This document shows positions 1-64,000 of a stretch of 64,000 nucleotides of DNA, piece after piece. The DNA is taken from assembly GCA_963785725.1 (NCBI GenBank), contig CAWAWS010000015.1:288001-352000 (forward strand), in the 5' to 3' direction. A program made the translations under genes and the position numbers. Every line of letters begins with the position of its first letter. Positions within the stretch are counted from its first letter, which is position 1. This stretch comes from an uncultured delta proteobacterium. GTDB lineage: Bacteria > Myxococcota_A > Polyangia > Palsa-1104. The notes under the pieces are model-generated. The model had not been told where the DNA came from and did not search any database. It saw only the letters and a list, made by a program, of their open reading frames with translations.

Positions 1-297
1 GTCACCGTCACCAACATCTCGCGCGCCCTCGAAGAGCTGAAGGAGCAGGGCATCTGGATCGCCGGCGCCGTCGCTGCCGGCGGCTCGCAGGCGCCGTGGG
101 CCATCGACTTCACCGTGCCCATCGCGCTCGTGCTCGGCGCCGAAGGCAAAGGCATTCGCCCGCTCGTGCTGCGCGGCTGCGACCTGCAGGTGAGGATTCC
201 CATGAGCGGCAAAGTGGCGTCGCTGAACGTCGGCGCCGCCGGTGCGATGCTGCTGTACGAGATCGTCCGCCAACGCAGCACGAAGCCCGCCGGCTGA
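1..297 (+). CDS. rlmB: 23S rRNA (Gm2251) 2'-O-methyltransferase, TrmH/SpoU family (5'-truncated by window edge)
   Basis: Frame 1 reads VTNISRALEELKEQGIWIAG...LVLGAEGKGIR...IPMSGKVASLNVG, the SpoU motifs. Confidence 0.88.
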   Translation, partial: VTVTNISRALEELKEQGIWIAGAVAAGGSQAPWAIDFTVPIALVLGAEGKGIRPLVLRGCDLQVRIPMSGKVASLNVGAAGAMLLYEIVRQRSTKPAG

Positions 298-318
298 CGT
301 GAGCGCGGTCGCCGTCGC

Positions 319-1752
319 GTGGCTCGTCACGTGAGGAGACCGCGCCTGGTCGCCGGCGTGTCGCGCTTCGTGCGCGCCTACGCGCTGGCGCTGGCCGCCG
401 CGCTAGCCGTCGGCGCCAGCAGCGCCTGGCTGCTCTTGCATCGGCCCATCGTCGGCATCGCCGACAACCGCGACTTCTGGCGCGTCATGGTCCCGTCGGG
501 GATCGCCTACTGCGACAACCTGGAAGCGACCGTCTTCCGCTTCATCCAAGAGTGTCTCGTCGTCGCGCCGCCGCACCACATCGACTACCTGACGTCGGAG
601 CTGCTCTTCACCAAGCTGGCCATGTTCATCCAGCGCCACTTCGTCGGCGGCGATCGCTTCAGCTTGCGGCTCGTCGGCGCCGTGCACTTGCCGTTCTATC
701 TCGTCGCCATCGCGCTCTTCGTGGCCGCGCAGCGTCGTCGCAGCCGGGCCGCGCAGCTCGCGGTCGCGGCGCTGAGCGTCCTCGTCTTCTGCGACGTGCA
801 GCTCGTGGCGCACTTCAACTCGTTTTACAGCGAGAGCGCGTCGCTCATCTTCGGCCTCTTCGTGGCCGCGTTCGCGCTCTGGGCCTGCGATCCATCGCCG
901 GCGCCGCGTGCGCGCTGGCTGAGCTATGGCTGCTTCATCGTCGCCAGCGTCCTCTTTGCCGTCGCCAAGTCGCAGAACCTCGTGTTCCTGTTCGCGCTGG
1001 CGCCGCTGAGCTATGCGCTCTTTCCCTCGCCGCGCACCGCTTCGCAGCCCGGTTCGATGGCCGCTTCGATCTTCGTGGGCGGCCGTCGCCGCGTCGTGGC
1101 GCTGCTCGTGGCGGTTGCGCTCGTGGCTATCGTCCCCTGCGCGCTCGGGTCGCACGCCTACGACGCCACGCGCGGCGTCAACGTGCGCGTGCACCTCGAC
1201 GAAGAGCTGCTGCCCAATTCGCCGACGCCCAATCGCGATCGCCTGGAGCTCGCCATCCGCGGCCACGACTACCGCAACGTCTCAATCGGCAGCCTGGCGC
1301 GCTTTTACCTGCGTCATCCGCTGCGCTGGTGGCGCCTCGCGAGCCGCGTCATGCGCGTCGCCTTCTCTTACGGCCTCTACGGCAGCTACGATCGCTCGGC
1401 CGGCGAGCCGCCTTTCACCATGAGCCGCCGGTTCGCCGTCTGGAGCGAGCTCAACCACGACTGGGCGCCGCGCTGGCTGCCCCTCGACCTCGTCATCGCC
1501 CTGGCGCTGGCGTTGGCGTGGATCCGCCGCGCGCGCTCGCCGGTCGTCGCCCTCGCCGATCGTCGCCGCGCGCTCGTCGGCTTGGCGCTGCTCGCCGGCG
1601 CCGTCGGCGAATTCATCGTCACCATCACCTTCGAGGCCAACGGCAACGTCAAGCACCTGTTCATCTTCAACGTCGTTGTCTACATCGTCGTGATCTTGGC
1701 CGTCAGCGACGTCGTCGATTGGCTCGTCGGCAGGCGCCGCGGCCAGTCGTAG
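319..1752 (+). CDS. Multi-pass membrane protein, WsfD-like putative GT-C glycosyltransferase
   Basis: About 10 hydrophobic segments; IVGIADNRDFWRV and FNSFYSE motifs resemble WsfD-like proteins. Start uncertain (319 or 331). Confidence 0.55.
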   Translation: MARHVRRPRLVAGVSRFVRAYALALAAALAVGASSAWLLLHRPIVGIADNRDFWRVMVPSGIAYCDNLEATVFRFIQECLVVAPPHHIDYLTSELLFTKLAMFIQRHFVGGDRFSLRLVGAVHLPFYLVAIALFVAAQRRRSRAAQLAVAALSVLVFCDVQLVAHFNSFYSESASLIFGLFVAAFALWACDPSPAPRARWLSYGCFIVASVLFAVAKSQNLVFLFALAPLSYALFPSPRTASQPGSMAASIFVGGRRRVVALLVAVALVAIVPCALGSHAYDATRGVNVRVHLDEELLPNSPTPNRDRLELAIRGHDYRNVSIGSLARFYLRHPLRWWRLASRVMRVAFSYGLYGSYDRSAGEPPFTMSRRFAVWSELNHDWAPRWLPLDLVIALALALAWIRRARSPVVALADRRRALVGLALLAGAVGEFIVTITFEANGNVKHLFIFNVVVYIVVILAVSDVVDWLVGRRRGQS

Positions 1753-1809
1753 GCGATTACGAGCATCGATTCGCTTGAACGCGGGCGCCCCTGTGCTTAC
1801 GCTGCGCGC

Positions 1810-4497
1810 ATGCCCAAATTCGTATTCTCCTTCGGCAACGGCTCGGCCGAAGGTGACGGCGACCTGAAGAACCTGCTCGGCGGCAAGGGCTCGGGCCTGG
1901 CCGAGATGAACCGCCTCGGCATCCCGGTGCCGCCCGGCTTCACCATCACCACCGAAGTCTGTACCTATTATTATGCCAATCGCCGCAGCTACCCGCCCGA
2001 GCTCGAGGCCCAGCTGCGCGCCGCCGTCGCCCATGTCGAGCAGCTCGTGGGCGGCCCCAAGTTCGGCGACGCCCACGACCCCTTGCTCGTCAGCGTCCGC
2101 TCGGGCGCGCGCGTGTCGATGCCGGGCATGATGGACACCGTCCTCAACTTGGGCCTCAACGACGCCACCGTCGAAGGCCTGGCCAAGCGTTCGGGCTCGC
2201 CGCGCTTCGCCTGGGATTCCTATCGCCGCTTCGTGCAGATGTACGGCGACGTCGTGCTCGGCCTCAAGCCCGAAGGCAAGAACGAGATCGATCCCTTCGA
2301 GGCGATCCTCGAGCGCAAAAAAGAGACGCGCGGCGTGCATCTCGACACCGAGCTGACCGAGCGCGATCTGCGCGAGCTGGTGACCGAGTTCAAGGCCGAG
2401 ATCAAGCTGCGCAAAGGGCTCGATTTCCCCGACGATCCGTGGGCGCAGCTGCACGGCGCCATCGGTGCCGTCTTCGGCAGCTGGGACAACCCGCGCGCCG
2501 TCACCTATCGCAAGATGTACAACATCCCGTCGGAGTGGGGCACCGCCGTCACCGTGCAGGCGATGGTCTTCGGCAACCTAGGCGACGATTGCGCCACCGG
2601 CGTCGCCTTCACGCGCGATCCGTCGACGGGCGAGCGCCGCTTCTTCGGCGAGTACCTCATCAACGCGCAGGGCGAGGACGTCGTCGCCGGCATTCGCACG
2701 CCGCAGCCCATCAACATCGCCAGCAAACACGGCGCCGACGAAGTGTCGCTCGAAGAGGCGATTCCCGCCGCTTATCAGGATCTCGTGCGCACCTACGAGC
2801 GGCTCGAGCAGCACTACCGCGACATGCAGGACATCGAGTTCACGATCCAGAAGGGCAAGCTGTGGATGCTGCAGACGCGCTCGGGCAAGCGCACGGCCAA
2901 GGCGATGGTGCGCATCGCCGTCGAGATGGTGGCCGAGAAGATGATCACCGCCGACGAAGCGGTCTTGCGCGTCGACCCGGCCAAGATCGACGAGCTGCTC
3001 CATCCGATGCTCGATCCCAAGGCGGACAAGAAGATCATCGCGCGCGGGCTGCCGGCGTCGCCGGGCGCGGCCGTCGGCAAGGTCGTCTTCCACGCCGATG
3101 ACGCCGTCGCCGAGGCGCAAAAGGGCGAGCGCGTGGTGCTGGTGCGCGTCGAGACGTCGCCCGAGGACATCCACGGCATGACGGCGGCGCAGGGCATCCT
3201 GACGGCGCGCGGCGGCATGACGTCGCACGCCGCCGTCGTCGCGCGCGGCATGGGCAAGTGCTGCGTGGCCGGCTCGAGCAGCATCAACGTCGACTACGGC
3301 AAGCAGCAGTTCTCGGTCAACGCCGACGGCAAATTGCTGGTCGTGCGCAAAGGCGACGTCATCTCGCTCGACGGCGCCAAAGGCGAGGTCATCTTGGGCG
3401 CCGTGCCCATGTCGGCGCCCGAGCTCGACGACGATTACCGCCAGCTCATGCGCTGGGTCGACGAGCGCCGCAAGCTCAAGGTGCGCACCAACGCCGACAC
3501 GCCCACCGACGCCAAGACCGCGCGCAACTACGGCGCCGAAGGCATCGGGCTATGCCGCACCGAGCACATGTTCTTCGCCGAGGACAAGATCTTCGCCGTG
3601 CGCGAGATGATCCTGGCCGACAACGTGCAGCAGCGGCGGCGCGCGCTCGACAAGATCCTGCCGATGCAAGAGGCGGACTTCGTCGGCATCTTCCGCGCGA
3701 TGGACGGCCTGCCGGTGACGATCCGCTTGCTCGATCCGCCGCTGCACGAGTTCTTGCCGCAGGAAACGGCGCAGATCGACATCGTGGCGCAGGAGCTGGG
3801 CGTGTCGGCGGCGGTGGTGCGCGCGCGCGTCGCGGCGTTGCACGAGTCGAACCCGATGCTCGGCCATCGCGGCTGCCGCCTGGCGATGACGAATCCCGAG
3901 ATTTACGAGACCCAAGTGCGCGCCATCATGCAAGCGGCGGTGACCGTGGCCGGGGAAGGCGCGACCGTCCTGCCCGAGATCATGATTCCGATCATCGGGC
4001 ACGAGCGCGAGCTCGCGATCATGAAGGAGCTGGTCGTGCGCGTGGCCGACGCCGTCTTGGCCGAGCGCAAGTCGAAGCTGCCCTATCTCGTCGGCACCAT
4101 GATCGAGCTGCCGCGCGCCTGCGTCGTCGCCGACAAGCTCGCCAAAGAGGCGCAGTTCTTCAGCTTCGGCACCAACGACCTGACCCAGACGACGCTCGGC
4201 GTCTCGCGCGACGACGCCGCCAGCTTCCTCGGCGAGTACGTGCGCCGCGGCGTCTATCCCGTCGATCCGTTCGTCGCCATCGATCAAGAGGGCATGGGCC
4301 AGCTCATCGCCATGGGCGTCGAGCGCGGCCGCAAGACGCGGCCCGACCTCAAGATCGGCATCTGCGGCGAGCACGGCGGCGAGCCGTCGTCGGTGGCGTT
4401 CTGCCACGATCTCGGCTTCGACTACGTCAGCTGCTCGCCGTTCCGCGTGCCGATCGCGCGGCTGGCCGCGGCCCAGGCGGCGCTGCAAAAGCGGTAG
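1810..4497 (+). CDS. ppdK: Pyruvate, phosphate dikinase
   Basis: 895 aa; LLGGKG, GGMTSHAAVVARG (phospho-His), GIGLCRTEHMF, FSFGTNDLTQ, GICGEHGG. Confidence 0.97.
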   Translation: MPKFVFSFGNGSAEGDGDLKNLLGGKGSGLAEMNRLGIPVPPGFTITTEVCTYYYANRRSYPPELEAQLRAAVAHVEQLVGGPKFGDAHDPLLVSVRSGARVSMPGMMDTVLNLGLNDATVEGLAKRSGSPRFAWDSYRRFVQMYGDVVLGLKPEGKNEIDPFEAILERKKETRGVHLDTELTERDLRELVTEFKAEIKLRKGLDFPDDPWAQLHGAIGAVFGSWDNPRAVTYRKMYNIPSEWGTAVTVQAMVFGNLGDDCATGVAFTRDPSTGERRFFGEYLINAQGEDVVAGIRTPQPINIASKHGADEVSLEEAIPAAYQDLVRTYERLEQHYRDMQDIEFTIQKGKLWMLQTRSGKRTAKAMVRIAVEMVAEKMITADEAVLRVDPAKIDELLHPMLDPKADKKIIARGLPASPGAAVGKVVFHADDAVAEAQKGERVVLVRVETSPEDIHGMTAAQGILTARGGMTSHAAVVARGMGKCCVAGSSSINVDYGKQQFSVNADGKLLVVRKGDVISLDGAKGEVILGAVPMSAPELDDDYRQLMRWVDERRKLKVRTNADTPTDAKTARNYGAEGIGLCRTEHMFFAEDKIFAVREMILADNVQQRRRALDKILPMQEADFVGIFRAMDGLPVTIRLLDPPLHEFLPQETAQIDIVAQELGVSAAVVRARVAALHESNPMLGHRGCRLAMTNPEIYETQVRAIMQAAVTVAGEGATVLPEIMIPIIGHERELAIMKELVVRVADAVLAERKSKLPYLVGTMIELPRACVVADKLAKEAQFFSFGTNDLTQTTLGVSRDDAASFLGEYVRRGVYPVDPFVAIDQEGMGQLIAMGVERGRKTRPDLKIGICGEHGGEPSSVAFCHDLGFDYVSCSPFRVPIARLAAAQAALQKR

Positions 4498-4556
4498 ACA
4501 ACAATCGGTCCCTCGGGCAACCTTCCGCCCACATTAATGCTCCAAGCCTTCGATTG

Positions 4557-6278
4557 ATGCGTACTTACCTCCTCTTATTGGCGGTGACGGCGACCGGCTG
4601 CCACTGGGCTTTGAACGAGCCGGGCACCGATCCGGAGCCGGCGCAGTTTTACTTCCCGACCGGCATCGCCGTCGATCCGTCGCATCGCTTCGCGTACATC
4701 ACCAACGGTAACGCCGACCTGCGCTACGGCGGCGGCACCGTGCAGATGGTCGACCTGCTGCGCGTCGAGTGCGCCATCAGCACGCTGCGGTCGGCCTTTC
4801 CCGGCTCCGGCTTGACGCCGATTCCGATGCCGGCCGAATGCGCGGCGCATGGCCCGGGCTCGGCCGACGACTGGAGCAACGACACCGATCCGACACAGCA
4901 CAAGTGGTGTCAGCCCGATCCGGTCGATCCGACCATCGTCGACTGTGACGAGACGCCGTTCATCGTCGAGAACCAGACCGTCAAAGTCGGCAACTTCGCC
5001 GGCGACATCGCGATGGCGCTCGATCCGCCGGGCGGGCCATCGACGAACGGCCTGGATGCCTCCTTGCATCGCCGGCTGTTCATCGCGGTGCGCGGCGATC
5101 CGTCGGTCACTTACATCGACGTGAACTTGCCGCCGACGCTGATGGCGACGAGCCAGTTCCAGGTTGCGCCGGCCGTTCCGGCCGATCGCGTGACGAACTG
5201 CTTCGATCCGACCACCGCGCTCGCGACGCTGGACGGCATCGACGCCGCGACCAAGGTCGTGACCAAGCCGCCGGGCTGCGACTCCGACTTCCTCGTGCAG
5301 CGCGATCGCTGCGACACCTATCCGTTCTGCCAGGCCGGCAAAGACGGGCAGGGCGAGGCGCAGCTGCCGACGGAGCCGTTCGGCATGCGCTTCGACCAGA
5401 ACACCGGCACCGACGGCAGCACGCCCTACAATCGTTTGCTCGTCTCGGCTTTGGATACGGGGCAGGTGTCGATCATCGACATCACCGGCTTCCCGCGGCT
5501 GACCGGCTCGTCGCCGGCGTTCTTCGTGCCCAACTCGCAAGGGCAGCACGGCGCCTTCGCGATGGCGGCGCGCACGCCCGGCGATCCGTCGAGCCTCTGG
5601 TACCTGTCGTCGAACATCTCGTCGTCGTTGGATACGTTCCGCGTCGCCGCCGCCGACTTGATCGTGCCCGGCGACTCGGTGCCGTTCAACACCACGTTCA
5701 TCCTCGGTAACGACTTCCGCGCCATCGAGTTCGATCCGACCGGCGATCGCGCCTTCATCACCGGCAACGCGCCGCCGACGCTCATCACCCTCGATACGCA
5801 CATCGAGGCGGAGCCCAACGGCAACATGCCGGCGAACGTCGTCTCCAGCGTCATCGACATCTGCCAGACGCCGTCGCACATGAAGATCCGCCGCCTGCTC
5901 GCCGCCGGCGCGCCCGGCACGTCGACGCTCATCAAGACGGCGATCATGGTCGTCTGCTTCCTGTCGAGCCAGATCATGATGGTCGATCCCGACGGCGTCG
6001 GCGTCACCGACACGATCTTCTCCGGCTTCGGCGGCCCCAACCAGCTCGACGTCAACTTCGGCAACTTCGACGACACGCCGCCGCCGGCGACCGTCTGGGA
6101 CGTGAATCTGCCCTGGCGCGGCTACGTGACGAACTACCTCGAATCGACGCTGGCCGTGGTCGACCTCGATCCCGGCAGCCCGACGTACAACCACGTCATC
6201 GGACGCATCGGCAATCCGCCGACCGGGCCGCAGTCGACCGGACCGACCCGCAAGGTTCCACCGGACACCAATAATTGA
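4557..6278 (+). CDS. Lipoprotein, putative beta-propeller (YncE-like)
   Basis: ATG 4557 gives MRTYLLLLAVTATG-C lipobox; FYFPTGIAVDP, AYITNGN, GYVTNY..STLAVVDLDP blade-like motifs. The upstream part of the track ORF is a ppdK shadow. Confidence 0.75.
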   Translation: MRTYLLLLAVTATGCHWALNEPGTDPEPAQFYFPTGIAVDPSHRFAYITNGNADLRYGGGTVQMVDLLRVECAISTLRSAFPGSGLTPIPMPAECAAHGPGSADDWSNDTDPTQHKWCQPDPVDPTIVDCDETPFIVENQTVKVGNFAGDIAMALDPPGGPSTNGLDASLHRRLFIAVRGDPSVTYIDVNLPPTLMATSQFQVAPAVPADRVTNCFDPTTALATLDGIDAATKVVTKPPGCDSDFLVQRDRCDTYPFCQAGKDGQGEAQLPTEPFGMRFDQNTGTDGSTPYNRLLVSALDTGQVSIIDITGFPRLTGSSPAFFVPNSQGQHGAFAMAARTPGDPSSLWYLSSNISSSLDTFRVAAADLIVPGDSVPFNTTFILGNDFRAIEFDPTGDRAFITGNAPPTLITLDTHIEAEPNGNMPANVVSSVIDICQTPSHMKIRRLLAAGAPGTSTLIKTAIMVVCFLSSQIMMVDPDGVGVTDTIFSGFGGPNQLDVNFGNFDDTPPPATVWDVNLPWRGYVTNYLESTLAVVDLDPGSPTYNHVIGRIGNPPTGPQSTGPTRKVPPDTNN

Positions 6279-9200
6279 TGAAGCGCGTCATCTCCATTCT
6301 CGCAATCGTCACCGCTTCGGCGGTTTGGATCGGCGTCAGCGCGTGCAATACGGCCGTCATTCAGACGCCGACGCGCAGCTTCGATCGTCCCTCGGACGTC
6401 GCGCTCAGCTGCTTGCAGTGGGACACGGCCGGCGCCGAGTCGACGTGGACCTACGACGTGCGTCCGCTGGTCGACTGCAATCCCGACGTCGCCACCTCGC
6501 ACTCGCTCACCGGCGACATGGGCTTGGCGACGTCGCCGACGCTGGGGCCGAACCCGAACGCGACGTTCCTCATCACGCTGGTGGCGCAGTCGGCGCGCGG
6601 TGAAGTGGCGTTCGCCGACACCGTGCAGAACAAGCTCATCGACCTCGATCCGCTGAAGCCGAGCTTCGGCTTTTTGCCGGTCGGCGAGCTGCCCGAGCAC
6701 ATCCGCTCGTCGAGCGACGGCTGCTTCGCGTACACCGCCAACACCGGCTCGTGCGACTTCGGCCGCGTCGACATCAACGCCGCCATCAACCACTCGCAGC
6801 GCGTCGAAGTCACCGGCGGCAAGGGCGACTTGGCGTACGACGATCTCGCCGTCGGCGCCACGCGCATCAAACCCTGGGTGCTGCTGGCCGATGGCACGAC
6901 GAGGCGCTACTTGGCGGCGCGTCCGTCGTGGATCGAGATGGCCCCCGACTTCGACGGCGAGCCGGCGATCCACGGCTTCGAGCAAAACCGCCTCGACGGT
7001 CAGAAGGCCGTCGCGGGCATGTGCTACGGCGGCGTGCACAAAGCGTGGGTCGCCTTCCCCAATTGCCAGCTCGTCGCCAAAATCGATCTCGAAGGTCCGA
7101 TGCCTGCGGGCATGAATTTCCCGCAAACGTTCGATGCCAGCGCTGCCGGTCGGATCGAGCAGGCGATTCAGGTGACGCGCACCGGCGCCACCGTCGTCAG
7201 CGATCTGACGACGATCACCTGCGCCGCCGAATGCACGACGCCGACCAGCGCCGGTAGCGACATGGCGCTGCCGCCGCCCGTCGATGCCGCCGTCGCCGAT
7301 GCCGGCGCCGGCATCCCGATTCCGACGACGCAAGCGGCGCCGACGACGCTCTCGATCGACACCGGCGACGCGCCCAACACCGGCGGCCGCATCATCATCG
7401 GCGACGCCTACGGCGAGCGCCTCGACATCATCCCGATCTCGAAGCCGACGACCGATCCGGGCGTGCCGGTGGCCGACCCGACCGCCAACATCGGTACGCC
7501 GACGGCGGTGCAGCTCGAGACCGGCGCGCTCGGCGTCACCGTCGTGCGCGTGAGCCCGCGCTCGCCCGCCGGCAAGTTCGTCTACGCCATCGCCCGCGAC
7601 GGCACCGTGCGCGTCGTCGACCTCGATCGCGGGCTCGAGTGCGAGACCAACATCGACCCGCGCTTCGCCGGCGGCGGCATCGACCTGCAGCAGACGCCGC
7701 ACAGCACGCCGCCGCTGATGGCCGATCCGGTGCCGCTGGCGCGCCGGCTCGGCTGCTTCCCGCTCAACGATCCGACCGATCCCGTCAAGCCGCGGCGCAA
7801 CTCGAAGGCGCGCTCGCCCGGCATCACGCTGTCGACGGGGCAGCTGCCGACCGACGTCGCGTTCGTGCACGTGTCGTTGCCGGCCGGAACCAGCGACACG
7901 AGCATCGTGCCGCTGCCGGCGGCGCCCGGCCTCCTCGTCGGCGACTTCGCCTGGATCATCAGCAGCGACGGCCGCGGCGAGGTCGTGCAGATCTTCGACG
8001 ACTGCCCGCAGCCGAATCAGCAGAACCTCAACCTGACGACGGGCCCCTTCAAGTACGGCGTCTGCGACTTGAACAACGTGCCGTTCGCGATCACGCAGAC
8101 CGAAGAGCAATACGGCCATCCGGAAGCGCTCTTGTACGATCGCATCTCGCATCGTCTGCGTGGCGGCCATCCGCGGTTCGAGCAGCCGCTGACGTTCAGC
8201 GACTTGACCGGCATGGCGCGCATCGCCGACGAGACCCAGCCGTTCGGCGTGGCTGTGCCGTCGACGTCGCAGGCCGACGGCGGCACCGGTGACGCCGGCA
8301 TCTCGGCCAACCTGCCCGCCTTCTACGCCGAGAACGTGCCGTCGTACCTCATCGGCGACGACATCTCGTCGGCCGACGTGTTCCCGACGCGCATCGTCCG
8401 GTTCATCTCGCCCGACGACGCGCTCAACGAGTCGTGGGTCGCGCAGTGGGAAGGCGTCATCCCCGGCAGCGATCGCACGCTCGGCCATCCGTTCGTCGAC
8501 ACCGACGGCATCGGCAAGCTGACCGACTCGGGCGGCGCCTGGTGCAGCCGCGGCGTGCTCGCCGGCGACAAGCTCCGTATCAGCGGCTGCGCGTCCGACG
8601 CCGACTGCAACCAGGCGCAGGTCAAGAACTTCGGCGACATGGGCTACGGCCACCAAGCCGACCTCGGCGTCGGTCCCGTCGGCGGCCCCACCGGCTACAA
8701 CAACTTCCGCTGCGTCACCGATCCCAACTCGCCTCCCGACGTCTTCGACGGCCTGTGCCTCGTCGTCGACAACGTGCATGACGACAACTACTGGAGCGAC
8801 ACCTGCGGCGAGCTCTTGCGCTCGCAGCGCAAATACCGCATCACGTCCGCGCGCCAGAACCAGGCGCTCAACAACGGCGAAGGCATCACCGACGTCCTTC
8901 AGGTCGCCGAAATCTACGAGCCCGAGTACGCCGAGCAGACGCACAGCTGCACCTCGGACAGTCAATGCGGCGACGTCACCGTGCCCGCCGCCGACGGCTC
9001 GACCGTGCTGCCGTCGAAGTGCCTGCCCGACTTCGACGGCACCAACCGCTGCCTCATTCCCTGCAGCAGCGCCAACGGAAGCCTGTGCGGTCAAGACTTC
9101 GAGTGCCTGCCGGCGCAGAACTTCGGCGACGAGCGCTGCATGCGCGCGCCGGTGAACCCGACGCTGTGGCACACCTGCTTCCCCGAGCTGCTCGAGTACG

Positions 9201-9793
9201 AGATTCAGACCGGCGACTCGTTCCTCATGACCGGCTCGGTCACGCCCTTCCTCAGCGACGAGACCACCGACGCCAACGGCGAGTGCATCGTGCCGCCGGT
9301 GACCGCGGTGTCGAACACCAGCGAGTACATTCGCCTGCACAACTCGCGCGTGCCGCTGTCGCCGACGAACCCCGATGGCTCGCCGCTCATGTGCACGTCG
9401 ACGTCGCCGCTCGACTCGATCGACGTCACGAAGCTGCCGGGCTCCAACGTCTGCCGCCTCGATCAGGTCGGCAGCCGAATCCTGCACTTCGAGAACGGCA
9501 CGTTCAACACGGCGCTGCAGGTGCCGACGCAGGGCTTCTCGACGCAGCTCCTGGTGCCGCCCGACGGCACGGTGCTGTCGATGGCGTTCGTCGGCGGCGG
9601 GGCGCGCCTGCTCGCCAACCTCGCCATCGACGTGCAGGCGCAGCAGCCGCGCTACGTCACGGTCGCGCCCGACGCCCAGACGGTCTACGTCGTCGACGAG
9701 GGCTTGGCCTCGACCGCGACCGGCCTCCAAGGCCAGCTCTTCCGCCTGTTCACGCCGACCCAGTCGGTCGATCCGCTCTTCGAAATCCGCTAG
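6278..9793 (+). CDS. Large Cys-rich lipoprotein with beta-propeller-like segments
   Basis: TGATG overlap with previous gene; lipobox VSA-C; CxSDxxC repeats; C-terminal PRYVTVAPDAQTVYVVDEG. Confidence 0.78.
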   Translation: MKRVISILAIVTASAVWIGVSACNTAVIQTPTRSFDRPSDVALSCLQWDTAGAESTWTYDVRPLVDCNPDVATSHSLTGDMGLATSPTLGPNPNATFLITLVAQSARGEVAFADTVQNKLIDLDPLKPSFGFLPVGELPEHIRSSSDGCFAYTANTGSCDFGRVDINAAINHSQRVEVTGGKGDLAYDDLAVGATRIKPWVLLADGTTRRYLAARPSWIEMAPDFDGEPAIHGFEQNRLDGQKAVAGMCYGGVHKAWVAFPNCQLVAKIDLEGPMPAGMNFPQTFDASAAGRIEQAIQVTRTGATVVSDLTTITCAAECTTPTSAGSDMALPPPVDAAVADAGAGIPIPTTQAAPTTLSIDTGDAPNTGGRIIIGDAYGERLDIIPISKPTTDPGVPVADPTANIGTPTAVQLETGALGVTVVRVSPRSPAGKFVYAIARDGTVRVVDLDRGLECETNIDPRFAGGGIDLQQTPHSTPPLMADPVPLARRLGCFPLNDPTDPVKPRRNSKARSPGITLSTGQLPTDVAFVHVSLPAGTSDTSIVPLPAAPGLLVGDFAWIISSDGRGEVVQIFDDCPQPNQQNLNLTTGPFKYGVCDLNNVPFAITQTEEQYGHPEALLYDRISHRLRGGHPRFEQPLTFSDLTGMARIADETQPFGVAVPSTSQADGGTGDAGISANLPAFYAENVPSYLIGDDISSADVFPTRIVRFISPDDALNESWVAQWEGVIPGSDRTLGHPFVDTDGIGKLTDSGGAWCSRGVLAGDKLRISGCASDADCNQAQVKNFGDMGYGHQADLGVGPVGGPTGYNNFRCVTDPNSPPDVFDGLCLVVDNVHDDNYWSDTCGELLRSQRKYRITSARQNQALNNGEGITDVLQVAEIYEPEYAEQTHSCTSDSQCGDVTVPAADGSTVLPSKCLPDFDGTNRCLIPCSSANGSLCGQDFECLPAQNFGDERCMRAPVNPTLWHTCFPELLEYEIQTGDSFLMTGSVTPFLSDETTDANGECIVPPVTAVSNTSEYIRLHNSRVPLSPTNPDGSPLMCTSTSPLDSIDVTKLPGSNVCRLDQVGSRILHFENGTFNTALQVPTQGFSTQLLVPPDGTVLSMAFVGGGARLLANLAIDVQAQQPRYVTVAPDAQTVYVVDEGLASTATGLQGQLFRLFTPTQSVDPLFEIR

Positions 9794-9879
9794 CTCATTC
9801 GAAAATTCAAGATCGCGTAGGCAAAAATTTGCGTCGGCTCGCATTCGCTGATGTCATGTAGGCGAGTGTAGGAGACGCC

Positions 9880-10746
9880 ATGCGCGACCTGGACCGTTGG
9901 AAAGACAAAGTCGAGATCTCGCTCGACGGCCGACAGATCTTCTTCCTGTTCTTCGGCAGTGCCGTTGCCGCTTGTTTGATCTTCGTCGTCGGTGTGCTCA
10001 TCGGCAAACGGATCGAGGCGCGCGCGTTGGCGCTGCAGCCGGCGCCGATCGAGGATCCGCTGGCGGCGCTCGATCAGCTCGGTGACGCCGACGAGGCCGA
10101 CGATGGGCTGACGTTCCACAAGGCGTTGGCGGCGCGGCAGGACAAGTCGGAAAAGGCCGACAAGCCGGACAAGGCGGAGCCGGTCAAGCCGGCCAAGGTC
10201 GCCGACAAGAGCGACAAGCCCGACGCCAAGCTCGACGCGAAGGCCGACGCCAAGCTCGACGCGAAGGCCGACAAGGCCGACAAGGGCGCGCTCACGGCCA
10301 TGACCGACGACGATCTCGACGTGAAGTCGGAGCCGTCGTCGGGCAAGCCGGAGGCGGTCGCGGCCAAAGACGGCGACACCGTCGCCAAGAAGAAGCCGGA
10401 CGCCAAGAGCGCCGCGCTCGCGCCCAAGCCACTGCCGCCGACCAAGGCGCAAGTGGTGCAGGCGACGCCGGCGAAGAAGCCCGACGCGAACAAGAAGACG
10501 GACGTGGCGCAGTCGCACTTTACGCTGCAGCTGTCGGCGTTCCCGGAGAAGTCGGACGCCGAGGAGTTCATGCACAAGATTCAGACGGCCGGCTATAAGC
10601 CCTTCCTCGTCGCCAGCGAGATTCCGGGCAAGGGCGTGTTCTTCCGCGTCCGCGTCGGCGACTACGCGTCGCGCCAGTCGGCCGTCGACGCCAAGGCCGA
10701 GTTCGAGCGCAAGCAGCGCATCATCGCCTACGTCGCCAAGCTCTAA
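9880..10746 (+). CDS. SPOR-domain protein (FtsN/DedD-like)
   Basis: GGAG RBS; N-terminal TM helix; K/D/A-rich linker; C-terminal FTLQLSAF...FFRVRVGDY. Confidence 0.88.
   Translation: MRDLDRWKDKVEISLDGRQIFFLFFGSAVAACLIFVVGVLIGKRIEARALALQPAPIEDPLAALDQLGDADEADDGLTFHKALAARQDKSEKADKPDKAEPVKPAKVADKSDKPDAKLDAKADAKLDAKADKADKGALTAMTDDDLDVKSEPSSGKPEAVAAKDGDTVAKKKPDAKSAALAPKPLPPTKAQVVQATPAKKPDANKKTDVAQSHFTLQLSAFPEKSDAEEFMHKIQTAGYKPFLVASEIPGKGVFFRVRVGDYASRQSAVDAKAEFERKQRIIAYVAKL
10222..10269 (+). repeat. 24-bp perfect tandem duplication in the SPOR linker
   Basis: GACGCCAAGCTCGACGCGAAGGCC twice (DAKLDAKA x2). Confidence 0.85.
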
Positions 10747-10769
10747 CTCTTCAGGCGTTACTTCAGCTT

Positions 10770-12128
10770 TTAGTTTCTCTTAATACCCGCCAAGATCGCG
10801 TCCGCCACCGGTTTCACCGTCTTGACCTGCAGCGTCGGCGCGACCTCGGGCACGATGACGAGGCGCGCGTCCGGTCGCGCCGCGGCCAGCGCCCGCGCGT
10901 CGCCGACCGTCGCCGCCGCGTCGTCGCCGCCTTGCACGATCGTGAGCGGCGTCGTCTGCGCGCGCACGAGCGGCAGCGGATCGAGGAACAGCTCCTGGCG
11001 CAAGAACGCCTCCAGATACGGCCGCAAGATGAGCCGCAGCGTCGACGACTGCAGCGGCGCGATGGCGCGGCCGGCGTGCAGCTCGGCGAGCGCGCGGTCG
11101 TACTCCATGAGCTCGGGTGCGCTCAGCGTCGCCGCCAGCTGCGCGCGCAGGACGACGGCGAGCGGGCGCGCGGCGCCGGCGACGCTGACGATGCCGTCGA
11201 CGAGCGCGGGCCAGCGCGCGCCGACCGCCAGCGCCACGAGCGCGCCCTCGCCGTGGCCGACCAAGTAGACGGCCGAGTAGTGCCGGGTGGCGCGCGCTTG
11301 CGTCACCAGCGCGGCCGCGTCGGACACGAAGTCGTCGAACGTGACGAGGCGCGCGGGCAGCGTCGAGGCGCCGACGCCGCGCTTGTCGTAGCGCAAGCTG
11401 GAGACGCCGTGCTCGGCCAGCGCCGTCGCCAGTAGCCGATAGGTGTCGGAATGCTGCGCGACGTGGCTGTTGCCGTCGCGATCGGTCGGTCCCGCGTCGG
11501 CGATGACGACGACGAGCGGCGCCGCGCCCGCCACCGACTGTGGCCGCCACACGACGCCGCGCAAGCGCGCGCCGGCGTTGTCGCAGGCGATCGTCTCGGC
11601 CACGACGTTGGCCGGCAGCGGCGCGGCGGTCGCGACCGCCGGCGCCACCGCCGCGGCGCCCGAGACGACGACGACGTGCTGCGCCGGCACCTCCGCGTGC
11701 ACGACCGCGCCTTGCGCGTCGAAGTCGACCTGGACCTCGAGCTGCGCCGCCTTGACCGTCAAATGCCGCCCCTGCGCCGTCTTCGTCGCTTGCGCCGTCG
11801 CGTCGAGCGTCACGTCGCGCTCGGCCAAGAAGAGCTTGATGGGCACGGGCGGCCGGCCGTCTTTGACGCGCTCGGCGACCAGCGCATAGCTCGCCCAGGT
11901 GCCGTTGACGATGGGCGCGGCCTCGGGCGCCACCGATTTCGTCACCGTCGTCGTGCCTTGCTGCAGCGTCACCGTATGCTGCTTGCGATCGACGGTGACG
12001 ACGAGCCGCGACGGACCGGCCGTCACGTCGCTGACGAGGACCACCCCATCGTCGCGCCACGACTCGCGCGCCAGCTCCTTGCCGCCCGCGAGCGACAAGA
12101 GCACGCCGGCCAACGCGAGCGGGAGCAT
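10770..12128 (-). CDS. Secreted alpha/beta-hydrolase-fold protein with degenerate catalytic motifs
   Basis: Signal peptide; GPTDRDGN, LRYDKRGVGAS, GHGEG (normally GHSEG), IVQGGDD. Confidence 0.8.
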   Translation of the reverse strand: MLPLALAGVLLSLAGGKELARESWRDDGVVLVSDVTAGPSRLVVTVDRKQHTVTLQQGTTTVTKSVAPEAAPIVNGTWASYALVAERVKDGRPPVPIKLFLAERDVTLDATAQATKTAQGRHLTVKAAQLEVQVDFDAQGAVVHAEVPAQHVVVVSGAAAVAPAVATAAPLPANVVAETIACDNAGARLRGVVWRPQSVAGAAPLVVVIADAGPTDRDGNSHVAQHSDTYRLLATALAEHGVSSLRYDKRGVGASTLPARLVTFDDFVSDAAALVTQARATRHYSAVYLVGHGEGALVALAVGARWPALVDGIVSVAGAARPLAVVLRAQLAATLSAPELMEYDRALAELHAGRAIAPLQSSTLRLILRPYLEAFLRQELFLDPLPLVRAQTTPLTIVQGGDDAAATVGDARALAAARPDARLVIVPEVAPTLQVKTVKPVADAILAGIKRN

Positions 12129-12175
12129 GCGCGCAGCATAGACAGCGACCCATGCGTTTGCTATCCCATCGACCC

Positions 12176-14875
12176 ATGTCGGGTGCCGTCCCCGATTCCG
12201 TCGATACGCCGTTGATGCGCCAGTACCTCGAGATCAAAGAGGCGCATCCCGATTGCGTGGTCTTTTTTCGGCTCGGCGACTTCTACGAGATGTTCTTCGA
12301 TGACGCGGTCGTCGTCGCGCGCACGCTCGATCTGACGCTGACCAGCCGCGACAAGGGCAAAGAGAACCCGATTCCGATGTGTGGCGTGCCGCACCACGCC
12401 GCCAAGCAGTATCTGGCGCGCCTGGTGGCCCTCGGCTTCAAGGTCGCGATCGCCGAGCAGGTCGAGGATCCGAAGCTGGCCAAAGGCATCGTCAAGCGCG
12501 AGGTCGTGCGCGTGGTGACGCCGGGAACGGTCATCGACGACGAGCAGCTCGATCCGAAAGCGGCGCACTATCTGGTCGCGCTCTTGGCCGAAGGCGGCGC
12601 CTGCGGGCTGGCGCACCTCGACGTGACGACGGGCGAGTTCGCGGCCACGCAGCTGCCCACGCGCGATCTCGTCGACGAGCTGGCGCGTTTGGAGCCGCGC
12701 GAGATCTTGCATGCCGGCCTCGGCGACGGCGAGCTGACGTTGTTGAAGGCGCGCGTCACGTCGTCGTGGGCGGACTTGCCGGCGCCGGGGCTCTACAACG
12801 CCGAGCGCGCGCAGGCCGAGCTGGAGACGGCGATCGGTCGCGAGCTGCCGCGTGACGGCAAGGGCCAGCCGGCGCTCGGCCCGCTGGCGCTGCGCGCGGC
12901 CATCGCCGTCGTCAACTACGCCGTCGAGACGCAGCCGACGGGCGCGCTGCCGCTGACGCAGCTGTTGCCTTACGCGCCGTCGGATCAGCTGCTCATCGAC
13001 GAGTCGACGCGCGCGAATCTCGAGCTGTTCGTGACGCTGATGGGCCACAGCAAGCGCGGCTCGCTTGCTCGGCGTGATCGACGAGACGCGCACGTCGCTC
13101 GGCGGCCGCATGCTGCGCCGCTGGCTGGCGGCGCCGCTGGTCGACGTCGCGCAGATTCGCCGCCGCCACGACGCCGTCGAGTGGCTGGTCGAGCACGCGA
13201 CCTTGCGCGCCGAGCTGCGCGCGGAGCTGGCCGAGGTCTACGACTTGGAGCGGCTCGCGGGCCGCGCGACGCTGGGCGTGGCGACGCCGCGCGATCTGTC
13301 GGCGCTGGCGCGCAGCTTGTCGCGGCTGCCCGGCATCCGCGCGCTCTTGCGCCAGTCGTTCGCCGAGGACGTCGCCGGCAAGCTGGCCCATCCCGAATTA
13401 CTAGAGCTGCCCGAAGATACGTGCGCCGACGTGGCCGCCGAGATCGCGCGCACGCTCGTCGATGATCCGCCGCCGCAATGGCGCGACGGCGGCTTCGTGC
13501 GCCGCGGCTTCAACGCCGAGCTCGACGAGCTGCAGGATCTGTCCGACGGCGGCAAGAACAAGATCCTCGAGATCGAAGCGCGCGAACGCGAACGCACCGG
13601 CATCGGCTCGCTCAAGGTCCGCTACAACCGCGTCTTCGGCTACTACTTGGAGATCACGCGGTCGAACTTGGAGCGCGTGCCGGCCGACTACGTGCGCAAG
13701 CAGACGCTGGCCAACGCCGAGCGCTACGTCACGCCCGAGCTGCAGGACTACGAGGCCAAGATCCTCGGCGCCGACGAGCGGCGCATCGCGCTCGAGCTGG
13801 AGGCGTTCGAGCGCTTGCGACGCTTGGTGGCCGACGCCGCGCGCCGCATCTTGCCGCTCGGCGACGTCATCGCGCGCATCGACGCGCTCGCGAGCTGGCC
13901 GACGTCGCGCACAACTCGGGCTACGTGCGGCCGCTCGTCGACGACAAGCTGCGGCTCGAGATCGAGGACGGCCGTCATCCCGTGGTCGAGAAGCTGGCGG
14001 CGGCGGGGCGCTTCGTGCCCAACGACGTGACGCTCGATCCCGACGACGAGCAGCTCATCGTCATCACCGGGCCGAACATGGCGGGCAAGTCGACGGCGAT
14101 GCGGCAGGTGGCGCTGATCGTCGTCATGGCGCAGATGGGCTCGTTCGTGCCGGCGAAGCGCGCGCGCGTCGGCGTGTGCGACCGCGTGTTCACGCGCGTC
14201 GGCGCCTCGGACAATCTGGCGCGCGGCGAGTCGACGTTCATGGTCGAGATGCGCGAGACGGCGCATATCTTGGCGCACGCGACGCGACGCTCGCTCGTCA
14301 TCCTCGACGAGATCGGGCGCGGCACGTCGACTTACGATGGCGTGTCGATCGCCTGGGCCGTCGCCGAGCACCTGCACGACAGAATCGGCGCGCGGACGAT
14401 GTTCGCGACGCACTACCACGAGCTGACGGCCTTGACCGAGTCGCGGGCGCGCGTGCGCAACTTCTCGACGGCGGTGCGCGAGTGGAAGGAAGAGATCGTC
14501 TTTCTGCACAAGCTCGTGCCCGGCGGCGCATCGCGCAGCTACGGCATTCAGGTCGCGCGCTTGGCCGGGCTCGACAAGGGCGTCATCGGGCGGGCGCGGC
14601 AGATCTTGGATGCGCTCGAGCGCGGCGACGAGATCGGGCCGCACGCGCTGCCGGCCGGCCAACAGCTGTCGCTGCTGGCGCCGCCCGAGGCCAAGAAGAA
14701 GCCGAGCGAAACGGCCGAGCCGGAAGCGGCGCCGACCGTCGCGGCGCCGGCCGCAAAAGCGCGGGCGAGCGCGGTCGAAGAGGCGCTCTTGCAGGCCGAT
14801 CTCGACGGCATGTCGCCGCGCGAGGCGCACGCCTTTCTCGTCGAGCTGCAGCGGCGCGCCACCCGCCGCACGTAA
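12176..14875 (+). CDS. mutS: DNA mismatch repair protein MutS (two frameshifts, ~13065 and ~13893)
   Basis: [60 protein letters not shown] spread over three frames. Confidence 0.95.
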
Positions 14876-14933
14876 TCGCTAGTTGTGCTAGCGTTTGCGC
14901 GCCATTTCGCATTCGCTGATTCGAGGAGCTGAC

Positions 14934-16532
14934 ATGGAGACCACCTTCGCGCCGGCGCGTGCGCGCCTTGCCACCGAGACCATCGAATGCCGCAACCCGG
15001 CCACGCTCGAGAAGCTCGGCGACGTGCCCAGCTTCGATCGCGCCGCCGTCGTCGAGCGCGTGGCGCGGGCGCGGCGCGCGCAAGTGCGCTGGGGTCGCGC
15101 GTCGTTCGCCGAGCGCGCGCGCGTGCTGCAACGGCTCCTCGATTACATCGTCGCGCACCAAGAGGAGATCTGTCGCCTGTGCGCGCGCGACTCGGGCAAG
15201 ACGATGGTCGACGCGATGATGGGCGAGATCTTCCCCGTCTGCGAGAAGCTGCGTTACACCATCGCGCACGGCGAGCGCGACCTGTCGCCCGAGCGGCGTG
15301 AATCGGGCGTGCTCATGCACAAAGCGGTGCGCGTGGAGTATGCGCCGCTCGGTGTCATCGGCGTCTTGTGCCCGTGGAATTTCCCGTTCCACAACATCTT
15401 CTGCCCGGTGATTCCGGCGCTGATGGCGGGCAACGGCGTCGTCGTCAAGGTGTCGGAGTGGACGTCGTGGTCGGCGGCCGATTTCCAGCACATCTTCGAC
15501 GAGGTCCTGACCGCGGCCGGTTACGACAAGGAGCTCGTGCAGGTCATCACCGGCGCCGGCGAGACCGGCTCGGCGCTGGTGACGTCGGGCGTCGACAAGA
15601 TCTTCTTCACCGGCTCGCCCGGCAACGGCAAGAAGGTGATGGCCGCCGCCGCCGAGACGCTGACGCCGGTCGTGCTCGAGCTCGGCGGCAAAGATCCGAT
15701 GATCATCTGCGACGACGCCGATCTCGACCAAGCGGCGGGCACGGCCATGCTCGGCGTCTTCACCGCCTGCGGCCAGATGTGCGTCGCCGCCGAGCGGCTC
15801 TACGTGTTCGACGGCATCTACGACGCCTTCGTGCGCAAGGTGACCGAAGCCGCGGGCAAGCTGCGCCAAGGTCCGCCGACGCGCGACTCCGGCGGCGAGT
15901 TCGACGTCGGCGCCATGACGATGCCGCGGCAGCTCGAAATCATCGCGCGCCAAGTCGACGACGCCGTGGCCAAAGGCGCGCGCGCCGTCGTCGGCGGCAA
16001 GCGCAACGACAGCCTGCGCGGCCAATTCTTCCAGCCGACGGTGCTCGTCGACGTCACGCACGACATGGCCATCGCCAAGGAAGAGACCTTCGGCCCGGTC
16101 ATGACGATCATTCGCGTGCGCGACGAAGAGGAGGCGATTCGCCTCGCCAACGACTGCGCCTACGGCCTCGGCTCGTCGGTGTTCACGAAGGACGCGGCGC
16201 GCGGCGAGCGCATCGCCAAGCAGATTTCGGCCGGCATGACCGTCGTCAACGACTACGGCCTCGCGTACATGATGCAGTCGGCGCCGTTCGGCGGCGTCGG
16301 CATCTCCGGCTTCGGGCGCATCAACGGCCGCGAAGGTCTGCGCGAGTGCTGCAACGTCAAGACCATCGTCACCGACAAGCTGCCCATTCACCAAGGGCTC
16401 AGCTTCTACCCGATCCACAAAGCGACGTTTCCGCTCTTGCAGAACGTCATTTCGATCCTCTACGGACGTGGCGTCATGGCGCGCGTCAAAGGCTTGGCCG
16501 GCGTCGCCCGGTCGCTCTGGAGCATGCGATGA
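14934..16532 (+). CDS. Aldehyde dehydrogenase (ALDH15/22-like)
   Basis: GAGGAG RBS; PWNFP, FFTGS, LELGGKDP, GQMC (catalytic Cys), EETFGP. Confidence 0.93.
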   Translation: METTFAPARARLATETIECRNPATLEKLGDVPSFDRAAVVERVARARRAQVRWGRASFAERARVLQRLLDYIVAHQEEICRLCARDSGKTMVDAMMGEIFPVCEKLRYTIAHGERDLSPERRESGVLMHKAVRVEYAPLGVIGVLCPWNFPFHNIFCPVIPALMAGNGVVVKVSEWTSWSAADFQHIFDEVLTAAGYDKELVQVITGAGETGSALVTSGVDKIFFTGSPGNGKKVMAAAAETLTPVVLELGGKDPMIICDDADLDQAAGTAMLGVFTACGQMCVAAERLYVFDGIYDAFVRKVTEAAGKLRQGPPTRDSGGEFDVGAMTMPRQLEIIARQVDDAVAKGARAVVGGKRNDSLRGQFFQPTVLVDVTHDMAIAKEETFGPVMTIIRVRDEEEAIRLANDCAYGLGSSVFTKDAARGERIAKQISAGMTVVNDYGLAYMMQSAPFGGVGISGFGRINGREGLRECCNVKTIVTDKLPIHQGLSFYPIHKATFPLLQNVISILYGRGVMARVKGLAGVARSLWSMR

Positions 16533-18181
16533 ACCCCGAGCTGAACGCCCCGAACGCCAAGTCCGACGCGAAGCCCGAGGCCAAAATCGATACGAAGATC
16601 GACGGCAAAGGCGACGTCAAGGCCAAGTGGGCGACGACGATTCCGTGCTGGGATCCGGCCACCGGCGACAAGCTCGGCGACGCGCCCGTGCAGTCGCCCG
16701 ACGAAGTGCGCGCCATCGTCGCCAACGCCCGTCGCGCGCAGGCGAGCTGGTCGCGCACGACGTTCGCCGAGCGCCGCCGCGTGCTCGGCCGCATGCTCGA
16801 CTACATCCTCGATCACGCCGACGAATTGTGCCGCGTCATCGCGCAGGACGCGGGCAAGACGCTGGAGAACGCGCTCGTCGGTGAAGTGTGGCCGATCTGC
16901 GAAAAGCTGCGCCATACGATCGCGTCCGGTGAGCGCGACCTCTCGCCCGAGCCGGTGTCGTCGGGCCTGCTCGTGCACAAGCGGGCGACGATCGAGTACC
17001 AGCCGCTCGGCGTCATCGGCGTCATCTGCCCCTGGAATTTCCCGCTGCAGAACGTGCTCGGCCCGACCATCCCGGCGCTCATGGCCGGCAACGGCGTCGT
17101 CATCAAAGTCTCCGAGTGGGTCTCGTGGTCGGCCCCGCGCATCCAGGCCATCTTCGACGCCGTCCTGTCCGAGTGCGGCTATTCGACCGATCTCGTACGG
17201 ATCATCACCGGTTATGCCGAGACCGGCGTCGCCTTGTGCGAGTCGGGCGTCGACAAGATCGTCTTCACCGGCTCCTTGCCGAACGGGCGCCGCGTCGCCA
17301 CCCAGTGCGCCAAGACGCTCACGCCCGCCATCTTGGAGCTCGGCGGCAAAGATCCGATGATTGTCTGCGACGACGCCAACATCGAGCAGGCGGCGCACGC
17401 GGCCTTGGCCGGCAGCTTCATCGCGTCGGGCCAGATGTGCTTGGCGGCCGAGCGCATCATCGTCATGGATCGCGCGCACGATCTGTTCGTCGCCCGCGTC
17501 GTCGAGCTGGCCCGCGAGCTGCGGCAGGGCAATCCGCTCGGCGGCGACAAGGTCGACGTCGGCGCCATGACGATGCCGCAGCAGGTCGAGATCGTCGAGA
17601 AGCTGGTCGCCGACGCCATCGGCAAGGGCGCCAAGGCCGAGGTCGGCGGCGCGCGCGGTCTTGGCGATCGCGGCAGCTTCTTCTTGCCGACGGTGCTCAC
17701 CGGCGTCAACCGCGACATGGCCATCGCCAAGGAAGAGACGTTCGGCCCGGTCATGTGCATCTTCCGCGTGCGCGACGACGACGATGCCGTCGCGCTGGCC
17801 AACGACACGCAATATGGCCTCGGCTCGACCGTGTTCTCGACCGATCACACGCGCGCCCGCCGCATCGCCGATCGGCTGCGCGCCGGCTCGACGGTCATCA
17901 ACGACTTCGGCTTGGCTTACATGGCCAACGCCTTGCCGTTCGGCGGCGTCGGCGGCTCGGGCTACGGTCGCCTGAACGGACGCGAAGGCATCCGCGCGAT
18001 GTGCAATCAGAAATCGGTCATGACCGATCGCCTGCCGCTGCACTTCCCGGTCAAGCTGTACCCGGTCGCCGACGGCGATTTCGGCCGCACCAAGGCCACC
18101 ATCGAGCTGCTCTATCGCCGCAATGTGGGCGCACGCGTCGCCGCCGTCGTCTCGCTCGTGCGCGGCTTGTTCAAAAATTGA
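16529..18181 (+). CDS. Aldehyde dehydrogenase, tandem paralogue
   Basis: ATGA overlap; PWNFP, FTGS, LELGGKDP, GQMC, EETFGP. Confidence 0.93.
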   Translation: MNPELNAPNAKSDAKPEAKIDTKIDGKGDVKAKWATTIPCWDPATGDKLGDAPVQSPDEVRAIVANARRAQASWSRTTFAERRRVLGRMLDYILDHADELCRVIAQDAGKTLENALVGEVWPICEKLRHTIASGERDLSPEPVSSGLLVHKRATIEYQPLGVIGVICPWNFPLQNVLGPTIPALMAGNGVVIKVSEWVSWSAPRIQAIFDAVLSECGYSTDLVRIITGYAETGVALCESGVDKIVFTGSLPNGRRVATQCAKTLTPAILELGGKDPMIVCDDANIEQAAHAALAGSFIASGQMCLAAERIIVMDRAHDLFVARVVELARELRQGNPLGGDKVDVGAMTMPQQVEIVEKLVADAIGKGAKAEVGGARGLGDRGSFFLPTVLTGVNRDMAIAKEETFGPVMCIFRVRDDDDAVALANDTQYGLGSTVFSTDHTRARRIADRLRAGSTVINDFGLAYMANALPFGGVGGSGYGRLNGREGIRAMCNQKSVMTDRLPLHFPVKLYPVADGDFGRTKATIELLYRRNVGARVAAVVSLVRGLFKN

Positions 18182-18276
18182 ACAAGCCGTAGTCTACGAA
18201 ACCCTACAGAAATCTGCATTTTTTGTGATCAGTTGGGCGTGATCGTGACGCTCGGCGGAGTACACTGTTCACAAAG

Positions 18277-19785
18277 ATGTTGCGAAAGGCCGCCAAGCTC
18301 CACACGCCGGTTCCGCCTCCGGCGATCGTGTCCGCGCCCGAGGAGGTTCGCCTCTGGCTCGGCGTGCACGACAGCTCGCGCATCGAGTGGACGGCGGCGA
18401 TCGCCTTGCCGGAGAAGGACGAGCGGCACTATCAGATCGAGTTCGACGTCGACATCCCGGCGACGCTGTTTCCCAGCCACAACGTCTGGGAGCATCTGCA
18501 GATCTTCACGCGGCTGCGCAGCCCGTCGGAAGACGGCCCGCTCGAGATCGAGCGCGACGACGCCGAAGAGCTGCGCCGCGACACGCTCGGCGTCGCCCAT
18601 CGGTTGAAGCAGCTGAAGATGCGCTTCGAGCGCGCCTGCGTGGCGGCGGCGGCGACCACGCGCGAGCAGCCCGATCCGGAGCTGAGCGAGAACCTGACCG
18701 ATATCGTCACCGCCGCGTTCGAGCTGACGGCCGAGATGCGCCGGCAGCTGCACGACGGCGCCGCGCCCGGCTTGACCGGCCTCGGTCGCGAGTGCCAGTT
18801 GGCCGACGAGTTCCTCTCGTATCAGCTGATCGACCTGTTGGCCGGTTGCGAGCGCGCGCTCGACGACATCGTGTGCGCGCCGACGTCGCGCGTGCGGGAC
18901 GCGCATTGGGCCGAGGATCTGCGCTGCCTCATCGCCGAAGGCTTGGCCGAGGAGCTCGCGCATCGGCGCGGTCGCGACTACATCAACCCGCACGCCGACG
19001 TCCCGGCGGAGCTGGCGCAGTTCATCGAGCGCGCGTCGCGGCTGAAGAAGCACTTTCAGGACGTGCTCTACCTCGACGTCGAAGCCTATTTCATGGACTC
19101 GCGCATTCGCTATTACGTCATGGTCGTCGCGGCGGTGATCGCGGCCCTCATGTTCCTGGCGATTACGGCGCTGCCCAACTCGCCGACGACCCGCGGCGCG
19201 GTCAGCGTCGGCACGTTCCTGGCCGTGTTCGCGGCGGCGTATGCGCTGCGCGACGTCATCAAAGAGGCCGTGCGCGGCTGGATCACCGGCCGTTTGATGC
19301 GTCTGTACGGCCAGCGCGTCGTGACGTTGCGGCTGCCGCGCCGCATCGATCAGGCGCGCCGCGTGCTCCTCGAGACGCGCGAGACGTTCGACGTCGACGC
19401 GCTGTCGAACGCGTTTGCACGCGGTGACGAGCGGCCAGCGACGACAATAGACCCGTCGATTGGCCGGCCGCGCTCGGTCGTGCGCATGCATTTTCGCATG
19501 CGCGCCACGCTGCACCCGTCGCAGCCGCTGGCCGAGGCGCACATCGGCAGCATCAAGCACATCTTCCGCTACGACTTGAGCCCCATCTTCTCGCGGCTCG
19601 ACAACGCCGTGAAGCAGGTGCCGGTGCTCGACGCCGGTCGCCGCGTGCGCTTCGCCGACGCGCCCAAGGAATATCGCTTCCCGGCGCGCATCTCGTTCCA
19701 GCCGTCCGACGGCGAGCGCATCGTGACGCGCGCCGACCTCGTCCTGTCCAAGCGCGGCATCGAGCGCATCGAGCCGCGCGCGTAA
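18277..19785 (+). CDS. Hypothetical membrane protein (two central TM helices)
   Basis: 502 aa, coding-like codon usage, hydrophobic hairpin near residues 280-325. Confidence 0.75.
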   Translation: MLRKAAKLHTPVPPPAIVSAPEEVRLWLGVHDSSRIEWTAAIALPEKDERHYQIEFDVDIPATLFPSHNVWEHLQIFTRLRSPSEDGPLEIERDDAEELRRDTLGVAHRLKQLKMRFERACVAAAATTREQPDPELSENLTDIVTAAFELTAEMRRQLHDGAAPGLTGLGRECQLADEFLSYQLIDLLAGCERALDDIVCAPTSRVRDAHWAEDLRCLIAEGLAEELAHRRGRDYINPHADVPAELAQFIERASRLKKHFQDVLYLDVEAYFMDSRIRYYVMVVAAVIAALMFLAITALPNSPTTRGAVSVGTFLAVFAAAYALRDVIKEAVRGWITGRLMRLYGQRVVTLRLPRRIDQARRVLLETRETFDVDALSNAFARGDERPATTIDPSIGRPRSVVRMHFRMRATLHPSQPLAEAHIGSIKHIFRYDLSPIFSRLDNAVKQVPVLDAGRRVRFADAPKEYRFPARISFQPSDGERIVTRADLVLSKRGIERIEPRA

Positions 19786-19825
19786 CTTCGCAGCGATCGC
19801 CGCTGGCGTCTGCTAGTGTCTTTGG

Positions 19826-20365
19826 ATGCCGACTGGGCGCGTGCTGATCGCGCTGTGGATCGTTTGCGCGGGCGTCGTCGCCTGGGTGTGGCTGCGACCG
19901 CTGCATGACGGGACGCTGCCGGGGCCGGTCACGCACGCTCCGCGCAAGGCGCGCCGCCTCGACCCGACCGCGGCGCCGCTGGCGCAGCCCGAGGACGAGC
20001 CGGTCGCCGAAGAGCCGGTCGCGGCGCCGGTCGCCTCCGGCCCGCCCGAGATGCCGAGCCGGCAAGATCTCGAAGGCACGATGCTCAAAGTCTCGCAGCA
20101 TGTGCTCTCGTCCTGCCGCGACGTCGAGCAGTTCGCCGGGCTGTTGACGGTGCGCCTCGTCATCGCGCGCAGCGGCAACGTGCAGTCGCTGCAGGTGCAG
20201 CCGCCGGCGGCCGAGACGCGGACGGCCGAGTGCGTGAAGCATGCGCTGCATGGCCTGTCGTTCCCGCGTTTCCGCGGCACCTACGCGCCGACGATCGAGT
20301 GGACCTACCCGTTCCTGTTCGAAGATCGCACGGCGGCGCACGCCGATCCGGCGCTGCCGAAGTAG
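19826..20365 (+). CDS. Membrane-anchored protein with AgmX/PglI (TonB-C-like) C-terminal domain
   Basis: N-terminal TM, Pro-rich linker, C...GLLTVRLVIARSGNV...AECV....LSFP...WTYPFLF. Confidence 0.72.
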   Translation: MPTGRVLIALWIVCAGVVAWVWLRPLHDGTLPGPVTHAPRKARRLDPTAAPLAQPEDEPVAEEPVAAPVASGPPEMPSRQDLEGTMLKVSQHVLSSCRDVEQFAGLLTVRLVIARSGNVQSLQVQPPAAETRTAECVKHALHGLSFPRFRGTYAPTIEWTYPFLFEDRTAAHADPALPK

Positions 20366-20369
20366 CCGG

Positions 20370-21149
20370 CTAGCGATTCGTCGCGGGCGGCTCGAGCTCG
20401 CGGACGCGCTTGCGCAGCTGTCCGAGCCGCAACGCCGTCAACACCAAGCCCACCGCGAGCAGGAAGATGACGAGCAGCCCCGACGTCGCCAGCGTCGCCG
20501 CCATCGTCTTCGAGTCGCGCGCCACGCGCAGCGGGCCGACGCGCTCGAGGAGCGGCTCCGTCGGATCGGCCGCGCCGCCCGTGCGCACGACGCTGACGTC
20601 GGCCGCTTGCATGCCGGGCACGGCGCCGGCCACGATCTTCTGCACGTCGCCGTCGGCCAACGACAACGCGCCCGCGGCTTTGAGCAGCACCGACGCCGTC
20701 GGTCGCGCATGCTCGGCCGCGCCCACGAGCGGCTCCTCGGCCGGCAACGCCAGATGCACGCGCGCGCCGACGACGCCGGGCACGCCTTCCAGCGTCCGCT
20801 CGAGCTCGGCCGCCAGCGCCGCGCCCAAACGCGCGCGATCTTCGGTCGCCGACGGCAACAGCGACGACGCGGCGAACGTATCGGCCAAGCCATGCTGCTC
20901 GCGCCGCGGCAGATCGCGCGCGTCCAAGAGGGCGAACGCGCGGCCCGCTTCCCCGCGCGCGACGACGATCTTGTAGGCGTCGTTCGCGCCCTCTTCGGCC
21001 ACTTTGTCGGCGGCGACCCCGGCCGCTTCCAGCACCGCGGCGACGCGATTGGCCTGCCGCTCATCGAGGCCGTGCTCGAGCTCGACGCTGCAACCGGTCG
21101 TCCACACGGCGAGCGCGCTCAGAATTGATGCGTAACGCGCTGCTTTCAT
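20370..21149 (-). CDS. sctJ: Type III secretion inner-membrane ring lipoprotein, SctJ/YscJ family
   Basis: Lipobox TTG-C, LEHGLDERQAN, ELERTLEGVPGVVGARVHLALP, PTASVLL, VAGAVPGM, C-terminal TM. Confidence 0.85.
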   Translation of the reverse strand: MKAARYASILSALAVWTTGCSVELEHGLDERQANRVAAVLEAAGVAADKVAEEGANDAYKIVVARGEAGRAFALLDARDLPRREQHGLADTFAASSLLPSATEDRARLGAALAAELERTLEGVPGVVGARVHLALPAEEPLVGAAEHARPTASVLLKAAGALSLADGDVQKIVAGAVPGMQAADVSVVRTGGAADPTEPLLERVGPLRVARDSKTMAATLATSGLLVIFLLAVGLVLTALRLGQLRKRVRELEPPATNR

Positions 21150-21217
21150 GTACATCGATAATATTCTCAGTGGCGCCGATTCGCTGCTGTTATCGTCCGC
21201 TATATAAGGAGTTTCAT

Positions 21218-21580
21218 ATGCGCGTTCTGCGGTGGATCTTGTTCGTGACGCTCGTCGGTGGCGGTGTGGCGCGGGCGGACTTCAAGAACCTGCAGGTGCT
21301 GCCGAAGACGATCTCGAAAGACGATCTCAAGGCGCTCATGAAGGCGCAGACGAAGGCGCTCGGCGTCGAGTGCGATTTCTGCCACGACACGCCCGACATG
21401 GCCTCGGACAAGAACGAAGCCAAAGGGGTCGCGCGCAAGATGATGCAGATGACGCAGCTGATCAACGACAAGTGGATCAAAGGCGTCGTCGACCATCCCG
21501 AGAAGCACCTGATCACCTGCGGCACCTGCCACCAGGGCCACAACTCGCCGCCGGCCGGTCCCGAGGTCACGAAGAAGTAA
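21218..21580 (+). CDS. Small periplasmic dihaem c-type cytochrome (reaction-centre cytochrome c-like family)
   Basis: AAGGAG RBS; signal peptide; KNLQVL, ALGVECDFCH, ARKMMQM, ITCGTCHQG. Confidence 0.85.
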   Translation: MRVLRWILFVTLVGGGVARADFKNLQVLPKTISKDDLKALMKAQTKALGVECDFCHDTPDMASDKNEAKGVARKMMQMTQLINDKWIKGVVDHPEKHLITCGTCHQGHNSPPAGPEVTKK

Positions 21581-21599
21581 ACGCGCGTTTACTTCTCGG

Positions 21600-22355
21600 T
21601 CAGCGGCGCGCGCGCGGCTTGGCGATGACGCGCGCGCCTTCCGGGCTGACCGCCGTTTGCCGCAGATTCTGCTTGAGGAGATCGATGGCGCGGGCGTGCA
21701 GCCGCGACGACCACGACTTCGACAGCCCCATCATTTTGCCCACTTCTTCCAGCGGCCGATCTTCGAAGTAGTAGAGCTGCAGGAGCTTGCGCTCTTTTTC
21801 CGGCAGCTTCGCCAGCGCCTGCTCGACGGCGTAGTCGCGCTCTTTGTGCTCCATCGCCAGCTGCGGCGCGGCGGCGGTGCCGATGGCGACGTCGCCCGAG
21901 TCGGCGTGCGGATCGATCGACGTGACGAAGATGGCCGCGACGCCGCCGAGCGCTTCGGCCAAGTGGCGCATCTCGTCCTCGAGGTTGACGGCGCCGTTGG
22001 CAGGCGGCTCGCTCGCCGCCGCGCCCGCTTCGCGCTCGGCCAGGTTCGCCAAGTAGGTCGCGGCGCGCTCCTCGAAGCGCAGGCGCTGATATTCGTGCCG
22101 CGGCAGCCAGCCCATCGCGCGCAGCCCGTCGAACATGGCGCCGCGCACGCGATAGTAGGCGAAGGTCTGAAAGCCGACGCCGTGCTTGCGATCGTAGCGC
22201 TCGGCCGCCTCGAGCAGGCCCTGCATGCCGTAGTTGTAGAGATCGTCGAACTCGATCTCGCGCGGCAGCTGCTCTTTGATTTTGCCCGCGATCGAGCGCA
22301 CGAACGGCACGTTGCCATCGACCAGCTGCTGCCGCTCCTTCGCCGACAGGCGCAT
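21600..22355 (-). CDS. fliA: FliA/WhiG-family sigma factor
   Basis: FDDLYNYGMQGLLEAAERYD, FAYYRVRGAMFDGLR, region-4 LPEKERKLLQLYYFED...SRLHARA. Start 22355 or 22364. Confidence 0.82.
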   Translation of the reverse strand: MRLSAKERQQLVDGNVPFVRSIAGKIKEQLPREIEFDDLYNYGMQGLLEAAERYDRKHGVGFQTFAYYRVRGAMFDGLRAMGWLPRHEYQRLRFEERAATYLANLAEREAGAAASEPPANGAVNLEDEMRHLAEALGGVAAIFVTSIDPHADSGDVAIGTAAAPQLAMEHKERDYAVEQALAKLPEKERKLLQLYYFEDRPLEEVGKMMGLSKSWSSRLHARAIDLLKQNLRQTAVSPEGARVIAKPRARR

Positions 22356-22393
22356 CCGCGACATCTTACCGATGCATGCTAGGCTTTACCAAC

Positions 22394-22774
22394 ATGGCCA
22401 AGGACTACAAATGTCCGGCGTGCGACAACGCCGTCGATCGCAACGCCACGGTCTGCTCAAACCCCGTGTGCCGCGCGGAGCTCGCCTTCTGCTCGCACTG
22501 CCGCGACGTCACGACCTACACGCTCGCGGAGAAGGGCGAAGGCCGCATGCACCGCGACAAGTTCAAGTGCGCGCGCTGCGAGCGGTTGGGCGTCAAATGC
22601 ATCAACTGGCTGGCCGGCGGCTACTGCAACGGCTTGGCCCGCGCCGACGCTGACTCCAAGCTCGGCAAGCCGTTGTGCTCGGCCTGCAACGACAAGTTCG
22701 GCGAAGTGGGGCGGTCGGTCATCAGCTGGTCCCTCATCGGGATGTTCGGCCGCGTTCTCAAACCCAAGGGTTAG
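22394..22774 (+). CDS. Cys-rich putative multi-zinc-ribbon protein
   Basis: 12 Cys in 126 aa (CPAC, CSNPVC, CSHC, CARC, C-x7-C, CSAC). Confidence 0.7.
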   Translation: MAKDYKCPACDNAVDRNATVCSNPVCRAELAFCSHCRDVTTYTLAEKGEGRMHRDKFKCARCERLGVKCINWLAGGYCNGLARADADSKLGKPLCSACNDKFGEVGRSVISWSLIGMFGRVLKPKG

Positions 22775-22782
22775 GCCTCCGA

Positions 22783-23721
22783 ATGGCGCTCCGCACTCGG
22801 CTGTCCGAAGACGAAGCCGCCGATCTCTTGGCCGACTACGGTCACGAGCTGGAGGCGCTGACGCCGCTGCCGGCGCACGGCACGGTGAATTCCAACTTTC
22901 GCGTGCGCGCGTCCGGTCGCGACTGGTTCTTGCGGCTGAACGAAGGCAAGACCGACGCCGACGTGCACAACGAGGTCGCGCTCATCGACCGGCTGCGCGC
23001 CGCCGATGTGCCGACGCCGTTTGTCGTGCGCACGCCCGATGGTCGCGCCGTCTTGCGCGCGGCCGAGCGGCCGGTGACGCTGTTTCCGTGGCTGCACGCG
23101 CGCGAGGCGTCGCCGAAGCCGCTCGACCCGACGACGGTGCGCATCGCCGGCCAGGCGCTCGGGCGGCTGCACCGCGCCGGCTGGGGCATGAAGGCCGAGT
23201 CGCTGCCGCGCAACCACTACAGCCTCGACGAGCTGGAGCGGCGCGTCGAGTCGTTCGCCGACGATCTGCGCGTCGCCGACTTCGTCACGCCGCTGCGCCA
23301 CGAGCTGTCGCTGGCGCGGCGACGGCAGCCGTCGGTGAGCGGGCTCATCCATCAAGATCTCTTCCCCGACAACGTGCTCGTCGATGATGTGGGCGCGCTC
23401 GTGGCCGTGCTCGACTTCGAGCAGGCGACGTTCGGGACGCTCGTCTATGACGTCGCGGTCGCGCTCAACGCCTGGTGTTGGACGGGCACGACCATCCATC
23501 GTCCGGCGGCGGATGCGCTCTTGGCCGCCTACGAGTCGTTGCGGCCGCTCGAAGGGCGCGAGCGCAATCGGCTCATCGAAGAGGCGCGGCTGGCAGCGGC
23601 GCGCTTTGCCATCACGCGCATCACCGACGTGTTTCTGCCGGCAAACGTCGATCCCGACCTGCGGAAACGCAAGGATTTCCGCGATTACATACGTCGCCTC
23701 GAATATTGGTGCCACGCGTAA
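22783..23721 (+). CDS. thrB: Homoserine kinase type II (APH-like phosphotransferase)
   Basis: GTVNSNF, GLIHQDLFPDNVL, LDFE, C-terminal RKDFRDY. Confidence 0.78.
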   Translation: MALRTRLSEDEAADLLADYGHELEALTPLPAHGTVNSNFRVRASGRDWFLRLNEGKTDADVHNEVALIDRLRAADVPTPFVVRTPDGRAVLRAAERPVTLFPWLHAREASPKPLDPTTVRIAGQALGRLHRAGWGMKAESLPRNHYSLDELERRVESFADDLRVADFVTPLRHELSLARRRQPSVSGLIHQDLFPDNVLVDDVGALVAVLDFEQATFGTLVYDVAVALNAWCWTGTTIHRPAADALLAAYESLRPLEGRERNRLIEEARLAAARFAITRITDVFLPANVDPDLRKRKDFRDYIRRLEYWCHA

Positions 23722-23839
23722 ACGATACGGGCTCGCGCATTTACGCGGATTCGGCAGTTTGTTGCGCGCCGGTGCTCGCGTCTGCGCGGTTGACGCGATA
23801 AGGCATAGATTCTGCCCGTTTCAATGATAGATTCGCCGC

Positions 23840-25159
23840 GTGGCCACCGAAGAAGACCGTCTGGCCGACGAGCTGGCGTCGCTGAGGCTCGATCGCAGCA
23901 CAACGCGTCGCGCCCCGGTGCGCATGCGCGCCGTCGCAGACACTCCCATCAGCAGCAACAACAACGATCGCGCGAGCCGAGTCGATAGTCGGCGGCGCGG
24001 CTTTCCCACCGGGATATTGGTGGTCTTGGCGCTCGTCGCGCTCGGCGTAGGCGGCTTTTTCGTCTATCGCGAAGGCTCGGGGCGCTTCTTGGCCACCGAC
24101 GTCGACGTGGGCGCGGTGACGCTGATGTCGCCCGCGCAGTCGGACGTGACGCTGGTGGCGACGGGCTACGTCTTCGCGCGCAAGAAGGCGACGGTGGCGC
24201 CGAAGACGACCGGCCGGCTCGCCAAGCTCTACGTCGACGAGGGCTCGGTCGTCAAAGAGGGGCAGCTCATCGCCGAGCTGGAGTCGGCCGATGCGCAGGC
24301 GGCGCTGGCGCAGACGCGCGCCGACATCGCCGCCGCGCGCGCCAAGGTGACGCGCGCCGGCTCCGACGTCACCGACACCACGACGCGCTCCAAGCGCGCC
24401 GACGATCTCAGCCAAAAGCAGGCCGGAACGCGCGCCGACGCCGATGACGCGCGCGCGCGGCTCGACGCGGCCAAGACGACGCTGGCCTCGGCGCAAGCGG
24501 ACGTCAAAGCGGTGGAGGCGCGCCAGGATTCGATGAACGTGGCGCTCGAGAACACCAAAGTCCGCGCGCCGTTCGCGGGCACGGTCATTCGCAAGCTGAC
24601 CGAGATCGGCGAGTTCATTCCGCCGCAGTCGCCGGGCGTCGTGCAGCTGGCGTCGCTCGACGACTTGGAAGTGCAAGCGGACGTCGCCGAAGCGCAGTTT
24701 CACAAGGTGAAGATGGGGACGCCGGCCGAGATCATCCTCGACGCCTTCCCCGACAAGCGCTTTCGCGGCCGCGTGACCGACTTGCGGCCGATGGTCGATC
24801 GCTCGAAGGCGTCGGTGACCGTCAAGGTCCGCTTCGTCGACCCGTCGGACGGCGTGCTGCCGGACATGGCGGCCAAGGTCAGCTTCCTGTCGAAGGCGCT
24901 CGACGACGCGGCGCTCAAGGCCGCGCCCAAGCTCATCGTGCCGTCGGACGCCGTCGTCGAGCGCAACGGGCAGCACGTCGTCTTCACCGTCGAGGAAGAG
25001 CACGCCCACGCGCTGCCGGTCACGATCAAAGGGCCCTTCGGCGCGCCCGGATCGGGCGAGCTCGAATTGAGCGACGGCCCGGCGACGGGCACGCGCGTCA
25101 TCCGCCATCCCGACGAGCAGATCCGCGAAGGCGTGAGCGTCAAGGAGAAGAAGAAGTGA
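23840..25159 (+). CDS. Periplasmic adaptor (MacA/HlyD family)
   Basis: TM anchor, lipoyl halves (LYVDEGSVVKEGQLIAEL; VRAPFAGTV), coiled hairpin. Confidence 0.9.
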   Translation: MATEEDRLADELASLRLDRSTTRRAPVRMRAVADTPISSNNNDRASRVDSRRRGFPTGILVVLALVALGVGGFFVYREGSGRFLATDVDVGAVTLMSPAQSDVTLVATGYVFARKKATVAPKTTGRLAKLYVDEGSVVKEGQLIAELESADAQAALAQTRADIAAARAKVTRAGSDVTDTTTRSKRADDLSQKQAGTRADADDARARLDAAKTTLASAQADVKAVEARQDSMNVALENTKVRAPFAGTVIRKLTEIGEFIPPQSPGVVQLASLDDLEVQADVAEAQFHKVKMGTPAEIILDAFPDKRFRGRVTDLRPMVDRSKASVTVKVRFVDPSDGVLPDMAAKVSFLSKALDDAALKAAPKLIVPSDAVVERNGQHVVFTVEEEHAHALPVTIKGPFGAPGSGELELSDGPATGTRVIRHPDEQIREGVSVKEKKK

Positions 25160-25233
25160 GCGAGCGCGAGCGAGCGAGCGTGCCAGCCGATCGATTGGGC
25201 CGCTCACGGGGCGCCGAAGAGGTGGCCCGGTGA
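25156..25233 (+). other. Junction mini-ORF element A ([25 protein letters not shown])
   Basis: Its GTG overlaps the adaptor stop and its TGA overlaps the ATPase GTG; similar to the elements at 36794 and 44138. Confidence 0.65.
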
Positions 25234-25949
25234 GCGAGGCTGAAGCGGTCAAAGAGCCGATCATTCGGCTGCGCGGCGTGCGCAAAGTCTACATGCGCGA
25301 TCAGCAGTCGATTCCGGTCTTGCAAGGCATCGATCTCGACATTCCCGACGGCAGCTTCGAGGCGCTCATGGGTCCGTCGGGCTCGGGTAAGACGACGCTG
25401 CTCAACCTCATCGCCGGCATCGACAACGCCTCGGCGGGCTCGGTGGAGGTGGCCGGCACCGACTTGACGCGGCTGTCGGAGGGCGATCTGTCGTCCTGGC
25501 GCGCGAGCAATATCGGTTTTATTTTCCAGTTTTATAATCTGTTACCGGTATTCACCGCGTTCCAGAACGTCGAGCTGCCGCTGCTGTTGACGAACCTCAA
25601 CAAGGCCGAGCGCAAGAAGCGGGTGGAGACGGCGTTGCGCGTCGTCGGGCTCGAAGATCGCATGGACCACTATCCGCGTCAGCTGTCGGGCGGGCAGGAG
25701 CAGCGCGTGGCCATCGCCCGCGCCATCGTCACCGATCCGACGATCCTCGTCGCTGACGAGCCGACGGGTGATCTCGATCGCAAGAGCGCCGAGGAGATCT
25801 TGAAGCTGCTCGATCTCCTGCATCGTAAGTTCAATAAGACGATCGTCATGGTGACGCACGACCCGGCGGCGGCGCAGGCGGCGGGCGTCATTCGCCGGCT
25901 CGACAAAGGGCAGCTGCTCGCCGACTCGTCGCAAGGCCCGCATCGCTAG
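25230..25949 (+). CDS. ABC transporter ATP-binding protein (MacB/LolD family)
   Basis: [36 protein letters not shown]. Confidence 0.93.
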
Positions 25950-25952
25950 CAC

Positions 25953-27116
25953 ATGAGTTATTTCTTACTGATATTCAAAAGCGCGTTTCGTAATCGGTTA
26001 CGGACGCTTTTGACGTCGGTGGGCGTGGCCATCGCCATCGTCGCGTTCCTGTTCCTGCGCACCTTCATCGGCGCTTGGTACAACGGGCTCGAGGGCGCGC
26101 AGTCGGACCGCGTCATCGTGCGCAACAAGATCTCGATCACCTTCCCGATGCCGCTCAGCTACGTCGACAAAGTGCGCAACATCGTCGGCGACAAGGGCGT
26201 CGTCTCCTACGAAAACTGGTTCGGCGCCACCTACGCCAAGGACGAGCACGGCTTCTTCGCCAACCTCGCCTGCGACGACGACATCTTCAAGATGTACCCC
26301 GAGCTCGAGGTCTCGCCCGAAGCGTGGAAGGCGTACGTCGAGGATCGCCAGGGCGCCATGATCGGTCCGCACTTGGCCGAGAAATACGGCTGGAAAGTCG
26401 GCGATCGGGTGACGCTGACGGGCACGATCTTCCCCGGCAATTGGGACTTCAACGTGCGCGCCATCTACGACTCCTCGGCGCGCAGCATCGACAAGTCGAC
26501 GCTCTATTTCCACTGGAAATACATGAACGAGAAGCTCGACGACAGCCGCAAGGACAACGTCGGCCTCATCTTCGTCAAGGTCAACGACCCGGGCCAGTCG
26601 AGCGCGCTGCAAGTGGCCATCGATCGCAACTTCGCCAACTCGCTGGCCGAGACGCGCACCGAGAGCGAGAAGGCGTTTCAGCTCGAGTTCCTGTCGATGG
26701 CGTCGGCGCTCGTGGGCGCGATTCAGATCATCTCCGGCGTCGTGCTCGTCATCCTGATGCTCATCTTGGCCAACACGCTGGCCATGGCGACGCGCGAAAG
26801 AACGACGGAATACGCGGTCATGCGCGCCATCGGCTTTCACCCGCGGCACATCGTCGGCATGGTCCTCGGCGAAGGATTCATCATCGCGCTCGTCGGTGTG
26901 CTCATCGGCGTGACCTTGGCGGCGCCGGTCATCAAGTTCTCGGGGCAGATGCTGGAGAAGCAGATGGGCGGGCTCATGAGCGGCTTCGACCTGCGCTTGG
27001 AGCCGGTGCTGCTCTCGGTCGGCGTGGCGCTGGTGCTCGGCATGATGGCGGCGGCGCTGCCGGCGTGGCGCGCGGGCAAGCTCAAGATCGTCGACGCCTT
27101 GCGACGGGTCGAATAA
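25953..27116 (+). CDS. ABC transporter permease (MacB/FtsX family)
   Basis: RNRLRTLLT, periplasmic domain, ERTTEYAVMRAIGF, 4 TM. Confidence 0.9.
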   Translation: MSYFLLIFKSAFRNRLRTLLTSVGVAIAIVAFLFLRTFIGAWYNGLEGAQSDRVIVRNKISITFPMPLSYVDKVRNIVGDKGVVSYENWFGATYAKDEHGFFANLACDDDIFKMYPELEVSPEAWKAYVEDRQGAMIGPHLAEKYGWKVGDRVTLTGTIFPGNWDFNVRAIYDSSARSIDKSTLYFHWKYMNEKLDDSRKDNVGLIFVKVNDPGQSSALQVAIDRNFANSLAETRTESEKAFQLEFLSMASALVGAIQIISGVVLVILMLILANTLAMATRERTTEYAVMRAIGFHPRHIVGMVLGEGFIIALVGVLIGVTLAAPVIKFSGQMLEKQMGGLMSGFDLRLEPVLLSVGVALVLGMMAAALPAWRAGKLKIVDALRRVE

Positions 27117-27118
27117 CG

Positions 27119-28432
27119 ATGGCGCTCATCCTCAAGCTGGCGACGATGATCGTGGGCGCGCTCATCGGCGGCACGGTCATCAGCCTCATCCTCGGGCTCA
27201 TCGGCTCGCTGGTGGTGACGACGGTGCTCGGCCTCTCGCTGCTCGGCCGGCGCGATTGGGTGCCGCTCGTGTACAACGTGCGCTCGCTCGGCGTGCGCCG
27301 CTGGACGACCGGCGTGACGGCGTTCGGCCTGGCGCTGGTCGTGTTCGTGTTCACGACGGTGCTGATGCTGGCGTCGGGCGTGCGCGAGACGTTGAAGGCG
27401 ACCGGCCAGCCCAACAACGCCAAGATCATCCGCAAAGGCTCGCAGAACGAGCTGCAGTCGGGCCTCTTGCCCGAGCATTTACGGCTGTTGTCGGCGTCGC
27501 CGGAAGTGGCGCCGGGCCTCGACGGCAAGCCGCTGGTGTCGCCCGAGCTCGTCGTGCTCATCTTCGCGGTCAAGGCGCACGGCGCCGGCGAAGAGGACGG
27601 CACCAACGTCAACGTGCGCGGCGTCGGTCCGGGCGCGCTCGAGCTGCACCCGCCGAAACATTTGGAGGGGCGTATGTTTCGCCCCGGCACGTCGGAGATC
27701 GTCATCGGCAAGGGGCTGCAAGGGCGCTTTCGCGGCATGCAGCTGGGCGAGACGACGCGTTTTGCGCGCCGCGACTGGACCGTCGTCGGCGTCATGGACT
27801 GCGGCGGCTCCGCCTACGACTCCGAAGTTTGGGGCGACGTCGACCAGTTCATGGACGCCTTCGCGCGCCGCCCGTCGGTGTCGTCGCTGACGATGCGGCT
27901 GCGCGATCCGAAGCTCCTGTCGGCGCTGCAGGCGCGGCTCGAGTCCGATCCCAACTTGTCGACGCTGGAAGCGAAGAGCGAGGTCGACTATTGGGCGGCG
28001 CAGTCCGAGCAGTTCTCGCTCTTCGTGCGCTTCTTGGGCGTGTTCGTGGCCGTCATGTTCTCGGTCGGCGCCGCGTTGGGCGCGATGATCACGATGTACG
28101 CGCAGGTCGCGGCGCGCACGCGCGAGATCGGCACCTTGCGCGCGCTCGGCTTTCGGCGGCGCGCCGTCCTGGTGTCGTTCGTGGCCGAGTCGGTGATCCT
28201 CGGGCTCATCGCCGGCGTCATCGGTGTGTCGTGCGCGTCGGGCATGCAGCTGGCGACGTTCACGACCATGAACTTCCAGACGTTCAGCGAGGTCTCGTTC
28301 CGCTTTCACATGTCGGGCGGCATCGTGGCGGCGGCGATCGGCTTCGCGTTCACGATGGGCTTCGCCGGCGGCTTCTTGCCCGCGCGGCGCGCCGCCATGT
28401 TGCCGATCGTCCGCGCCACCCGCGGCGGCTGA
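27119..28432 (+). CDS. ABC transporter permease (MacB/FtsX family), second subunit
   Basis: ATG 27119; YNVRSL...TTGVTAFG, RTREIGTLRALGF. Confidence 0.9.
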   Translation: MALILKLATMIVGALIGGTVISLILGLIGSLVVTTVLGLSLLGRRDWVPLVYNVRSLGVRRWTTGVTAFGLALVVFVFTTVLMLASGVRETLKATGQPNNAKIIRKGSQNELQSGLLPEHLRLLSASPEVAPGLDGKPLVSPELVVLIFAVKAHGAGEEDGTNVNVRGVGPGALELHPPKHLEGRMFRPGTSEIVIGKGLQGRFRGMQLGETTRFARRDWTVVGVMDCGGSAYDSEVWGDVDQFMDAFARRPSVSSLTMRLRDPKLLSALQARLESDPNLSTLEAKSEVDYWAAQSEQFSLFVRFLGVFVAVMFSVGAALGAMITMYAQVAARTREIGTLRALGFRRRAVLVSFVAESVILGLIAGVIGVSCASGMQLATFTTMNFQTFSEVSFRFHMSGGIVAAAIGFAFTMGFAGGFLPARRAAMLPIVRATRGG

Positions 28433-28434
28433 CG

Positions 28435-28810
28435 TCAGCGATCGCGACGGCAGAGCACGACGGCGGTGTCGTCGTGCAGCGCGCCCGAACGCAGCCGCAC
28501 GCGGATAGGTGACCGCCAGCTGGGTGGCGGACGTCCAGCGTCGGGGCGGCGCCGTGGTTGTCGTCGGCGATGAAGACGTTGCCGCCCTCCTTGGGCTGCT
28601 GCGCGGTGGGGATGACCGACAGCTGCGTCGAGAAGCCGGTGGTGGCGTCGCAGTCGCGCTCGAAGAGCACGGCGGTGCGGACGCCGTCGGGAGACGTCAA
28701 CGCCGTGATGAGCAGGTTGCCGCACGCGCCCGACGATCCGCTGCAGCCTGCCAGTGATCCGGTGATGCACCAGGCGAGACCGATGACAGCCAACGCGATT
28801 CTCAGGTCAT
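28435..28810 (-). CDS. Small putative lipoprotein, apparently frameshifted
   Basis: SLAG-C lipobox, then CGN...SPDG...AVLFERDCDATTGFSTQLS; continuation RWTSATQLAVTYP lies in another frame. Both ends uncertain. Confidence 0.5.
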
Positions 28811-28828
28811 CTCCCGGGCCGATTCCGA

Positions 28829-29599
28829 TTATTCGCGGGCGAGGGGGAAGAGCACGCGGGCGCCGGTGCGCGGGTGGACGCCGGTGGCGACGTCGACGTC
28901 GAAGGCGGCGCGGATGCGCGCTTCGGTGAGCACGTCGTCGACGCTGCCGACGATGGCGGGAGCGCCCGGCGACAAGAGCGCGACGCGCGTGCACCAGCTG
29001 GCCGCGAGGTTGAGATCGTGCACGACGACGGCGATGGCGGCGCCGGCGCGTCGACGGGCATCGAGCAGCCGGAACAGATCGAGCTGGTGGCGCAGATCGA
29101 GCGCCGCGGTGGGCTCGTCGAGCACGAGCACCGGCGTGTCCTGCGCCAGCGCCCGCGCCAAGAGCACGCGCTTGCGCTCGCCGCCCGACAGCTCGCCGAG
29201 CGGGCGGTCGGCGAGCGCGAGGACGCCCGTGTCGCGCATGGCGGCTTCGGCGGCGGCGACGTCGGCGGCGCGCTCGAAGCCGAGCACACCCAAGCGCGCG
29301 CGCCGGCCCATGAGCACGACCTCGAGCGCGCGAAACGGGAACTCGAGCGGCTCGTCCTGCAGCACCGCGGCGACGAGGCGGGCGCGCTCGCGCGGCGGCA
29401 GCGACGTCAGGTCGCGCTCGCCGACCAAGACGCGACCGGCTTGCGGCGCGACCAGCCCGAGCATGAGGCGCGCCAGCGTCGACTTGCCGGCGCCGTTGGG
29501 ACCGACGATGCCGACGAGCTCGCCGGCGTCCAGCGTCAGCGTCAGATCGCGTAACAGCGGCGCGCCGTAAGCGTACGAGACGTTGGCGCAGCGGATCAG
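28829..29599 (-). CDS. btuD: Corrinoid/iron-chelate ABC transporter ATPase (BtuD/FepC-like), probable CTG start
   Basis: In-frame extension of the track ORF restores Walker A GPNGAGKST; LSGGERKR, LDEPT, VVHDLN. Confidence 0.82.
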   Translation of the reverse strand: MIRCANVSYAYGAPLLRDLTLTLDAGELVGIVGPNGAGKSTLARLMLGLVAPQAGRVLVGERDLTSLPPRERARLVAAVLQDEPLEFPFRALEVVLMGRRARLGVLGFERAADVAAAEAAMRDTGVLALADRPLGELSGGERKRVLLARALAQDTPVLVLDEPTAALDLRHQLDLFRLLDARRRAGAAIAVVVHDLNLAASWCTRVALLSPGAPAIVGSVDDVLTEARIRAAFDVDVATGVHPRTGARVLFPLARE

Positions 29600-30423
29600 G
29601 GATGCACCAGCTTGGCCAGCTGCTCGATGCCGTCGACGAGCCGCGGTCCCGGGCGAAACAGCAGATCGCCGTCGAGCGCGTGCAGGCGATGGTTGCGCAC
29701 CGCCGGCAGCGTCGTCTGCGTCTCCAGCGGCGACAGCGACGGCGCCTGCGCGTGCGAGCCGACGACGATGACCTCGGGCGCGCGCGCCAGCAGCCGCTCG
29801 AGGCTGTATTGCGGATAGGGCACGGGCGAGTCGCCGGCCACGTCGTCACCGCCGGCGACGCGGATGGCTTCGTCGACGAAGGTGTGGCCGCCGGCGACGG
29901 TGAGCGGCTCGGTCCAGACGACGACGAGCGTGCGCGGCCGCGGCTTGCCGGCGACCGCTTGGGCGACGGCGGCGAGGCGCGCGCGACCGTCGGCGACCAG
30001 CTTGGCGGCGGCGTCCGCTCGGCCGACGGCGGCGCCGACCGACGTCAGGTCGCGCCAGACGTCGTCGAGCGTCTCGACGTGGCTGACGACCACGCGTAAG
30101 CCGAGCTTCTGCAGCTGCTCGACGAGCTCGCGCGTGTTGGCCGACTCGGCCGCGAACACGACGTCGGGCCGCAGCGCTAGAATGCGCTCGACGCTCGGCG
30201 CCAGCTCGTTGCCGACGCGCGGCAACGTGCGCGCGGCCGGCGGATAGTCGCTGAACTGATCGACGCCGACGATGCGCTCGCCGGCGCCGAGCGCGAACAG
30301 GACCTCGGTCGTCGACGGCGCCAGCGAGACGATGCGGCGCACGGGCGCGTCGGCCGGCGCCGGCCGGCGTTCGTGATGGCAGCCGAGCAGCAAGATCGCG
30401 ACGAAAATCGGGACTGAGCGCAT
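29596..30423 (-). CDS. btuF: Cobalamin-binding lipoprotein
   Basis: LLG-C lipobox; RIVSLAPSTTEVLFALG, VGVDQFSDYP, RPGPRL; B12 context. Confidence 0.85.
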   Translation of the reverse strand: MRSVPIFVAILLLGCHHERRPAPADAPVRRIVSLAPSTTEVLFALGAGERIVGVDQFSDYPPAARTLPRVGNELAPSVERILALRPDVVFAAESANTRELVEQLQKLGLRVVVSHVETLDDVWRDLTSVGAAVGRADAAAKLVADGRARLAAVAQAVAGKPRPRTLVVVWTEPLTVAGGHTFVDEAIRVAGGDDVAGDSPVPYPQYSLERLLARAPEVIVVGSHAQAPSLSPLETQTTLPAVRNHRLHALDGDLLFRPGPRLVDGIEQLAKLVHP

Positions 30424-31449
30424 CACCAAGCACCCTCGGCGCCACGACGACGCAAGATGACGAGAAAGAGCGGGGCGCCGACGAGCGCGGTCAGCACGCC
30501 GACGGCGGGCTCGGTGCCGACGACGAGGAAGCCGAGCCGCGCCGCCGCGTCGGCGAGCACGAGGAAGGCCGCGCCGCCGAACAGCGCCGCCGGTAACAAG
30601 CAGGCGATGGTCGGCGCCGACGAGCCGGCGCAGCGCGTGCGGCACGACGATGCCGACGAAGCCGATCGGTCCGGCGAACGCGACCGCCGCCGCCGTCGCC
30701 AGCGACGCCGCCAGGAACACGATGCGACGGGCGCGGGCGACGTCGACGCCGACCGAGCGCGCCGCTTCGTCGCCGAGCGCCAGCACGTTCAAGTCGGCCG
30801 CCGTCAGCGCCAGCGCCGCCAAGGCCACCGCCAAGTAGACCGCGAGCACGCCGACGCGCGCGCCGTCGGCGACGCCGAGCGCGCCGACGAGCCAGCCGAG
30901 CGTCTCGGCGACGGCGTGCGGCGACATCCACGTGCGCAGGCCGAGGACGAGCGCGCCGGCGAGCGCGTTGACGACGACGCCGGCGAGCAGCGCCAGCTGC
31001 GGCACGAGCTGCCCGCGCGCCCGGCCGAACGCCAGCACCGCGCCGACGGCGACGAGCGCGCCGCCGAACGCCCACGCCGGTCGCGTCCACGCGCCGAGCG
31101 CGCCGGCGCCGCCGAAGAGCGCCGCCGCCGTGCCCGCGACCGCCGCGCCGCCCGAGACGCCGAGCACGTAAGGATCGGCCAGCGGGTTACGCAAGAGCGC
31201 CTGAAACGCCACGCCCGACGCCGACAGCGCGGCGCCGACGAGCGCGCCCAGCAACACGCGCGGCCCGCGCGCGCCAAAGAGGATGGCGGCATCGAGCGAC
31301 GCGCGGTCACCGAAGGCGCGCCCGAAGTCGACGCGCTCGACGCCGACGGCCAGCGACGCCGCGACCGCCAGCGCCGCCAACAGCGCCGACGTAAGCGTCA
31401 CCAGCACCACCCGTCGCGGCGTGGCGCGCGTCCTCGACCACGCGTGCAT
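30423..31449 (-). CDS. btuC: FecCD/BtuC-family permease (frameshift ~30597)
   Basis: LLRNPLADPYVLGVSGGA, LGDEAARSVGV, IGFVGIVVPH; C-terminus GVLTALVGAPLF in the next frame. Confidence 0.85.
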
Positions 31450-31473
31450 GCGCCATGGTACATATCACGCGCC

Positions 31474-32217
31474 ATGCGTACCTTCCTCGTCGCCGTGCAG
31501 CTGTTGACGCGGCTGCCCGTGCGGCTCGGGTCGGCGCCGTCGGAGCGCGAGCTCGGGTGGGCGGCGGCGTGGTTCCCGCTCGTCGGTGCCGGCGTGGGCG
31601 CGTGCGCGGCCGGCGCGTTCTGGCTGACGACCTGGGCGCACTTGCCGTCGCTGGCGGCGTGGGCGGCGCTGGGCGCGGCGGTCGTGGCCACGGGCGGCTT
31701 CCACGAGGACGGGCTGGCCGACTGCGCCGACGGCCTCTTCGGCGGTCACGATCCGGCGCGCCGCTTGGCCATCATGCGCGACTCGCGGCTCGGCAGCTAC
31801 GGCGTGCTGGCGCTGGTGTTGACGCTGGGCGCGCAAACGGCGGCGGTCGGCGCGCTGCCGCCGTCGCTGGCGCTGCGCACGATCGTGGCCGCGCACGCGC
31901 TCGGTCGCGCCGCGGCGCTGCCGTTGACCGCGCTGCCGTACGCCCGCGCCGAAGGCGGCCTCGGCAGCTCGCTGGCGCAAAAGGTGCCGCCGGCGGCGTT
32001 GGCCTTGGCGCTCACGACGGGCGCGTTGTCGCTGCTGCTCTTGCCGTGGCTTCCGGCGCTGTTGGCGGCGGGCGTCGCGGCCGTGGTCGTCTGCTTGGCC
32101 GCGCGGCGCTTTCGGCGCGACTTGGGCGGCGTCACCGGCGACGCGCTCGGCGCCGTCGTCAAGCTGACGGAATTCGCCACCTACGTCGTCGCCGCGGCCT
32201 GGGCAGCGCGGCCATGA
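31474..32217 (+). CDS. cobS: Adenosylcobinamide-GDP ribazoletransferase
   Basis: LLTRLP, TGGFHEDGLADCADG, IMRDSRLGSYG, GGVTGDALGA. Confidence 0.94.
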   Translation: MRTFLVAVQLLTRLPVRLGSAPSERELGWAAAWFPLVGAGVGACAAGAFWLTTWAHLPSLAAWAALGAAVVATGGFHEDGLADCADGLFGGHDPARRLAIMRDSRLGSYGVLALVLTLGAQTAAVGALPPSLALRTIVAAHALGRAAALPLTALPYARAEGGLGSSLAQKVPPAALALALTTGALSLLLLPWLPALLAAGVAAVVVCLAARRFRRDLGGVTGDALGAVVKLTEFATYVVAAAWAARP

Positions 32218-32756
32218 TCGAGCGTGTGTCGAGCAGCCGCTACATCGTCGTCACCGGTGGCGCGCGCTCGGGCAAGAGCCGTTTTGCCGAGGCGCGCGTC
32301 GCCGAGTTGGCGCCGGCCGGACCGTGGCTCTACCTCGCGACCGCCGAAGCCGGCGACGACGAGATGCGCGACCGAATCGCGCGGCATCGGCAGCGCCGCG
32401 GCCGATTGTGGCGCACCGTCGAAGCGTCGCGCGACGTGGCCGGCTCGCTCAGCGGCGACCTGGGCGGCGCCCAAGCCGTGCTCATCGACTGCGCGACCTT
32501 GTGGCTGTCGAACCGGCTGTTCGACGGGCTCGGCGACGACGCCATCCTCGCCGAAGCCGACGCCATCGCCGCCGCCGCCCGCGCCGCGCCGGTGCCGGTC
32601 CTCATCGTCACCAACGAAGTCGGCGCCGGCATCGTGCCCGACAACGCGCTGGCGCGCCGCTTTCGCGACCTCGCCGGCTTGGCCAATCAGCGGCTGGCCG
32701 CCGTCGCCGACGAGGTGGTCTTGGTCGCCTGCGGATTGCCGTTGCGGCTTCGCTGA
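32214..32756 (+). CDS. cobU: Adenosylcobinamide kinase/guanylyltransferase
   Basis: TGGARSGKS, YLATA, RIARHRQRR, IDCATLW, VTNEVGAG, FRDLAG. Confidence 0.95.
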   Translation: MIERVSSSRYIVVTGGARSGKSRFAEARVAELAPAGPWLYLATAEAGDDEMRDRIARHRQRRGRLWRTVEASRDVAGSLSGDLGGAQAVLIDCATLWLSNRLFDGLGDDAILAEADAIAAAARAAPVPVLIVTNEVGAGIVPDNALARRFRDLAGLANQRLAAVADEVVLVACGLPLRLR

Positions 32757-32814
32757 ATCGGCGCTTGACGCTGTCGCATATAGAAGCGTAAGAACAGCCT
32801 AAGTTATAGATAAC

Positions 32815-32980
32815 CGACAACCGAATAGCGCCTCGAAGGCAGGGAAGCCGGTCGCAAATCCGGCACGGTCCCGCCACTGTAGACGGTTCGCCGGCTCGAC
32901 AATGCCACTCGTCAGCGACGGGGAAGGCCGAGCTTGCCAGAGCGAGAGCGCTCTTGGCCGTGAGTCAGGAAACCTCCTTC
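32815..32980 (+). ncRNA. Cobalamin riboswitch
   Basis: AGGGAA-GCCGGT..AAATCCGGC, CCCGCCACTGT, GCCACT...GGGAAGG, AGTCAGGAAACC (B12 box) upstream of cbiX. Boundaries approximate. Confidence 0.92.
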
Positions 32981-33016
32981 GAGCGCGTCGCTTTCAGATT
33001 CTCCGGAGGAGAGAAG

Positions 33017-34228
33017 CTGAGCAATCCGTCGCCCATTGGTCTCGCCATCGTCGTCATCGGTCACGGCAGCCGCGAAGCGGCCGCCAACGTCGAGCTGCAG
33101 GCGCTCGTCGACGGCTGGGCCGCACGCCGCGCTCCCGGCGCCGACGTGACGCTCGGCTTCGTCGAGCTGGCGCAGCCGACGGTGGCCGACGCGCTCGCCG
33201 CCGCCGCGCGCACGCACACCGAAGTCGTGGCGTTGCCGCTGTTTCTGTTCACCGCCGGCCACGTCAAGAACGACCTGCCGTTGGCGCTCGCCGCCGCGCG
33301 CGCGCAATTTCCCGACGTCAAGCTGACGAGCACGCGGGCGCTCGGCGTGCAGCCGGCGCTGGCGGAGCTGTCGTGGGCGCGCGCGCTCGCCGTCGCGCCC
33401 GAGCTGGCCGACGCCGCGGCCGCCAAGAAGTCGGCGCTGCTCGTCGTCGGGCGCGGCTCGAGCGATCCCGACGCCAACGGCGACTTCGTCAAGCAGACGC
33501 GCCTCGTCGGCGAAGGGCGCGGGCTCGGCGTCGTCGAGCCCGCGTTCTTGGGCATCACGCAGCCGTCGGTCGACGAGGCGCTGGAGCGACTGGCGCGCGC
33601 GCGGCCCGAGCGCATCGTCGTCGCGCCCTATCTTTTGACAGCCGGGCGGCTCATCGAGAAGCTGCGCGGGCAGCTGGACGCGTTTCATGCGCGCTATCCG
33701 TGGATCGCGGTGGCGCTGGCGGCGCATCTCGGCGCCGACGCGCGCTTGGAGGCGCTGCTCGACCAGCGCGTCAACGAGGCGCGCTTCGGCGCCGAGCCGC
33801 TCGCGTGCGACGGCTGCCAATACCGCGCACCGCTGCCCGGCAAAGAGCGCAACGTCGGCGGCCTGCGCGCGCTCTTGTGGAGCCTGCGCCACACCTTCAC
33901 CCACGCCCAGGCGGCGCCGCACGTGCACGCGCACAAGCCGCTCCAGAAGCACGTGCTGGTTTGCGTCAACGCCGATTGCGCCGAGCGCGGCTCGGTCGGG
34001 CTCGTCGACGAATTGCGCCGCAAGCTGAAGGACGCGGGCCACAACCGCGAGATCAAGATTACGAAGACGTCGTGCATGGGCCGCTGCGGCGAAGGGCCGA
34101 CGGTGGTCGTCTATCCCGACGGAATCTGGTATCGCGGCGTCATCGCCGCCGATGCCGACGAGCTGGTGCAGGAGCATCTGCTGGGCGATCGGTTGCTCGC
34201 TCGGCTCGTCGACAACATCATGCAGTAA
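33017..34228 (+). CDS. cbiX: Sirohydrochlorin cobaltochelatase (two CbiX domains) fused to a thioredoxin-like 2Fe-2S ferredoxin
   Basis: GHGSR, AGHVKNDLP, GRGSSDPDAN, CDGC, His-rich linker, C-x4-C...CMGRC. GGAGGA RBS precedes CTG at 33017. Confidence 0.9.
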   Translation: MSNPSPIGLAIVVIGHGSREAAANVELQALVDGWAARRAPGADVTLGFVELAQPTVADALAAAARTHTEVVALPLFLFTAGHVKNDLPLALAAARAQFPDVKLTSTRALGVQPALAELSWARALAVAPELADAAAAKKSALLVVGRGSSDPDANGDFVKQTRLVGEGRGLGVVEPAFLGITQPSVDEALERLARARPERIVVAPYLLTAGRLIEKLRGQLDAFHARYPWIAVALAAHLGADARLEALLDQRVNEARFGAEPLACDGCQYRAPLPGKERNVGGLRALLWSLRHTFTHAQAAPHVHAHKPLQKHVLVCVNADCAERGSVGLVDELRRKLKDAGHNREIKITKTSCMGRCGEGPTVVVYPDGIWYRGVIAADADELVQEHLLGDRLLARLVDNIMQ

Positions 34229-34245
34229 GCGAGGAGACACGAAAA

Positions 34246-34626
34246 ATGGCTTGTCACGAAGTAGCGGCGCTGCGGCTCGGGCTCATGAACGTCCTCGGCA
34301 TCGTCGACGAGGCGGAGAAGCAGCACGAGCTGGCGGAGCTGGGCGCGGCGGCGACGCAGCCGGGGCCGATTCGCTCGTTGGCCAACGCGCGCGACTTGGG
34401 CGAGCTGCGCCGGCTGTACGAGACGTCGCTGGCGGGCCTGGGCGAGACGGTCGCCAAGACCGCCGCCGACGATCCGAAGCTGCCGTACCTGCGCTCGCTG
34501 CTCATCTTGACGAAGAAGGTCGAGCTCGAGCTGGCCAATCAGACGGAGATGATGAGCCGCTTTTATCGCGATCTCGAGGAGCTCCACGACTACGTGCACG
34601 AGATCTACCCGGCTCCGGGAGATTAG
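34246..34626 (+). CDS. DUF3209-family protein (B12-cluster associated)
   Basis: GAGGAG RBS; MACHEVAALRLGLMNVLG N-terminus. Confidence 0.8.
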   Translation: MACHEVAALRLGLMNVLGIVDEAEKQHELAELGAAATQPGPIRSLANARDLGELRRLYETSLAGLGETVAKTAADDPKLPYLRSLLILTKKVELELANQTEMMSRFYRDLEELHDYVHEIYPAPGD

Positions 34627-34630
34627 CGCG

Positions 34631-35338
34631 GTGGCGCAGCAGAAGACGGCGCGGATCGCGCATGTGCTCGACCTGTCGGAGACGACGCGCCTCGTCGAGC
34701 TGGAGCCCGAGGAGTCGCTCGACTTCGTCGGCGGGCAGTACATCATCATCAACTCCGGCATCGAGCTGCCCGACGGCAAGCTGGCCAAGCGGGCCTACTC
34801 GTTCGTGTCGGCCGATGCGCGCCAGGAGCGCCTGGTGCTGGCGGTCAAGCGCGTCGGGCCGGCGTCGAAGTGGATGCACGAGCGCTCGGTCGGCGACGAG
34901 GTGCCGTTTTCGGGGCCGTGGGGCAAGTGGCTGGCCGACGACGCGCGGCCGCGGCGCACGCTGGTCTTGGCCACCGACACCGGCATCACGGCGGCGCTGG
35001 GGCTGATTCGCGGGCGCGCCTTTGCGCCGCAGCTGACGACGGTGGAGCTGATGTGGCTCGTCGAGAGCGAGCGCTATTTCCTGCCCGACGCCTTCGTCCA
35101 GGCGGCGCTGCCGCAGGGCGTGTCCTATCGGCAGGAGCTCGTGCCCGCCGTCGGTCACGCCGATCGCGTGAGCGCGGCCGTCAATTGGGCGCGCGCGCTG
35201 GTCGCCGAAGCGGGCGTCTTCGAGAGCGTCTTTCTCGTCGGTGACGGCGCGGCCATCTATCCCGTGCGCGACGCGCTCGGCGCGAGCGAGGCCAAGCTCG
35301 AGTCGTTCTTCAACAACCCGGCCAAGAAGTCGGCATGA
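34631..35338 (+). CDS. FNR-like FAD/NAD(P)-binding oxidoreductase
   Basis: FVGGQY, KRAYS, GPASKWM, SGPWG, LATDTGIT. Confidence 0.82.
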   Translation: MAQQKTARIAHVLDLSETTRLVELEPEESLDFVGGQYIIINSGIELPDGKLAKRAYSFVSADARQERLVLAVKRVGPASKWMHERSVGDEVPFSGPWGKWLADDARPRRTLVLATDTGITAALGLIRGRAFAPQLTTVELMWLVESERYFLPDAFVQAALPQGVSYRQELVPAVGHADRVSAAVNWARALVAEAGVFESVFLVGDGAAIYPVRDALGASEAKLESFFNNPAKKSA

Positions 35339-35676
35339 TCGACGCGCTGCGGGCGGCACTGGCGGAGCCGGACGCGCGCGTCGTCGTGCGCACGCCGTCG
35401 GCGATCTGCGAGCTGCCAGGGCCGTTGCCGCTGCGCGCGGGCGACGAGTGGCTGACGGTCGGTCAGGAGGGCCAGCCGCACATCCATTTACGCGCCCTAG
35501 ACCTCCACGCGCTTGCCTTCGCCGCGCCCGATGACGGCAACGTCGCTCTCGAAGTCGTGGATGCGGCGGGTGCGCGCGTCGTGCGCGTGGCCTTCGCGCG
35601 CACCAACCCGGCCAAGGCCGAGTGCGATCACGCGCGCCGGGCGGTCGTCATCGCGCGGTACGGCGATGGAGCCTAA
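35335..35676 (+). CDS. Small hypothetical protein, possibly ChuX/HutX-like
   Basis: ATGA overlap; VVRTPSAICE...WLT...HIHL...ALEVVDAAG..VVRV pattern. Confidence 0.6.
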   Translation: MIDALRAALAEPDARVVVRTPSAICELPGPLPLRAGDEWLTVGQEGQPHIHLRALDLHALAFAAPDDGNVALEVVDAAGARVVRVAFARTNPAKAECDHARRAVVIARYGDGA

Positions 35677-35684
35677 GCCAGCCG

Positions 35685-36797
35685 ATGCAAAACCGGCCGC
35701 CGAAGGCGGAGCCGAAGGTGCGCGGCACCCGCACGGGGTTCACGACCGGCGCCTGCGCGGCGGCGGCGGCCAAGGCGGCGACGCGGCTGCTCGTGCGCGG
35801 CGAGCCGATGACGGCCATCGAGACGACGCTGCCCAATCGTGACCGCGTGACGTTCGCGCTCCATCGCTGCGAGCAGGCGGTCGTCGCCGGCGTGGCGCGC
35901 GCGACCTGCAGCATCATCAAAGACGCCGGCGACGATCCCGACTGCACCCACGGCGCCGAGCTCGTCGCCACCGTCGAGTTGCGCGTCGAGCCCGGCATCG
36001 AGCTGCGCGGCGGCGCCGGCGTGGCGACGGTGACCAAGCCCGGCCTCGGCCTCGACGTCGGCGGCCCGGCGATCAACCCGGTGCCGCGCCGCAACATCAG
36101 CGACATGGTGCAAGAAGAGCTGGTCGAGCGCGGCGGCGGCGCGGTCGTGACGGTGAGCGTGCCGGGCGGCGAAGAGATGGCGCTCAAAACGCTGAACGCG
36201 CGGCTCGGGCTCATCGGCGGCATCTCGATCTTGGGGACGACCGGCATCGTCAAGCCCTACTCGACGGCGGCTTACAAAGCCTCGGTGGTGCAGGCGATCG
36301 ACGTGGCGCACAAGCGCGGCATCACGGAGCTGGTGCTGACGACCGGCGGCAAGTCGGAGGCCTACGCCATGCAGCTGTACCCGCGCTTCGTCGAGGAGGC
36401 GTTCATCCAAGTGGGCGACTTCATCGGCACCGGCGTCAAACACTGCGCGCGCCGCGGAGTCGAGCGCGCCATCGTCGTCGGCATGATGGGCAAGCTGTCG
36501 AAGATGGCCAACGGCAAGATGCAGACGCACGCCGCCGGCTCGGAAGTAAACATGGGGTTACTTGCGGAGCTGGCGGCGGAGCTGGGCGCGCGCGACGAGG
36601 TCGTGGCCGAGATCCGCGCGGCCAACACGGCGCGACACGTGCTCGAGCTGTGTCAGCGCGAGGGTTTGACGGGCGTGACGACGCGGGTGTGCAAGCGCGT
36701 CGCCGAAAACTGCGCGGCGCACGCCGGCGGCCGCCTCGACGTGCACGCGCGCCTCGTCGACTTCAACGGAACGTTATTGGGGAGCTGGCCAGAATGA
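35685..36797 (+). CDS. cbiD: Cobalt-precorrin-5B C1-methyltransferase
   Basis: RTGFTTGACAAAAAKAA, KDAGDDPDCTHG, AINPVPR, GGISILGTTGIV. Confidence 0.95.
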   Translation: MQNRPPKAEPKVRGTRTGFTTGACAAAAAKAATRLLVRGEPMTAIETTLPNRDRVTFALHRCEQAVVAGVARATCSIIKDAGDDPDCTHGAELVATVELRVEPGIELRGGAGVATVTKPGLGLDVGGPAINPVPRRNISDMVQEELVERGGGAVVTVSVPGGEEMALKTLNARLGLIGGISILGTTGIVKPYSTAAYKASVVQAIDVAHKRGITELVLTTGGKSEAYAMQLYPRFVEEAFIQVGDFIGTGVKHCARRGVERAIVVGMMGKLSKMANGKMQTHAAGSEVNMGLLAELAAELGARDEVVAEIRAANTARHVLELCQREGLTGVTTRVCKRVAENCAAHAGGRLDVHARLVDFNGTLLGSWPE

Positions 36798-36895
36798 GCG
36801 AGCGTAGGCGAGCGAGAGTGAGCGTCCGGCCGGTAGGGCCAGCGGAAGCGGATCGATGGATTCGCTCATGGGGCACCAACCCGGTGCGCCCATGA
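36794..36895 (+). other. Junction mini-ORF element B (MSERRRARVSVRPVGPAEADRWIRSWGTNPVRP)
   Basis: ATGA overlaps with the cbiD stop and with the cbiC start; internal hairpin covers the cbiC ATG. Confidence 0.65.
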
Positions 36896-37554
36896 GCAAT
36901 CAGACGAACGACATGCGGCAGCTGACCGGGCTCGGGCGCAGCATCGAGGACTCGAGCTTCGGCATCATCGACGCCGAGGCGGGCGCGCACGACTTCGACG
37001 CGCGGCAGTGGCAGGTCGTCCGCCGCGTCATCCACGCCACCGCCGACTTCGAGTTCAAGACGCTGATGCAGCTGACGCCCGACGCCATCGAATCCGGCAT
37101 CCGCGCGCTCACGAGCGGCTGCCCCATCGTCTGCGACGTCAAAATGATCATCGCCGGCTTGAACGAGGAGCGCCTGGCCTCGTACGGCTGCCGGACCTAC
37201 TGCTTCATCAGCGACGAGGACGTCATCGCCGAGGCCAAGGCGCGCAATTCGACGCGCGCCATCGAGGCCATGAAGAAGGCGCACGCGCTCGGCCTCCTCG
37301 ACGGCGCCGTCGTCGCCGTCGGCAACGCGCCCACCGCGCTCATCGAGACGGCGCGGCTGGTCAAGGAGCTGGGCGCCAAGCCGGCGCTCATCATCGGCGT
37401 GCCGGTCGGGTTCGTCTCAGCGGCGGAGTCGAAGGAGATCGCGATCGGGACGCCGGCGCCGTCGATCGTCGCGCGCGGCCGCAAAGGCGGCTCGACGATC
37501 GCCGTCGCCATCATTCACGCGCTCCTGCTCTTGTCGACGGAAGCCAAAGCGTGA
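36892..37554 (+). CDS. cbiC: Cobalt-precorrin-8 methylmutase
   Basis: IEDSSFGII, RVIHATADF, VGNAPTAL, GVPVGFVSAAESK, GRKGGS. Confidence 0.95.
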   Translation: MSNQTNDMRQLTGLGRSIEDSSFGIIDAEAGAHDFDARQWQVVRRVIHATADFEFKTLMQLTPDAIESGIRALTSGCPIVCDVKMIIAGLNEERLASYGCRTYCFISDEDVIAEAKARNSTRAIEAMKKAHALGLLDGAVVAVGNAPTALIETARLVKELGAKPALIIGVPVGFVSAAESKEIAIGTPAPSIVARGRKGGSTIAVAIIHALLLLSTEAKA

Positions 37555-38777
37555 GACGGGCGCTGACGCTCATCGGCATCAACGACGACGGCTGCGCCGG
37601 CCTGACGGCGCGCGCGGTCAACGCCGTCGCGGCCGCGCAGGTGCTGGCCGGCGGTGAGCGTCAATTGGCGTTTTTCCCGCAGTTCGTCGGCCAGCGCATC
37701 GTCTTGCAAGCGGGCTTGACGGAGGCGATCGAGCGACTGTCGCAGCTCGCCGACGAGCACCAAGTGGTGGTCTTGGCCTCGGGCGATCCGCTCTTCTTCG
37801 GCATCGGCGCGCTCCTGGTGAAGAAGCTGGGCGCAGAGCACGTCGAGATCGTGCCGGCGCCGTCGAGCATGCAGCTGGCGTTCGCGCGCGCGGGCCTGAA
37901 GTGGGACGACGCCGCCTTTGTGTCGCTGCACGGCCGTTCGCGCGCGGGCTTGCTGACGAAATTGCGCCGCCTGTCGAAGGTGGCGCTGTTCACCGACGAA
38001 GAGAATTCGCCGCGCTGGGTGGCGTCGCAGCTGCTGGCGCACGAGCAGCTCGGCTGGCACGCCTGGGTGTGCGAGAACTTGGGCGGCACCGACGAGCGCG
38101 TGCGCCGTTTTACGATCGCGGAGCTGGCTGGCTGCGACGACATCGCGCCGCTCAACGTGCTCATCTTGCAGCGCAGCGATCCCGATTGGCGGCCGCCGCC
38201 GGCGATCTCGTTCCTGCATGAAGACGACTTCGCCAAGCGCATGCCGAAAAAAGGGCTGATTACGAAGCGTGAGGCGCGGCTGTTGTCGCTGGCGCTCATG
38301 CAGCTGCGCCCGTCGAGCGTCGTCTGGGACGTCGGCGCCGGCTCGGGCTCGGTGTCGATCGAAGCGGCGATGCTGGCGCGCGAAGGCAGCGTCTTCGCCG
38401 TCGAGATCGATCCCGAAGGCGTGGAGATTTGTCGCGAAAACGTGCGCGCGCATGGCGTCGACAACGTCCGCGTCGTCGCCGGCCGCGCGCCCGAGGCGTT
38501 GACCGAATTGCCCGATCCCGACGCCGTCTTCGTCGGCGGCAGCAAAGGCTCGATGGCCGAGATCATCGAGGTCGCGCTGGCGCGGCTCAAGCCGGGCGGG
38601 CGGCTCGTCGTCAACGCCATCACGATGGAGAACGTGGGCGAGACCTACAAGTGCCTGCGCGAGCGTGATCTGCAGCCGGAAGTCATCCTCTTGAACGTGT
38701 CGCGGGCCGAGCCGCTGGCGCGCTACATGCGTTACGAAGCGCAAAACCCGATTCACATTTTCGCGGTGAATAAGTGA
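37551..38777 (+). CDS. cbiET: Bifunctional CbiE/CbiT (CobL-like) methyltransferase-decarboxylase
   Basis: LASGDPLFFGIG, SLHGR, ITKREAR, WDVGAGSGSV, PDAVFVGGS. Confidence 0.93.
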   Translation: MRRALTLIGINDDGCAGLTARAVNAVAAAQVLAGGERQLAFFPQFVGQRIVLQAGLTEAIERLSQLADEHQVVVLASGDPLFFGIGALLVKKLGAEHVEIVPAPSSMQLAFARAGLKWDDAAFVSLHGRSRAGLLTKLRRLSKVALFTDEENSPRWVASQLLAHEQLGWHAWVCENLGGTDERVRRFTIAELAGCDDIAPLNVLILQRSDPDWRPPPAISFLHEDDFAKRMPKKGLITKREARLLSLALMQLRPSSVVWDVGAGSGSVSIEAAMLAREGSVFAVEIDPEGVEICRENVRAHGVDNVRVVAGRAPEALTELPDPDAVFVGGSKGSMAEIIEVALARLKPGGRLVVNAITMENVGETYKCLRERDLQPEVILLNVSRAEPLARYMRYEAQNPIHIFAVNK

Positions 38778-39550
38778 AAACTGGCAAGCTATATGGCGTC
38801 GGCGTCGGTCCGGGCGCGCCCGATTTGGTGACGCTGCGCGCGCTCCACGTCATGCGCACCGTCGACGTCTTGGCGCTGCCGCGCTCGAACGACTGGGGCG
38901 AGTCGATGGCCTGGAAGATCGTCGCGCCGCATCTCGAGCATGAGGAAAAGGCGGAGAAACTATTCCTCACCTTTCCCATGAATAAAGATCCCGAGCGGCT
39001 GAGGCCGGCGATCGCCAAGGCGTTGGACGCGATCGGGCCGCGGTTGGCGGCGGGGAAGTCGGTCGCGTTCGTGACCGAAGGCGATCCCTCGCTCTATTCG
39101 ACGTTCATCTACGTCGCGGCCGAGGCGCGGCGTCGCTTCGACGGGCTGGAGGTCGAGGTCGTGCCGGCGGTGTCGTCGCCGATGGCGGTGGCGGCCGTGA
39201 CCGGCGTGCCGCTCGCCGACGGCCAAGAGCGCATCGCCATCATCCCCGGCAACTACGGCGTCGGCGATCTCGACGGCATCTTGCGCGCGTTCGACACCAT
39301 CGTGCTCATGAAGATCGGGCCCGAAATGCCGCAGATTCTCGCCGCGCTCGAGCGCTGCGGGCTCGTCGATCGCGCCGTCTACGTCGCCAAGGCCACGATG
39401 GCCGAGCAGCGCATCGTGCGCGACTTGGCGAGCGTGTCGGCCGAGCGCGGCGACTGCTTCGCCATGGTCATCGTGTCGAAGAAGGAGCGCGCCGGCGTGC
39501 TCGTCGGCGAGTCGCCGCCCGTCGTCATCGCCAACGAGGCCCAGTCGTGA
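38774..39550 (+). CDS. cbiL: Cobalt-precorrin-2 C20-methyltransferase
   Basis: LYGVGVGPGAPDLVT, FPM, TEGDPSLYSTF, VLMK. Confidence 0.92.
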   Translation: MKTGKLYGVGVGPGAPDLVTLRALHVMRTVDVLALPRSNDWGESMAWKIVAPHLEHEEKAEKLFLTFPMNKDPERLRPAIAKALDAIGPRLAAGKSVAFVTEGDPSLYSTFIYVAAEARRRFDGLEVEVVPAVSSPMAVAAVTGVPLADGQERIAIIPGNYGVGDLDGILRAFDTIVLMKIGPEMPQILAALERCGLVDRAVYVAKATMAEQRIVRDLASVSAERGDCFAMVIVSKKERAGVLVGESPPVVIANEAQS

Positions 39551-40693
39551 GCGCGCGCAAACCGTGGGCGCTGTACGCGATCACGACGCACGGCATCGCC
39601 ATCGCCACCAAGCTCTTGCAGGCGCTGCCCGACGCCGATCTGTACGTGAGCGAGAAGTTGTTCGCCAAGGCGCCGCCGGGCGCGAAGCCGATGCCGTTGC
39701 CGATGGGGCCGACGCTGGCGGCGACGTTCACCGAATACGACTGCCACGTGCATGTCATCTCGGTCGGCGCCGTCGTGCGCATGGTCGCGCCGCTCCTGCA
39801 GAACAAGAAGGTCGACCCGGCCATCGTCTGCGTCGACGACGCCGCGCGCTTCGCCATCTGCGTCTTGTCCGGCCACGTCGGGCGCGGCAACGCCTTTTGC
39901 GATCGCGTCGCCGCCATCCTCGACGCCACGTCGGTCGTCACCACCGCCTCCGACGTGCGCGGCACGCTCACCGTCGACATCTTGGGCCGCGAGCTCGGCT
40001 GGACGCTCGAGGATCTCGACCGCAACGTCACGCGTGGCTGCGCCGCCGTCGTCAACGCCGCGCCGGTGCTGTTCGTGCAGGAGACGGGCGAGCCGGCGTT
40101 TTGGCCGCTCGATCGCGCGCTGCCCGAAGGCGTCACCTACGCGACCTCGCTCGACGGCGTCGATCCGGCGAAATACGAGATCCTGCTCATCGCCACCGAT
40201 CGCGAGATCCGCGAGACGGCACGCGCGCAGTGGGAGAACGCGGTCGTCTATCGGCCGCAGTCGCTGGTGCTCGGCATCGGCTGCGACAAGCTGACGCCGC
40301 CCGAGCTCGTCGAGCGCGGCGTGCGCCAGCTGTTGACGCGGCATGCGCTGGCGCTGCAATCGGTGCGCGCGATCGCCACCATCGACGTCAAGAAAGATGA
40401 ACCGGCGCTGCAAATGTTAACGCAAAAGTTGAATATTCCGCTGGTGACCTATACGGCGGCGGAGCTGGACGCGGTGGCCATGCCGACGCCGTCGGAGCTG
40501 GTCATGAAGCACGTGGGCACGCGCGGCGTGGCCGAGCCGGCGGCGCAGCTGGCGGCCGGCGCCATCGTGCCGTCGGCGCTGGGCGCGGCGGAGCTGATCG
40601 TTCCCGAAGCAGATTTACACGGAGGAGGGCGCGGGCCGCTCGATGACGTTCGCCGTCGCGCGCGTGCCGTTCGCCAAACGGGTGATCGCGTGA
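39547..40693 (+). CDS. cbiG: Cobalt-precorrin-5A hydrolase (frameshift ~40602)
   Basis: KVDPAIVCVD, LSGHVGRGN, VTTASD, LGIGC, GVAEPAA; tail PKQIY...TFAVAR in the next frame. Confidence 0.9.
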
Positions 40694-41541
40694 GCGGTAT
40701 TCTCTATGTCGTCGGCATCGGGCCGGGCGCGGCCGAGCACACGACGCCGGCGGCGCTGGCGGCCATCGCCGACGCCGAGCTCGTCGTCGGCTATCGCACG
40801 TACATCGGGCTCGTCCAGCACCTCATCGACGGCAAGGAGGTCGTGCAGACGGGCATGACCGAGGAGATCGGCCGCGCGCGGGCGGCGGTCGAGCGGGCGC
40901 GCGACGGCGGCGAAGGTGGCGCTGATCTCGTCCGGCGACGCCGGCGTCTACGGCATGGCCGGCCTGGTCTTCGAGGTGCTGCGCGAGATCGGCTGGAAGC
41001 GGGGCGAGTCGCCCGAGCTGCGGATCATTCCGGGCATGACGGCGCTCAACTCCTGCGCGTCGCTGCGTCGGGGCGCCGCTCGTGCACGACTTCTGCGCGA
41101 TCTCGCTCTCGGACCTGCTGACGCCGTGGCCGGTGATCGAGAAGCGCCTCAGGCGGCGGCGGCGGCCGACTTCGTCATCGGGCTCTACAACCCGGCCAGC
41201 GGACGGCGCACGCGGCAGATCGTCGAGGCGCAGCGCATCTTGCTCGCGCATCGCGCGCCCGAGACGCCGGTGGCGCTGGTCAAGAGCGCGTACCGCGAGC
41301 TCGAGCAGATCGTGCTGACCGACCTCGATCACTTCCTCGGACTACGAGATCGGCATGCTGACGACGGTGCTCATCGGGAGCTCGCAACACGTTCATGTTC
41401 GAGGGCTACATGGTCACGCCGCGCGGCTACACGAACAAGTACACCTGGGACGGCGAGGTGCGGCCGGGGCAAAAGCCGGCGCGCTCGCTGGTCGTCGACG
41501 GAGCGCTGCCGACGGCGCCGCTGGCGAAGGCGAGCGAATGA
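40690..41541 (+). CDS. cbiH: Cobalt-precorrin-3B C17-methyltransferase (several frameshifts)
   Basis: [48 protein letters not shown] across frames. Confidence 0.9.
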
Positions 41542-41920
41542 TGGCGCGCGTCGGGCGTTACAAAGGCGCGATCGTCGTCGAGACGAGCGGCGCGCAGTGG
41601 CTGGTCGGCAATCCCAAAGAGCCGTGCGCGGAAGTGCCGGATACGCTGGAGGCGCCTTATGTTCGCGTGCTCGCGACGACGGTGCCGCTCGCGTGCCCGG
41701 CTTCGTCGTCGACGGTGAAGAGGGGGCCGCGCTGGCGCTGGCGCTCGCCGGCAAGCTCGTCATCGCGCGCAACGGCAGCGTCTCGGAGCGGCTGTGGCGG
41801 CTCGTGTACGCGGCGAAGCGACCACGGGCGAGCCGCGCTTGCGAGTGGCTGGCCGGCGAGATGCCGGCAGCCGATCTGGGAGATCGTCCGCGACACAAGT
41901 CCTCGTGCAGGAGCTCATGA
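41538..41920 (+). CDS. Hypothetical protein between cbiH and cbiF (frameshifted)
   Basis: [14 protein letters not shown]...WLVGNPKEPC, then in another frame LVIARNGSVSERLWRLV; overlaps both neighbours. Confidence 0.55.
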
Positions 41921-42696
41921 GGTGCTACATCATCGGCGCCGGCCCCGGCGATCCCGAAGCTCATCACCGTCAGCGGCGCAGAGCTCATCGCGCGCTGCCC
42001 GGTCGTCTTCTACACGGGCTCGCTCGTGCCCGAGGCGGTCATCGCGCGCGCTCGCAAAGACGCCAAGGTGCTCGACTGCTCGGGCATGACGCTCGACGAA
42101 ATCGTCGCCGTCATCGTCGCCGCGCGCGACGCCAGCCAGGACGTCGCGCGCGTGCACACCGGCGATCCGTCGGTCTTCGGCTCGACGGCGGAGCAGATGC
42201 GGCGCCTGCACGAGCTCGGCATCGAGTGCGAGATCGTGCCCGGCGTGTCGTCGTTCTCGGCGGCGGCGGCGGCCATCGGCAAAGAGCTGACCCTGCCCGA
42301 GCTGTGTCAGACGGTCATCCTGACGCGCGCCGAAGGGCGGACGCCGATGCCGCCCGACGAGAAGCTCGAGGATCTGGCGCGTCACCGGGCGACCCTCTGC
42401 CTGTTCCTGTCGCATCACGCTGATGAAGGACGTGTCGACGGCGCTGACCCCGTCGTACGGCGCCGATTGCCCGGTGGCGGTCGTGCACAAGGCGTGGTGG
42501 CCCGATCAGCAGATCGTGTGGGCGACCGTCGGTGACATGGCGGAGCAGGTGGAAGCGGCGGGGTTGAAGGCGACGTGCATGGTGCTGGTCGGGCGCGTGC
42601 TTGACGGCCGAGGACTTCGCCGACTCGCGCCTGTACGCGCCGGAGTTTTCGCATGGTTTTCGGCGGGCGCGGCCGCGCGCGGGTGTCACGCGATGA
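41917..42696 (+). CDS. cbiF: Cobalt-precorrin-4 C11-methyltransferase (several frameshifts)
   Basis: IGAGPGDP, RVHTGDPSVFG, ELTLPE..QTVILTR, SRLYAPEFSHGFR. Confidence 0.9.
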
Positions 42697-44141
42697 CGAT
42701 GGGCTTCGTCCATCTCGTCGGCGCGGGCCCGGGCGATCCGGCGCTGTTGACGGTGCGCGCGCGCCAGCTCCTCGACGGCTGCGATGTCGTGGCTTACGAC
42801 GAGCTGTGCTCGGACGCGCTCTTGGCCGGCGTGCCGGCGACGGCCGAGCTGTTGCCGGTCGGTCGGCGCGCCAATGATGGGCAGAGCCGCGAAGGTTGTC
42901 TGCATCCGGCGGTGCTCGAGCGTGCGCGAGCGGGCAAGCGCGTCGTGCGGTTGAAGGCGGGCGATCCGCTGATCTTCGGGCGCGGCGGCGAAGAGGCCGA
43001 GGAGTTGGCGGCTGCGGGCGTGCCGTTCGACATCGTCCCCGGCGTGTCGGCGGCGCTGGGCGCGGCGGCCTATGCCGGCATTCCGCTGACCCATCGCCAT
43101 CTGTCGTCGTCGGTTGCGTTTGCGACGGGCCACGAAGGCGAAGGCGCGCCCGACGCCGGCACGCTCGTCTTGTACATGGCGGGCAAGAAGTTGGCGGCGA
43201 ACCTGGCGCGCGTCATCGCCGACGGGCGCGCGGCGACGACGCCGGCCGCGTACGTCGCGTCGGCGACGACGGCACGGCAGCGGGTCATCGTCGGCACGCT
43301 GGCCGATTTGCCGGCGCGCGTGGCCGCCGCCGACGTCGACGCGGCGGCGCCGGCGCTCGTCATCGTCGGCGACGTCGTGGCCTTGCGCGACAAAGTCGGC
43401 TGGCGCGAAAAGCGGCCGCTTGCGGGTCGGCGTGTGCTCGTCGGCCGCGCGCGCCCCGGCCGCTCGCAGCTGACGGCGCGTCTGACCGCGCTCGGCGCCG
43501 AAGTCGTGGAGGCGCCCGACGTCAGCGTCGCGCCGCCCGCCGACTGGACGCCGTTCACCCACGCGCTCGAGGCGCTCGATCTCGTCGATGCCATCGTCTT
43601 CGCCAGTGCCGAAGCGGTGACGGCGACGGTGGCGCAATTGGGCGCGCTCGGTCGCGACCTGCGCTCCTTGCCCTGGCTGCCGTTCGTCGCCGTCGGCCTA
43701 CCCACCGCCGAGGCGCTGCGCCGGCATGGCCTCGTGCCGGCCATCGTCGCGCCGGGCGCCTGCGCCGATGCGCTCGCCGGCCACGCGGCGCTGGCGTCCG
43801 GTCGGCTGCTCGTGCTCGCCGATGACAGCGGCCGCCCGCAGCTGGCCGCGGAGTTGCGCGCGCTCGGGGCGCGCGTCGACGTCGTCGCCGTCTATCGGCA
43901 CGCGCTGTCGTGGCCGCGCTTGCGCGATCTGCAGTTCGATCTCGTCATCGCGCCCTCGTCGTCGGCGGCGCAGCATCTGGCCGACGGTCCGTACGGCGCC
44001 GAATTGCGCGCGCAGCGCTGGCTGGCGATGGGCCCTTTGACCGAAGCCGCCGCGCAAAAGCTGGGCGTCCGCACCATCCAGCGCGCCGCCAGCGACGACG
44101 TCGCCAGCTTGGCCGCGCGCGCCGAGGAGCTTTTGGCATGA
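42693..44141 (+). CDS. cobA: Uroporphyrinogen-III C-methyltransferase fused to a HemD-like domain
   Basis: VHLVGAGPGDPALLT, RLKAGDPLIFGRGGEE, AGIPLTHR, then PLAGRRVLVGR HemD-like half. Confidence 0.9.
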   Translation: MTMGFVHLVGAGPGDPALLTVRARQLLDGCDVVAYDELCSDALLAGVPATAELLPVGRRANDGQSREGCLHPAVLERARAGKRVVRLKAGDPLIFGRGGEEAEELAAAGVPFDIVPGVSAALGAAAYAGIPLTHRHLSSSVAFATGHEGEGAPDAGTLVLYMAGKKLAANLARVIADGRAATTPAAYVASATTARQRVIVGTLADLPARVAAADVDAAAPALVIVGDVVALRDKVGWREKRPLAGRRVLVGRARPGRSQLTARLTALGAEVVEAPDVSVAPPADWTPFTHALEALDLVDAIVFASAEAVTATVAQLGALGRDLRSLPWLPFVAVGLPTAEALRRHGLVPAIVAPGACADALAGHAALASGRLLVLADDSGRPQLAAELRALGARVDVVAVYRHALSWPRLRDLQFDLVIAPSSSAAQHLADGPYGAELRAQRWLAMGPLTEAAAQKLGVRTIQRAASDDVASLAARAEELLA

Positions 44142-44194
44142 GCGAACGTCAGCGCGCGGAGCGACCGATTTGGTCACGGGGTATCGGCGGATGA
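44138..44194 (+). other. Junction mini-ORF element C (MSERQRAERPIWSRGIGG)
   Basis: ATGA overlaps with the cobA-hemD stop and with the cobO start. Confidence 0.6.
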
Positions 44195-44721
44195 GCGACG
44201 GCAAACCGGACGGCATCGTCATCGTCTACACCGGCAACGGCAAGGGCAAGACCACGGCGGCGTTGGGCTTGGCCTGGCGCGCGATGGGCCGCCAGCTCCC
44301 CGTCGCCGTCGTGCAGTTCATCAAAGGCAAGTGGAAGACGGGCGAGCGCAGCTTCGCCGAGCAGCTGCCGCAGCTCACGTTCCGCGTGATGGGCCTCGGC
44401 TTCACCTGGGACTCCGACGATCTGTCGCGCGACGCCGCGGCCGCCAAAGCCGCGTGGGCCGAGGCGCGCACGCTCATCGCGGCCGGCGCGCACGACGTCG
44501 TCGTCCTCGACGAGCTGACCTACGCCGTCAATTACGGCTTCGTCGCGCTGGCCGAGCTCCTGGCGACGCTGGCGGAGCGACCGCGCCACGTCACCGTCGT
44601 CATCACCGGCCGCAACGCGCCCGACGAGCTCGTCGCCGCCGCAGACTTGGTCACCGAGATGAAATCGATCAAGCACCCCTTCAGCGCGGGCAAAAAGGCG
44701 TTGCCCGGCGTGGACTACTGA
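44191..44721 (+). CDS. cobO: Cob(I)yrinate adenosyltransferase (CobO/BtuR)
   Basis: YTGNGKGKTTAALG, VQFIKG, LDELTY, ITGR, DLVTEM..IKHPF. Confidence 0.95.
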   Translation: MSDGKPDGIVIVYTGNGKGKTTAALGLAWRAMGRQLPVAVVQFIKGKWKTGERSFAEQLPQLTFRVMGLGFTWDSDDLSRDAAAAKAAWAEARTLIAAGAHDVVVLDELTYAVNYGFVALAELLATLAERPRHVTVVITGRNAPDELVAAADLVTEMKSIKHPFSAGKKALPGVDY

Positions 44722-46089
44722 TGACGGCGCGGCTCGTCATCGCGGGCACGTCGAGCGGCGTCGGCAAGACGACGGTGACGCTGGCGTTGGCGGCGGCCTT
44801 GCGCGCGCGTGGCCTGCGCGTGGCGGCGTTCAAGTGCGGGCCCGACTATCTCGACCCGACGTATCACGCTCGCGCGACCGGCGGCAAGAGCCACAACCTC
44901 GACGGCTGGATGATGGGCCGAGACGCGGTGCTGGCGACGTTCGCGCGCGCTTGTGCCGCTGCCGATGTCGCGATCATCGAAGGTGTCATGGGCCTCTACG
45001 ACGGCGCGTCGCCCGACGGTGAAGAGGGCTCGGCCGCCGAGATCGCCAAGTGGCTGGCGGCGCCGGTGCTGGCCGTCGTCGACGCCGGCGGCATGGCGCG
45101 CACGATCGCCGCCGTCGGCGTCGGCCTGCGCGCGTTCGATCCCGAGCTGCGGCTGGCCGGCCTCGTCGCCAACCGGCTCGGCTCGCGCGGTCACCTCGAT
45201 CTGCTCAAGCGCGCCTGTCTGCCGCACGTGCCGGTCATGGGCGGCTTGCCGCGCGACGCCGCGCGCGCGTTTCCCGAGCGCCACTTGGGGCTGCGCACCG
45301 CCGATGCCGAGGTCGTGCCCGACGCGCTCGTGCAGGCGTGGGCCGCGACGTTCGCCGAGTGGAACGACGTCGACGCCTGGCTCGCGCTCGCCCGCTCGGC
45401 GCCGCCGCTCGACCTCCCGGCCGTCGCCGCGCCGGCGCCGACCGCGCGTCGCTGCCGCATCGCCATCGCCCGCGACGCCGCCTTTCACTTCTACTACGAC
45501 GACAACTTGGCGCGCCTGCGAGGCCTTGGGCGCCGAGCTGGTCCCGTTCTCGCCGCTCGCCGACGCGCAGCTGCCCGCCGTCGACGGCGTCTACTTGGGC
45601 GGCGGCTATCCCGAGGCGCACGCCGCGCAGCTGGCCGCCAACGCGCCGATGCGCGCCGCTTTACGCGCCTTCGCCGCCGCCGGCGGGCCCATCTACGCCG
45701 AATGCGGCGGCCTCATGTACCTCGGCGACGCCATCCGCACGCTCGACGGCACGACGCACCCGATGCTCGGCCTCGTCGCCGGCACCGCCGTCATGCACGA
45801 CAAGCTGCAGGCGCTCGGCTACGTCGAGGTCGAGACGCAGCGCCGCACCTTGCTCGGCGGCGCCGGCCTGCGCATGCGCGGCCATCAATTCCGCTATTCG
45901 ACGCTGCAAGGCGGCGCCGGCGACGCCTACAGCATCCGCAAACGCCGCGGCGGCTCGGTCGAGCTCGAGGGCTACGGCAGCGGCAACATCTTGGGCTCGT
46001 ACGTACACGTCCATTGGGCGTCGAATCCGCTCGTCGCCGAAGGCTTCGTCACCGCTTGCACCCGCTTTGCCGAGGAGCGCGCCACATGA
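44721..46089 (+). CDS. cbiA: Cobyrinate a,c-diamide synthase (frameshift ~45522)
   Basis: SGVGKTT, FKCGPDYLDP, IEGVMGLYDG, ERHLGL, AFHFYY, GGGYPE, AECGGLMYL. Confidence 0.93.
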
Positions 46090-46802
46090 TGCTGCCGTCG
46101 CTGCCCACGCTCGAGGATGAGGGTCGCCTCTTGGTCGTACGCTTCGAGAGGCCGCAGCGCACGCTGTCGTCGGCGATCGTCGGCGGCGGGTTCGGTCGCG
46201 CGCGCGCCGTCGCCTGGCGCTTCGTGCGCAACGCCGAGCTGCCGCACGACGTCGACCCGGCGGCGCTGCTCGACCGCGCGCTGACCGAAGCCGGCCTCGT
46301 CGAAGCCGTGGGCATGTTGACGGCGCGCGATCTGTCGCGCTTCGAGTGTGTGACCGAGGAGTCGGGCGGTCTCGGCGCGCGCGCCGTGGCCACCGTCGGC
46401 CTCGGCAACGCCGTCGCCGCCGGCGATCCGCCCGGTCCGCTCGCCGTCGGCACGATCAACGTGCTCGTGCAGCTGTCGCAGCCGCTCACCGATGGCGCGT
46501 TCGTCGAAGCGCTGGCGCTGGCTGCCGAAGCGCGCACGGCCGCGGTCATGGAGGCGCGCGTCTTGAGCCGGCGCTCCTGTCGCTGGGCGACGGGCACCGG
46601 CACCGACTGTCTCGTCGTCGCCGCGCCCATCGCCGCCGACGAGACCGCGCTGCATTACGTCGGCAAGCACACGCTGCTCGGGTCGCTGGCGGGCGCGGCC
46701 GTGTACGCGGCGGTGGGCGCGGGCGTGCGTCGGTGGATCGCCGAGCAGCAAGCGCCAGTGCCGCCGAGCGCGAACGAGAAGCCGCAGACGAGGGCGCATT
46801 GA
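46086..46802 (+). CDS. cbiZ: Adenosylcobinamide amidohydrolase
   Basis: LSSAIVGGG, GMLTA, ATVGLGNA, GTINV, ATGTGTD, GKHT. Confidence 0.88.
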   Translation: MMLPSLPTLEDEGRLLVVRFERPQRTLSSAIVGGGFGRARAVAWRFVRNAELPHDVDPAALLDRALTEAGLVEAVGMLTARDLSRFECVTEESGGLGARAVATVGLGNAVAAGDPPGPLAVGTINVLVQLSQPLTDGAFVEALALAAEARTAAVMEARVLSRRSCRWATGTGTDCLVVAAPIAADETALHYVGKHTLLGSLAGAAVYAAVGAGVRRWIAEQQAPVPPSANEKPQTRAH

Positions 46803-47740
46803 CGGCGACGACCGAGGCGCTCGTCGTGCTCGGCGGCGCGTTGGCGCTCGACGTGTTCGTGGGCGAGCCGCCGAACGCGCTGCATCCGGTCGTGTGGATG
46901 GGGCACTACTATCGCGCGCTGCGCCGGCGCGCGCCCAAGTCGCCGGCGGCCGCGTTCGCTTACGGCGCGTTCATGGCGCTGTCGGGCCCGCTGTTGTTTG
47001 CCGTCGCGGCTTATGCCGCGGCGCGGGTGTCGGCGCCCTGGCCGTGGCTGCGCGTCGCGCTCGAGGCGTGGCTGCTCAAGTCGGCCTTCGCCATTCGCGC
47101 GCTCGGCGGCGCCGCGGTCGTCGTCGCGCGGGCGCTCGCCGCCGGCGATTTGGCGGGCGCGCGCCTCGGCCTGCGCAGCCTCGTGTCGCGCGACTGCTCG
47201 GCGCTGCCGGCGCCGCTCTTGGCCGCCGCCGCCGTCGAGTCGGTAGCCGAGAACGCCTCCGATTCGCTGGTCGCGCCGCTGGTCTATTTCGTCGTCGGCG
47301 GCGTGCCGGCGGCGCTGGCCTATCGCGCCTGCAACACGCTCGACGCCATGATCGGCTATCACGGCGAGACCGAGTGGCTCGGCAAGGCGGCGGCGCGCCT
47401 CGACGATGTGGCCAACCTCGTGCCGGCGCGGTTGACGGCTCTCTGCATCGTCGTCGCCAGCGGGCTTTTCCCAGCCGGCGGCGCCTCGGCGGTGGGTGCT
47501 TGGCGCTGCTGGTGGCGCGACGGCGGCCGCACCGAGAGCCCGAACGCCGGCCGGCCGATGGCGGCGATGGCCGGCGCGCTCGGCGTGCAGCTGGAAAAGG
47601 TCGGTCACTATCGGCTCGGCGACGGCGAGGCCGTCCTCGGCGCCGCCGCCATTTCGCGCGCGGTGACGCTCTTGTATGTCGCCTGCGCGCTGGCGTCGGC
47701 CCTGGCCGCGGCGGCGATCGTGTGGGTGCGACGTGGCTGA
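46799..47740 (+). CDS. cbiB: Adenosylcobinamide-phosphate synthase
   Basis: GEPP..HPVVWMG, LVSRD, ESVAENASD, NTLDAMIGY, SPNAG. Confidence 0.94.
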   Translation: MTATTEALVVLGGALALDVFVGEPPNALHPVVWMGHYYRALRRRAPKSPAAAFAYGAFMALSGPLLFAVAAYAAARVSAPWPWLRVALEAWLLKSAFAIRALGGAAVVVARALAAGDLAGARLGLRSLVSRDCSALPAPLLAAAAVESVAENASDSLVAPLVYFVVGGVPAALAYRACNTLDAMIGYHGETEWLGKAAARLDDVANLVPARLTALCIVVASGLFPAGGASAVGAWRCWWRDGGRTESPNAGRPMAAMAGALGVQLEKVGHYRLGDGEAVLGAAAISRAVTLLYVACALASALAAAAIVWVRRG

Positions 47741-48726
47741 GCGGCGCTTGCCGGCGCCGCGCCCCGAGCTGCGTGCGCTGCCGCCGGCCGTGCATGGCGG
47801 CGACGCGCCCGACGGCGTCGTCGACTGCTCGACCGGCGTGTCACCGCTGCCGCCGCCGCCGGCCGTGCTCGCCGCCATCGCCGCCGCCGATGTCACGCGC
47901 TATCCGCATCCGACGGCGCTGCCGCTGCGTCGCGCCATCGCCGCCGCGCACTCGGTCGACGTCGACTGCGTCGTCGCCGGCGCCGGCTCGGTCGAGCTCA
48001 TCTGGGCCTTGGCGCGCGCGTTCGGCGGCCCCGCGCGTCGCGTCGGCTATGTCGCGCCCGCGTTCGCCGAGTATGCGCAGGCGGCGCGCGCGTCCGGCGC
48101 CGAGGTGCTCGCCGTCGCCGACGCCGACGACGCGCGGCTCGCCGACGTCGACCTGGCCTTCGTCGCGCGGCCGGGCAATCCGACGCTGGCGCTGCCGACG
48201 CTGACGACGCTCACGGCGCCGCTTGACGATCGTGGACGAAGCCTATTTGCCGCTGTGCCAAGACGTGCAGCCGATGCAGCCGACGCCGCACGTCGCGGTC
48301 TTGCGCTCGCTCACGAAGCTGTTCGCGCTGCCGGGTTTGCGGCTCGGCTATCTCGTCGCCGACCGGCCGGTGGCCGCGGCGGTGCGCGCGGCGCTGCCGC
48401 CGTGGAATGTGTCGCAGCCGGCCATCGCCGCCGGCCTGGCCGCGCTCGCCGAGCCGACGGCGCCGGTGCGCGCGGCCATCGCAGCGCTGCGCGGCAGGCT
48501 GGTCGCGCGTCTGGCCGCGCTGCGCGCCGGCGTCGTCGCCGCCAACGGCACGTTCGTCGTCGTCGACGTCGGCGATGCGGCGGCGTTTTCGGCGGCGCTG
48601 CTCGCGCACGGCGCCCGCGTCCGCGACTGCACGAGCTTCGGCCTGCCGTCGCTGGTGCGCGTCGGCGTGCGCAACGACGACGATCAGGCGCGCCTCGTCG
48701 CCGCCTGGCGCCAGGTCATCGCATGA
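47733..48726 (+). CDS. cobD: Threonine-phosphate decarboxylase, PLP class I/II (frameshift ~48220)
   Basis: VHGG, YP.P, GAGSVELI, PGNPT, VDEAY, RSLTKLFALPGLRLGY, RDCTSFG. Confidence 0.85.
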
Positions 48727-50208
48727 CGAAGCCGGCACGCACCATCATGATCCAAGGGACCGCGTCGTCGGTGGGCAAGAGCCTGCGTGACGACGGCGCT
48801 GTGTCGTATTTGGGCGCGGCGTGGGCTGCGCGTGGCGCCGTTCAAGTCGCAGAACATGGCGCTCAACTCGGCGGTGACGCCCGACGGCGGCGAGATCGGC
48901 CGCGCGCAGTGGGCGCAAGCCGAGGCGGCGCGGCGCGCGTCCGCACGTCGACATGAACCCGATCCTGCTCAAGCCGGAGTCGACCTCGGCGTCGCAGGTG
49001 GTGGTGCTCGGTAAACCCATCGGCAGCATGCATTTCGGCGCCTATCACCGACAGAAGCCGGAGCTGCGCGGCGTCGTCGGCGCGGCGCTCGACCGGCTGC
49101 GCGCGGCCTACGAGCTCGTGGTCATCGAAGGCGCGGGCTCGCCGGCCGAGGTGAACCTGCAAAGATCGCGATCTCGTGAACATGTGGGTGGCGGAGCGCG
49201 CCGATGCGCCGGTCATCCTGGTGACCGACATCGAGCGCGGCGGGGCGCTGGCGGCGATCGTCGGCACCTTGGCCGCTGCTCGACGACCATGAGCGAGCGC
49301 GCGTGCGAGCGATCATCGTCAACAAGTTCCGCGGCGATCCGGCGCTGTTCGTCGACGGCGTGAAGTTCTTGGAGGCGCGCACGGGCGTGCCCGTCGCCGG
49401 CGTCATTCCGCACCTCGGCGACGCGCGCATCGCCAGCGAGGACTCGCTCGACCTTTTGCCGGCGCGCTCGGGACGAGGCGCGCGGACAATCGCCATCGTG
49501 AAGCTGCCGCGGCTGTCCAACTTCGACGAGTTCGAGCCGCTGCAGCGGATGTCGTCCTTACGCGTGCGCTTCGTCGAGCGGCCGGACGAGCTCGGCGACG
49601 CCGCGCTGGTGATCGTGCCCGGCACCAAATGCACCGTGGCCGATCTGGCGTGGCTGCGGCAAACGGGCCTGGCCGGCGCCATCGTCGCGCGCGCGGCCGC
49701 CGGCGGCGCCATCTTGGGCATTTGCGGCGGCTATCAGCTGCTGGGCGAGCGCATCCTCGATCCCGAAGGCGTCGAGTCGCGCGAGCCCGAAGTCGCCGGC
49801 CTCGGCCTGTTGCCCGTCGAGACCATCTTCCAGCGCGACAAAGTCACGCATCCGGTGCGCGTGCGGCTCGGCGACGGCGTCCCGCTGCTCGACGGCGCCG
49901 GCGGCCAGACGCTCGCCGGCTACGAGATCCACTGCGGCCGCGTCGCGATGACCCAAGACGCGGCCGGGCAGGGCGCGCGGCCGTTCGCGCGCGTCGTCCG
50001 CCGCGGCGACGACAGCGCCGACGAGCGCGAAGGCTGCATCCGCGGCGCCGTCGCCGGCACGCTCGTGCACGGCCTGTTCGAGAACGACCTCGTGCGCGCC
50101 GTCATCGACGGCGACGCCAGCTCGGCGAGCGATCCCTACGAGACGCTCGCCGATCACTTCGAGCGCGCCCTCGACATGCGTCACCTCGATGCGTTAGTGG
50201 GGCTATGA
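48723..50208 (+). CDS. cobQ: Cobyric acid synthase (about 4 frameshifts)
   Basis: [58 protein letters not shown]. Confidence 0.92.
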
Positions 50209-51965
50209 GCAGCGACTTCGGCGACGACGCGCGCCGCGCCATCTACGACGTCATCGGCCGCCGCCGCGACATCCGCCACTTTCGCGTGGGCGCGCCGCTG
50301 CCCGACGAGCAGCTCGTGCGCATCCTCGGCGCCGCGCATCAAGCGCCGTCGGTGGGCTACTCGCAGCCGTGGGACTTCATCGTCGTGCGCGATCGCGCGC
50401 GCCGCGAGCGCATTCGCGAGAGCTTTCTGCGCGTGCGGGCGGCCGAGGCGGCGCGCTTTCCGGCGGGCGAGCGGCGCGAGCAATATCTCGCCTACAAGCT
50501 CGAAGGCATCATCGAATCGGCGCTGAACCTGTGCGTGACCGTCGATCTGCGCCCGGCCGACGAAGCGGTGCTGGGCACGACCGCGCAGCCCGAGTCGTTG
50601 CGCTGGAGCGCCTGTTGCGCCGTGCAAAACCTGTGGCTGGCGGCGCGCGCCGAGGGCATCGGCGTCGGCTGGGTCAGCATCGTCGAGCCGGCGGTGCTGC
50701 GGCAAGAGCTCGGCCTGCCCGCGGGGATCGAGCCGGTGGCCTATCTGTGCGTCGGTGCGCCGATCGAATTTCGCGATCGACCGCTGCTGGAGGAGAGCGG
50801 CTGGCGTCCGCGCCGTCCGGTCGGCGACGCCATTCATCACGAACGTTATCGCGCGTCGGCAGTCGCAAACGCGCCCTCGTTGCCGCCGCGCGAGCCGCAA
50901 GCGGTCATCGCGCCGGCGTCGACGGCGGCGATGGACGCGGCGCGCGCGCAGCAAGACCGGCTGTGCAAGCCGCGCGGCAGCTTGGGCAAGCTGGAGGCGC
51001 TGGCGATTTGGTACGCCGGCGCGCGCGGCCAATTCCCGCTGCCGGCGCCGAAGTCGATCGAGCTCGTCGTCTTCGCCGGCGACCACGGCGTGGCCGCGCA
51101 AGGGGTCAGCGCCTATTCGTCGACGGTGACCGCGGCGATGGTCGGCAACTTCTTGGCCGGCGGCGCCGCCGGCAGCGTGTTGGCGCGCGGCGCCGGCATC
51201 GCCGTCACCGTCGTCGATGTCGGCGTGGCCGGCGATCTGGCGGCGCTGCCGCCGCTGCCCGAGCGGCGAGCGCGCTTCGTGGCCGCCAACGTGCGCGCCG
51301 GCACCGCCGACAGCACGCGCGAGCCGGCCATGTCGCGCCAGGAGGCCGAAGCCGCGCTCGCAGTCGGTCGCACGCTCGCGCACGCCGCGGCGCGCGTCGG
51401 CCGCGAGCTCCTGTGCGCCGGCGAGCTCGGCATCGGCAACAGCACCGCCGCCGCCGCGCTCTTGTGCGCGCTCGCCGACGTCGCGCCCGCCGACGCCGTC
51501 GGCCGCGGCACCGGCCTCGACGATCGCGCGCACGCCCACAAGATCGACGTCGTCACGCGCATGCTGACGCTGCATCGCCCGTCGGCGAACGATCCGTTGG
51601 GCGCGCTGGCGGCGGTCGGCGGCTTGGAGCTGGCGGCGCTGGCCGGCCTCATGCTCGGCGCGGCCGAAGCGCGCCTGCCGGTCGTCGTCGACGGCTTCAT
51701 CGCCGGCGCCGCCGCGCTCGTCGCCGCCACGCTGTCACCACGCGTGCGCGACTATCTCGTCCTGTCGCATCGCTCGGCGGAGGCGGGCGCGCAGCGCTTG
51801 TGCGACGCCCTGCAGCTGCAGCCGCTCGTCGATCTCGGCCTGCGGCTCGGCGAAGGCACGGGCGCGCTCTTGGCTGCCGAGCTCGTGCGCCAAGCGGTTC
51901 GGCTGCAGCACGAGATGGCGACGTTCTCGACCGCCGGCGTCGCCGACCGCGTGGCGATCGACTGA
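50205..51965 (+). CDS. bluB-cobT: Fused 5,6-dimethylbenzimidazole synthase / nicotinate-nucleotide-DMB phosphoribosyltransferase
   Basis: RRDIRHF, APSVGYSQPWDF, CAVQNLWLAARAEGIGVGWVS, then KPRGSLGKLE, FAGDHGV, GELGIGNST, RLGEGTGA in one frame. Confidence 0.93.
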   Translation: MSSDFGDDARRAIYDVIGRRRDIRHFRVGAPLPDEQLVRILGAAHQAPSVGYSQPWDFIVVRDRARRERIRESFLRVRAAEAARFPAGERREQYLAYKLEGIIESALNLCVTVDLRPADEAVLGTTAQPESLRWSACCAVQNLWLAARAEGIGVGWVSIVEPAVLRQELGLPAGIEPVAYLCVGAPIEFRDRPLLEESGWRPRRPVGDAIHHERYRASAVANAPSLPPREPQAVIAPASTAAMDAARAQQDRLCKPRGSLGKLEALAIWYAGARGQFPLPAPKSIELVVFAGDHGVAAQGVSAYSSTVTAAMVGNFLAGGAAGSVLARGAGIAVTVVDVGVAGDLAALPPLPERRARFVAANVRAGTADSTREPAMSRQEAEAALAVGRTLAHAAARVGRELLCAGELGIGNSTAAAALLCALADVAPADAVGRGTGLDDRAHAHKIDVVTRMLTLHRPSANDPLGALAAVGGLELAALAGLMLGAAEARLPVVVDGFIAGAAALVAATLSPRVRDYLVLSHRSAEAGAQRLCDALQLQPLVDLGLRLGEGTGALLAAELVRQAVRLQHEMATFSTAGVADRVAID

Positions 51966-51979
51966 TGGGCGACGACTGA

Positions 51980-52309
51980 CTAACGCTTGACGCGCGCGAT
52001 GTACTGCTTGAGCGTCTCGCGGCGCGGCTCGTCGAGCTCGAGGTAGCGAATGCCCATGTCCATCGGCGGCTCGCGATTGGTCCACACCACCTCACCGCGC
52101 AGCGACAGCGACGTGTTCAGCTCGGGGAAGTTGATGACCAGGTCGACGATGCTGCCGACCTCCTCGATGCTGGGCGTCTGAATGCAGATGCCGCCGAGCG
52201 AGATGTTCTGAATGCGGTGGTAGAGTAGGACTTCCGTGCCGGTGTAGTCGACGTAAGCGCTCACTTCGAAACGAGGGAACTCGCGCGAGCGCCGATCGGC
52301 TTCAACCAT
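51980..52309 (-). CDS. Stand-alone PilZ-domain protein
   Basis: REFPR (RxxxR), NISLGG, GEVVW, MGIRY. Confidence 0.9.
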   Translation of the reverse strand: MVEADRRSREFPRFEVSAYVDYTGTEVLLYHRIQNISLGGICIQTPSIEEVGSIVDLVINFPELNTSLSLRGEVVWTNREPPMDMGIRYLELDEPRRETLKQYIARVKR

Positions 52310-52416
52310 GAGGCTCCTCCGTCCGAAGTGGCTTATACCACATAAGTTTTGGCGCTAGCGAATCGACATGGAATAAGTATCGTACGACCGCGTTGAATGG
52401 GACGTCAGGAGTGGGC

Positions 52417-52890
52417 ATGAATCGCTTTGGACTGGTGCTCGGCGTTGTGACTTTGCTTTCGGCGGGCTGCGCCACCGTCAATACGATCCCGGGAACCAAG
52501 GTCATCGATACGAAGGCCAACCGCGACATCCTCAACTTGTGCGAGCGCTATCGGCACGCCATGGAGGATCGCGACGCCACGACGCTGTTGGCGATGGCGC
52601 ACCCGAATTATTACGAGGATTCGGGCACGCCGGGCGGCAGCGACGACTACGGCTACGACGGCCTGAAGGACGTGCTGCAGAAGCGCATGGCGGCGTTGAG
52701 GACGCTTCGCTACAACATCGAATATCGGCGCGTGCAGATCGAAGGACGGCGGGCGTTGGTCGACATCCGTTATGACGCGAGCTTCCAGCTGGCGACGGAG
52801 ATGGGCGATCGTTGGGAGCGCAAGCAGAACGACAAGCGCCTCGAGCTCGAGAACGACGGCCACCGCTGGCTCATCATCGCGGGCATGTAA
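52417..52890 (+). CDS. Lipoprotein, NTF2/SnoaL-like fold
   Basis: SAG-C lipobox; YRHAMEDRD...YYED; terminal WLIIAGM. Confidence 0.75.
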   Translation: MNRFGLVLGVVTLLSAGCATVNTIPGTKVIDTKANRDILNLCERYRHAMEDRDATTLLAMAHPNYYEDSGTPGGSDDYGYDGLKDVLQKRMAALRTLRYNIEYRRVQIEGRRALVDIRYDASFQLATEMGDRWERKQNDKRLELENDGHRWLIIAGM

Positions 52891-53198
52891 TCCCATCGAG
52901 CTTCATCGCGAGCGTTTTCATGAGCCCGCGCCGCCCGTGTTCGGAAATCGCACCAAATGCGTAGCTTCGCGTCCCATCTTCGGGATACTTGCTAGGTTTT
53001 CGCGGCGACGCTCGCAATCGGCCCGGCCGAGCGGCCGCCGCGCGCGCGCCGTCGCCGGGCTGGCGCCTGGCGCTTCCGCTGTGGCCGCGCGCGCCACATC
53101 ATTGACAGCGGAGGAGCGAATCGCGTCGCCGATCTCCGCCGGCGGCGCGGCCCTCGCGTCGGGTCGCGCGCGGCACGCAACCTGCTAACCTGCAGCGC

Positions 53199-53759
53199 GT
53201 GCGAATCGCCAGCATCCTGTGTACGATCTGGCTGCTGCTGTCGCCGTCCTTGGCGAAGGCGCAGGCGATGATCGAAGTGCCCAACGATCCGGAGTTGGCG
53301 GCACGCATCGCCGAGCAGAAGGCACGCATCGCCGAGCAGCAGCGCAAGGACGATGCTGCAGCGCGCGCGGCCGAGGAGGAGCGGCAGCGCCAGCTGCAGC
53401 AGCTGTTGCCGCCGCCGTCGCTGCAGCTGCCGCCGCCGCCACCGATCGTCGTCGCGGCGCCGCCGCCGCGGGGTCACTGGGAAACGCGCCGTCGCTGGGA
53501 GCTGCTCGGCATCTTCGGCAACGTCTTCGTCGTCAGCTACGGCATCAACGCCTTCGTCGGCGAGCGCGTCGACGGCAGGTTCTACATCCCCGTGGCCGGT
53601 CCGATCGCGTACGCGGTCAAGCTTGGCGGCGGCGACCTGGCGCCGATGATGGACTTCGGCTTGGCGCTCGACGCCATCGTCCAGGGCGGCAGCTTGGCGC
53701 TGGCCATCCTCGGACCGCTGCTGCACAAGAGAGTGTGGGTGGTCGACGGGGAGCGGTAG
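53199..53759 (+). CDS. Hypothetical exported protein (coiled coil, Pro-rich linker, hydrophobic C-terminus)
   Basis: Signal peptide, QQ/PPP linker, YIPVAGP motif. Confidence 0.65.
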   Translation: MRIASILCTIWLLLSPSLAKAQAMIEVPNDPELAARIAEQKARIAEQQRKDDAAARAAEEERQRQLQQLLPPPSLQLPPPPPIVVAAPPPRGHWETRRRWELLGIFGNVFVVSYGINAFVGERVDGRFYIPVAGPIAYAVKLGGGDLAPMMDFGLALDAIVQGGSLALAILGPLLHKRVWVVDGER

Positions 53760-53801
53760 CGCCAGCGCGACTCCAACGATTGTCCGACAGCGGTGCGCTC
53801 A

Positions 53802-54305
53802 TCAGTCGTCTTCTGGCAGGTCCTCGTTGAACGCCGCCAACGGTACGCGACTATCCGCACGTCCTTCGACGTTGATCGTCATCTCGACGAAGTCGATGGT
53901 CAACTCCTCGCTCGGCCAGAAGAGGTACCTGTGGATGAGCGTGCTGTCTTGTTCGTCGAGGTCGACCTCGTGGTACAGCACGCAGGCGTCTCTGTCTCGT
54001 GCCACACGCCGCAGCGTTTCGACTCTCTGTCTGCCGAGCATGGCGCCGCGGTAGGTGAGCGACACGGCGCGGTAGCCGCTTTCGAGCGAGCCAGCGATGA
54101 AGCAGAGCTGCAACTCCTTCGTGTGCGGTGACCACCGAGCGGATTCGAGGATGGAGTCGTGGAGGCCTTCACTCGCGAGCTGCGCCAGCGGCGGTGGCAG
54201 GCGGGGCGCCAACTCGCGCAGGCGAGCCTGGTAGCCGGCCTCGGCTTCTTCGGCCTGTTTGTCGCTGTATTCGCCGTTGGCCCAGCCGCGCGTGAAGAAC
54301 CGCAT
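53802..54305 (-). CDS. Hypothetical protein (DUF4085-like)
   Basis: MRFFTR...LP...LHDS...LYHEVD pattern; TANNNT 6 nt upstream. Confidence 0.65.
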   Translation of the reverse strand: MRFFTRGWANGEYSDKQAEEAEAGYQARLRELAPRLPPPLAQLASEGLHDSILESARWSPHTKELQLCFIAGSLESGYRAVSLTYRGAMLGRQRVETLRRVARDRDACVLYHEVDLDEQDSTLIHRYLFWPSEELTIDFVEMTINVEGRADSRVPLAAFNEDLPEDD

Positions 54306-54374
54306 GCCGGCAGCTTACAATCGGTAGGCGACTCCGGCGCGCCGAAGTGCCCGGCGTACGCGTGTTCAGGCGCT

Positions 54375-55217
54375 TCAGCGCGCGACGCGAGCGGCGAAGC
54401 GCGCGATCAGCGACGCCACCTCGTCCGGCGCTTCGAGCTGCGGATAGTGCCCGACGGGCAGGGCCAGCGCCTCGGCGTCGGGCCGCTGCTGCTGCGCCCA
54501 TTGCAGCACGTGCGCGCCCGACACCGGATCGCGCACGCCCCACGCCAGCGCGATCGGCAGCCGTCGATCGCAAAAGGCCGCCACCCAACGTTCGCGCCGT
54601 CGACGGCGCTCGGCGATGTAATGCAAGAGCGCGTGCGTCCGTCGCTGCGCGCCGCGGGCGCTGATCGCGCGCCAGTGCTCGTCGACGTCGAAGCGCTCGG
54701 GACGCGCCAGGACGCGCGCCATCGAACGCGCGAACGTCGACTTGTGCACCAAGAGCGGCGCCAGCACGGCGCCGAGCGGGCTCGCCAGCAGCCGTTGGAT
54801 GGCGATGGGCCGATGCAGCCGCGGCTCGACGCCGCCGTTCAAGTAGACGACGCCATCGATCGCCGGCATCGCCGGCGCTCGCGCCACCAGCTCCTGCGCG
54901 ACGCTGACGCCGTAGTCGTGCGCGACCACGACAGCGCGCGTGACGCCGGCGTGCGCCGCCACCGCCAGCGTCAGCTCGGTCTGGCGATCGTAGTCGTAGC
55001 GCGCGATCGGATCGGAGTCGCCGAAGCCCCAGAAGTCGAACGCCACGCAGCGATAATGCTGCTCGAGGATGGCGATGCACGCGCTCCAATCGTAGCTGCT
55101 CGTCGGAAAGCCGTGGCAGAAGAGCAGCGTCGGACCGGCGCCCGAGACGCGCACGAACGCCTCTTTGCCGAGCAGTCGAACGCGCTCACCGCCGCCGTGC
55201 CATTCGTCGTATCGCAC
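54375..55217 (-). CDS. Alpha/beta hydrolase (epoxide hydrolase/MEST-like)
   Basis: HGFPTSSYDW, GFGDSD, AHDYG, WGVRDPVSG, GHYPQLEAP. Confidence 0.88.
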   Translation of the reverse strand: MRYDEWHGGGERVRLLGKEAFVRVSGAGPTLLFCHGFPTSSYDWSACIAILEQHYRCVAFDFWGFGDSDPIARYDYDRQTELTLAVAAHAGVTRAVVVAHDYGVSVAQELVARAPAMPAIDGVVYLNGGVEPRLHRPIAIQRLLASPLGAVLAPLLVHKSTFARSMARVLARPERFDVDEHWRAISARGAQRRTHALLHYIAERRRRRERWVAAFCDRRLPIALAWGVRDPVSGAHVLQWAQQQRPDAEALALPVGHYPQLEAPDEVASLIARFAARVAR

Positions 55218-55374
55218 GTAGCGACTGTAGCAGTGGCCGCGACCTCTTGGCGCGGCGGCGCTTACCGCGTGGCGCCGAGCGTGCTCGTTGGCTCGGTCGC
55301 GCGCGAGTCGGCCGATGCGGGGCCGCCGCTGCTCGGGCCGCGCCAGCGGGCGGCGATCGTCGTACAATCGCCGC

Positions 55375-56629
55375 ATGCGTAGCCTCGACGTCGCCGTCGT
55401 CGGCGCGGGGACGGCGGGCGTCGCCGCCGCGCTCTTCCTCGCGCGCGCCGGCCATCGCGTCACCGTCTGCGAGCGCGTGCCGCAGCCGTCGGCCGTCGGC
55501 GCCGGCATCGTCCTGCAGCCGAGCGGCATGGCCGTGCTCGCCGACCTCGGCCTCCTCGACGGCGTCATCTCCCGCGGCGCGCGGCTCGATCGATTGCGCT
55601 GCGTGCGCGTCGGCGGCCGCCCGCTCTTCCAGCTCGACTACGCGAGCGTCGGCGGCGGACCCTTCGGCCTCGGCCTCCATCGCGGCGTCCTCTTCGAGGT
55701 CCTCCATCGCGCGCTCACCGCCGCCTCCGTGCCGCTCGCGTGCGATCGCGAGAATCGTCGCGCTGCACGGCGCCGGTGATCGCGTCAGGCTCGTCGACGC
55801 GCACGGCGGCCGCAGCCCGGCGGTCGACCTCGTCATCGTCGCCGACGGCGCCCGCTCCCGCCTGCGCGACGAGACCGATCCGGCGCTGGCCGAACGCCGC
55901 GTGCGCGACTATCGCTGGGGCGCCTTGTGGTTCGTCGGCCGCGATCCCGAGCGGCGCTTTACGGGCGAGCTGTATCAAGTCGTACAAGGCTCGAGCCGCA
56001 TGCTCGGCCTCTTGCCGACCGGCGCCGGCCCGCACGATGCGACGCCGCTGACGAGCCTCTTTTGGAGCATTCGCCGCGATCGCGTCGACGCGTGGCGCGC
56101 CGGCGGTCTTGCGCGCTGGCGCGACGAGCTCCTGCGCTGCGCGCCCGCCGCCGACGCGCTGGTGCGGCAGATCGAAGACCCGGCGCAGGTCACCTTCGCG
56201 GCCTATCACGACGTCACCTTGCGGCCCTGGCACACGCGCAACGTCGTGTTCCTCGGCGACGCCGCGCACGCCACGAGCCCGCAGCTCGGCCAGGGCTGCA
56301 ACCTGGCGCTCGCCGACGCGCAGGCGCTGGCCGACGCGCTCGCTGCCGCCGAGTCGCTGCCGGCGGCGCTCGCCGACTATTCGCGCGCGCGTCGCCGGCA
56401 GCTCGCGTTCTACCAACATGCGACGCGCTGGCTGACGCCGTTTTTCCAGAGTGACTCGCGCGTGGCCGGCCGGCTGCGCGACCTCGTCATGCCGCTCGGG
56501 ATGCGGCTGCCGTGGCTGCGGCGCCAGATGGTGCTGACGATGTGCGGCGTCAAACGCGGCCTCTTCTCGTCGCTGCCGCTGCCGTCGCTGCCGCGCGCCA
56601 AGGCGCTGCCGAAGGAGCGCGCCGCCTGA
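55375..56629 (+). CDS. FAD-dependent monooxygenase (frameshift ~55750)
   Basis: VVGAGTAG, VGAGIVLQP, VADGARS, LGDAAHATSPQLGQGCNLAL. Confidence 0.88.
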
Positions 56630-56778
56630 CGCCGTCACCCGCGCGAGACAGGCGCCGCGAGCAGGGCAGCCGCGTCGCGATCTGACAGCGATGTCCCGAA
56701 TACGGCGCCTTTTGTTGGTGTAAACTACCGAACTGATTGAGCGCCTACGCTGGTACGCGCTTCGCTTTGGGCTGCCAC

Positions 56779-57699
56779 ATGCGCACTTCAACGATGACCT
56801 TGGCCTTGGGCCTCTTTTTGACCTGCAGCGGCTGCTTGCTGGATGACAGCACGAGCAACGGCAAGACCAGCAACAACGTCACGATCGTCTTCGCCGGCGA
56901 TGGCGGCGATCTGGCGAGCCATCCCATCGCCGCCGGCGGCGCACAGACCGTCATCGACGTCTTCGGCGTCGCCTTCGACGGCGTGCAGTCGTCCAACCCG
57001 GCCGTCGCCACCTTCACCGTCGACAGCGGCTCCGTCGACGTCATCTCCGGCGTGGCCGGCTCGGCCGTCCTGCGGCTGACGAACGCCGGCCAGGTCGTCG
57101 CCAGCAGCACCGTCTTCGTCGTCAACACGACCGCGCTCGGCATCGTCAGCCAAGGCTGGAGCGGCAGCGCGCCCACGATCGTCGCCGGCGCCACCGAAGT
57201 CCTGCACGTCACCACCCTCGGCGCCGACGGCAACTCCACGCGCGGCGACGGCGCCGTCCGCTTTGCGCTGTCGGGCGACCTGGCCGCATCCGTCGTGCCC
57301 GTCTCGGGCGACGCCATCGGCTTCACCGGCACGTTGCCGCCGGGCACGCTCACCGGCAGCGGCACCATCACCGCCAGCTGCCCCGACACGACGTTGGCGC
57401 AGCCGATCACGATCGTCGATCCGTCGCTCGTGACCAGCTTGGCCACCACGACCCAGCCGGGCGCGACCAACGGCGGCACCAGCGTCGTCACCGTCGTCGC
57501 GATGACCGCCGACGGCGCCGTCTACACCGATCCATGCGACTGGACCGTTTCCGCGCCGTCGGTGACCTTGAACAGCCAGACGAGCGGGCTCGACCTCGGA
57601 CCGGGCGACCTCACCGTCTTCAACCTCACGGCGCCCGGCACCTTCACCGCCACGTGCACCATGGCCGGCCAGTCGACGACCGTCACCCTCCAGCGCTGA
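56779..57699 (+). CDS. Thr/Ser/Val-rich lipoprotein with Ig-like beta domains
   Basis: CSG-C lipobox; SSNPAVAT motif typical of bacterial Ig-like repeats. Confidence 0.7.
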   Translation: MRTSTMTLALGLFLTCSGCLLDDSTSNGKTSNNVTIVFAGDGGDLASHPIAAGGAQTVIDVFGVAFDGVQSSNPAVATFTVDSGSVDVISGVAGSAVLRLTNAGQVVASSTVFVVNTTALGIVSQGWSGSAPTIVAGATEVLHVTTLGADGNSTRGDGAVRFALSGDLAASVVPVSGDAIGFTGTLPPGTLTGSGTITASCPDTTLAQPITIVDPSLVTSLATTTQPGATNGGTSVVTVVAMTADGAVYTDPCDWTVSAPSVTLNSQTSGLDLGPGDLTVFNLTAPGTFTATCTMAGQSTTVTLQR

Positions 57700-57822
57700 A
57701 CACCGTTCAGCCTAAGTAAACGGCTGTTTACAAGATGTCGGCGTAAGGCTTACGTCGATCGCTGATGGCGCGCTCAAGTCGTGGCTGGCCGCTGCCGATG
57801 ATCGAGGCAAGACTGATCGCGC

Positions 57823-58368
57823 ATGCGGCTCAAAGCGTCCACGTTCCGCACGTACGTCGGGATCCTCGCCAAAGACGGGCGGCGCGACGCCGTCCTGGCG
57901 CTGGTGCCGCCGGCGACGGCCGCGCTCATGCGTGACCCGCCGCTGGCCGGCAGCTGGATGGATCTGACGCACATGCACGCCATCGATCAGGCGGTGGAGA
58001 CGCTGGGCGGCATGGCGGCGGTGCGCGACCTGGCGCGCCGCGGGACCGAGGCCGCGCGCAAGCCCTACATGGGCGTCGTCGAAGGCGTGCTCAAGCTCTT
58101 CGGCACCTCGCCGGCGACGCTGCTCAAGCGCATGAACACGCTCGTCGCGAGCTTCATCGAGGGCATCGACTACAAGTACATCGTGACCAGCGATCGGTCG
58201 GGCGTCATGGAAGTGACCTTCGCCGCCGATTACGAGCTGCCGACCTCGGCCTTCGTCGGGCAAATTCCCACGCTGCAGACGCTGCTCGATGCCTGCGGCG
58301 TCAAAGGTGTCGTGTCGGCGCCGGAGCGGCTGGGGCCGAATCGGGCGCGCTTCAAGATCCAGTGGTAA
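57823..58368 (+). CDS. Hypothetical myxobacterial-type cytoplasmic protein
   Basis: 181 aa; PLAGSW...GTSPATLL...terminal FKIQW pattern. Confidence 0.7.
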   Translation: MRLKASTFRTYVGILAKDGRRDAVLALVPPATAALMRDPPLAGSWMDLTHMHAIDQAVETLGGMAAVRDLARRGTEAARKPYMGVVEGVLKLFGTSPATLLKRMNTLVASFIEGIDYKYIVTSDRSGVMEVTFAADYELPTSAFVGQIPTLQTLLDACGVKGVVSAPERLGPNRARFKIQW

Positions 58369-58380
58369 GTAAACAGTCGG

Positions 58381-60045
58381 TTACTTCGTCAGCACGAGCT
58401 GCAGCGGGAACTGCTCGTCGCCGTAGATGCACAGGCCGTGGGCGCGCGCGCCGGCCGGCACCTCCAGCCTGAGCACGTGGCGACCGCGGGGCAGGCGCGG
58501 CAGCGTTACGCGCTCGGCGCGACCGTGGCCGTCGTCGGGGATGACGTCGATGGGCGCGACGATGGTGTCGTCGACGCGAATGAGGACGCGCGAGCCGCCG
58601 TCGGCGGGCGCGCGATTGCCCGGCCACTCCGACGACAGGCGCGCGACCAACGTGGGCGAGGTCGCGCGCGGGAGGGTGAAGGCGTACTCGAACCAGCCGT
58701 CGCCGCCGCCGTAAGCGTGCGCGTCGGCGCCGCTGCCCCAGCTGCCGACGCGCTCCCAGCGCGCGCCGGCGAAGGCGCTCGGCGGGATTTCGATCGCGCC
58801 GTCGCGCAGGTGCTGATGCGGCGAGCGCGCTTCGGTGACGTACGGATCGTAGAGCAGCCGATCGCCGGCCGTGTCCGTCAGCCGCGGGTTGCGCGACGCC
58901 GGCGCCGCTTGCATGAGGCGCGCGTACTTTTGCATTTGCGCGCGCACGTCGTCGGTGTCGGCGCGGTCGACGTAGATGCCGAAGTCGCGCGCGTGGCCGG
59001 CCCACGGCTGGTAGATCCAGGCCAGCGCGCCGGCGGCGCCGTCGTAGACGGCGCGATCGAGGAAGCGGTCGAACCAGTCGGCGCGCGGGCGCGACAGCCA
59101 CTCGGCGCGATCGGTGTGAAAGCCGAACTCGCCGAAGACGATGGGCTTGTGCGCGACATGCTGCGCCAGCTGCACGCGATCGTCGATATAGGCTTGTAAG
59201 CGCGTCAACGAGGCCACGCGATCGGTCGTCTCCGGATACAAGTGGCTGTCGCAGTAATCGACCGACGGCAGCCGACACACGGCCAGCCACTCGGCGCGCT
59301 CTTGTCGCGACGTGTAGCCCATCACGCCCGGCGTCACGAGGTGATGGCCGTCGCGCGCCTTGATGAAGCGCGCCATCGACTCGATCCACTCGGCACGATC
59401 GGCTGCACCGGCCGGCGTCGCCACCATCGACTCGTTCATCAGCTCCCAGGCGAAGATGGTCGGATCGTCGACGTAGGCGACGCCGGTGATGCTGTTGACG
59501 CGGCCGAGCAGGTGCGTAAGGTGCGCGCGGTAAAAGGCGCGCGTGCGTTCGTCGCGGAAGAAGGCGTCGCGGTTGCCGAAGCCGTCGCTGGGCAGGCCGG
59601 CCCAGGCGAGATATTGGCGGATGCCGCCGAAGTCGTCCCAGTTGTTGGACAGCGTGATGATGACGCGCAGGCCGTGCTCGCGGGCGCTGGCGAGGACGCG
59701 ATCGAGCTGGCGGTCGGCGGCGTCGAGCCAGCGATCGGGCGCGACGCGGAACAGCTGGTACTGCTGCGACCACGGCGGCGACTGCGCGTCGCCTTCGCCG
59801 AGCGCCCAGATGCGGCCGACGGTCAGCCCGTCGGCGGCGGCGGCGGCGATGGTGTCGGCGGCGCGAGCGCGCGCTTGGCCGTGCATGACGTCGAGGTTGG
59901 CGCCGACGAAGGCGAACGGGCGGCCGCCGACGCTGAAGCGGCTGCCGTCGACGGTGACGAAGGCGCCGGCGGGGATGGCGGCAGCGGCAGTCGACCGAGC
60001 GCCGCCGAGCAGGCAAACCAACGTCGTGAGGGTGCGTAAATACAT
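58381..60045 (-). CDS. Secreted GH5 glycoside hydrolase (endo-beta-mannanase-like) with C-terminal beta-sandwich
   Basis: FVGAN, NNWDDFGG, DDPTIFAWELMNE (acid/base), HLYP, GEFG (nucleophile). Confidence 0.88.
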   Translation of the reverse strand: MYLRTLTTLVCLLGGARSTAAAAIPAGAFVTVDGSRFSVGGRPFAFVGANLDVMHGQARARAADTIAAAAADGLTVGRIWALGEGDAQSPPWSQQYQLFRVAPDRWLDAADRQLDRVLASAREHGLRVIITLSNNWDDFGGIRQYLAWAGLPSDGFGNRDAFFRDERTRAFYRAHLTHLLGRVNSITGVAYVDDPTIFAWELMNESMVATPAGAADRAEWIESMARFIKARDGHHLVTPGVMGYTSRQERAEWLAVCRLPSVDYCDSHLYPETTDRVASLTRLQAYIDDRVQLAQHVAHKPIVFGEFGFHTDRAEWLSRPRADWFDRFLDRAVYDGAAGALAWIYQPWAGHARDFGIYVDRADTDDVRAQMQKYARLMQAAPASRNPRLTDTAGDRLLYDPYVTEARSPHQHLRDGAIEIPPSAFAGARWERVGSWGSGADAHAYGGGDGWFEYAFTLPRATSPTLVARLSSEWPGNRAPADGGSRVLIRVDDTIVAPIDVIPDDGHGRAERVTLPRLPRGRHVLRLEVPAGARAHGLCIYGDEQFPLQLVLTK

Positions 60046-60063
60046 AGGTGCCTATATAAACGA

Positions 60064-60990
60064 TCAGGTTTTGACGATGGCGATGCGCGGGCCGATGGCC
60101 AGGTCGAGCTCGCTCGCGCGGAAGAGGTCGCCGTCGAGCGTGTAGCTGAGCGGCTCGGCGAAGCGGACGTGGACGCGCGTCGCCAGCCGGTCGACGTGCG
60201 GCTCGCCGCCGAGTGGCCGGCCGGTGACGACGCGCGGCAGCTGCAGCGCCATCGACGTCGTCGAGATGCCCGAGGCGACGAGGTGGAAGTGGCGCGGCTT
60301 TTGTCCCGCTTGCCAGGCGACGCGCATGCCGATGCCGACGTCGGGCACGACCGAGGCCACGAGCAGCCGATAGCGCGCGTCGGGCAGTCGCTCGCCGTCG
60401 ACGATGAGCTCGGTGACTGTGGGCGCGAACAGCCAGCCGGCGAACGGGCCTTGCACCAGCGACGACGCGGCCGTGCGCACCGCCAGCAGCGCCGCCCACG
60501 CCGGTCCCGGCGTCATCGAGTTGCGGTAGTAGGCCTCGAGGAAGCGCGCGCCCATCAACGACGCGCACAAGAAGCCGTAGCGGCCACCGACGGCGAGTAG
60601 GTCCTGATCGAACGTGGCGACGTGGCCGCCGCGCTGGGCGACGACGAGGCGCGCGGCCAGCTCTTCGGGGCGCCCGCGAATGCCGAGGTTGCCGGCGATG
60701 GTGTTGACGGTGCCGCCGCGCAGGATGGCAAAGCGCGGCAAGTTGTCGGGCCCGTATGCGCGCACGAGCTCGGTCAGCGTCGCCAGGTTGGTGCCGTCGC
60801 CGCCGCAGGCCGCGACGAGGTCGACGCCGTCGCCGGCGAGGCGGCGCGCGCACTCGGTCAGCTCGGCCGGCGTGTGCGTGACGACGACCTCGCCCAGCTC
60901 GCCGACGACGGCGCGCAGCCGCTGCACGAGGCCGGGCGCGCGCCGCACGCCGCGCGCGTTGGCATTGACGATCACCGCCAGCTTCGTCAT
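60064..60990 (-). CDS. Diacylglycerol/lipid kinase family protein
   Basis: IVNANA, GGDGT, GGTVNTIA, YTLDGD. Confidence 0.88.
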   Translation of the reverse strand: MTKLAVIVNANARGVRRAPGLVQRLRAVVGELGEVVVTHTPAELTECARRLAGDGVDLVAACGGDGTNLATLTELVRAYGPDNLPRFAILRGGTVNTIAGNLGIRGRPEELAARLVVAQRGGHVATFDQDLLAVGGRYGFLCASLMGARFLEAYYRNSMTPGPAWAALLAVRTAASSLVQGPFAGWLFAPTVTELIVDGERLPDARYRLLVASVVPDVGIGMRVAWQAGQKPRHFHLVASGISTTSMALQLPRVVTGRPLGGEPHVDRLATRVHVRFAEPLSYTLDGDLFRASELDLAIGPRIAIVKT

Positions 60991-60997
60991 GGGCGCG

Positions 60998-63331
60998 TCA
61001 CGGGTGGCTTAGGACGAAGTCGCAGCGCTCGACCCAATCGGCGGCGTCGAGGCGGGCGCCCGTTTCGGCGTTCGCGTCGGCGGCCAGCCGCGCAAAGCGC
61101 GACTTGGCGCCGGCGATGTCACCGGCGCGATAGTGCGAAACGGCCAGCACGCGCGCCTCTTCGCGATCGAAGCGCGCGTCCGGCAGCGGCTCTTTGGGCT
61201 GCCCGTTCGTGTCATACAGCGCCACGATGTCGGCGAAGCGGCCGCGATTGAAGAGCTGCTTGGCCAACAGATAACGATAGAGCGCGCGATCGGGATCGCC
61301 GTCGAGAAGGCCGCGCAAGCTCATGAGGTCGACGCTCGGGTCGCGCGTGCTCGCCGGCGCCACCAGCAGCTGCGTAAGCGCCGCGCGCGACGGACCGGCA
61401 GGCCAGCCGGCGACGAGGTGCTTGACCGTCAACAGGCGCGCCTGCGCTTCGTCGGCCGGCAGCTGCAACGCGCGCTGATAGCGGTCGCGCGCTTCGACGG
61501 CCTGGCCATCGAGCAGCGCCAGGTCGCCGAGCGCGGTCTCGGCGTGCGCGCGCAGGATGCCGTTGAGGTCGGGGCGCGCCAAGATGCGCGCGGCGTAGGC
61601 GCGCGCTTCTGGCCGCGCGTCGGCGGCGACGGTGGCGTCGAGCGCGTCGACGAGGCCGTCGACGTCGCGCGGATCGTCGGCGCACAGCTGATCGAAGAGC
61701 GCCAAGGCGCGCGCGCGGTCGCCTGCCTGCGCCGCCTGATGCGCCGCCTGCCGCGCCAGCGCCAACGCATGCGCGCAGGGCTTGCCGAACACGCTCGGAT
61801 GGCGCAGCCGGTCGAGCGCCAGCGCCACCTCCGACCGCGGCACCGGCTGCGCGTCGATCATCGCGAGCCACTGCGTGCGCAGCTCGCCGAAGCTGGCACC
61901 ATAGATGCGCCGGTAGCCGGCGTCGCTGCCGGCGTCGCGATAGAGCGCGGCCAGCTTGTCGGCGCCGCGCGTGTCGAGCAGAAAGCGGCAGAACGAGCCG
62001 GCGACGTTGTAGGCCTGACCGGCGTTGAGCCCGAAGAAGCGCGGCCCCATCGTCTGCGCCAGCGTGTTTTCGTCGATGACCTTGGCGTCGCGCAGCACTT
62101 TGACGACTTGATGCGGCGTCAGCGGCGAGCCTGCCCACGACGCGGCCACGGCCACGCCTTCGATGAGCCCGACGTTGACGTCGAGCCCGCGCCGCGAAAT
62201 GGCCAAGAGCGAGTCGCCGAAGCGGCCCGCGAACACGTGCGCCAGCTCGTGCATCAGCGTCGGCGCCGGCCAGCCTTCGTGCTGCAAGTAGACTTCGCGC
62301 CGCCACGGCTTGGCCACCATCGTGTGCGCCGCGCCCATGAGCGCCCGTTTTTGCCCGGCGTTGTCGAAGAGGAACGCGTGAATGGGCGCTTGCGGCGTCG
62401 CGCCGAAGAGTCGCGACAGCTGTTGCCAGCGCAGCTCGAAGTCGGCGGCATCGAGCGCGATCTGCTTGGCGTACGGCCCGTTCGGCGAGTAGTGCAGCAC
62501 GAAATGCTCGGTGTGCCGCTCGGCGCCGAGCGCGCGCGCGACGTCGTCGCCGTCGAGCTGAAAGCCGAGCTGCGCCCGGCGCGCGTGCAGCGCTGCCGCG
62601 GCGAGCCCGCAGCCGACGACGACGAGCGCGATGCGCAGGCGGCCTTGCCAGCGCAGTCGCGCCGCCAGCGTCTTGCCGTCGAGCAAGAGCGCCATCGTCG
62701 CCAGCGCGGTCGCGGCCAAGGTCGCGTGATAGAGCCGCGCCCAGCCGAAGGCGGCGGAAATGGCGAGCTCCTCGTCGTACAGAGAGCCGGCGAAGTAGCC
62801 GACGAACGGGTCATAGCCGAAGATGGGCGGCGCCGAATAGAAGCGCCAAACGCCCCACACGATCGACCCGAAGACGCCGGCGAGCGCCAGAAGCGACGGC
62901 GACAGCGCCCGCTGCCAGGGTCGTACGAGGGCGATCGTCGTGCCGAGCGCCGTGCCCATCGTCGCCGACAAGAGCGGCAACAGGGCGAACCAGGCGAGGC
63001 CGGCCGAGAAGTCGCAGTTGCGGACCCGCAGCGCGTTGGCCGTCACGAGGCCGAGCGGCACCAGCAACAGCAGCCACGACGCGGCCACGTTTCCCGCGTA
63101 AAGCCGTGCGACAGTAGCACCTGGGTGGGCGGCGGCGGCCGTGGCCGCGGACGGCGCGCGGCTCGATCGGGCGGCCACCGTGCGCGCCGCCGCCAGCTGC
63201 GCCGCGGCGAACGAGACGGCGACCGCCAGCACCAGCGACCATTCGTAGCCGAGGACATTGAACAGCGGCACAAAGCAGAGCGCGCCGGCTAAAACGGCCA
63301 GCAGCACGGCCCAGATTCGGAAGGCGTCCAC
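60998..63331 (-). CDS. Membrane protein with gluzincin-type peptidase domain and TPR-like C-terminus
   Basis: About 7 N-terminal TM helices; HELAH followed by IEGVA; Ala-rich helical repeats. GTG start at 63331. Confidence 0.75.
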   Translation of the reverse strand: MDAFRIWAVLLAVLAGALCFVPLFNVLGYEWSLVLAVAVSFAAAQLAAARTVAARSSRAPSAATAAAAHPGATVARLYAGNVAASWLLLLVPLGLVTANALRVRNCDFSAGLAWFALLPLLSATMGTALGTTIALVRPWQRALSPSLLALAGVFGSIVWGVWRFYSAPPIFGYDPFVGYFAGSLYDEELAISAAFGWARLYHATLAATALATMALLLDGKTLAARLRWQGRLRIALVVVGCGLAAAALHARRAQLGFQLDGDDVARALGAERHTEHFVLHYSPNGPYAKQIALDAADFELRWQQLSRLFGATPQAPIHAFLFDNAGQKRALMGAAHTMVAKPWRREVYLQHEGWPAPTLMHELAHVFAGRFGDSLLAISRRGLDVNVGLIEGVAVAASWAGSPLTPHQVVKVLRDAKVIDENTLAQTMGPRFFGLNAGQAYNVAGSFCRFLLDTRGADKLAALYRDAGSDAGYRRIYGASFGELRTQWLAMIDAQPVPRSEVALALDRLRHPSVFGKPCAHALALARQAAHQAAQAGDRARALALFDQLCADDPRDVDGLVDALDATVAADARPEARAYAARILARPDLNGILRAHAETALGDLALLDGQAVEARDRYQRALQLPADEAQARLLTVKHLVAGWPAGPSRAALTQLLVAPASTRDPSVDLMSLRGLLDGDPDRALYRYLLAKQLFNRGRFADIVALYDTNGQPKEPLPDARFDREEARVLAVSHYRAGDIAGAKSRFARLAADANAETGARLDAADWVERCDFVLSHP

Positions 63332-63390
63332 TTTCAACTTTATACTCTCGCTTCTTTCGCATAGCCTGTTCGGCCAAGGCACGCAATCCA

Positions 63391-63828
63391 ATGTCCGACG
63401 ACGAACGCCGCGAACAGCTGCGTGTCCCAATCCAGCTCAAGGTCGAATACAAGAAGCTGAACACCTTCTTCGCCGACTACACCAAGAACATCTGCAAGGG
63501 CGGCACGTTCATTCGCACCAAGAAGCCGCTCGATTTGGGCACCGTGTTCGTGTTCCAGCTGGGCGTGCCCAAGCTGAAGGAGCCGCTGGAGATCCGCGGC
63601 GAAGTGAAGTGGGTCAAGCGCGAAGGGCAGCCGTCGCCGCCGGGCGTGTCCGAGGATCACGAGCCGGGCATGGGCATTCGCTTCATTTACGACGATCCGG
63701 GCGAGCGCGAGCGGCTCGAAGGCGCGGTCGAGAAGATGATGATCGACTCGCTGGGCCAGCTCCTGTATTCGAAGCTGATGGGCAAAGGCAGCGGTCCGAG
63801 TGGAAGCGGCGGCAACGGCAACGGCTGA
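63391..63828 (+). CDS. PilZ-domain protein (myxobacterial TIGR02266-like)
   Basis: REQLR, FFADYTKNICKGGTFIRT, GEVKW, PGMGIRF. Confidence 0.9.
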   Translation: MSDDERREQLRVPIQLKVEYKKLNTFFADYTKNICKGGTFIRTKKPLDLGTVFVFQLGVPKLKEPLEIRGEVKWVKREGQPSPPGVSEDHEPGMGIRFIYDDPGERERLEGAVEKMMIDSLGQLLYSKLMGKGSGPSGSGGNGNG

Positions 63829-64000
63829 GCCGCGTCGGGCCTGGTGGCGCTATGCGGCGCCGAACCTGGTCACGGCGACGAGCATCGTCTTCGGCGTCTT
63901 GGCGGTGGTGGCGGCGATCGACGGCCATCCCGTCGCCGCGGCGTGGTGGGCGCTGTATTGCACGCTGACCGATCGCGTCGACGGCGCGCTGGCCAAGGCG
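63800..64000 (+). CDS. pssA: CDP-alcohol phosphatidyltransferase (PssA-like), 3'-truncated by window edge
   Basis: Open frame reading YAAPNLVTATSIVFG...TDRVDGALAK (PNxxT and DxxDG motifs). Confidence 0.72.
   Translation, partial: MEAAATATAEPRRAWWRYAAPNLVTATSIVFGVLAVVAAIDGHPVAAAWWALYCTLTDRVDGALAKA

Follow-up and report, generated by a model that had tools for sequence, protein, structure and literature searches.

Three mini-ORFs in the window, i.e. the whole 64,000-nt stretch of DNA that was analysed, are members of a dispersed hairpin repeat of about 90 nt located at former stop/start overlaps. We consider it likely, with a probability of roughly 0.7, that this is a non-autonomous MIRU-like repeat which spreads into RTGA overlaps as well as other start codons, in sense orientation only, and relays ribosomes by reinitiation. 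The dispersed family, its position and orientation, the open frame, the empty orthologous junctions and the covarying hairpins were all observed; the repeat probably carries ribosomes over the gap between neighbouring genes.

Three copies in the window and their neighbours

Translation confirmed the stop-free ORFs of 25, 33 and 18 aa at 25156-25233, 36794-36895 and 44138-44194, which the initial annotation had described as overlapping both neighbouring genes. In all three, the initial RTGA carries the TGA of the upstream gene, and the terminal RTGA carries the RTG of the downstream gene. This double stop/start coupling is not due to chance; it was found at 5 of 5000 random RTGA sites. The start-to-start distances (74, 98 and 53 nt) are all 2 mod 3 as had been pointed out, but this spacing follows automatically from the double overlap and hence is not separate evidence. 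The direct repeat RTGAGC proposed in the same annotation is present at both ends of all three copies; across the whole family, RTGA alone is always repeated at both ends (TGA being constant), and the tail RTGA is extended by GC in 36 of 56 copies, as compared to 175 of 797 plain overlaps.

The features described below are all on the + strand. At the first site, the upstream gene encodes an efflux periplasmic adaptor subunit (23840..25159 in our own gene call, the start being uncertain, 23840 or 24020; TIGR01730, 175 bits against a cut-off of 94.9), and the downstream gene encodes a LolD/MacB-like ABC transporter ATPase (25230..25949) whose profile scores were under the cut-offs of the named families. 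Copy 1 (25156..25233; 53.5 bits with model R1), which spans 74 nt from start to start, has lost the middle hairpin by deletion. Its 5' hairpin H1 (25156..25179), supported by covariation in the family, has G-C/T-G pairs alternating with tandem G.A and a GNNA loop, and its 3' hairpin H3 (25202..25235; -30.7 kcal/mol, z -3.43) pairs over the downstream GTG.

The second site lies between cbiD (35622..36797; TIGR00312, 415 bits, cut-off 200) and cbiC/cobH, encoding precorrin-8X methylmutase (36892..37554), whose start at 36892 is backed by the orthologue in the relative G003. Copy 2 (36794..36895; 98 nt from start to start) is full length and scored 89.7 bits with model R1, of which it is a training sequence. 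Its middle hairpin H2 (36828..36840, columns 35-47 of alignment A1) contains one mismatch, and H3 (36864..36897; -32.4 kcal/mol, z -5.21) pairs over the cbiC ATG. A further in-frame ATG for cbiC is found at 36856 within the repeat, an example of how copies fused in frame can mislead annotation, adding spurious N-terminal extensions and misplacing start calls.

At the third site, a gene for uroporphyrinogen-III C-methyltransferase fused to a synthase-like domain (42423..44141, profile search) precedes cobO/btuR, encoding cob(I)yrinic acid a,c-diamide adenosyltransferase (44191..44721; NF004637, 237 bits, cut-off 185). Copy 3 (44138..44194; 53 nt from start to start) is shortened and decayed; it was detected with an E value of 0.015, outside the 46 R1 matches in the host genome, and a single-sequence fold gave no significant 3' hairpin (z +1.13).

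The GGAG noted earlier as an SD-like sequence before each mini-ORF does end 8, 9 and 8 nt before the starts (25144..25147, 36781..36784 and 44126..44129, respectively). However, it belongs to the host and not to the repeat, since relatives have the GGAG even where the junction is empty, including the junctions corresponding to site 1 and, in G003, to site 2. A head-like match at 49289 was rejected because it falls within ordinary coding sequence. Rfam at the gathering threshold found only a cobalamin riboswitch elsewhere in the window, and its best match at eight copy-bearing loci (E 1.3) was below that threshold.

Spread, position and empty junctions

The host genome contains 48 repeat units at 40 loci, and 46 matches were retrieved by model R1; the literal search pattern proposed in the initial annotation recovered the three window copies and nothing else, being too narrow. 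Units are mostly 74-98 nt long, with a family repeat of ca. 89-92 nt; tandem arrays of two to three units occur at 6 of the 40 loci, and shrunken copies remain as stubs of 11-50 nt in which the phase is kept. Nearest-neighbour identity of the host-genome copies is 0.66-0.87, one array excepted, and judged from their sequences these copies are old. The repeat was present in 7 of 14 genomes of the same family, whereas 27 further genomes from the order and 120 sampled from the phylum all lacked it. Copy numbers within the family were 43, 26, 16, 8, 2, 2, 1, 1 and 0. Exact head matches among species genomes were all (15/15) in entries labelled Polyangia, Myxococcales, Polyangium or delta proteobacterium, and an exact search of viral contigs with a 32-base core gave no match. 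At the 30 of 44 gatB loci that were searched, R1 had no match better than E 0.12.

Copies placed at random positions, orientations and phases, as expected of an ordinary repeat, were not what was found. None of the 40 loci lies in the interior of an opposite-strand gene, the orientation is fixed (sense) and inverted dimers are absent. The genes beside the copies are functionally unrelated, and no transposase-family match was obtained for the 72 of 96 flanking ORFs that were scanned. An unbroken stop-to-start chain, mostly at -4 spacing, was present at 27 of the 40 loci as compared to 129 of 1007 control gaps (Fisher p 1e-14); the automatic test failed at the other 13 owing to a missing upstream gene call (7), a missing downstream call (4) or a broken chain (2). 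The proper test, in place of the 2-mod-3 spacing, uses copies chosen by the head motif alone: the first in-frame stop fell on RTGA in 58 of 77 copies and, in metagenomes, in 63 of 72. Codon 5 was TAG in none of 149 head-defined copies, though the preceding base was T in 77. The likeness of the peptides is confined to the first 8-19 codons, residue 5 is Q, E or K and the tail varies freely, so a conserved functional peptide was rejected; the likeness is best read as mirroring the conserved nucleotide structure.

In relatives, none of the three window junctions holds the repeat; each is a plain RTGA overlap, the kind of empty site that the initial annotation had proposed to look for. Among copies of the relatives, 10 of 19 orthologous pairs were empty and 3 of 19 were filled in both genomes; for metagenome copies the orthologous junction was empty in 19 of 26, and no full copy was found at 11 orthologous junctions of three further sites, though insertion and precise loss are indistinguishable here since the empty sites belong to other species. 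Copy number, fixed orientation and these empty junctions support the earlier proposal of a short repeat or mobile element that enters RTGA junctions and keeps coupling. The accompanying proposal that insertion duplicates the target is doubtful, because the first bases of head and tail RTGA are identical in only 41 of 67 copies, each tracking its internal hairpin partner.

Hairpins, ribosome relay and alternatives

The repeat comprises three hairpins, namely H1 with the mini-ORF start, H2 in the middle and H3 over the downstream start codon; H2 and H3 were defined from single-sequence folds and afterwards counted across copies. RNAalifold on alignment A1 recovered neither H2 nor H3, and folding with DNA parameters was not clearly above shuffles (z -2.35 to 0.01). 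Position 1, the first head base, covaries with position 24 in H1, diverged copies included, and H3 covaries with the downstream start codon and the next bases of the host gene. The left arm of H3 matched the host bases after the start in 75 of 102 outer pairs (58.5 by permutation) and, with an independent anchor, in 44 of 54 (32.0). The pairing probability of the downstream start codon exceeded 0.8 in 39 of 56 copies and in 91 of 300 plain junctions; SD-like GGAG, GAGG or AGGA 5' of this codon was not enriched (21 of 56 copies, 295 of 797 plain overlaps).

On the relay reading, a ribosome finishing the upstream gene would restart on the overlapping RTG by means of the host's pre-existing Shine-Dalgarno site, read ca. 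30 codons of the mini-ORF, thereby melting the 3' hairpin that hides the downstream start codon, end on the terminal RTGA and then reinitiate on the downstream gene, the peptide being a by-product. Since ribosomes would pass through the insert, its cost would be low, and copies would survive only where the frame and both overlaps are intact. Copies may later grow into tandem arrays, or be cut down to the short stubs by deletions that preserve the phase.

A more tentative idea, which we think rather doubtful, is that base pairing lets the repeat recognise its target: position 24 in the head and the left arm of H3 in the tail would complement the stop/start overlap plus the next two host bases because variants insert into matching junctions, making the element enzyme-less and self-guided and also placing the downstream start codon under a lock that translation opens. 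If this were true, how MIRU-like repeats find their sites would become testable in a non-pathogen.

The same H3 matches and the covariation of positions 1 and 24 in diverged copies would also be expected if the insert, whatever its origin, were a domesticated regulator, retained since H3 ties translation of the downstream gene strictly to that of the mini-ORF or allows it to be tuned in this way. The few sites filled in both genomes agree with this, as does one contig (set X2) that crosses copy 3 without a gap. When four DNA contig sets were aligned to 24700-44600, none of the three copies was spanned by a joint among the matches listed, most of them truncated, a result that favours neither reading. 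However, most orthologous junctions are empty, the flanking genes have no common function and copies decay to hairpin-less stubs, which makes domestication unlikely.

Template switching occurs at quasi-palindromes. The arms might accordingly have been perfected in this way, with no selection on structure and no dedicated mobility, copies spreading by recombination or gene conversion at short RTGAGC matches. The excess of GC after the terminal RTGA, the six tandem-array loci and a slightly above-chance agreement of the bases before head and tail (sum 40 vs 22.8, p 0.001) fit such a process, but palindrome correction would erase the tandem G.A positions of H1, which almost every copy leaves unpaired (in part a consequence of the pattern used for the search), and six bases of homology would be little for recombination; we regard this explanation as very unlikely.

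A REP-like element mobilised by an HUH (RAYT/IS200-type) enzyme, with coupling as a mere survival filter, is highly improbable: the hairpins are imperfect and strand-specific, GTAG occurs inside H2 and four of five relatives have weak PF01797 matches, but this GTAG spans loop and stem of H2 away from the palindrome end, orientation is fixed without inverted dimers, PF01797 had no match in the host genome (88% complete) or in G002 (16 copies, 53% complete), and no copy was found at the 10 of 31 PF01797 loci of relatives that were searched (best 13.1 bits). PF01548 likewise had no match in the host genome at 88% completeness; in these incomplete genomes, profile searches with PF01797 and PF01548 and the survey of 10 of 31 PF01797 loci revealed no mobilising enzyme linked to the repeat.

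Comparison with known systems

Literature searches found no published description of this family, and myxobacteria-like soil bacteria apparently carry a repeat family so far undescribed. It resembles MITEs in being non-autonomous with a short target-like duplication, and differs in that its consensus ends are direct rather than inverted repeats (PMC3184786). REP/BIME elements, with GTAG/CGTC palindromes and RAYT, are likewise short intergenic GC-rich hairpin repeats whose ends can provide stop codons (PMC3733652, whose main text mentions neither myxobacteria nor MIRU). In contrast, the present repeat has an open frame and a fixed sense orientation at start codons, no tag tetranucleotide at a palindrome end, and no RAYT flanked by repeats at the 10 of 31 loci searched in incomplete genomes.

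Translational coupling by RNA unfolding or reinitiation at ATGA overlaps and bicistronic 'delivery' ORFs are described in PMC12548453; these share a short upstream ORF overlapping a start codon held in a hairpin, whereas the module here recurs, as a repeat, at dozens of junctions that are unrelated to one another. It offers an opportunity to test RNA-unfolding against reinitiation as models of coupling, and its more than 100 copies form a large natural alignment in which the covarying hairpins hint at selected features.

The initial annotation recognised no described family of this kind, which does not hold as far as the mechanism is concerned: a small repeat at stop/start overlaps that restores coupling has already been published for MIRUs (PMC12548453, PMC3184786). 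As summarised in PMC12548453, PMC3184786 and PMC4213456, MIRUs (Supply et al. 1997) are 40-100 bp long with 40-50 copies per genome, show direct repeats of four nucleotides, sites both with and without a copy, tandem copies and G-C-rich internal inverted repeats, are transcribed as part of the polycistronic mRNA, and contain an ORF that overlaps the genes on either side with -4 spacing, units of 77 and 53 bp also being 2 mod 3. The present repeat shares the unit size and copy number, the ORF overlapping both neighbours in the same orientation (27/40 chains; 63/72 metagenome heads), the coexistence of occupied and empty sites with a direct repeat of four nucleotides (TGA always, first base in 41/67), the tandem arrays (6/40 loci) and internal G-C-rich inverted repeats, although RNAalifold did not recover these. 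The two are likened by layout and published description and not by sequence, and the repeat here lacks terminal inverted repeats and resides in a Polyangia-labelled host rather than in Mycobacterium. New here are the three hairpins and the covariation of the first base of H1 with position 24 and of H3 with the start codon and host bases; for MIRUs, these three summaries do not speak of hairpin arms that covary with the two start codons and with host bases. The MIRU lifestyle, in which operons are entered at stop/start overlaps and coupling is rebuilt, would then not be confined to mycobacteria.

Mini-ORFs and the repeat family in the genome

The stop-free frames that the initial annotation had claimed for three gaps in the window were confirmed. 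Frames of 25, 33 and 18 codons run from the RTGA of the upstream stop to the RTGA of the downstream start, between genes for an efflux adaptor and an ABC ATPase (25156-25233), between cbiD and cbiC (36794-36895), and between a cobA-type methyltransferase fusion and cobO (44138-44194). Only 5 of 5000 random RTGA sites passed the same double-coupling test. The 2-mod-3 spacing of the starts, also pointed out there, is present but adds no evidence because the two overlaps fix the phase. Similarly, the reported GGAG does lie 8-9 nt before the mini-ORFs but belongs to the host and not to the repeat, since empty junctions of relatives carry it too; these are therefore host sites that now face a mini-ORF. 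The copy at 36794 is full, that at 25156 lacks the middle hairpin, and that at 44138 is decayed. A cobalamin riboswitch (RF00174, 81 bits; 32820-32995, plus strand) precedes the cob/cbi operon, in which two of the three copies lie. Elsewhere in the window, two paralogous genes lie in tandem at 14934-18181 (ca. 1655 nt apart, 71-77% alike), and 12-nt repeats occur within coding sequence at 10199-10332 and 16554-16627.

A profile built from 24 hand-picked copies, with units accepted at E up to 0.2, found 48 units in this genome, merging to 40 loci, six of which are arrays of two to three units. A covariance model built from 34 copies (R1) gave 46 matches. Gene calls were our own, from a simple hexamer model instead of a standard gene finder. 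By these calls no locus of the 40 lay within an opposite-strand gene, and at 27 of the 40 (one by in-frame fusion) the chain from the upstream stop to the downstream gene was unbroken, versus 129 of 1007 gaps 40-130 nt long that served as controls. Among the other 13 loci, seven had no upstream call, four had no downstream call and two were broken; inspection of some of them showed units that lie in leaders, follow small genes or are fused in frame. gatB (C43:8956-9725) appears as three matches split by stops, which suggests indel errors in the assembly; thus, single-base errors may account for some out-of-phase repeat units. Of 351 non-direct RTGA stops, 105 are followed by a double-overlap mini-ORF no longer than 120 nt, versus 59 of 496 CTGA stops; ca. 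20 of these mini-ORFs are full repeat copies and several are stubs of the head or tail (5' or 3' end). Short relays may be a general trait of this genome. Tandem arrays of RTGAGCGA-like units (47-48 nt and ca. 15-16 nt) at C7:655922 and C39:259653 were not placed in the family by the profile.

Hairpin anatomy

The 5' hairpin (positions 1-24 of the repeat) takes in the stop of the upstream gene and the start of the mini-ORF, and consists of three steps of two pairs each, with tandem G.A between them and a GNNA loop. Tandem G.A pairs are probably stable in such a context, a point on which the literature search yielded one marginal paper. Position 1 covaries with position 24 in metagenome copies (G-C 49, A-T 12, A-C 9, G-T 1, A-G 1), and the copies in this genome gave G-C 11, A-T 11 and other 9; the remaining positions of this hairpin are partly fixed by the search patterns. 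The middle hairpin has a 3-nt loop on a five-pair stem. In the 3' hairpin, an internal GCTCAY pairs with the terminal RTGAGC, and the downstream start is therefore buried: it was paired at >0.8 in 39 of 56 copies versus 91 of 300 plain junctions, where stop and start overlap without a repeat. The left arm of this hairpin follows the first base of the downstream start (25 of 34 Watson-Crick) more closely than the head does (19 of 34), and matches the two host bases past RTGA in 75 of 102 cases versus 58.5 (44 of 54 versus 32.0 in 27 of 67 anchored copies); kinship among copies inflates such tests. Across the middle and 3' hairpins, a first alignment showed double-sided changes in 9 of 19 pairs, with 89% paired as compared to 84% when shuffled and 31-42% when slid. 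A metagenome alignment (61 matches from 54 of 79 loci, after removal of short or truncated copies and of those almost identical to copies in relatives) showed such changes in 13 of 25 pairs, although it leans toward these two hairpins because it was fitted to both. RNAalifold returned the 5' region alone, and the copy at 44138 folded no better than shuffles.

Distribution and empty junctions

Among 14 further genomes from the same family, R1 matched 7 (26, 16, 8, 2, 2, 1 and 1 copies). It matched none of 27 genomes from the order's other families, and none of 120 sampled across the phylum, a set in which just 33 candidates were scored per genome. Five loci of the relative G010 (L068-L072) form a sister subfamily that shares the head and the 3' hairpin but has another middle, and score poorly with R1. 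Species genomes gave 15 stretches with the exact 31-base head, every one of them under the label Polyangia, Polyangium, Myxococcales or delta proteobacterium; metagenomes gave 103, 80 of which were retrieved. The 72 distinct readable metagenome heads stop on RTGA in 63 cases, are still open in five and stop elsewhere in four, and an upstream coding-like ORF ends at the head in 49 of 62 testable cases; this set is not independent of the relatives' set since some copies are near-identical.

Empty cbiD-cbiC and cobA-cobO junctions, whose existence the initial annotation had proposed to check, were found as plain ATGA overlaps in G003, the sole one of five relatives where the genes were found. In G001, G002, G004 and G010 the adaptor-ATPase junction is plain RTGA; G003 has a relay of 14 nt there, and G005, of another genus, has a two-unit array of a different subtype (L067, compared with 25156). 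The junction is possibly an insertion hot spot. Conversely, for 19 of the 24 testable copies in relatives this genome has an orthologous pair: 10 are plain overlaps (three with a doubtful upstream frame), three are filled and six other, three of the latter being 11-23-nt relays. For metagenome copies, 26 of 39 tested had such a pair, with 19 start-over-stop overlaps (one TTGA, one head remnant, two at one junction) and seven other. No full copy occurred at 11 orthologous junctions of three further sites, one of which, in G004, holds a 17-nt head-plus-tail stub still overlapping both genes. All these comparisons run between species, where gain and precise loss look alike. Stubs of 14-17 nt overlapping both genes were seen at L148 (the G004 orthologue of C24:125002), L003 and L140, one clearly being repeat head plus tail.

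Function, movement and relation to known repeats

The repeat is dispersed, oriented, structured and open-framed, and sits on stop/start overlaps. Codon 5 is TAG in none of 149 heads, though CAG is its commonest form. We infer, with a probability of about 0.7, that ribosomes restart on the head, open the 3' hairpin by translating the mini-ORF and then restart on the downstream gene, so that operons would tolerate the insert. With its start under a hairpin, the downstream gene would depend on the mini-ORF for translation, by analogy with the RNA-unfolding model of coupling as presented in PMC12548453.

It is unlikely that the target is chosen by base pairing of the hairpin arms. Searches of this genome gave no HUH or IS110 transposase, and in relatives none is linked to the repeat, with 10 of their 31 HUH-type (PF01797) loci searched. 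That the repeat is a domesticated regulator is also unlikely. The 72 of 96 flanking ORFs scanned belong to mixed metabolic and regulatory families and include no transposase. The first bases of the head and tail RTGA are identical in just 41 of 67 copies, which points away from plain duplication or towards changes made later. Spread by recombination together with palindrome correction appears improbable. Least probable is a REP-like element, as the repeat lacks the defining features of REPs, and it lacks those of MITEs as well.

The literature search found no published description of this family. The closest parallel to such an insert is the MIRU. Three sources describe MIRUs as mobile, inserting at start codons and coupling ORFs at -4 (PMC12548453); as 40-100 bp elements present 40-50 times, some sites being filled and others empty, with direct repeats of 4 bp, inverted repeats inside the unit and an ORF that overlaps the gene on either side (PMC3184786); and as units of 77 and 53 bp in tandem (PMC4213456). 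The repeat shares every architectural feature compared with these descriptions, a likeness of layout, but unlike MIRUs its host is not a mycobacterium. The repeat works like a MIRU without being filed as one. The initial observation is real, and the repeat is a new family alongside the known MIRU-type repeats, set beside them by its architecture.
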